This document shows positions 1-45,964 of a DNA stretch of 45,964 nucleotides, piece after piece (within the stretch, counting starts at the first letter, position 1; each line of letters opens with the position of its first letter). The stretch covers positions 1 through 45,964 of the forward strand of contig CAJMMH010000001.1 of NCBI GenBank assembly GCA_905214365.1, given 5' to 3'. Under the pieces are notes generated by a model that did no database searches, was not told the DNA's origin, and saw only the letters and a list, made by a program, of their open reading frames with translations. This DNA comes from an uncultured bacterium (lineage in GTDB: Bacteria; Bacillota; Clostridia; Lachnospirales; Lachnospiraceae). A program made the position numbers and the translations under genes.

Positions 1-1
1 A

Positions 2-1024
2 AGATTTTATCTGATCCTTGCTGCGGAAGCGGCTTCCCTTCTGTTTGGCGGCTGTTCTTCTTCTCACAAATCAATTGCTGATTCCCAGGAAGAAGCTTCC
101 GCTATCGTAGATTACACCTGCATTTCCAACCTGGAAAGCGAGCATCAGATTTACGTCATTCTGAAAAATTATCACGGGAATTACTGGGAAAAGGTAATTG
201 ACGGAATTGCAGCTGCATCGGAGGAAATCGACGCCGCAGTTTATCTGGGCGGAATTGACAATGAAACAGATATTGCCGGACAAATCGCTCTGATGGAACA
301 GGCAGTCGCACAAGGAGCCGACGGGATTTTACTTGCTCCTGCTAGCTCGAATTCCCTGATAGATAACTGCCAGATGGTACGGAAGCATGAAATTCCTCTG
401 GTTCTTATTGATTCCTCAATCAACAGCAATGATTACAACAGTTGCTACATGACCGACAACATGGACGCCGGAAAGATGGCTGCTGAGCAGATGCTTGCAA
501 TGCTGTACGACGCGGGCAATTCTCCTGACAATCCCCTGGAGATCGGAATCCAGCTGTCATCCGATACCTCTCAGGCAATGGTCAACCGCGTCTCCGGTTT
601 TCTGGATTACTGGGCCAATTATGCACCGGAACAATGGACGATTGCCAATGATATTCCCGTAAATGGCGGCGATGTTCAAAAGGCAGCGGCCGATACAGCA
701 GCGCTGCTGAAAACACATCCGCAGCTCAAAGGCTTGTTCGGATGCAACAATACGTCTACCATCGGCATTGCCAGTACCATTCTGGCTCAGAATCGGACTG
801 ATATTGTTATGGCTGGTTTTGACCTGGCAGAAGAAACCAGGCAGCTGATTGAAAATCCGGATTATCGCGGTGTGTCCTTAATGCAGAAACAGGATCAGAT
901 GGGATATCTCGGCATGCTTTCCCTGGACGCGCTGATCCGCGGCGAAGCGGCTGGACAAAAATACTTTGATACCGGCGTTATCTTAATTGATTCTGACTAT
1001 CTTATGGAGAATAATGTCTCATGA
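2..1024 (+). CDS. RbsB-like sugar-binding lipoprotein (5' end outside window)
   Basis: Frame of ORF 293..1024 is open back to nt 2 (RFYLILAAEAASLLFGGCSSS, lipobox-like LFGGC). Periplasmic-binding-protein motifs GADGILLAP, IPLVLIDS, TDNMDAGKMAA, MAGFD. Confidence 0.85.
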   Translation, partial: RFYLILAAEAASLLFGGCSSSHKSIADSQEEASAIVDYTCISNLESEHQIYVILKNYHGNYWEKVIDGIAAASEEIDAAVYLGGIDNETDIAGQIALMEQAVAQGADGILLAPASSNSLIDNCQMVRKHEIPLVLIDSSINSNDYNSCYMTDNMDAGKMAAEQMLAMLYDAGNSPDNPLEIGIQLSSDTSQAMVNRVSGFLDYWANYAPEQWTIANDIPVNGGDVQKAAADTAALLKTHPQLKGLFGCNNTSTIGIASTILAQNRTDIVMAGFDLAEETRQLIENPDYRGVSLMQKQDQMGYLGMLSLDALIRGEAAGQKYFDTGVILIDSDYLMENNVS

Positions 1025-2475
1025 AAGATCGAAGAAAAAGCAAAAAAAAGCGCAGAATATTATTTGTCATATATCTGGCATTTTCCCTCTGTATTATTGT
1101 AACCGCGTACCTGCGTCTCAGCCATATCGCGCGCACGTTCAATACAGAGCATCTGGAATTAATTACCGGATTATACGCTGAAAAAATGAATGCGTCAATG
1201 AATTATCTCCAAAATTACGCACAGGAAAATGTATTAATGGTCCAGGCGCTCGGAGACAGCGATCCGGAAGATATTTTTCTCTGTCTGGAAGATAACCTGG
1301 AACCGCCGGTATTCTGCAATATTGGACTCATTTTAAAAAATCAGGAAATTCTCGGCAATACCTACGCCATATCAGACATTCAAAAAAAAGCCCTGGATCA
1401 GCAGGCTCTTGCTGCGGAAACATCATTTATTTCCGTACCTTACCAGTCCAGCGAAACCGGGAACATGATTATGACCATCTTCGTTCCGGTAACGGATTCG
1501 CCAACGATTCAAACGCTTTACATGTCTATTATGGTCGAGGATCTCCGGCTTTTAGGCATTTATGAGCTGCTGAAAGGAAAAATCGACGTCCACCTGCTGA
1601 AGGCCGATTCCGAAAACTTTATCACCTGTATCAGCAGTGATTCCGATACAGCCGGAAACTGGAACAATCTTCTGCTTCAGCAGAAATATTTCCAATACAA
1701 CGATGGCTATTCCTACAACCAGTGGATCAAAGATATACGTTCCGGAAAGACAGAAGGTCAATTCTCCGCGCAGATCAAAGGGGAAGACTCTACCATTGCT
1801 TACCGCAGCATCTCCAGTATGCCCGGCTGGTACGTAATCGTCGAGCTGGCAAATAAAAATATTTCCAACCTGACTCAGGATTTCTCGATCTGGGGCGGCA
1901 TCTTCGGCGGCATTCTGGTCGGCAGCACACTTCTATATATGCTGTCCATCCTGCTGCTGGAGAAACTGGACAAAAAGCGCTACATCGGCCTCTCCTCCAT
2001 TGACCCGCTGACCGAGCTGCTCAACCGGAGAGCCCTCCAGGAAACGCTGGAAAATGAATTTTATAAAAAGACTCCCGGAATCTTTATTTTTATCGATATC
2101 GATAATTTTAAGATTTACAATGATACCTATGGTCACAGCAGCGGAGATCTCTGCCTGCGCCATGTCGCAAAAGCAATGAAAACCTGTTTCCCGGAGGGAA
2201 GCATCCTTGGACGGTACGGCGGCGATGAATTTGTTGTTTACCTGAAGCATATCTCCGTTGAATCCGCTTCCGCATATATGGATGAGTTCCAGAAACAGAT
2301 TTCCAACCTGAAACTGTCCGACGGCACGCTGGTACATGTATCTGTCAGCGCAGGCGGCTCCGTATTCCCGGAACAGGGCGAAGATTACGTTTCCCTGTGC
2401 AGAAGCGCCGACATCGCTCTGTACGATGTAAAACAGCATGGAAAAGGCGCGTTTAAGATAAAACAGCACAGCTGA
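1021..2475 (+). CDS. Membrane sensor diguanylate cyclase (2 TM, Cache-like sensor, GGDEF)
   Basis: DPLTELLNRR, FIDIDNFKIYNDTYGHSSGD, RYGGDEF, SAG, ADIALYDVKQHGK; ATGA overlap with the upstream gene. Confidence 0.92.
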   Translation: MKDRRKSKKKRRILFVIYLAFSLCIIVTAYLRLSHIARTFNTEHLELITGLYAEKMNASMNYLQNYAQENVLMVQALGDSDPEDIFLCLEDNLEPPVFCNIGLILKNQEILGNTYAISDIQKKALDQQALAAETSFISVPYQSSETGNMIMTIFVPVTDSPTIQTLYMSIMVEDLRLLGIYELLKGKIDVHLLKADSENFITCISSDSDTAGNWNNLLLQQKYFQYNDGYSYNQWIKDIRSGKTEGQFSAQIKGEDSTIAYRSISSMPGWYVIVELANKNISNLTQDFSIWGGIFGGILVGSTLLYMLSILLLEKLDKKRYIGLSSIDPLTELLNRRALQETLENEFYKKTPGIFIFIDIDNFKIYNDTYGHSSGDLCLRHVAKAMKTCFPEGSILGRYGGDEFVVYLKHISVESASAYMDEFQKQISNLKLSDGTLVHVSVSAGGSVFPEQGEDYVSLCRSADIALYDVKQHGKGAFKIKQHS

Positions 2476-2476
2476 T

Positions 2477-2574
2477 CTGCGGAAACAGTATTCCAGATGA
2501 GGGCGCCGCAGCGAACTGCGACAGCCGAATCCGGGCAAAAGATACTGCAAATTTGGGCGTGCAGATGCGGAAAT
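2477..2574 (+). repeat. Internal fragment of the ~165-bp MITE family (full copy at 20972-21135)
   Basis: Aligns by eye to about 21015-21114, e.g. gggcaaaagatactgcaaatttgggcgtgcagat vs gggcaaaagatatcgcaaattggggcgtgcagat. Confidence 0.8.
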
Positions 2575-2742
2575 ATAGGTATTTGAGTCAAGTGGATATT
2601 CGCAATCCGCTTCGCTACTTGCTCATAACCAAATAACTGCTTCGCAGTTTATCAGGAGGGGCTTGTACCCCTCCTGATACAAGCAAGTCCCACCCACTGC
2701 TTATTGCTCTTCACAATTGAAGCAGGGGACTTCCTTGATTTG
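2571..2742 (-). mobile_element. IS200/IS605-type left-end remnant (no ORF)
   Basis: Minus strand reads TTAA|CAAATCAAGGAAGT-CCCCTGCTT...AAGCAGTGGG (subterminal hairpin), then further hairpins such as ATCAGGAGGGG/CCCCTCCTGAT. 36 bp are identical to 4670-4705, and identity stops at the TTTTTAA flank. Confidence 0.55.
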
Positions 2743-2856
2743 TTAAAAATGTATTTTTAACAATACAAACACATTCCCTCTTGCATTCCTTTCGCGTATG
2801 AGATAAACTACAATTGTATATTGGATTTCAGAATCTCATTATGGGGAGGGACTTCT

Positions 2857-3723
2857 GTGCAATCACTGGAACCGCTTGTAGCCGCAGGCTCGGATTACTA
2901 TGTATATATGCCGAGTGTAACTGCTATGGAAACGTTTTTTTACCCGCTTTATATCGGCCATTTTCTCTATCAGCCCGGATATTCTCTGACGCGGGAATCC
3001 TATGACAGTTTTCTTCTGATCTATATTCAAAACGGTACAATGACAGTGACTGCCAACGGGCAGACACAAATCGCAGAGCGCGGAAACTTTGTTCTTCTGG
3101 ACTGTTATCAGCCACATTCCTATTCCTGCAGTACCGGCTGCGAAACGCTCTGGTGCCACTTTGACGGCTCCTGCGCCCGCGGCTATTACCGCTGCATTAC
3201 GGAACGCCTTGGGATGATATTTTCCCTTGCAGAGCCTACGTATGCAGTCAAACGGCTTCAGATGATCTATCAGGTCTTTGCGGACGGGCAGGCGGTCCGG
3301 GAACCGCTTCTTTCCAGATATCTGACCGACATCCTGACGGATATTCTGTTGGATCTGCCGGGTGGTCTTCTGAATCGCCGCTATACCGGCATGGCAGAGG
3401 ACATCGCTGCTTACATGAATGAGCATATGGCTGAGCCGCTTTCCATTGAACAGCTTGCCGGACGCGCCGGACTCAGTCCTTATCACTTTATCCGCACGTT
3501 TAAAAAAGAAACCGGGTTTACTCCTCATGACTATCTGCTCAATATCCGGCTCAACACTGCCCGCTATCTGCTGAAAAATTCAACACTGCCCGTCAAGGAA
3601 ATCTGTTTTTCCTGCGGCTTTTCCAGCGAAAGCATCTTTTGCAACGCGTTTAAAAAGCGGGTACGGCAAACGCCGGGACAATACCGGAATGGCAGCGGCA
3701 GAGAACCGGAACAGGAAAGCTGA
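2857..3723 (+). CDS. AraC-family transcriptional regulator
   Basis: N-terminal cupin-like domain and C-terminal double HTH (LSPYHFIRTFKKETGFTP...CGFSSESIFCNAFKK); GTG start after GGGGAGG. Confidence 0.9.
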   Translation: MQSLEPLVAAGSDYYVYMPSVTAMETFFYPLYIGHFLYQPGYSLTRESYDSFLLIYIQNGTMTVTANGQTQIAERGNFVLLDCYQPHSYSCSTGCETLWCHFDGSCARGYYRCITERLGMIFSLAEPTYAVKRLQMIYQVFADGQAVREPLLSRYLTDILTDILLDLPGGLLNRRYTGMAEDIAAYMNEHMAEPLSIEQLAGRAGLSPYHFIRTFKKETGFTPHDYLLNIRLNTARYLLKNSTLPVKEICFSCGFSSESIFCNAFKKRVRQTPGQYRNGSGREPEQES

Positions 3724-3745
3724 AACCATCAAAAAAAATTTAAAG

Positions 3746-3786
3746 AATGCTCATGCGCGTTACTTTCACGCACATGAGCATTTTAT
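3746..3786. terminator. Bidirectional terminator between convergent genes
   Basis: Inverted repeat aatgctcatgcgcgt/acgcacatgagcatt with T and A tracts. Confidence 0.7.
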
Positions 3787-3799
3787 TATGAAATATAAA

Positions 3800-4591
3800 T
3801 TACTTTTTCAGGAATTCCCGAATGGTCTCAAACATGCTCTGATACTGCTCTTCATCGTATCCATGCCCCATACCCGGAACCAACCGCAGACTGCACTGCC
3901 CTTTTTTATAGCTTTCCTTTGCGCGCACGGAATAAGTATAGTCCACTGTCTGATCATCCAGACCGTGAATGATCAGAACCGGTCCCTCATAGGCCGAAAT
4001 TTCCCGGAACGGATCTCTCTGAACCACATCGTCATAGAAGCAGCGGCCGAGGATTGTTTTGTCGCAGTCAATCGTTTCCGGCACATTGTCCGGCGGATAG
4101 GTCGCGCCGCCAAGGCAGCCCTTTCTCGCGTGATCCGGAATGCAAAATGCCGGATAAATCAAAATCAGCTTTTCCACTTCCTTCTGGCACTCCGCCGCCG
4201 TCAGCGCCGACACAAATCCGCCCTGGCTGACACCCAGAAGCAGGACATGCTCCGGATCAACAAACGGCTGTGACACAGCATATGCCTTTACTGCTTTGAG
4301 ATCAGCGATTTCTGTAGAAATCGTCATGTCCGTTGTCTTTCCTTCGCTTTTAATCGACTCATCCTCATACAGACGGCCACCGCCGCAGAAGTTAAAGCTG
4401 AACACGGCATAACCCATTTCCGCAAACGATCTGCCCCATTCTTCCATACTCAAATAATTTCCGGTAAATCCGTGACTTAAAATCACTGCCGGATATGATT
4501 TTGATGCATCAAAGGCATCCGGAAGAAACTGCATTCCCCGGATTCGCAAACCGTCACGACTGCAAAAAAATAATGTTTCTGTCACTGCCAT
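3800..4591 (-). CDS. Alpha/beta-hydrolase, esterase (feruloyl/cinnamoyl esterase-like)
   Basis: HGFTG oxyanion motif, GVSQGG nucleophile elbow, IIHGLDD and GHG triad motifs. Confidence 0.85.
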   Translation of the reverse strand: MAVTETLFFCSRDGLRIRGMQFLPDAFDASKSYPAVILSHGFTGNYLSMEEWGRSFAEMGYAVFSFNFCGGGRLYEDESIKSEGKTTDMTISTEIADLKAVKAYAVSQPFVDPEHVLLLGVSQGGFVSALTAAECQKEVEKLILIYPAFCIPDHARKGCLGGATYPPDNVPETIDCDKTILGRCFYDDVVQRDPFREISAYEGPVLIIHGLDDQTVDYTYSVRAKESYKKGQCSLRLVPGMGHGYDEEQYQSMFETIREFLKK

Positions 4592-4660
4592 TTTTTATAC
4601 TCTCCTTCATCCCAAATCCACCGGTTACGGCTCTCCGGAACGCGCTGTTTTGCGTCAGGC

Positions 4661-4698
4661 GGATATTCGCAATTGAAGCAGGGGACTTCCTTGATTTG
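4661..4698 (-). mobile_element. Internally deleted second copy of the IS200/IS605-type left end
   Basis: Equals 2594-2606 joined to 2718-2742, a 111-bp deletion between CAAT microhomologies; flanking TTAA overlaps the GH95 stop codon. Confidence 0.6.
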
Positions 4699-7155
4699 TT
4701 AAAAAATTCTCTGCTTTCCAGACTTCAGCGAAACAACTGACGGACTTTCTTTTCCAAACGCAAACGCTGCCTGCTGCTCTTTCTTTGCATAAACCCATAC
4801 TTCTGTCAGCTTTCCGCCCTTCCAGTCCAGATCCAGCAACAGACCGCCGCGGACCGCCGCGCCGTGCAGGCTTCCGTTTTTCCATTCCTGAGGAAGTGCC
4901 GGAAGCAGGCGGATACAACCGTTGTGGCTCTGAATCAGAGCTTCCATAACGCCCATGGAAAATCCGGTATTTCCGTCAAGTTCATAAACTGGCAGGCTGG
5001 TTGCCGTTCCCCTTGTCGGCGGATGCATGACAAGCAGGTTCGGACCAGTCAGTACCGTCTGCATGCTGCGCAGATGTCTGGACGTTTCCTTTTCGTTGTG
5101 AAGTCTCGCGCTGTACAGAACAAGCAGGGATCTTGCCCACCCGGTATCTTCCCAGTTTTCATACGGCGTCAGCTTATCCTGAATCGACGCTGCTGCTGCC
5201 TTCGCCAGATCAGGCGTTTTTTCCGGCGTGATCTGCGCGTACGGAAACAGGCCGAGCAGATGGCTGGTATGGCGATGCTGGCGGTCGGCTGCCTCATAAT
5301 CATGCGCCCACTCTGCCAGTGTGCCGTCCTGCTTCACCCGGTAGGACGGCAGACGCTTCAACGCGTCCTTCGCTTTCAGAATCCGTTCCTGTCTGCGGAC
5401 GGCAGACGCCTCGCTTTCCGCCAGCTCCAGGTACTCGGTCAGAAGCTCCCGGATCATCAGTACCTCATAGGTCGGATTGAGCGACGCATACTGTTTCTTT
5501 CCGTTCACCGCAAATACATTCTCCGGAGAAATGGACGGACCGCACCAGAACTCACCGTTTTCACCCTCAAACAGGTATTCCAGGAAGAAATCAACTGCTT
5601 CTTCCAGTACCGGCAGCGCATGTTCCTTCCGGAATGCTTCATCCTGACTGTAACGGTAATGCTCCGCGTAATCGGATGCCTGCCAGATACCGCCGGTCGG
5701 GCACGGGGAAAGCGCCTTGTTCCAGTACGGAGCCGCGTAACCCCAGGCATTGGAAACCAGCTCTCCGGTCCAGCCGTTCATCCCGTAGCAGCGGCGCGCC
5801 GCTTCTCTTCCATGCGGAATCAGGATCCTTTCCATCCACGCAAACAGTGGCTGGTGGCTCTCGCCCAGCCTGCCCGGCTCGCTGATCCAGTAATTCATCT
5901 GTGTGTTGATATCAAGATGCATATCACAAGTCCAGCCGATCTGACACGCCACATCATCGTTCCACACGCCCTGCAGCGGAGCCGGAAGCGGAGAATCCTC
6001 ACGGGAAGAAGACAGCAGCAAATAACGGCCATACTGGAACATCAACTCCGTCAGGCGGCCATTATCCGCGCCGCCGCGAACCGCATCCCGCAGCTGCTCG
6101 CCGGTTTCTTTCATCTCCGTATTTTCGCCGGTTATCCCCAGGTTCAGCGAAACGCGGTCCATATATCCACGGATATCCTCACAATGACGCGCTTTCAGCT
6201 GTGGATAATCCGCTGCGTTCACTGATGTACGCCGCACCAGAGCCGTCCGGTCAATCCAGTCAAAGCCGCCCTTTGGCTCGAAGCTTCCGTCTTCCTTCAG
6301 GCGGGCCAGAAAATCGGTTTCCATTGCCAGATACAGAACGGCACGGTTTGTTCCTGACACGCGCAGATACGCGCTTCCGTTTTCTGCCGTTCCTGCTTCC
6401 ACAGTTCCCTTTCCATCTTCTGTACAAACACGCACACGTCCGGCCAGGCATACGCCCTCCGTTCCGTCGCTGTGCACCGGCTCCAACGCCTGAACCTCAA
6501 ACTCCATCCAGTCTGTTCCCGCAACGGTGCAGAACGGGCAGCGTCCCCCGTCAAATGTGATGCTGCAGCAGATTCCGTTTTCCGAAGAATCGACCATTTC
6601 CATCGCGAATACCTGATCCGGATGGGAGCTGAACGCCTCCCGGCGGATTAACCGATGAGCAGTGCTGCCTGCGCAGTGTTCCTGACAGGTATTCTCATTG
6701 TCCCGCTCTTTACTTCCATCGTCCCACTCTGCCTGCGTCTGTACCAGTCCCTCTCTAATATCAAGGCTTCTGTTATAAACGGATGCCCCATCCAGCTTTG
6801 ACGCGGACGATTCTTCCTCCGGGCTGATTCCTTCAAATGCAATCCGCAGACTTCCAACCGGCAGATTAGTTCCATAGTTGCCGCGCATTCCCATCATATT
6901 CTCGGTCTGCGCAGATACCTCAGCATAATCGCCGCGAAGCGCCGCCTCTCTGGCTTTCTGAAATGCTTCCGCCCCATTCTCCCGGTATGGGTTGACAGTA
7001 TCTGAGCCGGAGAAGAACGTCAGATGCGATAAATCAATCTTCTCTTCCGCAATCCCTCCATATACCATCTGTCCCATGCGACCGTTTCCAAGCGGACACC
7101 CCTCATGCCACTCAGCCGCAGGCCGGTCAAATCTGATCTGGTCCTGTTTTCCCAT
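4699..7155 (-). CDS. GH95-family glycoside hydrolase (alpha-L-fucosidase/alpha-L-galactosidase-like), cytoplasmic
   Basis: PLGNGRMG, YGRYLLLSSS, LQGVWN, INTQMNYW, SISPEN, HRHTSHL, LDGNTG, LLPALPQEWKNG; no signal peptide. Confidence 0.9.
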   Translation of the reverse strand: MGKQDQIRFDRPAAEWHEGCPLGNGRMGQMVYGGIAEEKIDLSHLTFFSGSDTVNPYRENGAEAFQKAREAALRGDYAEVSAQTENMMGMRGNYGTNLPVGSLRIAFEGISPEEESSASKLDGASVYNRSLDIREGLVQTQAEWDDGSKERDNENTCQEHCAGSTAHRLIRREAFSSHPDQVFAMEMVDSSENGICCSITFDGGRCPFCTVAGTDWMEFEVQALEPVHSDGTEGVCLAGRVRVCTEDGKGTVEAGTAENGSAYLRVSGTNRAVLYLAMETDFLARLKEDGSFEPKGGFDWIDRTALVRRTSVNAADYPQLKARHCEDIRGYMDRVSLNLGITGENTEMKETGEQLRDAVRGGADNGRLTELMFQYGRYLLLSSSREDSPLPAPLQGVWNDDVACQIGWTCDMHLDINTQMNYWISEPGRLGESHQPLFAWMERILIPHGREAARRCYGMNGWTGELVSNAWGYAAPYWNKALSPCPTGGIWQASDYAEHYRYSQDEAFRKEHALPVLEEAVDFFLEYLFEGENGEFWCGPSISPENVFAVNGKKQYASLNPTYEVLMIRELLTEYLELAESEASAVRRQERILKAKDALKRLPSYRVKQDGTLAEWAHDYEAADRQHRHTSHLLGLFPYAQITPEKTPDLAKAAAASIQDKLTPYENWEDTGWARSLLVLYSARLHNEKETSRHLRSMQTVLTGPNLLVMHPPTRGTATSLPVYELDGNTGFSMGVMEALIQSHNGCIRLLPALPQEWKNGSLHGAAVRGGLLLDLDWKGGKLTEVWVYAKKEQQAAFAFGKESPSVVSLKSGKQRIF

Positions 7156-7285
7156 TCGCTGTTTTTTCCTTCCTCTCTTTTATTCTCCGAAATCCAAACC
7201 TGTCCATCCAGCTGCATTGCTTTCTCTGCGCAATTCCCAGATTCCGCAAAACGTCTGCGGCGCCTTCATCCGGGCTGCCTTCCGG

Positions 7286-8626
7286 TTATTCTTTTCCGGT
7301 AAAGTAAATTTCAGCGTCCTTCTTTTCATCCGCTGCCTTTTCCATGGTCAATATAACAATAGTATCCGGAGCGGCTTCTGTTTCGGGCAGCTCCAATGCG
7401 GTTCCCTGCTCCTTCGGAACGATGGAAACCGGTCTGCCGTCAAACATCCTTGCCTTTACAATGCGGTTGCCGATTTCCGGCAGCACCTCCGCGCAAAACG
7501 CTTCCGGATTGAGAACATGCAGATATACTTTATTTCCTCTGCAGGTTGCTCCGTATACGTCATCCACCGGCTCAAACGGGCCTGCCTTGGTCGCGTAAAT
7601 ACTCTCTCCATAGGTACGCAGCCAGTCGCCAACCTCGCGCATCCGGTTCTTAATCTCATCCGAAATCTTTCCGTTGCGGTCCGGACCGATGTTGACCAGC
7701 CAGTTTCCGCCGCGGCAGACAACATTGACCATCATGCGGATCAGCCAGTCAAAGTCAGAAACCGGATCATCCTCCATCCAGCCCCAGGAGCTTCCGGAGC
7801 AGACGCACATATTCTTTTCCCACGGAACCGGAATAATCTTTCCCTTAATTTCGTGAGAACCCTCATCGCAGTAGAAATCACCTTCCCAACCGGAACGTGG
7901 ATTAATCAGCACCTTCGGGCAGTAGCTTCTTGCCATCTTGTTCAGCTTTACCGGCTCCCAGAACCATGCGCTTGATGTATCGCTGCCCTGGTGAGCCAGC
8001 CAGCCGCCATCGTACCAGAGGATATCCGGATGATAGTCTCTGCATAATTCCTCAACCTGATCGTAGCACTGCTTCTTCATCATCGCCGCATTGTCCGGCA
8101 GTCCCTTCGGATCAAAATATCCCGGAAATCTCCAATCCATCGGCGAATAGTACAGACCGATCTTCATGCCTGCCTTCCGGAATGCCTCCGCGTACTCGCC
8201 GACAAAATCCCGGTGCGCGCCGCGGTGGTAAGAATCAAAATGCTCGTAGCTGCCTTCGCTGTTCCAAAGTGAAAATCCATCGTGATGCTTTGTTACCATA
8301 ACGGCATAGCGTGCGCCAAATGATTTCGCGATTTCCGCCCACTCGTCCATGCTGAAATTCTCCGGAATAAATTCATCAGCCAGTGCTTCGTATTTCTCCT
8401 TCGGAATCTTCTCATTGAAGCGCGCCCATTCGCCGTGTCCGAGAATGGAATACAATCCCCAGTGAATAAACATACCAATCTTGGCGTCTCTCCACCACTG
8501 CTTGTCCTCCGGCGAAAGCGATAGCTCCTCGCACTTCAGACCGCCCAAACTTTTAAAGTTAATGCTGCTTTTCAGCATTGATTTCAGCTCCGCTCCTGTC
8601 ATCTCGCGCGGTTTCTTTTTTTCCAT
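7286..8626 (-). CDS. GH29 alpha-L-fucosidase, cytoplasmic
   Basis: KIGMFIHWGLYS, VTKHHDGF, GLYYSPMDW, ILWYDG (nucleophile Asp), LVNIGP, GESIY. Confidence 0.92.
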   Translation of the reverse strand: MEKKKPREMTGAELKSMLKSSINFKSLGGLKCEELSLSPEDKQWWRDAKIGMFIHWGLYSILGHGEWARFNEKIPKEKYEALADEFIPENFSMDEWAEIAKSFGARYAVMVTKHHDGFSLWNSEGSYEHFDSYHRGAHRDFVGEYAEAFRKAGMKIGLYYSPMDWRFPGYFDPKGLPDNAAMMKKQCYDQVEELCRDYHPDILWYDGGWLAHQGSDTSSAWFWEPVKLNKMARSYCPKVLINPRSGWEGDFYCDEGSHEIKGKIIPVPWEKNMCVCSGSSWGWMEDDPVSDFDWLIRMMVNVVCRGGNWLVNIGPDRNGKISDEIKNRMREVGDWLRTYGESIYATKAGPFEPVDDVYGATCRGNKVYLHVLNPEAFCAEVLPEIGNRIVKARMFDGRPVSIVPKEQGTALELPETEAAPDTIVILTMEKAADEKKDAEIYFTGKE

Positions 8627-8751
8627 TTTGTATACCCCCTGTTGTTGGTTTTCTCATCCATTCTTCTGATAGTCTACCTGCAATCTCTATTCTTCACAAG
8701 TGTTTTTTCTATTTTTGGTATAACGTTTTTGTACTCTGGTCACCGTTCATG

Positions 8752-8843
8752 CTAGAGCGCGTTTGAAAAAGGCTCGCAGGATGTGTGTCACAATTTGTTG
8801 GATGCTTTGCACAGATGATGGCGTCGCAGCGGGCTGCGGCAAC
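8752..8843 (+). repeat. Left ~90 bp of the ~165-bp MITE
   Basis: ctagagcgcgtttgaaaaagg TIR, then gatgtgtgtcacaatttg and central hairpin gtcgcagc-gg-gctgcggc, matching 20972-21064. Confidence 0.8.
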
Positions 8844-8895
8844 GCCAAAAGGCCGCCGCAGATTTCTCTGCGGCAGCCTGTGCGCAACGAGTTAT

Positions 8896-10581
8896 TTACT
8901 CGTAATCCTTTACCAGTTCCAGTGCCTTTTCCCACTCTGCCGTGTAGTATTCGGTTACCTGATCCAGTCCAAGCTGCTCAGCCTGGCCAACCATCTCTGA
9001 CCACAGGCTCTCAAACTCAGCCTCATCAGAAGCATAAACCATCTGCCAGGAATACTTCTTTACGATCTCACCGATCTGTGTAATGGTAATCTCAAGATCA
9101 TCACTTGCCGGTGTAATCATGTTTACAGCCTGCGTTGAATTTGCTACCATATCGTTTGCTTCCAGATATTCAGCAAGAACAGTTACTCCGCCGAGCATTT
9201 CGTTTACTTCCTGCTTCATCAGGGACGGATTTCTCTTTAAGGTTTCCGGCCAGTAGCGATAACTCATGGTGTATCCGTCTTCCATAATCGCTGCAGCCTG
9301 CGGTCCAAGCGTATTGAACGGATATACGCCGTCCTGGAATGCTCCGCCGCCAATATCCTCCGGCATCAGCAGCTCTGCCTTATTATCAACCGGGTTCCAG
9401 TCGATGATGCTCGGCTCGCCGTTTTCATTATATTCCCAGATCACGCCTTCCGGACCATTTGACAGGTACTGGCACACATCTACGTCATACAGCCAGTTCA
9501 GCAGCTCCAGCGCCGCATCCACATCGGAGCAGTCCTTGGAGATTGCGAAATACCAGTTGCGGCCGATGGACTGATACGGAGCGTTGTACAGCTTCATATC
9601 CTTCGCAACTACGCTTGCCATTCCGTCAACCTTCTCCGCATTGTTCTGGTTGTTGGTGTTGTAGCTTCCGGTCAGCCAGGAGAACCAGGAGAACATAATG
9701 CGGCCTGCGCTGAACTTAGAGTCTACATCACTGTAGGTCTGGGACAGAGAATCCGGATCAAGCAGTCCTCTCTGGTTTGCCTCAAAGTAGAACTTCAACG
9801 CTCTCTTATAGAAGCTGTCCTCCGCGAGCAGGGACTTGGTTTCCTTCGTTACCACGTTGGTCTCCATCAGCGGGGAAACATACTCGGTATCAATTCCATA
9901 CATGAAGGACAGAGTAGAAATTTCCAGTGCTGTTACCTTATCCCAGTCAGAGAATAAGGAGAATCCATATACTTTTTCGCCAAGCTCCGTGGTCGGCTTG
10001 TAAGCTACCATCTGCTCAACAACGTCCAGGTAATCTTCCAGCGTATCTACTTCCGGCATACCGACATTCTTGTAAGCATCCCACTGCAGCAGCGGAACCC
10101 AGTTATAGGAATTGTAGGAGGTCGGTCCGATTGCAACCGGCATGACATACAGGTGTCCGGTATCGTTGCTTGCGAAATCCTCAGAATACTTAATCGCGTC
10201 TGCATATAACTCGTTTTCAAACAGGTTAGGCAGCTGATCCTTGTACTCGTCCAGCGGAAGAAGCATATCCGCGTCCATTGCAAGGTTTGCCTGATCCAGA
10301 CCCTTCAGCCCGATCAGATCCGGAAGCTGTCCTGCTACCAGATACTGCTGAAGCTTGGTCTCTACTTCATTTCCAGTCGGGTCAAAGTTAATCTTGATCT
10401 TCAGATCATCATAAAGCTTCTGTGCCCCCCAGCCCTGCCAGATTCCGGACTCACCGGTTGCTGACTGCATGACAAACGCGGACAGGGTTACTTCTTCCCG
10501 CTCGGTCTCTGCAAACGCGCTTCCTGTCATGGACAGAACGGATGCGCCTGCCAGTACTGCTGCTAATACTTTCTTTTTCAT
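8896..10581 (-). CDS. Carbohydrate ABC transporter substrate-binding protein (LplA-like)
   Basis: Signal peptide, AGQLPDLI, EANQRGLLDPDS, NGPEGVIW motifs; lies downstream of two permeases. Confidence 0.88.
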   Translation of the reverse strand: MKKKVLAAVLAGASVLSMTGSAFAETEREEVTLSAFVMQSATGESGIWQGWGAQKLYDDLKIKINFDPTGNEVETKLQQYLVAGQLPDLIGLKGLDQANLAMDADMLLPLDEYKDQLPNLFENELYADAIKYSEDFASNDTGHLYVMPVAIGPTSYNSYNWVPLLQWDAYKNVGMPEVDTLEDYLDVVEQMVAYKPTTELGEKVYGFSLFSDWDKVTALEISTLSFMYGIDTEYVSPLMETNVVTKETKSLLAEDSFYKRALKFYFEANQRGLLDPDSLSQTYSDVDSKFSAGRIMFSWFSWLTGSYNTNNQNNAEKVDGMASVVAKDMKLYNAPYQSIGRNWYFAISKDCSDVDAALELLNWLYDVDVCQYLSNGPEGVIWEYNENGEPSIIDWNPVDNKAELLMPEDIGGGAFQDGVYPFNTLGPQAAAIMEDGYTMSYRYWPETLKRNPSLMKQEVNEMLGGVTVLAEYLEANDMVANSTQAVNMITPASDDLEITITQIGEIVKKYSWQMVYASDEAEFESLWSEMVGQAEQLGLDQVTEYYTAEWEKALELVKDYE

Positions 10582-10713
10582 ACTTAGCCTCCATCTTTTT
10601 GATTTTTATAACCAGCCGCCTCCCAATACCCAGTCCGGTACTTACAGGCGGCTTCTGTTTCGATTCCTGCTTTTATTCCTTTTTCTCTGTACCGTTCTAT
10701 TTCTGTCGTCCAG

Positions 10714-11643
10714 TTATCCCTTTACCGCTCCGATCATCATTCCTTTTACAAAGTACTTCTGGAAGAACGGATAAACAACCAGAACCGGAACGACGGTAAC
10801 GATACAAACCGTATATTTAATGGTCAGCGGCGACAGCATTGTGGACGGATCCATTTCTGCCATCATGTCCGGATTTTCACGGGCAATTTCCGCAAGTGTA
10901 TTTGCTTCCTTCAGGTAGCGGTACAGTACATACTGCAGCGTCTGAAGCGCCTGGCTCTTGGTATACAGCACAGTATCCATCCAGTTGTTCCACTGGCCGA
11001 CCGCCGAGAACACCGCAATAGTCGCCAGAATCGGTTTGCACAGCGGCATAACGATTCTTACAAAACGGGTCAGATAGCCGGCTCCGTCGATTTCCGCCGA
11101 TTCTTCCAGAGACGGCGGCAGTGACTCCATGTAGGTTTTTACCAGAATCAGGTTGAACGGCGTTACGCAGCACGGAAGAATGTATACCCAGAATGTATCG
11201 TAAATATGCAGTGTCTTATAGGTCAAAAACGTTGGAATAACGCCCGCGCCAAAATACATGGTAATGATGACAAAACGGTAAAAAATCTTCTTGTGCCAGT
11301 ACTCCGATCTGGAAAAGCAGTACGCCGGGAACGATGCGCAGATAATTGTGAATACCGTTCCGAGAACTGTTCTTGCCAGAGAAATCATCGTTGCTCCCGG
11401 CAGCTCCTTCAGCGACAATACCTTCGCGTAATTGGAGAAATGGATTCCTCTCGGAAAAATACTAATGCGGCCGGTGGAAACCAGCGAGTTATCACTGATT
11501 GTATTGATAAATATGTAGTAAAACGGGAAAATACATGCCAGCGTAAACGCTCCGAATACGACCGCAATCAGCACATCAATTACATGGTCCTTCCAGGTCT
11601 TTTTGATTACGCCATGCTCTTCCCTGTTTCTCCTCTTTGCCAT
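10714..11643 (-). CDS. Carbohydrate ABC transporter permease (LplC-like)
   Basis: EAA loop LEESAEIDGA, AVGQWNNW, YPFFQKYFVKGMMIGAVKG. Confidence 0.93.
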   Translation of the reverse strand: MAKRRNREEHGVIKKTWKDHVIDVLIAVVFGAFTLACIFPFYYIFINTISDNSLVSTGRISIFPRGIHFSNYAKVLSLKELPGATMISLARTVLGTVFTIICASFPAYCFSRSEYWHKKIFYRFVIITMYFGAGVIPTFLTYKTLHIYDTFWVYILPCCVTPFNLILVKTYMESLPPSLEESAEIDGAGYLTRFVRIVMPLCKPILATIAVFSAVGQWNNWMDTVLYTKSQALQTLQYVLYRYLKEANTLAEIARENPDMMAEMDPSTMLSPLTIKYTVCIVTVVPVLVVYPFFQKYFVKGMMIGAVKG

Positions 11644-11665
11644 GACTGAACCCCTTTCCTGTTTT

Positions 11666-11680
11666 ATGTACTCGCGGAAT
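11666..11680 (-). repeat. Half copy of the ~58-nt UTR stem-loop element
   Basis: atgtactcgcggaat, 22 nt upstream of the 11643 start. Confidence 0.5.
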
Positions 11681-11683
11681 TAT

Positions 11684-12619
11684 TTAGAAGATCGACGATC
11701 CTCTTACTTTTTTCGACAATGTGTTGGCAATCAGCACCAGAATTACGCTGACGACTGATTTCCACATGCCGACCGCTGTTGCGTAGGAGATGTTGCCCTG
11801 CTGCAGTCCATACCGGTAAACGTACAGATCCAGCACTTCGATGGCGTCCTGCGTCATTGCATTAGAGAATACAAGATACTGATCAATTCCGTTGTTAATG
11901 ATGTTTCCGATCTGCAGAACAAACATAACGAAAAACGTCGGAAGAAGATGCGGCGTGGTAATATACCACATTTTCTGGAAACGTCCGGCTCCGTCAATGT
12001 TGGCCGCCTCATAGATTTCCGAGTCAATGGATGTAATTGCTGAAATATAGACAATTGCTCCCCATCCGAGTCCCTTCCAGAGATGGTAGCCAAGCATCTT
12101 CAGCCACATATGATCCGCCTGTGTCAGGAAGTTGACCGGCGTTTTAGCCGCTCCTGACTCTACCAGAAGATTGTTTACCAGTCCTTCCGTTGACAACAGC
12201 GCAAAGAACGCGGCATATACCAGTACCCAGCTGATAAAGTTCGGAATCGTTGTCAGCGTCTGCACCAGCTTCCGGTATCCCTTCCACGGAATTTCCATCA
12301 GAAACATCGCGAAAACCATCGGGAGAATCATCGTTGCCATGTACAGCAGATTGATTCCCAGGGTGTTGGACATAACGCGGAAAAACTGTCCTCTCAGCAC
12401 CGGATTATTAAACGGCGCGATAAACCACTTCCAGCCGACAAACTCACAGTCAAACAGATTCTTTCCCGGTTTATAATTGAAGAAAGAATACGACCAGCCG
12501 AGCAGCGGCAGATACGAGAAGATCAGAATTCCGATCAGAAACGGCAGCGACAGCAGAAACAGCCGGAAGCCTGCCTTCTCGCGGGGACTTGATCCCCTTT
12601 TCCTGTTTGTTTTTTGCAT
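11684..12619 (-). CDS. Carbohydrate ABC transporter permease (LplB-like)
   Basis: PNFISWV, WKGLGWGAIVYISAI, EAA loop YEAANIDGAGRFQ. Confidence 0.93.
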   Translation of the reverse strand: MQKTNRKRGSSPREKAGFRLFLLSLPFLIGILIFSYLPLLGWSYSFFNYKPGKNLFDCEFVGWKWFIAPFNNPVLRGQFFRVMSNTLGINLLYMATMILPMVFAMFLMEIPWKGYRKLVQTLTTIPNFISWVLVYAAFFALLSTEGLVNNLLVESGAAKTPVNFLTQADHMWLKMLGYHLWKGLGWGAIVYISAITSIDSEIYEAANIDGAGRFQKMWYITTPHLLPTFFVMFVLQIGNIINNGIDQYLVFSNAMTQDAIEVLDLYVYRYGLQQGNISYATAVGMWKSVVSVILVLIANTLSKKVRGSSIF

Positions 12620-12877
12620 ACCTGCACTCCCCTTTTCTTCGATGCGCTCCCAAAGCCCACACAGCGTCCACTCTTTTCAGACATACTTTTACGCTTCTTT
12701 GGGAGCCATCATTTTCTTCTGTTCTTATTATATCTGTGCAAAATGTCTCCTGTAAATTGAACTAATCTCGAAAAATAGTACACTTTTACAACTTTTTTCT
12801 TTTTTCCGTCCGCTTCTGCAGATCTTATGGGATGATAATGGAGGCTTCGCAGCAGGAATGCAGCGGCAGCCGAAATC

Positions 12878-12935
12878 ATGTGCTCCCGGAAAATCAGCCG
12901 CAAGGTCAGGTACCTAAGAAACTCCGAGAGCACAT
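12878..12935 (+). repeat. ~58-nt UTR stem-loop element, complete copy
   Basis: atgtgctcccggaaaatcag...actccgagagcacat with terminal inverted repeats; 23 nt upstream of ATG 12959. Confidence 0.85.
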
Positions 12936-12958
12936 AATCTGCAAAAGGAGGCTGTTTT

Positions 12959-14716
12959 ATGCGCCGGTCTGTTTCCCAGAAAAACTATCATTTTTTTGCC
13001 CGCATGCTTCTGATCTGTACAATCCTTCTTGCTGCGTTTTCTCTGACAGTCAGCGTCATTATCGCACATCTGTCGCACCAGTATGAAATGTCCCAGTATC
13101 TGAAGCCCTACGAGCTTGCCTCCGTCAATCTTTCAGAAACCTTTGAATCGCATTTTTCCAACTTCAGCATCCTTGCCGGAAAGGTGATGAACGGCAATCA
13201 GTGCAATCAGAATCTATGCGCGCTGTTAGAAGCAGACTCTTACGAGGAGGTCAACCCGGTTGTCCGCAACGCATGCATCCGCCTGCTTTCTTCAATCTGC
13301 AGCGACGACCGTTATCTGCGCGGTTTTCTTCTGTATTCAGAAAACGGGCCGTTGTATTATTATTCCGACTCGCAGTCTTATCTGGCGCATGTCAATCAGG
13401 CTTCCCCGTCCGTCAGACCGGTTCCGTTTATCTGTACGCCGATTCCGTTGGACGCGGCGGCCCAGATGATTCTGTCCTGCGGAGACTCCCGTTCCGGCTA
13501 CAACAGTTTTTACGGGCTCAGCGCTACGATTTTCCGGATTTCCTCTGCCCCGCTTGGCTATCTGATTCCGCTGTATTCCATTTCCGAATATACGGAGCTG
13601 CTTTCTAATTTTGATCTGAGCAAGGACAGTGTCTTCCGCATCACGGATTTAGCTGGAAATCTCTTTTTTGACTCCAATCCGTCCGCTGATACGCAAAGCG
13701 GCTCCTGGTACCGCAACAGCATCATTAACTTTACGGACGGCTTCCAGGTCTCCTATTATGCGCCGGACTCCTACCTTCCGGAAAACTCCATTACACGGCT
13801 CAGCCTTCTGCTTGCCATCCTTCTGACGCTGTTTGCATTTGTCCTGTACTATGTGACCTACTATCTTTCCAGCCGCAACATTAACCTGATTCTGGACGGT
13901 ATGAAGCGGTTCCAGCTTGACGATCTGACCTATCGGATCTCCGGCCTGACCGGCCGCAACGAATTTGCCCAGATTTCCGATGCGTTTAACGCGATGTGCG
14001 ATGAACTGCAGAAAAATGTGGAGCGGTCCTACGTCTATGAACTTCAGAAAAAGAAAAGCGAGCTTTACGCGCTTCAGACCAGTATTAATCCGCACTTTCT
14101 GTACAACACGCTGGAGATAATCCGCTCGCAGCTGATCAACGGCAACGCCGATCAGGCTTCCCGCATGATCCTGATTCTTTCCAAAATTTACCGCACACAG
14201 ACCGGAACCGGCATGTTCGCAACACTTGATCAGGAAATCGAACTGTGCGAAAACCTGATGATCCTTTATCAGCACCGCTTCCAGAATTTCGATTATGAAT
14301 TTGAACCGGACAGCGCCGCCTGCCGGTTTGCCCTGCCGAAAAACACGCTGCAGCCGCTGATTGAAAATTACTTTGTCCACGGAATCATCTCGGAACGCCA
14401 GGACAATTTCATCACGCTGTCCGCCAGTGTATTTGTCCAGAACGATCGGCAGTATATCCGTCTGACGCTTTCCAACAACGGCAAACCAATTGATCCGGAA
14501 CAGGCCGCCCAGCTGGAAAAGCGTCTCTCTGAAAGCATCTACAACCAGACAAATACCAACGGCTTTGCGCTCACCAATGTGCTCAGCCGTCTCCGGATTG
14601 TCTTCCAGAATGACTGTAGCCTCCGCATCGTTTCGCCGGACGATCCTGACATGTCATTCTGCATCGAGCTTATCTTTCCGGCAAAAACAGCAGAACAATT
14701 AAAGGAGTCCTTCTGA
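12959..14716 (+). CDS. YesM-type sensor histidine kinase
   Basis: Two TM segments, HAMP (NEFAQISDAFNAM), H-box QTSINPHFLYNTLE, LQPLIENYFVHG. Confidence 0.9.
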   Translation: MRRSVSQKNYHFFARMLLICTILLAAFSLTVSVIIAHLSHQYEMSQYLKPYELASVNLSETFESHFSNFSILAGKVMNGNQCNQNLCALLEADSYEEVNPVVRNACIRLLSSICSDDRYLRGFLLYSENGPLYYYSDSQSYLAHVNQASPSVRPVPFICTPIPLDAAAQMILSCGDSRSGYNSFYGLSATIFRISSAPLGYLIPLYSISEYTELLSNFDLSKDSVFRITDLAGNLFFDSNPSADTQSGSWYRNSIINFTDGFQVSYYAPDSYLPENSITRLSLLLAILLTLFAFVLYYVTYYLSSRNINLILDGMKRFQLDDLTYRISGLTGRNEFAQISDAFNAMCDELQKNVERSYVYELQKKKSELYALQTSINPHFLYNTLEIIRSQLINGNADQASRMILILSKIYRTQTGTGMFATLDQEIELCENLMILYQHRFQNFDYEFEPDSAACRFALPKNTLQPLIENYFVHGIISERQDNFITLSASVFVQNDRQYIRLTLSNNGKPIDPEQAAQLEKRLSESIYNQTNTNGFALTNVLSRLRIVFQNDCSLRIVSPDDPDMSFCIELIFPAKTAEQLKESF

Positions 14717-14748
14717 CGCGCGCAGCAGCGCGTTTTGAAGGACTCCTT
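14702..14748. terminator. Inverted repeat between convergent genes
   Basis: aaggagtccttc/gaaggactcctt with inner acgcgc/gcgcgt. Confidence 0.65.
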
Positions 14749-14751
14749 CTA

Positions 14752-15657
14752 TTATCCGGTCTGCGGTTCCTGTGCCATATGCTCTTCGGTTCCGTTCTTT
14801 TTTCCTCTCCGCAGCTCGCTCGGCGTCATCTGATACTGCCGCCGGAACAGCCGGTTAAAATAGGACACAGACTCAAACCCGGCTTCAACAGCAACCTGGG
14901 CAATCGGCTTTCTGGTTGCCCGCAGCAGATATGCCGCATACTCAATCCTCATCTGTTCAATATATGAAAAAATCGTCCGGCCGGTCGCTTCCCGGAAACA
15001 TTTACACAGGTAATTCCGACTGACCGCCGCCTGCTCTGCCAACGCATCCAGCGTAATTTCTTCCGTCAGATGGCTGTCAATGTAGGCAATGACGCGCTCA
15101 AGCCGCTCAAATCCCGCGCCGTTTTCCGTATTTTCTCCGATTGCCTGTGACTCCTGATAATGCCGGTACAAAAGTGCCAGCAGCAGATGAAGCGCGGATT
15201 CCATTACCATACTGCTGCCTCTGCCGTTACGCTCTTCCCGCTTCATGCAGGAAAATGCTTCATACATAGACGCATAATCCGCGGCGTCTTCGGCAATCCG
15301 GTTGGAAAACTGCTCATTCCGATGAAAAAACGGTTTCAGATAATCATTTCCATGCCGCTCCTGCCACAGCGGGCTCGATTCAAACAGAAGCACTGTCAGC
15401 CTCAGCTCTTCCCTGCCGTGCAGCGCCAGATGCAGTTCTGAATTATTGATTACAAAAATATCGCCCTTCCGGACCGGATAGACCTTTCCGCCGATAATAT
15501 AGGTTCCGCTCCCTCGCTCCACCAGATTCAGTTCCAGGCAGTTATGGCAGTGCAGCTGCTTCTGCTCCTGGGAAATGGTAAAAAGGCGGCAACGGAAGTC
15601 CCCTGAAAAATCAAAGAACTCCCGCTCAAAGTTTGATGCTTCTTCCTGCCTCATCAT
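14752..15657 (-). CDS. AraC-family regulator (cupin plus HTH)
   Basis: LHCHNCLEL cupin motif; AVSRNYLCKCFR and AGFESVSYFNRLF. Confidence 0.9.
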   Translation of the reverse strand: MMRQEEASNFEREFFDFSGDFRCRLFTISQEQKQLHCHNCLELNLVERGSGTYIIGGKVYPVRKGDIFVINNSELHLALHGREELRLTVLLFESSPLWQERHGNDYLKPFFHRNEQFSNRIAEDAADYASMYEAFSCMKREERNGRGSSMVMESALHLLLALLYRHYQESQAIGENTENGAGFERLERVIAYIDSHLTEEITLDALAEQAAVSRNYLCKCFREATGRTIFSYIEQMRIEYAAYLLRATRKPIAQVAVEAGFESVSYFNRLFRRQYQMTPSELRRGKKNGTEEHMAQEPQTG

Positions 15658-16742
15658 AATACGATATTTCTGCGCTCCAGAATATCCGCAATTTTAACAA
15701 CCTGACCAGTTCTCATTGCCTCATCCATTGCTTCCATAACTGCCAGCGTACGGATGCCTTCCTTCAGATCCGGCTTCGGTGTTCTTCCTGCCAGAACATC
15801 CTGCGCATACTCTTCAATATAATTCTGATACTCGCCGGCATGATGAGTCTCGCCTTCAAAACGGAAGAAGTATCCGTGCATATCCTCATAAGAATGAATC
15901 TCCGCGTCATGCTGTGTCGGCGGGAAATTAGTTAAGTAGGTCAGCTTTGGATATCCGGCACGGCTGATTCCCTTGCTTCCGCGCAGGGTGCAGCTGATAT
16001 TCTGCTCTCTGCCGCTGCCGAGAGTCGGAGTTGCATAAGCTCCGGTTACTTCTGCCATACGGCCATCCTTATTCTTTAACAGGAAGCTCATCGTATCCGG
16101 TACGTCCAGACCGCGCTCCTTCGTGTTCTCGCTGACAACGCCGCTTCCGTATACCTCAACGATATCCGGCAGATACCATACCGCAAGGTCTACCGCATGA
16201 ATCATAAAATTGTACATCCAGGAGAATCCCTTCTGATGGCTCCATGCACGCTCCAGAAACCACCGGGAATCGCTGATATAATGAGTCTGTACCAGCTCCA
16301 GCTCACCATGCTTTCCCGCCAGGTAATCCTGATGCTGTCTGCGTGCCGGCTCAAAGTAACGGGAGCTCTGTCCAACAAACACAATGCGTCCAGTACGCTT
16401 CTGAACCTCAAGAAGGTCATTTGCCTCATCCAGATTAATCATCAGCGGCTTCGTGCAGATAACATCCTTTCCTGCCTCCAGCGCCATCTTAATGTGCGTT
16501 GCGTGCAGCTGATCCGGTGTGTAAATTCCAATAACATCGATTGACGGATCTGCCAGCATCTCTTCATATTTTGTGGTATAATGGTCAAATTTGAACTCTT
16601 CGCAGCGATGCTTGCACAGCTCCTCGTTCAGATCACAGATATTGCCGAGAGTCCAGTACTTGCTCTGCAGTACCGCAGACATAATACTTCTTCCCTCTCC
16701 CAGTCCAAGTACACCCATAGAAAATGTCTTCTGTTCGCTCAT
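15654..16742 (-). CDS. Gfo/Idh/MocA-family oxidoreductase
   Basis: GVLGLGEG Rossmann motif, YTPDQLHATH, ICTKP, IHAVD. Confidence 0.9.
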   Translation of the reverse strand: MSEQKTFSMGVLGLGEGRSIMSAVLQSKYWTLGNICDLNEELCKHRCEEFKFDHYTTKYEEMLADPSIDVIGIYTPDQLHATHIKMALEAGKDVICTKPLMINLDEANDLLEVQKRTGRIVFVGQSSRYFEPARRQHQDYLAGKHGELELVQTHYISDSRWFLERAWSHQKGFSWMYNFMIHAVDLAVWYLPDIVEVYGSGVVSENTKERGLDVPDTMSFLLKNKDGRMAEVTGAYATPTLGSGREQNISCTLRGSKGISRAGYPKLTYLTNFPPTQHDAEIHSYEDMHGYFFRFEGETHHAGEYQNYIEEYAQDVLAGRTPKPDLKEGIRTLAVMEAMDEAMRTGQVVKIADILERRNIVL

Positions 16743-17065
16743 AGCTGTCTATTCCTTCTGTTCGGACCGGCCATTTTCTGATTGATGACCTTCCGCCTTT
16801 CTCTGATTTTTACGTTCCAAGCATAACAGATTTTTCCGCATTTGTCTTGTCTTACATGCAGCAAAACTTGCACAATATTACGCATTTTCTTTAAGTACGC
16901 TTTCTAAAACAATTATCCTTGCGCGTCCCGATGCGCAGGCAAATCAATTTTCCTTGGATTTTTTATAAGGTGTTGAAATTTCAACCGACTTTCCTTTATA
17001 ATTATATTATAACGATGTTGGGGGCAAAAGATATTTTGACGTTTCTGCAGGCTTCCGAAACAATA

Positions 17066-17126
17066 ATGTGCTCTCGGAATCTCGCTGTACCTAAATTTAC
17101 GAGAAAGCTTTTCATCAGAGGCACAT
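17066..17126 (-). repeat. ~58-nt UTR stem-loop element (reverse orientation)
   Basis: atgtgctctcggaatctcgctgtacct...gaggcacat; 37 nt upstream of ATG 17164. Confidence 0.8.
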
Positions 17127-17163
17127 AAGAAGTACACAATAATAAGAAAAGAGGAACTGATTT

Positions 17164-17757
17164 ATGATTCGTAAGGTGATTGAAATTAATGAAGAACGCT
17201 GCTGCGGCTGCGGCGCATGCGCATCTGCCTGTCACGAGGGCGCAATTGGTATGGTAAACGGAAAGGCAAAGCTGCTCAGAGAGGATTACTGCGACGGTCT
17301 CGGCAACTGTCTTCCGGTCTGCCCGGTCAACGCGATTTCTTTTATTGAACGTGAGGCTGCGGATCCGGTTCCATCCGCTATGGCTAAGGTTCCGCAATGG
17401 CCGATTCAGATGCGCCTGACCGCATCGGTTTCTCCCCGTTTTTATAATGCGGATCTGCTGATTGCGGCAGACTGCACCGCGTTCACCTATCCGTCATTCC
17501 GCAATGAATTTATCGCGGGACGCTGCGTCCTGATCGGATGTCCCAAGCTGGATGATACCGACTATTCCAGGATTCTGACCGATATTTTCCGTAAAAATAC
17601 CATCTGCCGAATTACCGTTGCCCGCATGACTGTTCCCTGCTGCAAGGGCCTAGAGCGCGCGGTTATGACCGCCCTTCAAAACTGCGGAAAGGACATCCCG
17701 TGCCGCGTTGTGATCTTTGCGACAGACGGCAGCGGATATGAAGAAAGAGAGATCTGA
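17164..17757 (+). CDS. 4Fe-4S dicluster protein of the type usually found next to hcp
   Basis: CCGCGACASACHEGAI and CDGLGNCLPVCP; QWPIQ, LIAADC, GCPKLD, VPCC. Confidence 0.85.
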   Translation: MIRKVIEINEERCCGCGACASACHEGAIGMVNGKAKLLREDYCDGLGNCLPVCPVNAISFIEREAADPVPSAMAKVPQWPIQMRLTASVSPRFYNADLLIAADCTAFTYPSFRNEFIAGRCVLIGCPKLDDTDYSRILTDIFRKNTICRITVARMTVPCCKGLERAVMTALQNCGKDIPCRVVIFATDGSGYEEREI

Positions 17758-17762
17758 AGTCT

Positions 17763-18377
17763 ATGACAGATACAAAAAAACACTGCGGCGCAGCTAATAC
17801 ACTCATCGGTGCGCTGATTGGAATTGGCCGCGCCGTTGAAACCGGCGCTGAACCAACTGCTGTTACCAGAAATCTGATTTTACAGGGATTAAATTCCATT
17901 GCTTCCGTCCCTGCTTCCGTTTTCACTCCGCATCCAGATTTCAGCGATAGCGCATCCCCGGAATCTACATACACACAAACATCTGGCGTGTCATCGTCCG
18001 CCGCACAGAATGATGCGCGTTTTTCTGAATTGACAGCCCGCATCCGCACGCACAAAGCGGAACTGATTCCCAATTGCATATCATGCGCCTCGCCATGCGG
18101 GCGGACCTTCGATTATGACAAAGACCTGTTTGAAGCGGCTGCTGAGGATGTCCGCTCCATGAAGGCGCTGATCCTGTCCGGCCTGTTTCGCATGGCATCC
18201 GACGCCTGGAACGCGATGCTTGCCGGTGCATTCCAGGCCGACAGCCATGACAATATCACCCGTTTTTTCTGCCAGGCGCTGTTTGTTCTCGGTGAAGACT
18301 GGACCGTTGATGAGCTTCTTCCGTTCGCTCTGAAAACCGGGCATTATATCCGTATCTGCGCCGGGTTGACGCATTAA
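17763..18377 (+). CDS. Stand-alone or degenerate N-terminal helical region of hybrid cluster protein (Hcp)
   Basis: LIGALIGIGRA, PNCISCASPCGRT, EDVRSMKALILSG, FFCQALFVLGEDW resemble clostridial Hcp N-terminal helices; no N-terminal cubane Cys motif and no catalytic domains. Confidence 0.6.
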   Translation: MTDTKKHCGAANTLIGALIGIGRAVETGAEPTAVTRNLILQGLNSIASVPASVFTPHPDFSDSASPESTYTQTSGVSSSAAQNDARFSELTARIRTHKAELIPNCISCASPCGRTFDYDKDLFEAAAEDVRSMKALILSGLFRMASDAWNAMLAGAFQADSHDNITRFFCQALFVLGEDWTVDELLPFALKTGHYIRICAGLTH

Positions 18378-18402
18378 ACGGCGTCCTTGCCGTAATTTAT
18401 CA

Positions 18403-18459
18403 ATGTGCTCCTGGAATCTCTTATGTGCCTGTTCTTCCACCTGGATTTCGGGAGTATAT
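18403..18459 (-). repeat. ~58-nt stem-loop element in the 3' UTR
   Basis: atgtgctcctggaatctcttatgtgcctg...gatttcgggagtatat. Confidence 0.75.
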
Positions 18460-18601
18460 TTTATTTTCCGCCGCGGCAGGGACTCGCCTGATTACCATTT
18501 GCCAATAGGATTTTCGGCAGTAGGTCTTGACACCTCCTCGCTTTTATACTATAACATTTGTGTATTATCAATAACGATATGTTTGTTTTTTTGTTTATTT
18601 T

Positions 18602-18656
18602 ATCGCATTCCGGCGGATTTATCTATTTCAAATTCAACGAAACCCCGGAAGCACAT
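18602..18656 (+). repeat. Degenerate ~58-nt UTR element
   Basis: 3' half caacgaaaccccggaagcacat vs consensus caacgagattccgagagcacat; 21 nt upstream of ATG 18678. Confidence 0.5.
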
Positions 18657-18677
18657 TTTTCAGAAATGGAGTGTCTC

Positions 18678-20201
18678 ATGTACCAGGCTGTTATTATTGA
18701 CGACGAACCTCTTATTGTTGAAAGCATTGCAAAGGCGATTGACTGGAGCGGATTTCAGATTGAAATCGCGCTTGCGTCTTCGGATCCTGCCGCCGCGCTG
18801 GATTATATTCTGAATCATCCGGTTCAGCTGATTATTACTGATGTTTCTATGCCTGGTCTGAGCGGCCTTCAGCTGATTCAAAAGGCAAAAGCAATGAAAC
18901 CCAATCTCTACGTTGTTGTCCTCAGCGCCTACGACAATTTTGAATATGTCCGGACCGCGCTCCGCTGCGGCGCGGAAAATTACCTTTTAAAGCCGCTTGA
19001 CCCGGATGAACTGTCCGATACCGTCAGCCAGATTGTGCATCAGCTTCAGGAGCGTGAACAGCTCAGCAGCACATATGGCCGCTCGATGATGACATTCCGC
19101 AGTGCTTTTACGGAACAGTGGGTAAAAAATATGCTCAGCGGCAGCGACCTGGTTACGCGCGCTGAGCTTCTTGGCATCAACCTGGACGCTCCTTCCTTTA
19201 CCTGCGTTATTTTTTCCTGTCCAGAGGGACGTGCTGCTGACATGTCGCTGTTCTTTGAACGCTTTTTGTGCCGTCTCCCCGGTCACGCTTCCGCCAGCTT
19301 CTTTTTTGAAACGCCGCTTCGCCTGGTCTGCGTGCTTTCCCTGCTCCCGACTTTTTCCGGATCTGCCGCTGATTTTGTGAAACCGGTCATTACCATGTCG
19401 CGCGTCAATAATCTTCCGATCTTCGCAAGCATCGGAGCTGATGTTTCTGACTGCAGAGAGGTTCCCGCCAGTTACCGGCAGGCGGAATCTCTTCTGTTTC
19501 TTCAGAATAGCCCGATTCCCCTTGTGGTCTGGCAGGATTATCCCGGTCTTTCCAAAGCTGCGGAAGAAGCGCTTCTGCAATTTGACGCAGAACCCGAACC
19601 TGAAAGCAGCGCTGCTGCCGCCCTGTTTTCTTCTTTTCCTCCTGTGCTGTGCAGCCTGCAGCTGTTAAGTACCCGGATTCTGGCTTTGTACCGGGACGGA
19701 CAGCCGCTTTCGGAACTGCCTTCTTCTTTATCGGAACTTCTGGCATCCTTCCCGGTTTCTCCCGACGGATCTTCCTTCGCTGCCGACTGTCCGGATACGA
19801 TCCGCAACCTGACGCTTTGTTTCCTCTCGGAAAGCCGCGGTCTCCTTCAGAACCGCAGTATAAGCTCACCAATGGTCGATGCGGTAATCAAGAGCATCCA
19901 TGAATTTTCCGACAAGGATATCTCATTAAAAACCATTGCTGCCAGACTAAACGTAACCCCTTCATATCTCGGTACCATGTTCCGGCAGCAAACCGGCTGT
20001 TATTTTAACGATTATCTGATGGACGCGCGGCTCGGTTACGCCGCCGAACTGCTTGAAACAAGCGCTCTCCGCATCAAAGACATCGTAGACCGTGCCGGTT
20101 TTTCCAGCCATACCTATTTTAACCGCGCATTCAAACGGCATTACGGTGTCTCTCCGGTCAGCTTCCGCCGGGAAAAGAAAATGCAGCAATTTGCTGATTA
20201 G
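18678..20201 (+). CDS. YesN-type response regulator (REC plus AraC HTH)
   Basis: IIDDE, TDVSMPGLSG, LSAYDNFEY, YLLKP; C-terminal VTPSYLGTMF and GFSSHTYFNRAFK; start after GGAG. Confidence 0.9.
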   Translation: MYQAVIIDDEPLIVESIAKAIDWSGFQIEIALASSDPAAALDYILNHPVQLIITDVSMPGLSGLQLIQKAKAMKPNLYVVVLSAYDNFEYVRTALRCGAENYLLKPLDPDELSDTVSQIVHQLQEREQLSSTYGRSMMTFRSAFTEQWVKNMLSGSDLVTRAELLGINLDAPSFTCVIFSCPEGRAADMSLFFERFLCRLPGHASASFFFETPLRLVCVLSLLPTFSGSAADFVKPVITMSRVNNLPIFASIGADVSDCREVPASYRQAESLLFLQNSPIPLVVWQDYPGLSKAAEEALLQFDAEPEPESSAAAALFSSFPPVLCSLQLLSTRILALYRDGQPLSELPSSLSELLASFPVSPDGSSFAADCPDTIRNLTLCFLSESRGLLQNRSISSPMVDAVIKSIHEFSDKDISLKTIAARLNVTPSYLGTMFRQQTGCYFNDYLMDARLGYAAELLETSALRIKDIVDRAGFSSHTYFNRAFKRHYGVSPVSFRREKKMQQFAD

Positions 20202-20223
20202 AACATTTTATTCATCTGCCAGA

Positions 20224-20257
20224 AGAGCCGCGGTACACAACCTTCCGCGGCTCTCTT
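20224..20257. terminator. Terminator between convergent genes
   Basis: agagccgcgg/ccgcggctct. Confidence 0.65.
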
Positions 20258-20270
20258 ACTGTCTCATTTG

Positions 20271-20918
20271 TTATTCATGCGCTTCAACGCCGATTTTTCC
20301 GCAGATATCCTGCAGGCAGCACCGGCTGCAGTACGGCCTTGTCCGCGCTGTACAGACCTCGCGTCCGTGCATAACCAGACGATGGCAGAAATCGCTTCCC
20401 TCTTCCGGCGGGATAATTTTCCACAACGCCATCTCTACCTTTTTCGGTTCGCGTATCTGATCGACCAGTCCCATCCGGTTAACCAGACGGATACAGTGCG
20501 TATCTGTTACAATCGCCGGCTTGCCGAATACATCTCCCATAATCAGGTTTGCGCTTTTTCTTCCGACGCCCGGAAGACGCAGGAGCTCATTGAAGTCATC
20601 CGGTACCTTTCCGCCGTATTCATCGCGCAGCATTGTCATACATGCGTGAATATCTCTTGCCTTGCTGTGTCCAAGTCCGCACGGCTTGACAACCGCTTCG
20701 ATTGCGTCCGCGCCTGCGTCCGCCAGCGCGCTGACAGACGGATATTTCGCAAACAGCTCCTGCACGACGACATTGACTCTGGCATCGGTACACTGCGCTG
20801 CCAGGCGCACGCTTACCAAAAGCTTCCAGGCATCATCATAATCCAGCGTGCATCCGGCGTCCGGATATTCCTTTTTGAGACGCGCAATAATTTCCAGCGC
20901 CAGTTCTTCTTTTGTCAT
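20271..20918 (-). CDS. nth: Endonuclease III
   Basis: LAAQCTDARVN, HhH LPGVGRKSAN, VTDTH, C-terminal CX7CX2CX5C 4Fe-4S motif; start chosen from the AAAGGA SD. Confidence 0.95.
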   Translation of the reverse strand: MTKEELALEIIARLKKEYPDAGCTLDYDDAWKLLVSVRLAAQCTDARVNVVVQELFAKYPSVSALADAGADAIEAVVKPCGLGHSKARDIHACMTMLRDEYGGKVPDDFNELLRLPGVGRKSANLIMGDVFGKPAIVTDTHCIRLVNRMGLVDQIREPKKVEMALWKIIPPEEGSDFCHRLVMHGREVCTARTRPYCSRCCLQDICGKIGVEAHE

Positions 20919-20971
20919 TCTGAATTGCATCCTTTCTTTGCCGATTGTTTCCGGTTATTTTTCACACGCTC

Positions 20972-21135
20972 AGAGCGTATTTGAAAAAGGCTTTCTGCAA
21001 GATGTGCGTCACAATTTGCGGGAGATTTTGCACAAATGAAGGCGTCGTAGTGGACTACGACAACCGAATTTGGGCAAAAGATATCGCAAATTGGGGCGTG
21101 CAGATTGCGGGAATGATTTTTCAAACACGCTCTAG
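20972..21135. mobile_element. Complete ~165-bp non-autonomous MITE
   Basis: 17-bp TIRs agagcgtatttgaaaaa / tttttcaaacacgctct (1 mismatch), central hairpin gtcgtagt-gg-actacgac, no credible ORF, several partial copies in the window. Confidence 0.85.
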
Positions 21136-23223
21136 CTCCCGGTATACCCGTAGCAGCTGCGCCGTGCTCCACGCCTGTGCGTAGCAGCCCTTGGAAGCAG
21201 CCGGACAATCGCCGTCATAGATTTCCGGCAGCTGTCCAAGACAGCCTTCCGCCATGGCAGCCTCGACTGCTTCCAGTTCCCGGCGAATGCCCTCTGCTTC
21301 TTTTTCCCGGTTATCCGCGTACCGCAGACACGCGCGGTAATAATCGCCGAGCGGGTATACCCAGACTGTTCCCTGGTGATATGCCATGTCACGGTCAAAC
21401 TGCGCGCCGCCGTAATGCGGATGATACTGCGGATCAGACGGAGACAGACTGCGCAGGCCAACCGGCGTATACAGTTCCCGCCGGATCTGCCCTAAAATCT
21501 TCTGTGCCTGCTGTTTTGCCGGGATCGGAAATGCAACAGAAAGCGCGAATACCTGATTGCAGCGGATCTGTCTGCCTGCCGCTTCCGGCTCAGCATCTCC
21601 AAGAGGAAGCACATCGTAAAGCGCCCCGTCCGGCCTGGTAAATTTCCTTAAAAAGCTTTCCCGGATCTGTCGGCCCAGCGTTTCCAGCTCTGCCGCCCTC
21701 GCTGCCGGACACATCTGATTCCAGCCTGCTGTCAGTTCCGGAACTGCTTCTTCGGATGACCGTCCTGCTGCCGGTTTCTCTGCCGCCCGTTTCTCCAGCT
21801 TTTCCAGAATCTTTACTGCATTGTACCAGTACGCGTTGATTTCAACCGGTTTTCCATGCCGTGGCGTCGGAAGTATTTCACCGAAACGCACATCCATCCA
21901 GGTCAGCTGCCACAGATCGCTGCCCGCCGCCAACAAATGATCCGTATCCATGTGAATCCCATAATCGGTTCCGCACGCGTACCAGCAGACTATCGTTTCC
22001 GCTGTTTTGCGCACCTCTTCTTCAAAGTCCGCATCCGGGTTCTCCTGCAGGTATTCCCACGCCGCATTGATAAACAGCAGCGACGCATCTACCGTATTGT
22101 ACATTGGCTCCTGGTTTCCTTCCGGAAACAGATTCGGCATGATTCCCCGGCGGCAGTACTGCATAAATGTACGCAGAATACTCTTTGCCGCATCGTTTTC
22201 TCCGATTGCCTGCGTACACCCGTAACATGCGATCATCGTGTCTCTGCCCCAGTCCCCGAAAAACGGAAATCCTGCCAGAATCGACATCCCATTGGTTGAA
22301 TCCCGGCGGGTCAGGAACGCATCGGCACTGACTGCCAGCTGACGGCCTGCCTCTGAGCGAAGTCCGCTCTGATCGGCAATCCGCTGCTGACGAGACAGCT
22401 CCTCCCGCTCCAGCCTGCGCGCCAGCATGCCCAATCCATCCGATGCTGCCAGAGCATCCATTTCCGTCATCCAGGCTTCGTCTGTTCCATACAGCAGTGT
22501 CAGCTCTGTCTCTTCTCCATCTGCCGCAGTCTTCGAGCTGACCTGATGGCAGGTCACGCCGCTTCCGAAGCCTTCTCTTCCATCTGCTGCGTCCTGTTCA
22601 AAATAATAGCCGGGGATAAACGCTGTCTCCCCCTGCGAAGCTGCGCCGTCTGTCATCAGATACAACTGCTTTCCGTTTGCGCTCAGCTGATACAATCCCG
22701 AAGCGTTTCCGGGGATTTCGCGGCACATAACCGGATAACTTACTGCCGGACGGTCATTCTTGGGATGAATGCCGTACACCGGAACAACCTCCAGCTTTGC
22801 CGTCTGTCCCTCGCAGGTCTGAATCTCATACCGTACCGAAAGGCTGTTGGTTCCATACACCAGCACCAGGCGTTTCCGTACCGTAACCCCCTTCACCAGA
22901 TATTCCCACTCCGGCAGACCATCAAGCGCAAACCGCTTCAGATAGTGAAAACCGGTCTGATTCTGCGTTTTGGTTACAAAGGACTGGCTCGCAAGCACAT
23001 ACGCCTCGCCATTGACATACAGCGTCTCATCCAGCCGGCTCACCATTGTCCACCGCTCCGACGGCGCAACCTCCGCTGAAATCAGCAGCGCCTGGTCATT
23101 TCTCGCATTTGATCCGATTACCGTCTGGCTGCAGTAGCCGCCCAGTCCATTGGCAAGAAGGAAACATTTGCTTTCCCCCTGCGCAGCGGTCTGCCAGTCT
23201 GCAGTTCCAAAAATATATTTCAT
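21121..23223 (-). CDS. Amylo-alpha-1,6-glucosidase / archaeal-type glycogen debranching enzyme
   Basis: LANGLGGY, LAGFPFFGDWGRDTMI, YNTVDASL, LTWMD, TPRHGKPVEINA, YHQGTVW, QAWS; start MKYIF after GGAGG. Confidence 0.92.
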   Translation of the reverse strand: MKYIFGTADWQTAAQGESKCFLLANGLGGYCSQTVIGSNARNDQALLISAEVAPSERWTMVSRLDETLYVNGEAYVLASQSFVTKTQNQTGFHYLKRFALDGLPEWEYLVKGVTVRKRLVLVYGTNSLSVRYEIQTCEGQTAKLEVVPVYGIHPKNDRPAVSYPVMCREIPGNASGLYQLSANGKQLYLMTDGAASQGETAFIPGYYFEQDAADGREGFGSGVTCHQVSSKTAADGEETELTLLYGTDEAWMTEMDALAASDGLGMLARRLEREELSRQQRIADQSGLRSEAGRQLAVSADAFLTRRDSTNGMSILAGFPFFGDWGRDTMIACYGCTQAIGENDAAKSILRTFMQYCRRGIMPNLFPEGNQEPMYNTVDASLLFINAAWEYLQENPDADFEEEVRKTAETIVCWYACGTDYGIHMDTDHLLAAGSDLWQLTWMDVRFGEILPTPRHGKPVEINAYWYNAVKILEKLEKRAAEKPAAGRSSEEAVPELTAGWNQMCPAARAAELETLGRQIRESFLRKFTRPDGALYDVLPLGDAEPEAAGRQIRCNQVFALSVAFPIPAKQQAQKILGQIRRELYTPVGLRSLSPSDPQYHPHYGGAQFDRDMAYHQGTVWVYPLGDYYRACLRYADNREKEAEGIRRELEAVEAAMAEGCLGQLPEIYDGDCPAASKGCYAQAWSTAQLLRVYRELERV

Positions 23224-23422
23224 TAATTTCCTCCCACAGATATACGCCTGAAATTTATAACACTCCCGTAGAATACTGCAGCATATCCGGCACTGCCGGA
23301 CGCAAACGGCTGTGCCGTCTCTTTTGCAATATTTTCCGGAATTGCGGCAGGCGTTCTTTATCATTTTTGATATATAGTATACCAGAATTTTGGGGTTCGG
23401 AAAAGATCCAATTTCCTGCCTC

Positions 23423-23456
23423 AAAAAAAGAAGAGACCTTTGACTGTCTCCTCTTT
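23423..23456 (-). terminator. Rho-independent terminator of the ABC exporter operon
   Basis: gaagagac/gtctcctc stem with an A7 tract (U7 on the minus strand). Confidence 0.6.
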
Positions 23457-23474
23457 CTATGATAATCTCACAAG

Positions 23475-23510
23475 GTTCCTTGTGTATCTGTCTTTTCGGC
23501 TGATTTTCCG
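23475..23510 (-). repeat. Internal remnant of the ~58-nt element
   Basis: tgtgtatctgtcttttcggctgattttccg is close to the reverse complement of the 39319 copy interior. Confidence 0.5.
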
Positions 23511-23528
23511 CTGAAGACCTTTAATCTT

Positions 23529-25817
23529 TTATTCCTGATTTTTCAGTGCCTCATCCAGCGGTACGCGGCGGATTCTGCGCATCTGCGTTGCCGCAACTGC
23601 AGCATAGGATAACAGGCCTATGAAAAACATTTCAACGTAAGTAACCGGGTTGATATACAGCTCCATCCAGCCGCTGTAATCCTTCAGGAGCTCACGGTAC
23701 AATCCGCTCATTGACAGCGTCGCGAGCGCTTCGCTGATCAGCATCGACACAACGACAACCCATGTTGTCGCGGTCAGATACAGGCTGGCAATCTCTTTAT
23801 CCTGATAGCCTAGTATCTTTGTCATCGAAATTGATGTTTTGTTCTTCTCAATAATCAGCTTCGTCAGCAGATACATCAGAAGCAGGAACATGATAACGGC
23901 AAATACATTCAAAATATAAAACATGGATCCCATCGAAACGGTAAGCTGTCTGGACACCTTGGTAAGATCATCCTCGGTAATGCAGCTGACCAGAGACAGC
24001 TCCGGAATATCCGCAATCTCTTCGCTTGAGAAGTATCCGTTGAAATAGACTTCCTCCTGATCGAATACGCGGCAGAACTCTTCTTTCGGCATAAACACCG
24101 CCAGCGCCGCTGGATAGTCGATATAGGATTCTACTTCAAAAGCATATTCGTCTCCGCTGTAACGGTCATGCAGTGTCAGCGTATCTCCCGGATGGATGCC
24201 GTATTTTTCTCCGAAGCCTTCGGAAATGCTGACTCCTTCCGCCGCCAGCTCCTCGTGTACATACGCGCTGTTGTCCTGAATTCCGTAAATGGTGATTTCC
24301 TCTCCGTTCTCACCCGGCATCTGCAGAGACGTCACACTGTATTTCTCCGCGCCCGGCACGTCTGTTTCAACCGGACCGGTAAGAATATACTGATACTGCG
24401 CAATCATGCTGTCGATGATTTCCTGCTGATAATGCTTTAACAGCGGTGACATCATCATACCAAACAGCAGCAGAACATTAGCGAAGAAAATACCGATAAA
24501 TAACGTAATGTATCCCGGAACGTTCTGCAGGATAATGCGCAGGCGGAACCTGGAAAAGAAGCTCCATGCCGGCAGTCGGAGCGCCTTTTTTCGCTGATGC
24601 CGCGCCAGATCTCTGCGCAGGAACCGTAACGGCGAAAGCGTCAGCTTGCTCCACAGCGTCACACTGACAATCAGAAGCATCAGCACCAATGGAACAATTG
24701 TTGTAAGCACAAAGGCATTTCCATTCCAGAGCGTCACATACGTCGGCAGGCTGTAGCTTCCGTAGTAGATACCCGCAACCATATCTTTAAAGCTACTGTA
24801 CCCAAGCAGGTTTCCAATCAGCGCCGCTGCTGCTGTCACAGCCATCGGCACCGTCATGTAATGGCGCAGTAGCTCCCGCTTGGTATACCCGGACGCGCGG
24901 AGCGTACCGATAACTGACGCTTCCTGCTGAACGGTATGCTGAATTGTAACGGAAAAGATGAACGCCATAATGACAATCAGAATGTACAGAAGCACAATCA
25001 CCATCGAGCGGTCACTGCCGAGATCATCGCCGGTAAACTGAATCGCCTGGTTTGCGTAGCGCGGAACAAAGTTTCTTACTGTCAGCGTTTTTCCAAACAG
25101 CTTATATGCCAGAATCTGCGCACCGAGCGCGGAAATCAGCGTTTCGGACTGTTCCTGCTCTTCGGCTTCATTAGCCGGTTTCTTCTGATATTTCCAGGAA
25201 TACTGATAATGCCACACAGGATCGCCGACTGCCTCCAGGCCCTCCTGTGTCATAATCGCAACACCGAACTTAACCGCATCAAACATCATGTCTGTATTAT
25301 CCGAAAACAGCGCGCTGTAGTCCGACAGCGCCACCTGTCCGCTTACGGTATATTCTTTTCCGGCGATTGCAATCGTATCTCCGGTTTTTATGCCGTTATT
25401 GTCGGCGTACATGCGGTCAATCGCGATCTCATTAACTGCTGCAGGCATTTCCCCCTTCATCAGGCAGACCAGGTTGATCTGATCACGCTTTGCGAAAATC
25501 CGGAGCGTACTGTCCTCGGTTCCGTCCAGATCATGGTCAATTTTTTCTTCCAGATAAAAATCAGGGTACAGCGTCACGCCGGCGTTTTCCAATGCACCAA
25601 CCAACGCCTGATTGGCCTGCTGATCCAGGACAAAATGTCCGTCCTCGATCTGATATTTTTCAAAGCTTTCCTGATATGAGGCAATCATGCTGTTTCCGGC
25701 AACCAGAAATCCGGAAACAATACCGATCGTCAGTGTCATAAACAGAAAAATCACCAGATATTTTCCCGCTTCCTGCCGCAGTTCTCTCGGCAGACGTCTG
25801 TTTAATGGATTCTTCAT
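23529..25817 (-). CDS. FtsX/MacB-like ABC exporter permease
   Basis: Two permease repeats (IGTLRASGY, ISMTKILGY) with large extracellular loops; start MKNPL after AGGAGG. Confidence 0.9.
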   Translation of the reverse strand: MKNPLNRRLPRELRQEAGKYLVIFLFMTLTIGIVSGFLVAGNSMIASYQESFEKYQIEDGHFVLDQQANQALVGALENAGVTLYPDFYLEEKIDHDLDGTEDSTLRIFAKRDQINLVCLMKGEMPAAVNEIAIDRMYADNNGIKTGDTIAIAGKEYTVSGQVALSDYSALFSDNTDMMFDAVKFGVAIMTQEGLEAVGDPVWHYQYSWKYQKKPANEAEEQEQSETLISALGAQILAYKLFGKTLTVRNFVPRYANQAIQFTGDDLGSDRSMVIVLLYILIVIMAFIFSVTIQHTVQQEASVIGTLRASGYTKRELLRHYMTVPMAVTAAAALIGNLLGYSSFKDMVAGIYYGSYSLPTYVTLWNGNAFVLTTIVPLVLMLLIVSVTLWSKLTLSPLRFLRRDLARHQRKKALRLPAWSFFSRFRLRIILQNVPGYITLFIGIFFANVLLLFGMMMSPLLKHYQQEIIDSMIAQYQYILTGPVETDVPGAEKYSVTSLQMPGENGEEITIYGIQDNSAYVHEELAAEGVSISEGFGEKYGIHPGDTLTLHDRYSGDEYAFEVESYIDYPAALAVFMPKEEFCRVFDQEEVYFNGYFSSEEIADIPELSLVSCITEDDLTKVSRQLTVSMGSMFYILNVFAVIMFLLLMYLLTKLIIEKNKTSISMTKILGYQDKEIASLYLTATTWVVVVSMLISEALATLSMSGLYRELLKDYSGWMELYINPVTYVEMFFIGLLSYAAVAATQMRRIRRVPLDEALKNQE

Positions 25818-25828
25818 CTGCCTCCTCC

Positions 25829-26527
25829 TTACCACTCCAGATCCTTTGCGGCAATCCGGACTGCATTGGTTTCGTTGCTGCGGATCTGACCGTCACGGAG
25901 CCGGATCACACGGTCTGCCATGTTCCGAATTGCGTCGTTGTGCGTTACCATAACTACGGTGTTGCCGAACTTCCGGTTGACATCCTCAATCAGTGCCAGA
26001 ATCTCCTTTGACGTATGATAATCCAGCGCGCCGGTCGGCTCATCGCACAGAAGAATGTCCGGATTTTTGACAATTGCGCGTCCGATTGCCGTTCTCTGCT
26101 GCTGGCCGCCGGACAGCTGGTTCGGCATCTGATAACGATGCTCATACAGGCCAAGCGTATGCAGCAGATCATTAATATCCAATGGATGCTCACTTAAATA
26201 CGCGCCTACCTCAATATTTTCCTTTACATTCAGGTTCGGAATCAAGTTGTACATCTGAAAAATGTATCCCAAATGACGACGGCGATACATCGTCAGCGTC
26301 CTTTCCGACATTTCTTCTGTCTTCTCCCCATTGATTGATACGCTGCCCGCGTCAGCCGCGTCAATACCTCCAATAATGTTAAGCAGAGTTGACTTTCCGG
26401 AGCCAGACGGTCCGAGAAGGACACAGATCTCTCCCTTTTCCAGTGAAAAATCAATTCCATTCAGCACCTCTGTCCGGTTTTCTCCGCTTCCAAATGATTT
26501 CTGGATTCCTTTTACCTCAAGAAACAT
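25829..26527 (-). CDS. ABC transporter ATP-binding protein (LolD/SalX-like)
   Basis: [31 protein letters not shown]. Confidence 0.95.
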
Positions 26528-26613
26528 GAAAACCTCCCCCTGTCCCGTTTTTTGTTGTATGCCGCCGTTTTGCAGCTTTGGAACTGTCTGTTTCTATAAA
26601 AGTTGTAATTTAG

Positions 26614-26646
26614 AGTTAGTATAGTCTAACTATTATTGAAAGTCAA
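26614..26646 (-). promoter_or_regulatory. Sigma-A promoter with an overlapping palindromic operator
   Basis: TTGACT (26641-46) N17 TATACT (26618-23); AGTTAG-N6-CTAACT inverted repeat at 26614-26631. Confidence 0.7.
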
Positions 26647-26720
26647 TTCCAGTTATTGAGTATCTTTATCAATAGCAGCGATATTTCAAAAATTACTGCA
26701 ATTCGCGTTCGGCAGCGCTC

Positions 26721-26755
26721 CAGAACCCGTCTGAAAAAGATTTTCCCCCAAGATG
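26721..26755 (+). repeat. Degenerate left end of the ~165-bp MITE
   Basis: cagaacccgtctgaaaaagattttccccaagatg vs cagagcgtatttgaaaaaggctttctgcaagatg. Confidence 0.5.
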
Positions 26756-26763
26756 CTATCGTC

Positions 26764-26796
26764 AAAAAGGAGCAGCCATCTCTGACTGCTCCTTTT
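26764..26796. terminator. Rho-independent terminator of the mscS-amidohydrolase operon
   Basis: aaaaa-ggagcag/ctgctcc-tttt. Confidence 0.75.
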
Positions 26797-26803
26797 CCTC
26801 TTT

Positions 26804-26820
26804 ATGTGCTCCCGTAATCT
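26804..26820 (-). repeat. Half copy of the ~58-nt element
   Basis: atgtgctcccgtaatct, directly between the stop codon and the terminator. Confidence 0.55.
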
Positions 26821-28470
26821 TTATTTGTTCTTTTCCGCAAGGCAAAAAATCCGTTCTCCGCCAAGCCACGTCTCCTGTACCGGAATCTTTGCCAGCTCAT
26901 GCGCCGGAACGCAGAATGGATTCTGCGCAAGCACGGTAAAGTCTGCCAGCATTCCCGTGCGGATATCTCCCTTGATATCTTCCTCAAAGGACGCATACGC
27001 ACCGCCTGTCGTAAAGGAATCCAGCGCCTGCTTTACGGTCATCGCCTGATCCGGACGATACGGTGCAAATGTGCCTGCCAGATCCTGTCTGGTAACAGCG
27101 CACTGGATTCCCCGCAGCGGCACCGGAAGCTCAACCGGCGCGTCTGATCCGTTGGACATGGAAATTCCCATTTCCGGATAACAGCTGCCGCCGTAACTGG
27201 ACGCGGCAAGCGTTTCTCCTGCTCGTTCTCTGACAATCCGAATATCATAATCCAGGAAAATGGACTGAATATACCCATGAACGCCAAGCTCCTTAAACCG
27301 CTCATAATGTTCCGGACGCATCAGCTGGCAGTGAACGATTCCGTGACGGTGATCGCTGCGCGGAAACGCCTGAATTGCCTCTTCATACGCGTCAAGTACG
27401 CCGTCCACACAGCCGTCTCCGATCGCATGCACCGCGACCTGCATGTTGTGCGTATGCGCAAGCATTACCAGCTTCTTCAGCTTTTCCGAAGAAGCAACCA
27501 GCATTCCTTTTTCTTCCGGCTGATCTGCATATGTTTCTCTCATATACGCGGTTCTCGCGCCAAGTGAACCGTCTCCGATAATCTTCAGCGGTCCGATCTT
27601 GAACATCGTATCGCCAACGCCCGTCGTATATCCTTCATCCAAAAACTCCTGCAGCTGTTCCGGCTCCTGCAGCTGGCTCTGCTCGTTGACACGCACCGTC
27701 AGAAGTCCGTCCCGGATCAGCTCCCGGTATGCCTGGATTACCGTTCTCCAATTTACGGAAGGCAGCGTAATAAAATCATCTGTCTGTACAGAAGTAATTC
27801 CCTGACGGTTTACCCAGTGTGCTGCTTCTACGAGCATATGCTTTACATCCTCAATGGTATATGTCGGGAGGCAGGCATTGACGCATTCAATCGCGTTTTC
27901 AAAGAACCAGCCGGTCGGCACGCCATTTGCATCGACCTGGATTTCTCCGCCGTCAACCTCCGGAATCTCCGATACCGTGCGGCTTCCGTCCGGATTCGCG
28001 GTTTCCAGTCCCATCAGCTCCAGCGCTTTTGAATTGACCGCGCAGATATGTCCGCAGGTGCGGTTCAGCATAATCGGGACCTCTTCCGACACCAGATCCA
28101 GATCGTGCCGGTCCGGAAACCGCTTTTCTCCACTGAAATAATCCTGATTGACACCCATCGCAACCATCCACTGACCTGGCTTCAGCTCATGCTCCGCGGC
28201 AAACTGCTTCAAGCCATCCTGTACCTGCTCCATGCTGCCAGTCTGCGTGCTCAGATCCGCAACCACCTGGCACTCGCCGAAATGAAGCAGATGCATATGA
28301 GAATCATTGAATCCCGCGCAGACAAACTGCCCCTGCAGATCGGTTACTTCTCCCTCATACTTCGCTGCCTCTTCATTGCTGCCGACATAAACAAATCGGT
28401 CCCTGTCCACAACAAACGCTTCCTTCATTCCATCTTGTGTATATACCAGTCCATTCGTAAAAATCTTCAT
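26821..28470 (-). CDS. YtcJ-like amidohydrolase (Amidohydro_3)
   Basis: GFNDSHMH, GHICAVNS, DGSLGARTA, VHAIGD, IVHCQ, GSDAPV, GMLADFTVL. Confidence 0.92.
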   Translation of the reverse strand: MKIFTNGLVYTQDGMKEAFVVDRDRFVYVGSNEEAAKYEGEVTDLQGQFVCAGFNDSHMHLLHFGECQVVADLSTQTGSMEQVQDGLKQFAAEHELKPGQWMVAMGVNQDYFSGEKRFPDRHDLDLVSEEVPIMLNRTCGHICAVNSKALELMGLETANPDGSRTVSEIPEVDGGEIQVDANGVPTGWFFENAIECVNACLPTYTIEDVKHMLVEAAHWVNRQGITSVQTDDFITLPSVNWRTVIQAYRELIRDGLLTVRVNEQSQLQEPEQLQEFLDEGYTTGVGDTMFKIGPLKIIGDGSLGARTAYMRETYADQPEEKGMLVASSEKLKKLVMLAHTHNMQVAVHAIGDGCVDGVLDAYEEAIQAFPRSDHRHGIVHCQLMRPEHYERFKELGVHGYIQSIFLDYDIRIVRERAGETLAASSYGGSCYPEMGISMSNGSDAPVELPVPLRGIQCAVTRQDLAGTFAPYRPDQAMTVKQALDSFTTGGAYASFEEDIKGDIRTGMLADFTVLAQNPFCVPAHELAKIPVQETWLGGERIFCLAEKNK

Positions 28471-28473
28471 ATC

Positions 28474-29457
28474 CTATCCCTTCTTTGTTTTCTGCACGTT
28501 TCCACTCTCTTCACACGCCGGACGTTCTTTCTTACATCCGGTCAGCTGTACGTCTACCTTCCTGTATGGAATTTCGATTCCTTCCCGGTCAAACGTCAGC
28601 TTAATCTGCTCCGTCAGCCGCCATTTTGTCTTCCAGTATTCTTCAGTTAAGACCCACAGCCGCAGCCCCAAATTTACACTGCTGTCTGCCAGTTCTGAGA
28701 CAAATACCTCAATCGGCTGATCAGATAACCGCGCTGGATCAGACATGGCAAGCTCCCGCAGCAGCTCCTTCGCCTTCCTTAAATCAGACTGATAACCAAT
28801 TCCAACAATCAGCTCCAGCTGCCTGGTCGGATTTGCCGTTACATTTACAACGCTGCTGTCCGCTAGCGTTCCGTTCGGAATCAGAACCAGGCGGTTATCC
28901 AGGGTGCGAAGCTTGGTATACACCAGACCGATTTCCTTTACCGTTCCCTCATTGCTTCCCTGCACGATATAATCGCCGATCACAAACGGCTTTAACAGCA
29001 GAATCAGCACGCCTCCGGCAAAATTTGACAGGCTCCCCTGCAGCGCCAGGCCGGCCGCCACGCCGACCGATGCAAAAATCGCCGCAATTGATGTTACAGT
29101 GATTCCGACTGTCTGGAACAAGATCATCACAAGCATCAGATATCCGATTGCGTACAGGACATTGCGCAGAAAACGGCAGACTGTTATTTCCAGTCCGTGC
29201 CGTTCCATCATGTCAGTACACAGGCGCACCGCTTTATTGATCAGCTTTCTTCCGATCAGAAAAATAACAATTGCAAGCACTGCCCGCAGCAAATAGTCGG
29301 CCGCAATCGGCATATACGTATCAAACAGGTCACTCATCGAAATGCCTTTCCACTTCTCTACCTGTTTTGACAGTTCATCCGTTAGAAATTCCACAGTTTC
29401 TGTTGCCGCGGTTTCCGGAATCTCCGTCCCGATTTCTCTGTTCAGCCACAAACCCAC
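28474..29457 (-). CDS. mscS: Small-conductance mechanosensitive channel
   Basis: AAGLALQGSLSNFAGG, KPFVIGDYI, IPNGTL, LADSSVN, GIEIPY; GTG start after AGGAGG. Confidence 0.9.
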   Translation of the reverse strand: MGLWLNREIGTEIPETAATETVEFLTDELSKQVEKWKGISMSDLFDTYMPIAADYLLRAVLAIVIFLIGRKLINKAVRLCTDMMERHGLEITVCRFLRNVLYAIGYLMLVMILFQTVGITVTSIAAIFASVGVAAGLALQGSLSNFAGGVLILLLKPFVIGDYIVQGSNEGTVKEIGLVYTKLRTLDNRLVLIPNGTLADSSVVNVTANPTRQLELIVGIGYQSDLRKAKELLRELAMSDPARLSDQPIEVFVSELADSSVNLGLRLWVLTEEYWKTKWRLTEQIKLTFDREGIEIPYRKVDVQLTGCKKERPACEESGNVQKTKKG

Positions 29458-29479
29458 ATGCTCCCTCCTTTTCTCCGAA

Positions 29480-29532
29480 ATGTGCTCTCGGAATCCCGTT
29501 GTGCCTGAACTTACAGAATTCCAAGAGGACAT
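29480..29532 (-). repeat. ~58-nt UTR stem-loop element
   Basis: atgtgctctcggaatcccgttgtgcctgaactt...gaggacat; 22 nt upstream of the mscS GTG. Confidence 0.8.
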
Positions 29533-29654
29533 GAACATCGCTGCCCGAATCGCTTTCTTAAATAAAGGTACAACGTGTCCGCATAAAATGCAAGAGGAAG
29601 TCTGAAAAAGTCAAAGATTAACCATTTCTCTTTTTCCTTTGCCGCGGTATACTG

Positions 29655-29670
29655 GATTCCGAGAGTACAT
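29655..29670 (+). repeat. 3' half of the ~58-nt element
   Basis: gattccgagagtacat just after a TATACT -10 candidate, 31 nt upstream of ATG 29702. Confidence 0.6.
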
Positions 29671-29701
29671 TTTACCTTTCAGAAAGGACTGTTTCTTTAT
29701 T

Positions 29702-31072
29702 ATGGGTATCGCTTCTTCCAAATCTGTTTCCTCAAAAAACAGCCGTCTGATGACAGAAGGAAACATTCTGCCGCAGTTAGTTCTGTTTGCGCTCCCTCTT
29801 CTGGTCGGAAATCTGTTTCAGCAGCTTTATAATACGGTAGACAGTATTGTTGTCGGAAACTATGTCAGCAAAACCGCGCTGGCAGCCGTTGGTTCTACAG
29901 ACTGTATTGTCAATTCGATTATCGGCTTTTTTGCCGGACTTGCTACTGGTGCCGGCGTTGTTATTTCCCACAGCTTCGGAAGCCGCGATGACAAGGCAGT
30001 TCACCGGGCAGTTCATACAACTATTGCCCTGACCTTTGTGCTGGCTGTTTTCTTTACTATCATCGGCCTGATTCTGTCTCCTGTTTTCCTGCGGCTCATG
30101 GATACGCCGGAAGATGTGTTCCCGGAATCTTCCCAATACCTGAGTATTTATTTTGCCGGAATTTCCGGTCTGATGCTCTACAACATGGGTTCCGGAATCC
30201 TGCGGGCAGTCGGAGACTCCAGGCGGCCGCTCTACATCCTGATTGTCTGTGCGGTTTCCAACATTATTCTTGACCTGGTATTTGTTATTTATTTCCATGC
30301 CGGTGTCGCAGGCGTAGCCTGGGCTACGGTCATCTCCCAATGGATCTCCGCAATTCTGGTTCTGGTAATCCTGACCCGTGAAACCAGTTCTTACCGCCTG
30401 ATCTGGAAGGATTTGCGGATTGACCGGAGTACCGTTGTCTCTATCTTCCGAATCGGTTTTCCTGCCGGTCTTCAGATGGCTGTTACTTCATTTTCTAACG
30501 TTTTTGTTCAATCCTATATCAACCATTTCGGTTCTTCCTGCATGGCAGGATGGACGACCTACGGAAAGCTGGATAAGTTCTGCCTGCTTCCGATCCAGAG
30601 TATTGGTCTCTCCGTCACTACCTTTGTCGGCCAGAATCTCGGCGCAGGAAACACGAACCGTGCCAGACAGGGAACACGGACTGCAGTTCTTCTTGCGGAA
30701 GCCGCTGCCGCAATCCTGATGGTTCCGGTGCTTCTGTTTGCCCCGTTCCTTGCTTCTTTATTTAACCAGGATCCGGAAGTTCTTGAATATGGCGTATGGT
30801 TTATCCGTCTGATGATGCCGTTTTATTTTGCCATCGGCTTTAATCAGATCTATGCCAACGCACTGCGCGGAGCCGGAAACTCCACTGCTCCAATGGTGAT
30901 TATGATGGGAAGCTTTATCGTATTCCGCCAGATTTATCTCTTCATCATTTCCAGATGTTTTAACACCGTAACTGCCGTTGCCCTCGGATATCCGCTCGGA
31001 TGGATTCTCTGCAGTATCATTCTCTTCTTCTATTATCACAAAGTCGGGCTGACCTTAAAAAAAGTGGTTTAA
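29702..31072 (+). CDS. MATE efflux transporter
   Basis: GNLFQQLYNTVDSIVVG, ILRAVGDS, TFVGQNLGAG. Confidence 0.92.
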   Translation: MGIASSKSVSSKNSRLMTEGNILPQLVLFALPLLVGNLFQQLYNTVDSIVVGNYVSKTALAAVGSTDCIVNSIIGFFAGLATGAGVVISHSFGSRDDKAVHRAVHTTIALTFVLAVFFTIIGLILSPVFLRLMDTPEDVFPESSQYLSIYFAGISGLMLYNMGSGILRAVGDSRRPLYILIVCAVSNIILDLVFVIYFHAGVAGVAWATVISQWISAILVLVILTRETSSYRLIWKDLRIDRSTVVSIFRIGFPAGLQMAVTSFSNVFVQSYINHFGSSCMAGWTTYGKLDKFCLLPIQSIGLSVTTFVGQNLGAGNTNRARQGTRTAVLLAEAAAAILMVPVLLFAPFLASLFNQDPEVLEYGVWFIRLMMPFYFAIGFNQIYANALRGAGNSTAPMVIMMGSFIVFRQIYLFIISRCFNTVTAVALGYPLGWILCSIILFFYYHKVGLTLKKVV

Positions 31073-31093
31073 CCCGTCCGGTTAATCTTCAGC

Positions 31094-31122
31094 TTGACTT
31101 TGCTTTTCCGCTATATTATGAT
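31094..31122 (+). promoter_or_regulatory. Sigma-A promoter
   Basis: TTGACT-N17-TATGAT. Confidence 0.6.
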
Positions 31123-31167
31123 AATCTGGCTGTGCGGCAAATGATTCTCCGTACGGCCAGTTTCTAT

Positions 31168-31212
31168 ATGTACTCTCGCAAAGCCAGGCACAACGAGACT
31201 CCGAGAGCACAT
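31168..31212 (+). repeat. ~58-nt UTR element (shortened)
   Basis: atgtactctcg...caggcacaacgagactccgagagcacat; 20 nt upstream of ATG 31233. Confidence 0.8.
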
Positions 31213-31232
31213 TTATGATGTTAGGAGGGTTT

Positions 31233-32555
31233 ATGATTCACTCAGATTCTTCCCCGCAGGCAATCCGCCGCTCGTTTGCCGGATATGTCTCGCAGAATAT
31301 TCTCGGTATGATCGGCATTTCCGCTTATGTGCTTGCGGATACCTTTTTTATTTCACTGGCGGAGGGCGCAGACGGCATTACCGCGCTTAACCTTGTCCTG
31401 CCGCTTTACAGTCTGATTTTTGCAATTGGTTCTATGATTGCGGTCGGCTCGGCAACCCGTTTTACCATCAGCCGTGCGCGCGGTGACAGCGATTCTGACA
31501 GCTATCTGTTCAACGCGCTGTTTTTCGCGCTTGTACTTGGACTCCTGTTTACTGCAGCCGGCATTCTGATTCCGGATCGGCTGATCGCTCTGCTCGGCGG
31601 CGACCCGGAAATCGTTCGGATCGGTACACCGTATACGCGTCTCTTTCTGCTGTTCGGCCCGATATTCATGTGGAATTATATTCTCAATGCGTTTGTCCGC
31701 AATGATAAGAATCCGTCTCTGGCAATGGCAGCGACGCTGTCGAGCAGCATGTTCAATATTGTCATGGACTACGTGCTGATGTTTCCGCTCGACATGGGGA
31801 TGTCCGGCGCAGCCCTGGCAACGGCAATTTCTCCGCTTGTCGGCATTCTGGTCTGCAGTCTGCATTTTCTTTCCAAGAAAAATACACTGCGCCTGCGCGC
31901 TGCCCGCCCGTCTGTACGAAAGCTTCTCCGCTCCTGCCAGCTCGGCGTTCCGGCATTTGTCGGCGAAATTTCTTCCGGTGTCACCACAACGATTTTCAAC
32001 TTCCTGATTCTCGGTCTTGCCGGAAATGTCGGCGTTGCCGCTTACGGAGTTGTTGCCAACACCGCAATGGTCGCTACCTCCATTTTCAATGGTATCGCCC
32101 AGGGCTCTCAGCCGCTGTTAAGCCGGTTTCACGGGCGCAGTGAGCATCATGCCCTGCGCCAGGTGCTCCGGCTCTCTCTGATTACGACACTCTGTGCCGC
32201 TCTGCTTGTTGTCCTCATTGCCAACATAGCGACTGAGCCGATTGTTGCTATGTTTAACGGCGAGGGAAACCCGGAAATGGCCGTCTACGCTGATACCGGT
32301 GTGCGCCTTTACTTTACCGGCTACCTTTTTGCCGGCTTCAATATTGTCGGAACCGGCTTTTTAAGCTCGACCGAAGCTGCAAACTGGGCATTTGCGGCGT
32401 CCATCCTCAGAGGCTTTATCGCAATCAGTGTCTGCGCGTTTGTCATGGCCGCGCTGTTCGGTATGACCGGCATCTGGCTTGCATTCCCGGCTGCAGAGCT
32501 GATTACCGCATGTGTGACGGCATTTGGCATCCGCCGCACGGTTTTCCGAAATTAA
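31233..32555 (+). CDS. MATE efflux transporter (MepA-like)
   Basis: YVLADTFFI, FVRNDKNP, GIAQGSQPL, GIWLAFPAAE; start after AGGAGG. Confidence 0.9.
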   Translation: MIHSDSSPQAIRRSFAGYVSQNILGMIGISAYVLADTFFISLAEGADGITALNLVLPLYSLIFAIGSMIAVGSATRFTISRARGDSDSDSYLFNALFFALVLGLLFTAAGILIPDRLIALLGGDPEIVRIGTPYTRLFLLFGPIFMWNYILNAFVRNDKNPSLAMAATLSSSMFNIVMDYVLMFPLDMGMSGAALATAISPLVGILVCSLHFLSKKNTLRLRAARPSVRKLLRSCQLGVPAFVGEISSGVTTTIFNFLILGLAGNVGVAAYGVVANTAMVATSIFNGIAQGSQPLLSRFHGRSEHHALRQVLRLSLITTLCAALLVVLIANIATEPIVAMFNGEGNPEMAVYADTGVRLYFTGYLFAGFNIVGTGFLSSTEAANWAFAASILRGFIAISVCAFVMAALFGMTGIWLAFPAAELITACVTAFGIRRTVFRN

Positions 32556-32634
32556 TCGCTTCCAGAACGTGTTTCCGGCAGGATTTACCTGCCGGTTTTT
32601 TTCGGTGTAATTTTCCATGAAGAAAAAAAGGATC

Positions 32635-32663
32635 TTGCCACAAAGGGCAGTCTGGTGTATGAT
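32635..32663 (+). promoter_or_regulatory. Sigma-A promoter of the kinase-isomerase operon
   Basis: TTGCCA-N17-TATGAT. Confidence 0.6.
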
Positions 32664-32708
32664 GATAGAAGCAGATATGAGCGCAAACACGCTTTTTAGG
32701 AGGTAAAC

Positions 32709-34112
32709 ATGGCAGCATATTATCTGGCAGTAGATATTGGCGCGTCCAGCGGACGCCACATTCTGGGACACATGGAAAATGGAAAGATGATCCTGGAAGA
32801 GATTTACCGTTTCGAGAACGGCATGGTTAAAAAGGACGGCGAACTTTGCTGGGAATTTGACCGTTTGTTCCGTGAAATCGTAAACGGCATGAAGAAATGT
32901 AAGGAAATCGGCAAGATTCCGGTCAGCATGGGAATCGATACCTGGGGCGTTGACTTTGTTCTTCTGGACAAGAATGACAACGTACTCGGCAATACCGTTG
33001 GTTACCGTGATCACCGCACAGACGGCATGGATGAAGAGGTTTACAAGATCATCTCTCTGAAGGATCTGTACGCGAGAACCGGTATCCAGAAGGCCATTTT
33101 CAACACGATCTATCAGCTGATGGCCGTAAAGAAAAAGCATCCGGAGTATCTGGAGCAGGCGGAGACGCTGCTTCACGTACCGGATTACTTCCACTATCTT
33201 CTTACCGGCAAAAAGACCTGCGAGTACACGGAAGCAACCACCGGCCAGCTGGTAAGCCCGATTACCAAGGATTGGGATTATGAGCTGATCGATATGCTCG
33301 GCTACCCGAAGAAGATCTTCCAGAAGCTGATCATGCCGGGAACAAGCATCGGCAGCCTGACCGATGAAATCAAGAAGGAGGTCGGCTTCGATCTTGAGGT
33401 TGTCGCTCCTGCTACCCACGACACCGGCTCCGCAGTTCTGGCGGTTCCGGCCAATGACGACGACTTCATTTATATCAGCTCCGGCACCTGGTCCTTGATG
33501 GGAATCGAGCGCAAAGAGGCTGACTGCTCCGAAAAGAGCTGCAGTATGAACTTCACCAACGAAGGCGGCTATGAAGGACGTTTCCGTTACCTGAAGAATA
33601 TTATGGGTCTGTGGATGATCCAGTCTGTCCGCCACGAGTTCAACGATGCCTACAGCTTCGCCCAGATCTGCGAGATGGCGGAAGCGGCAAAGGACTTCCC
33701 GTCCAGAGTTGACGCGAACGATGAGTGCTTCCTTTCTCCGGACAATATGACCGAAGAGGTGAAGGACTACTGCCGCAGAACCGGCCAGAAGGTTCCGGAA
33801 ACCCTCGGCGAGATTGCTACCGTTATCTATACCAGCCTTGCGGAGTGCTACGCAAAGACCGCGAAAGAGTTGGAAGAGATGACCGGAAGAACCTACAGCC
33901 GCATCCACATTGTCGGCGGCGGTTCCAACGCGGGCTACCTCAATGAACTGACTGCAAAGGCAACAAAGAAGGAAATCCATGCCGGTCCGGGCGAGGCAAC
34001 CGCAATCGGAAATATTACCGCCCAGATACTCAAAGCAGGCGAGTTTTCCAGCGTCGAAGAGGCCCGCACCACGATCCATGAGTCCTTCGGCATTAAAGTA
34101 TATCAGGCATAA
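32709..34112 (+). CDS. rhaB: Rhamnulokinase/fuculokinase-like FGGY kinase
   Basis: LAVDIGASSGR, IDTWGVDF, YRDHRT, THDTGSAV, SSGTWSLMG, FTNEGG, LKNIMGLW, GPGEATAIGN. Confidence 0.85.
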   Translation: MAAYYLAVDIGASSGRHILGHMENGKMILEEIYRFENGMVKKDGELCWEFDRLFREIVNGMKKCKEIGKIPVSMGIDTWGVDFVLLDKNDNVLGNTVGYRDHRTDGMDEEVYKIISLKDLYARTGIQKAIFNTIYQLMAVKKKHPEYLEQAETLLHVPDYFHYLLTGKKTCEYTEATTGQLVSPITKDWDYELIDMLGYPKKIFQKLIMPGTSIGSLTDEIKKEVGFDLEVVAPATHDTGSAVLAVPANDDDFIYISSGTWSLMGIERKEADCSEKSCSMNFTNEGGYEGRFRYLKNIMGLWMIQSVRHEFNDAYSFAQICEMAEAAKDFPSRVDANDECFLSPDNMTEEVKDYCRRTGQKVPETLGEIATVIYTSLAECYAKTAKELEEMTGRTYSRIHIVGGGSNAGYLNELTAKATKKEIHAGPGEATAIGNITAQILKAGEFSSVEEARTTIHESFGIKVYQA

Positions 34113-34135
34113 TCAAACAAATTGGAGGTTCTGAC

Positions 34136-35554
34136 ATGTTAGTTAACACAAAAGCAAGAGTTGGTGTATTTTCCATCGCTTTAGGCGCATACCTTCCTCA
34201 GTTCCCGTCTCTGGTTCCGGAGTTCGAGGCTCAGTACGCAGCATTCAAAAAGACCCTTCCGGATACCGTAGAGATCATTGACGGCGGCATGGTTACCACC
34301 AAAGAGCAGGCAATGGCTGCAGGCGACAAGTTCCGCGCCGCAGACGTTGATCTGGTATTCCTTCAGATGCTGACCTACGCAACTTCCTACAACATGCTTC
34401 CGGCAATCCGCGACCTGGATGTTCCGGTTGTTCTGGTAAATGTTCAGAAGCTGAAGGCTCTGGACTATGAGCATACCGATATCGCGTCCTGGCTGGGCGA
34501 AGGCTACGCGTGCGGCGCTGTCGGCGAGGCTGTTGCCGATCTGGAGCGCGCAGGCAAGAGACATGCTGTTATCACCGGTGTTGTTGAAGGCGGAGATCCG
34601 GCTGTTCAGGCTGAGATTGAGGACTGGTGCAAGGCTGCTCAGGTAAGAAGAAGATTCCGCGATACCAACATCGCTCAGATCGGAAGACCGTATCCGGGTA
34701 TGATGGATCTGTATATCGACGAGACCAACCTGTACAACCGCATGTTCCTGTACACCAAGCAGTTTGACTGGGAGAAGATGTGGGCAATCGCTGACAACAT
34801 CACCGATGAGGAAGCAATCCGTGCAAAGGCTCAGGATATTCTGGATACCTTCGAGATCGAGGGCGGCGGCACCATCGAGAAGGTATGGGAGATGGCAAAG
34901 TATGTCGTTGCATTTGAGCAGTGGGTTAAGGACGAGCATCTCGGCCTGATCGCTTCTCACTACGACGGATTCGCACAGGGCAAGGCCGGCGTTCTTGACT
35001 CCATGCTGATCCCGGCATTCTCCATGCTGATCAAGCAGGGAACCGCATGCGCTGTTGAAGGCGACATGAAGGTTGCGATGGCAATGAGCATCTTAAAGAC
35101 CATCTCCGGCACCGGCCAGCTGTCCGAGATGTACTCCATCGACTTCAACGACGATATCTGCATCATCGGCCACTCTGGAAGCGGCGACGCTGATATCTCC
35201 GCAAAGAAGCCTACTATGAAGATCGTTAAGGTATTCCACGGCAAGACCGGCGGCGGCTACCTGACTCAGTTTTATCCGTACACCGGCCCGGTTACCTACC
35301 TGGCTATCACTCAGGACGCTGACGGCCACTTCAAGTTCGTTGTTGCAGAGGGCGTAAACGAGGAAGGACCGATCCTTTCCTTCGGCGACACCAACATGAG
35401 AACCCGCTTCACCTGCGGCGCAAGAGAGTTTGTAAACCGCTGGAGTGAGGCAGGCCCGACCCATCATATGGCAGCTGCCTGCGGCAGACATATCGATACC
35501 ATCCTGAAGGTTGCCAAGATCCTCAATGTTCCGGTTGAGATCGTAACCAGATAA
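34136..35554 (+). CDS. L-arabinose/L-fucose isomerase-family protein
   Basis: CAVEGD, LSEMY, IIGHSG, GPTHHM correspond to the AraA-type E/E/H/H metal-ligand pattern; strongly biased codon usage. Confidence 0.8.
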   Translation: MLVNTKARVGVFSIALGAYLPQFPSLVPEFEAQYAAFKKTLPDTVEIIDGGMVTTKEQAMAAGDKFRAADVDLVFLQMLTYATSYNMLPAIRDLDVPVVLVNVQKLKALDYEHTDIASWLGEGYACGAVGEAVADLERAGKRHAVITGVVEGGDPAVQAEIEDWCKAAQVRRRFRDTNIAQIGRPYPGMMDLYIDETNLYNRMFLYTKQFDWEKMWAIADNITDEEAIRAKAQDILDTFEIEGGGTIEKVWEMAKYVVAFEQWVKDEHLGLIASHYDGFAQGKAGVLDSMLIPAFSMLIKQGTACAVEGDMKVAMAMSILKTISGTGQLSEMYSIDFNDDICIIGHSGSGDADISAKKPTMKIVKVFHGKTGGGYLTQFYPYTGPVTYLAITQDADGHFKFVVAEGVNEEGPILSFGDTNMRTRFTCGAREFVNRWSEAGPTHHMAAACGRHIDTILKVAKILNVPVEIVTR

Positions 35555-35586
35555 TAAACATATCGCCGAATATTTCATTCGCATCG

Positions 35587-35630
35587 AAAAAAGGCAGCGA
35601 AGCACATTTCCATTGCTTCGCCGCCTTTTT
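35587..35630. terminator. Bidirectional terminator
   Basis: aaaaaa-ggcagcgaagca/tgcttcgccgcc-ttttt. Confidence 0.8.
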
Positions 35631-35652
35631 ATTTTCTCTGCACTGCTTTTGT

Positions 35653-35952
35653 TTACTTCTGTCCTTCCGCCGTCTTCTGTTTTTTGCCTGCTTCGGCTTT
35701 TTCAGCGGCACACTTCTGCTTCTTCTGATCCCGGTCCATCTGGTACATCAGGTAATCCAGACAGTCCACGCACTTCTGCCCTTCATGAATTGACTCCATC
35801 AGCGTCCTTCGGTGCTGCTCAAGCAGCTTCCTGCACTCGCGTTCCTTTCCCTGCCGGGCAGCATCACAAAACGCGGCAATTTTCTTTTCGCAGCAGCCTG
35901 CGTCCTTTAAGTTCCGAATCATATCTTCATCTGGCGTTTTGTTCTGCATCAT
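35653..35952 (-). CDS. Small conserved clostridial hypothetical protein
   Basis: IRNLKDAGC...LLEQHRRTL...QKCVDCLDYL pattern, recalled from clostridial proteins; SD AAAGGA; divergent from LysR. Confidence 0.7.
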   Translation of the reverse strand: MMQNKTPDEDMIRNLKDAGCCEKKIAAFCDAARQGKERECRKLLEQHRRTLMESIHEGQKCVDCLDYLMYQMDRDQKKQKCAAEKAEAGKKQKTAEGQK

Positions 35953-36088
35953 CCTGTCCTTTCCGCCGCTTTGCAGCGTCTTTTCTTCATCTGCTTTCTG
36001 CTCACGCTGCGCAAAAAACGCAGCATTTTCTGTTTATAGTATAGCCGTTCCGTACCAAAACAACAAATACTTATCTTTCATATTCTGT

Positions 36089-36123
36089 TATGCTTGACCG
36101 GCATAGCAGATTTCTGCTATACT
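36089..36123. promoter_or_regulatory. LysR T-N11-A box overlapping the lysR promoter
   Basis: TATGC-N7-GCATA at 36089-36105; TTGACC-N18-TATACT at 36094-36123. Confidence 0.65.
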
Positions 36124-36140
36124 TCAGCTGCACGCCTGTC

Positions 36141-36186
36141 ATCTCTCAAAACCCCATTGTGCCTGAGAGAGATTTCGGAAGCCGAT
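36141..36186 (-). repeat. Degenerate ~58-nt UTR element
   Basis: ctctcaaaaccccattgtgcctga...gatttcggaagccgat; about 22 nt upstream of ATG 36209. Confidence 0.45.
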
Positions 36187-36208
36187 GCCAAAGAAGGGAG
36201 GAACTTTT

Positions 36209-37138
36209 ATGGAGCTTCGTGTTCTTGAATATTTTCTCGCTGTTGCCAGAGAACAGAGCATTCTCGGAGCTGCGGAGTCACTGCATTTATCCCAGCCAAC
36301 GCTTTCCCGTCAGCTGAAGGATCTTGAAACAGAACTGGGAAAGCAGCTCTTCCTTCGCGGAAACCGAAAAATTACGCTGACGGAGGAAGGGATGATTCTG
36401 CGTAAGCGCGCGGAAGAAATTCTCGATCTGGTCCGCAAAACAGAGGATGAGGTTGCCTGCTCCGATGATGCGGTCAGCGGAGAAATCTACATCGGCGCGG
36501 CGGAAACGGACGCGATCCATCTGATTGCCCGCACAGCAAAACAGCTGCGGAATGAATATCCGCAGCTGCGATTCCGTATCTCCAGCGGAGATGCCTGTGA
36601 CGTGCTGGAGCTTCTTGATAAAGGTCTGATTGATTTCGGCGTGCTGTTTGAGCCGCTTTCTCTGGAAAAATATAATCACCTGACGCTCCCCGTCCGCGAT
36701 ACCTGGGGCGTACTGATGCGCCGCGATTCCCCGCTTGCTGCGAATGAAAGCGTGAGTCCGGAGGATCTGTGGGGCAAGCCGCTGATTCTTTCCAGACAAT
36801 ATAAGGACGGAAGCGATCTCTCGCTCTGGCTCGGCCGCAACCTCTCTGACCTGAATGTAGCGGCCACCTATAGCCTGATTTACAATGGTTCCATCCTCGT
36901 TGATGAAGGAATCGGCTATGCGCTTTGCCTTGATCATGTGATCAATACCTGCGGAAACAGCCACATCTGTTTCCGCCCGCTTTCCCCGAAGCTGGAAATC
37001 GGAAGCCAGCTGATCTGGAAGCGCTACCAGGTTCATTCCAGAGCCGCCCAGCTGTTCTTAGATCGTCTACAGGAATCACTGCAGTCTCCTATAAATCCTT
37101 CACTGACAGCGCGCGGATTGCATTCAGTACCGCAATGA
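36209..37138 (+). CDS. LysR-family transcriptional regulator
   Basis: MELRVLEYFLAVARE, AAESLHLSQPTLSRQLKDLE, LTEEG, GLIDFG. Confidence 0.95.
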   Translation: MELRVLEYFLAVAREQSILGAAESLHLSQPTLSRQLKDLETELGKQLFLRGNRKITLTEEGMILRKRAEEILDLVRKTEDEVACSDDAVSGEIYIGAAETDAIHLIARTAKQLRNEYPQLRFRISSGDACDVLELLDKGLIDFGVLFEPLSLEKYNHLTLPVRDTWGVLMRRDSPLAANESVSPEDLWGKPLILSRQYKDGSDLSLWLGRNLSDLNVAATYSLIYNGSILVDEGIGYALCLDHVINTCGNSHICFRPLSPKLEIGSQLIWKRYQVHSRAAQLFLDRLQESLQSPINPSLTARGLHSVPQ

Positions 37139-38960
37139 CCATAACGCCGACATCCGCGAAGATTGCCGCCCACATGTTGGCAACGCCGATCGCGCCGAGG
37201 AACAGACAAATGATTTTCACGCCGATTGCAAAGTAAATGTTCTCATATACGATCCGCAGGCACTTGCGGGAAATGCGGATTGCTTTTGAAATTTTAACCG
37301 GATCATCGTCCATCAGGACAACATCCGCAGCCTCAATTGCCGCATCTGAACCAAGTGCGCCCATTGCAATACCGATATCTGCACGGGAAAGTACCGGAGC
37401 GTCATTGATGCCGTCACCGACAAATACCAGTTTTTCCTTCTCCGTCTTCGCCCGCAGCAGCTGCTCTACCTTTTCAACCTTGTCGCCCGGAAGAAGCTCG
37501 CTGTAAACCTGATCAATGCCAAGCTCCTTTGCCGTCTGATCCGCAGCCGCCTTACGGTCGCCGGTCAGCATCACAGTTTTACGGATTCCCGCACGCTTCA
37601 GTTCTGCAATTGCTTCCTTCGCCGTCGGCTTCGTGCGGTCAGAAATCAGGATATGACCCGCATACTTGCCGTCTATTGCCATATGCACAACGGTTCCCAC
37701 ACTATGACACTCCATCGGTTCGATGCCAAGGCTTCTCATCAGTTTACCATTTCCAGCTGCAACGGAAACTCCGTCAATCTTTGCAATCACGCCGTTTCCG
37801 CTGATTTCCTGTACATCGCTGACACGGTTCTTATCAATCGGCTTGCCGTACGCTTTCTGCAGGCTCAGACTGATCGGATGGTTTGAAAAACTCTCTGCAT
37901 GAGCAGCAAGCTCCAGAAGCTTCTCATTCTCCATCGTACTGTGATGGATTCCGCTGACCTCAAATACGCCCTGCGTCATCGTACCAGTCTTATCAAATAC
38001 AACAATCTTTGTTCCCGCAAGCGCTTCCAGATAGTTGGAACCCTTGACAAGCACACCCGCCTTGCTGGCTCCGCCGATTCCGGCAAAGAAGCTTAACGGA
38101 ATACTGATAACCAGCGCGCACGGACAGCTGATAACCAGGAAGGTCAGCGCACGGAAAATCCATTCGTTCCACTCCGGAGACACATGAAGAAATATAATCC
38201 GGAACAGCGGTGGCAATACCGCAAGGGCAACCGCGCCATAGCAGACAGCCGGGGTATAGTACTTTGCAAATTTAGAAATAAAGTTCTCAGATCTCGACTT
38301 CTTTGAGCTTGCGTTCTCAACCAGATCAAGAATCTTGGATACAGTAGACTCACCAAACTCTTTTGTCGTACGGATCTTAATCAGACCGGACATATTGATA
38401 CAGCCGCTGATAATCTCATCGCCGACACTGGCATCTCTCGGTACACTTTCACCGGTCAGCGCGCTGGTATTCAGCGTTGTCTTCCCTTCGGTAATCACGC
38501 CGTCAATCGGCACCTTTTCGCCAGGCTTTACAACAATTATCGTACCGATCTCAACCTCATCCGGATCGACCTGCTCCAGATCGCCGCTCTCTGTTTCTAC
38601 ATTTGCATAATCCGGACGGATATCCATCAGATCACTGATATTGCGGCGGCTCTTGCCCACTGCATAGCTCTGGAACAGCTCGCCGATCTGATAAAACAGC
38701 ATAACGGCAACGCCTTCCTGGTAATCGCCGAGCGCAATTGCTCCGATCGTTGCGACTGCCATCAGAAAATTCTCGTCAAATACCTGACGGTTCATAATTC
38801 CCTTTCCCGCCTTAATCAGGATGTCATATCCGATCACTAAGTACGGGATCATATACAGTGCTGCGCGCACAAATCCTTCGACAGGAAGGAAATGCAAAAC
38901 AATCATACATACTGCCGCAATGATGATGCGGATCAGAACCTTCTTCTGCTTTTTGTTCAT
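37089..38960 (-). CDS. cadA: P1B heavy-metal (Zn/Cd/Pb) translocating ATPase without an N-terminal HMA domain
   Basis: LTGESVP, ISCPCAL, DKTGT, SNHP, GDGINDAP, FADVG; start MNKKQ after AAGGAGG. Confidence 0.92.
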   Translation of the reverse strand: MNKKQKKVLIRIIIAAVCMIVLHFLPVEGFVRAALYMIPYLVIGYDILIKAGKGIMNRQVFDENFLMAVATIGAIALGDYQEGVAVMLFYQIGELFQSYAVGKSRRNISDLMDIRPDYANVETESGDLEQVDPDEVEIGTIIVVKPGEKVPIDGVITEGKTTLNTSALTGESVPRDASVGDEIISGCINMSGLIKIRTTKEFGESTVSKILDLVENASSKKSRSENFISKFAKYYTPAVCYGAVALAVLPPLFRIIFLHVSPEWNEWIFRALTFLVISCPCALVISIPLSFFAGIGGASKAGVLVKGSNYLEALAGTKIVVFDKTGTMTQGVFEVSGIHHSTMENEKLLELAAHAESFSNHPISLSLQKAYGKPIDKNRVSDVQEISGNGVIAKIDGVSVAAGNGKLMRSLGIEPMECHSVGTVVHMAIDGKYAGHILISDRTKPTAKEAIAELKRAGIRKTVMLTGDRKAAADQTAKELGIDQVYSELLPGDKVEKVEQLLRAKTEKEKLVFVGDGINDAPVLSRADIGIAMGALGSDAAIEAADVVLMDDDPVKISKAIRISRKCLRIVYENIYFAIGVKIICLFLGAIGVANMWAAIFADVGVMVIAVLNAIRALSVKDL

Positions 38961-38985
38961 AGCAGCTGCCCTCCTTGATTGTTCA

Positions 38986-39041
38986 ATGTACTCCCGGAAT
39001 CTTTTTATGTTTACCTTTCCGTGAAAATTACGAGTGTACAT
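38986..39041 (-). repeat. ~58-nt UTR stem-loop element
   Basis: atgtactcccggaatct...cgagtgtacat; 25 nt upstream of the cadA ATG. Confidence 0.75.
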
Positions 39042-39053
39042 CTTTCCTCTTTT

Positions 39054-39112
39054 CATATGAACAATTATTCATATGTTTAAGCTTATTATAACATGATTCC
39101 ATCTTCTGTCAA
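39054..39112 (-). promoter_or_regulatory. cadA promoter with an ArsR/SmtB (CzrA-like) operator
   Basis: TTGACA-N16-TATAAT with TG extension (39112-39085); palindrome CATATGAACAATTATTCATATG at 39054-39075. Confidence 0.8.
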
Positions 39113-39163
39113 GAGCTTTTCTTTTTTTCCTGCAAAATTCTTTCTGAAAATCCGTTCCTGTCC

Positions 39164-39203
39164 AGAGCGTGCTTTAAAAATCATTCCCGCAATCTGCACG
39201 CCC
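39164..39203 (-). repeat. Right end of the ~165-bp MITE
   Basis: agagcgtgctttaaaaaatcattcccgcaatctgcacgccc is close to the reverse complement of 21094-21133. Confidence 0.8.
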
Positions 39204-39318
39204 GGTAACGTGCGGGCAAAAACACTGTCCTTGATTTTCCATCCGTTTTCCAATATAATCCCTTGCTTTCCAAAAACCGGCATGATAAAGTTTATATCAT
39301 AAAAACGCAATATGCGAA

Positions 39319-39375
39319 ATGTACTCCTGGAAAATCAGCTGCAAAACAGATACATATGAGATTCCGAGCGTACAT
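39319..39375 (+). repeat. ~58-nt UTR stem-loop element, complete copy
   Basis: atgtactcctggaaaatcagctgc...gagattccgagcgtacat; 24 nt upstream of ATG 39400. Confidence 0.85.
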
Positions 39376-39399
39376 CATATCAGAAAGGGGAGGATCCTG

Positions 39400-40773
39400 A
39401 TGTCTGCAAAACGTGCTTCTGCAAAACTCGATATGACAAATGGTTCCATTGTAAAACTGATTCTATTGTTCGCTCTGCCGATTTGTGCCGGAAACGTGCT
39501 CCAGCTGCTTTACAACACAGTGGATAAGCTTGTAATCGGAAATTTCTGCGACTCCGCGTCGCTTGCCGCAGTCGGCACCAGCTCGCAGCCGGTCGAAATG
39601 CTTCTGTGTATTTTCCTCGGCATCGGCACCGGCGTTTCAATTCTGGTGTCCCACAGCGTCGGTGGAAACGATCAGAAACGGCTGAAAACAGTCACTGCAA
39701 CGGCGATCGGCTTCCTGTACTGCAGCGCGATTCCGCTGACTGTAATCGGACTGTTTGTCGGCCCGCTGATCCTGCGGTTTATGCAGGTTCCAGCAGATGC
39801 CTGGGACTATGCCGTTGCCTACCTGCAGATCATCCTTCTCGGTGTGCTCGGCAACATGGGCTACAACATGAATGCCGGCATCCTGCGCGGTCTCGGAGAC
39901 AGCCGTTCTACGCTGATTTTTCTGATTATCTCCTGTATCGCCAACATTGTTATGGATCTGCTGTTTGTTGTTGTTTTCCACATGAACGTATCGGGCGTTG
40001 CCGTTGCTACAACGATTTCCATGTATATTTCCTGGCTGTTCAGTATCTTCTATATTAAAAAGCACTATCCGGAGCTGGAGTTCACCTTCCTGCCTCAGCG
40101 CATTGATAAAAATGAACTGAAAAGCATCATCCAGGTCGGTCTCCCGCTCGGTCTGAATAACTCCATCTATTCGGTCGGACACATGGTTCTCCAGATCCTC
40201 ATTAACATGCAGGGATCAACCTTCGTTGCCGCCTGCTCGGTCGCCACTACTGTCACCGGCATCGCCAACGTTGCCATCGGCTCCTTTTCTGCCGCCGCGA
40301 CAACCTTTTCCGGTCAGAACTTCGGCGCGCAAAAGTACCGCAGACTGGTTACCGGCGGCCGTCTGATTCCGATCTGCAACGGCGTCATTGCCGCTTCCGC
40401 CGGAATCATCGTCACAATCTTCTGCCGTCCGATTCTTAGTGTGTTTACTAAAGACTCTGCTGCCATTGATCTCGCTGTCCTGTACATCTATGTCGTCCTT
40501 CCGAGCTACTGGACATACGCGGTGTTCAACTGCATCCTCAACTTTGCCAATGGACTTGGCGAGGTCCGCTATTCAACCATGATTAACCTGCTTATGCTGT
40601 GGGCTGTGCGGATCCCGTGCGCCTGCCTGATTGCTTTCTGCATCAGCGGAACCTACGTTATGGCATGCTATCCGATCAGCTTTGCCTTCGGCATGATCTG
40701 CATGCTTCATTTCTTCCGCACCAAACAATGGGCCAATATCAAGCAGAAAGCGGCAGAGGAAACGGCGGTCTGA
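39400..40773 (+). CDS. MATE efflux transporter
   Basis: GNVLQLLYNTVDKLVIG, ILRGLGDS, TFSGQNFGA; start after GGGGAGG. Confidence 0.92.
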   Translation: MSAKRASAKLDMTNGSIVKLILLFALPICAGNVLQLLYNTVDKLVIGNFCDSASLAAVGTSSQPVEMLLCIFLGIGTGVSILVSHSVGGNDQKRLKTVTATAIGFLYCSAIPLTVIGLFVGPLILRFMQVPADAWDYAVAYLQIILLGVLGNMGYNMNAGILRGLGDSRSTLIFLIISCIANIVMDLLFVVVFHMNVSGVAVATTISMYISWLFSIFYIKKHYPELEFTFLPQRIDKNELKSIIQVGLPLGLNNSIYSVGHMVLQILINMQGSTFVAACSVATTVTGIANVAIGSFSAAATTFSGQNFGAQKYRRLVTGGRLIPICNGVIAASAGIIVTIFCRPILSVFTKDSAAIDLAVLYIYVVLPSYWTYAVFNCILNFANGLGEVRYSTMINLLMLWAVRIPCACLIAFCISGTYVMACYPISFAFGMICMLHFFRTKQWANIKQKAAEETAV

Positions 40774-40792
40774 CCACAGGCCGTTTCCATTT

Positions 40793-41767
40793 TCAATTTC
40801 TGACTGGGTATTTGCGCGCGTATTCCTGTTTCAGCAGCAAAAGCTCTTCTAACTGTTTTAAAATATAAAACAATACCGCGCGGCTCTCGAACTCCTCCCG
40901 TTCTTTCGGAAGAGGTTCCTTTTTCATCTCCTTTAACAGCGTATGAAGCTGCGCAATCAATTGCTGCCCGTCATTTCCGCTGTCATACTGCCTGCCGGTC
41001 TGTTCCAGAAATTTTCCCACCTTCTCCGCCTGATCCGGAAGATACGACAGCATACGGATACTCTGATAAATATGCTTCAGCACCAGGCTCTGTGCCATCC
41101 GCATTTCCGTATAATCCAGCTCCCGTCCGGACGATGCCGGAAATGAATTATCGATATTTGCAACCGCCAAAGATCGTGCCTCCTGCAGCTGCTTCTGAAG
41201 TACCTGAAAGCAACTGCCGTCATAATTCGACCGGTCCAGAGAGCGTACGCGCTCTGCCATGCGCAGGATTATCCCCCGGATTGTCTCATCCGCCTCGTCC
41301 ATGCGGCTCTTCCACAGCGCCGCCTTCGGATGAAGATGAAGATTCAGCAGGATTCCGATTCCGGTTCCGATCGCAAACAGCAGCACCTCATTCACAACCA
41401 GCTCCGGCGTCATCGCTTTTTCCGTCAGGAAATGCGTAATCAATACGGAATCCATAGCAATCGCCGCTGTCCATCCTGCCGCCAGACAAAGAAATGAAAA
41501 CAGCAGCAGATATACGCCGAACGCAGGAATCGTAAAGCCAATCCAATTCCAGCAAATTGCGGAAAGAACCAATGCGCAGCCAAACGCAAGCGTCCGTCCA
41601 AGCGCGGTCTGAAGCGTCTCCCTTTTGGTATTCTGAATCGTCAGAATCGTAATAATTCCTGCCGACGTACTGTAGCGCAGCCCAGCGAGCGCGGCAATTA
41701 CAATCGCCAGAATCGCGCCGCCCGTGATTTTAGCTGCCTTCATCCAGGTTTCTTTTCGGTTCTCCAT
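40793..41767 (-). CDS. Aromatic acid exporter / FUSC-like membrane protein (YgaE-like)
   Basis: SAGIITILTIQNTKRETL, hydrophobic N-half, C-terminal LPKEREEFESRAVLF. Confidence 0.82.
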   Translation of the reverse strand: MENRKETWMKAAKITGGAILAIVIAALAGLRYSTSAGIITILTIQNTKRETLQTALGRTLAFGCALVLSAICWNWIGFTIPAFGVYLLLFSFLCLAAGWTAAIAMDSVLITHFLTEKAMTPELVVNEVLLFAIGTGIGILLNLHLHPKAALWKSRMDEADETIRGIILRMAERVRSLDRSNYDGSCFQVLQKQLQEARSLAVANIDNSFPASSGRELDYTEMRMAQSLVLKHIYQSIRMLSYLPDQAEKVGKFLEQTGRQYDSGNDGQQLIAQLHTLLKEMKKEPLPKEREEFESRAVLFYILKQLEELLLLKQEYARKYPVRN

Positions 41768-42041
41768 GAGTTCCTCCCTTTTATCTTCACACGCTCTAGA
41801 CTATTCTGTCTGTTTTTTCCCGCGTCCTTTTTTGTCAGTATACCCGCTTCCTGTCCTTCCGGCAATGCAATTTTTCTCAAAAATCCGTCACTGCCTGAGC
41901 AAAACAGAGTTACTGTTCACGCTTTGCGCAAATAAAAACAGTCATGCAGCTTTTTGCTTCTCGTGCAATCTGCCCGAATTTCGTTGTGTTTTCTGTTGAA
42001 ATACGATATACTGACCTCAAACAGATCCGTATTATTTTCAT

Positions 42042-43602
42042 ATTAAGAAAAAGGAAACGTCGTCCCTTTAGGGACGTTTTTACAACTTAGCTTTCACTGG
42101 AATATACAGCATAATTATATACAGTGAAAGCAAGAAAGGAGCAGTTACTATGGCAGAGATTGTAAAAACAATGAAGTTACATATCCACCCGCAAAAGAAG
42201 GATATTGCAGCCCTGACTGAGCTTACTGAAAGCTATCGGGTTGCCTGTAACTTTGTGTCTTGCTATCTCTTTGACCATGGTTTCCCATTAAACTCAGTTG
42301 AATTAAGTAAGCTCCTGTATCAGACACTTCGCACTGAGTACGGCTTAAAATCTCAGCTTGCTCAGTCCTGTATCAAAACAGTAATTGCAAGATACAAAAC
42401 CATTAAAGATCAACTTTTTAATCATCCCTATTCTTATCAGGAGAAAGATGAACCCAGACAGTATATCACGAGAACACTTGACTGGTTACAAAAGCCGGCT
42501 CTTTTCTCACGCCCGCAAGCAGATTTCGTTCGAAATCGTGATTACAGCTTTGTGGACGGTGGCTCAGTTCTTTCCTTGAATACGTTGCAGGGTCGAATTC
42601 ATGTATCCTTCGATGTACCGGAATGCTTTAAGGACTACTTTGACGGTTCCTGGAAATTTGGAACCGGAAAGATTGTCAGTCTTCTTGGCGAATGGTATCT
42701 GCATATTCCAATGACAAAAGAGTACGAGAAGGAGTATTCCTCTGAAACTGTAAAACATGTTGTTGGAATTGATCGCGGATTGCGTTTTCTTGCAGCCACC
42801 TATGATGAACAGGGAACGACTGCTTTCTTTGACGGCAAAGCGATCATGCAAAAGAGAGATGCTTTTCAGGCTGTCCGCTCTGAGGCTCAGTCAAGAGGTA
42901 CCAAATCAGCGAAACGTGTATTAAAACGTGTTTCCGGACGAGAGAACCGTTGGATGACCGATGTGAATCATCGGATCACAAAGACACTCGTGACGAAATA
43001 CGGACAGGGAACGCTGTTTGTACTTGAAGACTTAACCAGAGTCAGCTTCAATGAGGAGAATATAAGTCAGCTCACTAAAACAGGTCGCAGACAGTTACGC
43101 TCCTGGTCTTTCTGCCAGATGGAACAAATGCTTGCCTATAAAGCACACGAGACAGCTTCTGAGGTTATCAAAGTAAAGCCTGATTATACTTCTCAGCGTT
43201 GTCCAAAGTGCGGACGGATTCGAAAAGAGAACAGGCATCATGACATCCATGAATATATCTGTGACTGCTGTGGCTATTGTTCCAATGATGATCGTATCGG
43301 AGCCATGAATATCCAGTTACTTGGCACCTTCTATGTGTCTGGAGACACGAATCCGAAACTGAAGCACAAAGAAAACTAATATTCCGGCCGGGCATGCCTG
43401 GCCGGAGCAAAAAACGGGTGTTGTCAACCACCCGGCGATGTACCCGCAATCCCATGTACCTGGGGACGCGAGCAAAAGCGCAGTCTGGAAGCATCTTCGG
43501 ATGACGCTAGGACCAGATGGGCGAGGTACAAACTATCTCAACCTATTGGGTTACGGGGTCTTTAGCAAGCCCCGATCCCTTTAGGGGCGGGTTGTAGTTG
43601 AC
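42042..43602 (+). mobile_element. Non-autonomous IS200/IS605-family element (tnpB only, IS1341-like)
   Basis: Left-end hairpin cgtccc-ttta-gggacg (42061-42076) and right-end hairpin cccgatccc-ttta-ggggcggg followed by GTAGTTGAC; no tnpA; visibly more AT-rich than flanks. Left boundary is inferred (after TCAT, or after TTAA at 42046). Confidence 0.85.
42150..43379 (+). CDS. tnpB: RNA-guided endonuclease TnpB
   Basis: RuvC-I VGIDRG, RuvC-II VLEDL, Zn finger TSQRCPKCG...CDCCG, RuvC-III NDDRIGAMNI; SD AAAGGAG. Confidence 0.95.
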   Translation: MAEIVKTMKLHIHPQKKDIAALTELTESYRVACNFVSCYLFDHGFPLNSVELSKLLYQTLRTEYGLKSQLAQSCIKTVIARYKTIKDQLFNHPYSYQEKDEPRQYITRTLDWLQKPALFSRPQADFVRNRDYSFVDGGSVLSLNTLQGRIHVSFDVPECFKDYFDGSWKFGTGKIVSLLGEWYLHIPMTKEYEKEYSSETVKHVVGIDRGLRFLAATYDEQGTTAFFDGKAIMQKRDAFQAVRSEAQSRGTKSAKRVLKRVSGRENRWMTDVNHRITKTLVTKYGQGTLFVLEDLTRVSFNEENISQLTKTGRRQLRSWSFCQMEQMLAYKAHETASEVIKVKPDYTSQRCPKCGRIRKENRHHDIHEYICDCCGYCSNDDRIGAMNIQLLGTFYVSGDTNPKLKHKEN

Positions 43603-43620
43603 TTCTTTTCAGAACTCAAT
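43380..43620 (+). ncRNA. Predicted TnpB omegaRNA/reRNA (scaffold to 43602 plus flank-derived guide)
   Basis: Hairpin cgggtg-ttgtcaac-cacccg whose loop GTCAAC (43423-28) is complementary to the terminal GTTGAC (43597-602); long-range tgtacccgc/gcgaggtaca stem; right-end hairpin. Confidence 0.7.
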
Positions 43621-43645
43621 AAAATACAAACAAGGAGCCGCATAT

Positions 43646-45940
43646 ATGTTAAACTTTGCATCTATAAAGCAGCAGAAAGGACGTTGCTTTTTCTATCTTT
43701 TGCTGTTTGCTGTTTTCGGCTGGGCAGCCCTCATGCAATTTTTCGGTGCTGACGAACGCCTGTCCAACCAGTATTCGGATTCGCTTCTTTACACCGGAAG
43801 CTTTGTCTGGGAAAAGACTGATGGAACGATCTCTGATCTTACAGTTCCAGGGCAGTACGATGTCCCTGTTGGGGAAACAATGACAATTGTCTCGCAGCTT
43901 CCGGCCGACTTCACTGCTTCAACAATCGGAATCCGCTCTTCCATGCAGGATGTCCGGATTTTTGTCGGCGATGAACTGCGCGTCGAATACAATACGGCAG
44001 ATACCCGCCTTGCCGGAAAAAATTCCGCGAGCCGCTATGTTTTCTGCCCGACATCCGCGGCTGACGCAGGGACAGAGCTACGCATTGAACTGACTACGCA
44101 TACTGCCAATTATTCCGGTGTTGTCAACCAGGTCTACTGCGGCGATAAGTTTGATATCTGGCAGTCGATTTTAGAGCACTACGAAGCAGAAACCATCATC
44201 GCGTTCTTTCTCCTGTTTACCGGTCTGGCCGCCATCCTGTTCAGCTTCATGCTCGGCCTTGCCTATCACACAGTTTTTGACATGGAATATCTCGGATGGT
44301 GCATGGTTGTCGGAGCGGCATGGATGCTTGCCCAGTCAAAGCTCCGCCAGGTCCTTTTCCCCAATGCTTCATCGTTGAGCAGCCTGTGCTTCGTCCTGAT
44401 CATGCTTTCCCCACTTCCGGTTCTTTTGTACGCGGATAATCTCCAGAAGCATGCACATCACCGGCTTTACCTTGGCCTTGGCATACTTTCTGTGCTGAAT
44501 TTTGCTGTCAGCTCAATTCTGGCGGCAGCCGGAATCGCCGATTACATTGAAACGCTTCCTGTTTCACAGCTCATTCTTGCTGCAGTCCTTCTGCTTGTAT
44601 TCGGAAACCTGTTTTTATCCTTACGCGCCAGCAAAAAGCACACGGATCGGCTTCTGCTTTTTGGTATGGTCGCATCGATTCTGTGTATTTTTACGGAACT
44701 TCTGTCTGTCTACATTGTTGTATTCGCATCCGGTCTGTTTCTCGGCATCGGTATGCTGATTTTGCTTCTTGTTAATATTCTGCGAACCATTCTGTATATC
44801 CGCGATATTGAGAAGCAGCGCCGACAGGCAGAGGTTCTGCACAGCAGAAAGCAGGCAGAAATGCTCTCTCTTCAGATGATCCAGACACTTTCCGCAACTA
44901 TTGAAGCGAAAAACGAATATACACGCGGCCATTCTCTCCGGGTTGCGGAATACGCCGCGCGGATTGCTCTTGAACTCGGATGGGAACCGAACAGAATCCA
45001 GAACCTGAAATACGCCGCCAGCCTGCACGATATCGGCAAAACCGGGATTCCTGACACGATACTGAATAAACCGGCGCGGCTGACGCCGGACGAATACGCT
45101 TTGATTCAAAAGCACACGGTTATCGGGGCGGAGATTCTGAAAAATATCGCGTTCGTTCCTCATGCGGTTGACATCGCAAGATATCACCACGAACGCTACG
45201 ACGGCAGCGGCTATCCAGATGGCCTTTCCGGAGAAAACATTCCGATTGAAGCGCGTATTGTCGCAATTGCCGACAGCTATGACGCGATGAGCTCCCGCCG
45301 CATTTACCGGAATGCGCTCTCCTCCGACAAAATCCGCGAAGAAATCCGCAGAAACCGCGGCACACAGTTTGATCCGCAGCTTACTGATCTTTTCCTTGAC
45401 CTGCTTGACCGGAATGAGCTGCCGCTTCCGGACTCCGGTCAGATACCGACAGGAAACCTGGATGCTTCTTCCTTTGAAAATGCCCTCGAAACCTTCCTTT
45501 CCAGTATCGTGACAACCATGAAAAATCAGGAAGATTCCGGAAACTATGATTTTTTGACCGGCCTTCCACTCCGTCATCTCGGCGAACGACTGATTGCAGC
45601 GCTTATGCAGGAACATGATGGTTTCCTTGTATTTATTGACATGGACAACCTAAAAAAAATCAACGACTTATACGGACACAAAGCTGGGGATCGTGCCCTG
45701 AAACACCTTGGCAGCCTGCTTTCTGACTACAAAAAGCCTTCCATTGCCTGCCGTCTCGGCGGAGATGAGTTTCTGCTTTTTGTCCCAGACAGCTCCTCCG
45801 AACTGATTTCAGAACAGATGACTCTGCTTTTTGACCGCTTCCGCAGCACAGCCTGTTCCGATCCGGAATTAAAATATGCTTCACTCTCCGCCGGTCTCTG
45901 CATCTGCTCGAAAAATGAAAGACGACACAAGAGAAGATAA
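43646..45940 (+). CDS. Membrane HD-GYP phosphodiesterase with a C-terminally truncated GGDEF domain
   Basis: Multi-TM sensor; RGHSLRVA, LHDIGK, HHERYDGSGYP, ADSYDAM; then DFLTGL, FIDMDNLKKINDLYGHKAGD, RLGGDEF, SAG and an abrupt end; start after AAGGAG. Confidence 0.85.
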   Translation: MLNFASIKQQKGRCFFYLLLFAVFGWAALMQFFGADERLSNQYSDSLLYTGSFVWEKTDGTISDLTVPGQYDVPVGETMTIVSQLPADFTASTIGIRSSMQDVRIFVGDELRVEYNTADTRLAGKNSASRYVFCPTSAADAGTELRIELTTHTANYSGVVNQVYCGDKFDIWQSILEHYEAETIIAFFLLFTGLAAILFSFMLGLAYHTVFDMEYLGWCMVVGAAWMLAQSKLRQVLFPNASSLSSLCFVLIMLSPLPVLLYADNLQKHAHHRLYLGLGILSVLNFAVSSILAAAGIADYIETLPVSQLILAAVLLLVFGNLFLSLRASKKHTDRLLLFGMVASILCIFTELLSVYIVVFASGLFLGIGMLILLLVNILRTILYIRDIEKQRRQAEVLHSRKQAEMLSLQMIQTLSATIEAKNEYTRGHSLRVAEYAARIALELGWEPNRIQNLKYAASLHDIGKTGIPDTILNKPARLTPDEYALIQKHTVIGAEILKNIAFVPHAVDIARYHHERYDGSGYPDGLSGENIPIEARIVAIADSYDAMSSRRIYRNALSSDKIREEIRRNRGTQFDPQLTDLFLDLLDRNELPLPDSGQIPTGNLDASSFENALETFLSSIVTTMKNQEDSGNYDFLTGLPLRHLGERLIAALMQEHDGFLVFIDMDNLKKINDLYGHKAGDRALKHLGSLLSDYKKPSIACRLGGDEFLLFVPDSSSELISEQMTLLFDRFRSTACSDPELKYASLSAGLCICSKNERRHKRR

Positions 45941-45964
45941 GATTATTACAACAGTCTGGGGAGT

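Follow-up and report, generated by a model that had tools for sequence, protein, structure and literature searches.

Short hairpins ahead of ribosome-binding sites in a Lachnospiraceae genome are relics of a MITE that probably belongs to an apparently undescribed Shine-Dalgarno-targeting IS family

The window analysed here, by which the whole stretch of 45,964 nucleotides is meant, belongs to contig CAJMMH010000001.1 of the assembly GCA_905214365.1 of an uncultured gut Lachnospiraceae bacterium and carries, among others, genes for an ABC permease, a histidine kinase, a response regulator, mscS, a P-type ATPase and three MATE proteins. A sequence-only reading had listed 13 copies of a stem-loop of about 58 nt in this window, ten of them shortly upstream of start codons. 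These places are given below, where positions such as +12 count bases outward from the end of the element and distances in nt are those to the start codon.

11666-11683: single terminal repeat (score 17.8, 0.03 expected in the window); GGGG at +12; start of the ABC permease gene (10714-11643, minus strand) at 22 nt
12878-12935: 58-nt deletion derivative, 51/58 identical to a full copy; AATC target duplication; GGAG at +12; histidine kinase start (12959) at 23 nt
17066-17125: 60-nt derivative (profile E 1.9e-8) 5' of a 4Fe-4S protein gene (17164); no GG[AGT]G at +11 to +13
18403-18459: 57-nt derivative 3' of a stop codon; no GG[AGT]G at +11 to +13
18602-18656: degenerate, weak copy (score 14.9, 0.18 chance matches expected in the window); GGAG at +12; response regulator start (18678) at 21 nt
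about 23474-23522: internal fragment with no intact tip, profile positions 13-61 of the element (E 0.0016)
26804-26821: single terminal repeat 3' of a stop codon; GGAG at +12 within a terminator-like stem, no ORF behind it
29480-29532: 53-nt derivative; GGAG at +12; mscS start (29457, minus strand) at 22 nt
29653-29670: single terminal repeat; MATE start (29702) at 31 nt; no GG[AGT]G at +11 to +13; none seen in 8 congener leaders
31168-31212: 45-nt derivative, 44/45 identical; GGAG at +12; MATE start (31233) at 20 nt
36141-36186: possible heavily decayed copy, not significant alone (1.5 expected by chance); GGAG at +11; start of a LysR-family gene at 22 nt
38986-39041: 56-nt derivative; GGAG at +12; P-type ATPase start (38960, minus strand) at 25 nt
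39319-39375: 57-nt derivative; GGGG at +12; MATE start (39400) at 24 nt

The 13 listed places were recovered, but they are of uneven quality: seven are two-ended short copies (12878, 17066, 18403, 29480, 31168, 38986 and 39319), whose identity to the full element around the internal deletion ranges from 46/56 to 44/45, three are single well-scoring ends (11666, 26804 and about 29655-29670), one is an internal fragment and two are weak or non-significant. The ten distances to gene starts were reproduced on remeasurement as 22, 23, about 37-38, 21, 22, 31, 20, 22, 25 and 24 nt. The sharp constant, which had been overlooked, is not the distance to the start codon, it is the distance to a GG[AG]G motif, found at outward base 12 in 8/13 and at base 11 in 1/13 window copies. 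The terminal repeat is matched once more within the MATE gene, at 30114, probably by coding coincidence.

The parent of the window hairpins, likewise overlooked, is a fold-back element of 163 bp (full copies 160-164 bp) with inverted ends of 17 bp, ATGTRCTCTCGGARTCT, in 50 full copies. It occupies about 356 loci in the genome, and the profile search gave 354 matches at E<=1e-3 as opposed to none in a Markov-3 control genome. Target duplications of 4-5 bp, in which the duplicated bases are AT-rich, were found in 29 of 49 full copies with about 1.2 expected; by length, 25/49 copies had duplications of 4 bp (1.0 expected) and 5/49 of 5 bp (0.15 expected). Having terminal inverted repeats, target duplications, a short length without a transposase gene and many dispersed copies, the element is a MITE. 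The window hairpins are internally deleted relics of this MITE and form no regulon, the copy at 31168 belonging to a recurrent micro-homology deletion class with 31 copies in the genome. The element precedes 178 of 2393 called genes (about 7%), and although the genome is 86% coding, no more than 15 of 451 ends are located deep within a called gene, so that ORFs are excluded by selection or by targeting. An IS3-type element on contig C414 has different ends, and end pairs of 1645 bp and 2763 bp are actually separate short copies flanking host genes.

The hairpins had also been interpreted as a possible domesticated cis-regulatory RNA that defines a post-transcriptional regulon, which we regard as quite improbable. 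The body of the full element is indeed a covarying rod, in which 30 of 58 pairs are changed on both sides, a value reached in 0 of 500 shuffles; one strand folds better through G-U pairs (49/50 and 16/16 copies), short copies face the Shine-Dalgarno (SD) sequence with the intact end in 13 cases and with the stub in 4, and related MITEs alter mRNA processing according to PMC10969869. However, the window copies have lost most of this covarying body, and the element lacks conservation at orthologous loci: a full copy gave no BLAST match in 40 relatives, including 12 congeners, and the element was not seen in the orthologous MATE and mscS leaders of congeners, which are too diverged to align. A BLAST search of plasmids with a full copy also gave no match. 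Moreover, it occurs in mRNAs both ways round, the less stable strand being slightly commoner (23 vs 15 outside the genome, 61 vs 36 ends inside), and both orientations are found among full copies (23 vs 15 and 12 vs 7). The covariation claimed for the terminal stem did not reappear genome-wide, since the tips match at terminal position 5 in only 16/46 short and 21/53 full copies. Nor does facing the SD go with better conservation of a tip: in the first 11 bases of 28 short copies, there are 19 mismatches at the tips towards the SD and 18 at those away from it. The orientation bias reported for the window copies does not hold genome-wide either. As the element ends in inverted repeats, its two tips look alike in the mRNA; alignment to the parent places one end next to the gene at 29480, 31168 and 38986 and the opposite end at 12878, 17066 and 39319. 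A search of Rfam with the window, the full copies and the IS loci returned nothing at the gathering score, only generic miRNA-hairpin matches far below it, and folding of six window leaders revealed no consistent state of the SD. Local effects on individual mRNAs are possible.

The spacing seen in the window recurs throughout the genome: of 459 ends, 103 have a GGAG whose first letter is outward base 12, compared with 21 at base 11 and 22 at base 13. Distances to the motif vary less than those to the start codon (89/162 at one base vs a spread of 20-27), and the motif stands next to 60 of 97 two-ended copies as opposed to 3.6% of random intergenic positions. An ORF follows the motif at +11 to +13 in 146 of 169 ends, most targets being true SDs; the motif without an ORF behind it was found in 23 ends with 3.6 expected, several in terminator stems; two of the 23 are neighbouring element ends, and some may be SDs of short or broken genes. 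GG[AGT]G is absent at +11 to +13 on both sides in 20/52 full copies, and GG is present there in 44/52. The target logo from 42 duplication-validated sites is one-sided, and tandem copies with gaps of 1-6 nt occur at one SD. The position about 11 bases before GGAG apparently arises because the transposase aims at the motif, and the alternative already raised for the window, a MITE targeting leaders, is supported and sharpened to an SD motif at a fixed offset. A model in which the target resembles the element's own end is disfavoured by the counts at +12 (GGAG 102 vs GGAA 7) and by A-rich target bases where the element end has TCTC.

An ordinary MITE with an AT-rich target could acquire the same neighbourhood from purifying selection only, if insertions into ORFs, SDs and promoters were lost, and the scarcity of ends within genes and the AT-rich duplications agree with this, as does the fact that all sites counted are survivors of selection. 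This is nevertheless improbable, as the one-base peak stands in intergenic regions with a median length of 141 nt after removal of the element, and a second hairpin MITE family of the same genome (186 ends) has no peak, with 2, 2 and 4 ends at bases 11, 12 and 13. The excess of ORF-less targets and the strict left-end polarity of the IS described below also argue against it. Outside this genome, the 17-bp ends are present in other genomes too, and among 46 distinct full-length sites from other genomes and metagenomes the motif was found at +11 to +13 in 40 and a 4-5-bp duplication in 24. At one locus (L002), no empty site was found among the rows listed for contigs of four runs; in one run, contigs enter the element from both sides, so that the element is present there too.

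A likely partner was found in other genomes, namely an unclassified IS of 1.8-2 kb that is spread over the phylum, has matching ends and encodes an IS1182-like DDE transposase of about 500 aa. The end core TCTCGGAATCT is common to the MITE and the IS, the IS left end L393 being identical to the MITE end at 16 of 17 bases, and the L330 and L324 types being those with ends nearest to the MITE's; the shared sequence is the terminal repeat only, the MITE body being without a counterpart in the IS. Target duplications flank the IS in 23/35 cases, and GG[AGT]G lies 11-13 nt off the left end in 35/45 and off the right end in 0/43. The motif occurs once more 62-71 nt inside the left end in 50/52 but inside the right end in 0/45, with no start codon consistently attached to it, and this inner box is missing at either tip of the full MITEs (0/50). 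In a simple sigma-A scan, neither the IS left ends nor the MITE gave more outward promoter signal than shuffled sequences. A transposase of the family, even as a fragment, was not found in this assembly by profile search and tblastn. Co-occurrence is weak, with a strong transposase match in 3 of 12 genomes with at least four end-pattern hits vs 31 of 400 overall, and five of ten such end-rich genomes gave no transposase match when re-searched with the alignment. The MITE probably belongs to an apparently undescribed, SD-targeting IS family.

The transposase has the DDE core of the IS4/IS5 clan, as D222 and E455 are invariant and D329 is nearly invariant, with R451 and E455 in an R451-x3-E455 arrangement. 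Pfam DDE_Tnp_1 was matched above the cut-off, and the best fold match was Tn5 transposase (Z 16.4, rmsd 4.3, 295 aligned); a PDB sequence search gave nothing useful. IS1182 was the only IS family model matched by nearly all members (26/27), although the best of the 27 reached 76.7 bits and not the NCBIfam cut-off of 270 bits. A Cys-rich insertion at about residues 360-440 of L291 is a candidate for the motif reader. DDE_Tnp_1_6 was above the cut-off in locus L291 and DUF772 below the cut-off in locus L298, and the models of ISLre2, IS256 and ISKra4 were not among the NCBIfam matches of the 27 members at E<=0.1. That the element is REPIN-like and moved by an HUH (Y1) transposase via a single-stranded hairpin, as its whole-length fold-back with a preferred strand and the tandem copies could suggest, is highly improbable in view of the 4-5-bp duplications and of ends shared with a DDE family whose target rule is the same. 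In addition, none of the Y1 loci of five element-rich genomes is bounded by such ends, and among the other DDE_Tnp_1 loci of these genomes only L291 and L298 have matching ends.

We therefore read the window repeats as relics of a MITE that was moved by an IS-family transposase targeting SD motifs, and assign this explanation as a whole a probability of about 0.85. The MITE makes target duplications of 4-5 bp with one tip 11 nt (±1) upstream of GG[AG]G, and the IS family shares with it the end core, similar duplication lengths and the offset, the motif, when present, lying off the left end. A member of the IS family that is no longer in the assembly would have moved the MITE in trans. The transpososome would recognise GG[AGT]G in the target DNA, with an A-rich stretch before it, about one helical turn from the cut; recognition of the motif would lead to landing just 5' of ribosome-binding sites, with the SD, the start codon and the ORF left intact. 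More tentatively, the box 62-71 nt inside the IS left end may serve as a second site for the motif reader of the transposase and fix the orientation, and the MITE, without the box, would insert either way round. After insertion, the long hairpins would collapse by deletion between short internal repeats to stem-loops of 43-60 nt, and repeated insertion at one SD could yield the tandem copies.

Targeting could also be indirect, the transposase docking on a host factor at translation-initiation regions, such as the ribosome, a coupled RNA polymerase or an SD-binding protein. The large share of true SDs among the targets fits such a route, and polymerase contact has been proposed for promoter-targeting elements such as TnGBS in PMC3942029. 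We consider indirect targeting rather unlikely, since the motif and not the start codon is the more exact reference for the offset, since insertions also lie at motifs in terminator stems, and since the IS left end has conserved a motif copy to which no start codon consistently belongs. A wider form of direct motif targeting, to which we would give slightly less than even odds, is that a phylum-wide DDE family reads the SD motif in double-stranded DNA, with a private left-end copy that polarises the transpososome and perhaps controls its own promoter (with a -35 box about 20 nt further in), and acts as a protein-only, single-gene integrase targeting 5' leaders.

To our knowledge, few bacterial transposases choose their targets by an expression signal. 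IS900-type IS110 elements insert at ribosome-binding regions, between the SD and the start codon, and are DEDD recombinases not known to have such inverted ends or duplications, whereas the partner IS and the MITE insert upstream of the SD. A documented case is promoter targeting by TnGBS/ISLre2 (p-MULT 3), which, together with the ISKra4 group, belong to the Mutator-like elements and have their insertion sites 15-17 bases upstream of sigma-A -35 boxes (Guerillot et al., 2014; PMC3942029). Like the partner IS, these are DDE elements that keep a fixed distance to an expression signal, take a single orientation determined by the asymmetry of their ends, and spare ORFs; the partner IS differs in being Tn5/IS1182-like, in having GG[AGT]G at +12 and in carrying the target motif once more within its left end. 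The IS1182 family (IS1272) appears to share the DDE_Tnp_1 plus DDE_Tnp_1_6 architecture and has a similar size, but its known targets are palindromes or stem-loops (PMC5678879), whereas the partner IS has an SD-like motif as target and normal target duplications. The MITE, in turn, resembles Correia/NEMIS, ERIC, RUP and bcr1, the last of which shows compensatory changes: all are 100-170 bp long, have inverted ends and a target duplication, form a fold-back RNA, occur in many intergenic copies and are moved in trans. The MITE differs in its ends and duplication length, and the excerpts of these sources describe no fixed SD offset for the others (PMC10969869; PMC3184786; PMC3049150).

Targeting just 5' of the SD is a different safe-harbour rule, in which the ORF and the ribosome-binding site are spared and the 5' leader receives foreign sequence. 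Under this rule, a hairpin family can be enriched in leaders with no regulon behind it, and searches for RNA motifs in gut Clostridia should take note of this. If the rule is true, the enzyme would offer a compact means of setting promoters or riboregulators immediately before genes in Bacillota. No description of the IS family or of its targeting rule was found in the literature searched, subscription journals and ISfinder lying outside the search, and two of four plasmid copies of the IS are annotated only as hypothetical protein.

Contig C1, the longest of the 444-contig, 2.9-Mb assembly, carries the three MATE, MscS, P-type ATPase, histidine kinase and response regulator genes named in the sequence-only reading, and the hairpin copies listed there were confirmed with their start-codon distances. 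The nearest homologues of one housekeeping protein were mostly from Lachnospiraceae (79-86% identity). Of the 13 copies, seven have both ends and three a single end; there is also one internal fragment, one weak copy and one (36141) that is not significant by itself. At other places in the genome, these ends enclose an element of 162-164 bp; 50 copies have both ends, and the full copies fall into two subfamilies of 35 and 15. In the alignment, the two-ended window copies match both ends of this parent element with an internal gap between them, and one deletion class recurs, 41-48 nt long and almost always 45 nt (31 copies), with two short internal repeats as its junction. A profile of the element gave 354 matches in the genome at E<=1e-3 as opposed to none in a Markov control, corresponding to about 356 loci after merging, and 87 of the 888 contig ends of the assembly fall within such a locus. 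The density in the window is about twice the genome mean of 5.6 loci per 46 kb. Direct repeats flank the full copies (n=49), with 4 bp in 25 and 5 bp in 5, one copy being in both counts, whereas mismatched flanks give an expectation of 1.0 and 0.15. With its inverted ends, multicopy 162-164-bp form and 4-5-bp duplications, the repeat is a MITE, which was one of the two options initially proposed. Other features of the window are as follows.

2494-2570: second long-hairpin MITE family
8733-8843: second long-hairpin MITE family
about 20945-21135: second long-hairpin MITE family
about 2585-2750: third repeat family
about 4655-4705: third repeat family
2710 and 4666: 40-nt near-identical pair of the third repeat family
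30114-30131: strong terminal-repeat match within the MATE coding region, with neither a partner end nor a Shine-Dalgarno (SD) offset, probably a coincidence
42150-43379: solo TnpB/Cas12f-like gene in a region (42050-43600) with IS200/605-type hairpin ends, with a likely RNA region downstream and no adjoining TnpA

The second MITE family, of about 165-185 bp, has TAGAGCGTGTTTGAAAA ends (186 of them across the genome) and a central GC hairpin; it shares the architecture of the main MITE but lacks its SD offset. The third repeat family is often fused to the second.

The SD motif was measured independently of gene calls, because the gene caller itself uses an SD score. Among 459 MITE ends, GGAG starts at outward base 12, counted from the element tip into the flank, in 103, at base 11 in 21 and at base 13 in 22, and at no other outward base in more than 13 ends. 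On one side, GG[AG]G is present at 11-13 in 60 of the 97 two-ended copies, compared with 3.6% of random intergenic positions, and outside this genome the motif is found there in 40 of 46 distinct full-length sites. The logo of the duplication-validated sites (n=42) shows 11 A-rich bases followed by G-G-A/G-G on a single side only, although the sites were oriented by the G-richer flank, a choice that favours one-sidedness. Counting against the rule, GG[AGT]G at 11-13 is missing in 20 of 52 full copies; GG is kept there in 44. If the position of the MITE resulted from selection alone, a peak one base wide would be difficult to explain, since the median host intergenic region is 141 nt long; the second hairpin MITE family, serving as control, has only 2, 2 and 4 of its 186 ends at bases 11, 12 and 13. 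Furthermore, 23 ends have the motif without an ORF behind it, as opposed to 3.6 expected, several of them in terminator-like stems such as at 26804 in the window, which also argues against selection alone; two of these motifs are ends of neighbouring elements, and some may belong, as SDs, to genes that are short or broken. Overall, the positional statistics for SD targeting are strong.

BLAST found the MITE in none of 40 relatives, including 12 congeners. No element was recognised by eye in the leaders of MATE orthologues (8 congeners) or mscS homologues (7), and a profile search of these leaders gave short matches only. The end pattern with one mismatch allowed matched 65 of 400 genomes of the bacterial family, usually a single time; 12 genomes of unrelated genera carry 4-65 matches. 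Examples fetched from other genomes measure 160-164 bp and share the ends and duplications. Since this distribution is patchy, it fits a mobile element rather than an inherited regulator.

The terminal-stem change cited in the sequence-only reading turned out not to be covariation. In 21 copies (2 from this genome and 19 from other genomes or metagenome contigs, mostly picked as non-redundant), changes on both sides affect 30 of 58 predicted pairs, compared with 17.6 in shuffles and at most 10 in slid controls, with the structure derived from the same alignment and many changes supplied by five related sequences. G-U pairs make one strand fold better in 49 of 50 copies from this genome and in 16 of 16 from elsewhere; either the body is kept paired as a single strand or it is renewed by arm-to-arm copying. 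The pairing is not due to selection on these leaders as such, because mRNAs contain the weaker-folding strand at least as often, and most of the hairpin body is gone from the window copies.

A DDE_Tnp_1 gene scan in five element-rich genomes yielded two IS contigs in genome G148 (L291, L298) with tips resembling the MITE ends. From these ends, we infer that this IS family probably supplied the partner of the MITE: the left end of locus L393 shares 16 of 17 bases with that of the MITE. Only the ends are common to both, co-occurrence across genomes is weak, and this assembly contains no trace of the transposase gene. Relatives are present in 31 of 400 genomes of the bacterial family, 29 of 351 genomes of a phylum-wide sample, 5 plasmids and 12 viral-collection loci. 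With 714 clusters (50% identity) scoring E<=1e-30, the IS family is a large one. The protein has the residues D222, D329 and E455, the latter within R-x3-E-R-x3-R, and two Cys-rich inserts; the structure closest to its predicted model (pLDDT 86) is Tn5 transposase (Z 16.4, rmsd 4.3, 295 aligned). The NCBIfam IS1182 model matched 26 of 27 members with at most 76.7 bits against a cut-off of 270, and the IS was therefore not placed in IS1182.

In 77 loci, the best-scoring of each search rather than all matches, the ends of the IS were located blind to the flanks by a weight matrix that had been seeded from the same loci; the distinct flanks numbered 45 on the left and 43 on the right. Among these best-scoring loci, GG[AGT]G occurs at 11-13 in 35 of 45 left and 0 of 43 right flanks, and duplications of 4-7 bp border 23 of the 35 elements that have a flank on each side. 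It follows that the target gene points away from the transposase gene. Inside the element, C[ACT]CC is found at 61-76 inward (peak 63-68) in 50 of 52 left and 0 of 45 right ends, with 1-5 occurrences in control windows. Read on the outward strand, this box corresponds to the target motif and runs in the same direction as the targeted SD; by eye, no consistent start codon follows it. About 20 nt further inward, the Lachnospiraceae clade has a TTGACA box. Neither tip of the MITE has the box (0 of 50), and the MITE inserts in both orientations. We hypothesise that the transposase recognises the motif directly, and that one motif-binding surface may use both the target site and the left-end box, in which case the internal copy would set the orientation of the IS.

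IS900 has been linked to ribosome-binding sites. A MITE with its cognate IS is known in kind; apparently new are the fixed-offset, polarised SD targeting, the unclassified DDE family and the internal motif copy. The proposed partner IS works like TnGBS/ISLre2, which insert 15-17 bases upstream of sigma-A promoters in one orientation, but differs in transposase class and target signal (PMC3942029). Palindromes are reported as targets of IS1182 members (PMC5678879). The portions consulted of MITE reviews describe hairpin MITEs near genes and RNase effects and do not mention a fixed SD offset (PMC10969869, PMC3184786, PMC3049150), nor do those of PMC7986276, PMC9208149 and bioRxiv 10.64898/2026.10.21.760802 describe an SD-targeting family. 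The literature search, whose scope lay outside most subscription journals and ISfinder, returned no report of one.

Two IS copies (L327, L364) directly abut another member of their family at its end, which two hits on a single SD would be expected to produce. Several right IS ends in genome G045 lie at contig breaks (L139, L144, L149, L154), which suggests a multicopy, active IS that is unassembled. A 326-bp MITE copy (L108:1527-1852, G131:C55) appears to have another hairpin element of about 165 bp with TAGTACAGCG-type ends nested inside it. In the genome under study, an IS3-type element (L095, G000:C414) looks intact and has one fused ORF of 523 aa. A further IS group in G148 (L275, L280, L282, L283) has CAATGTCA ends and an unusual upstream TTGACA...ATGTGCGG promoter-like layout in common with the partner IS family.
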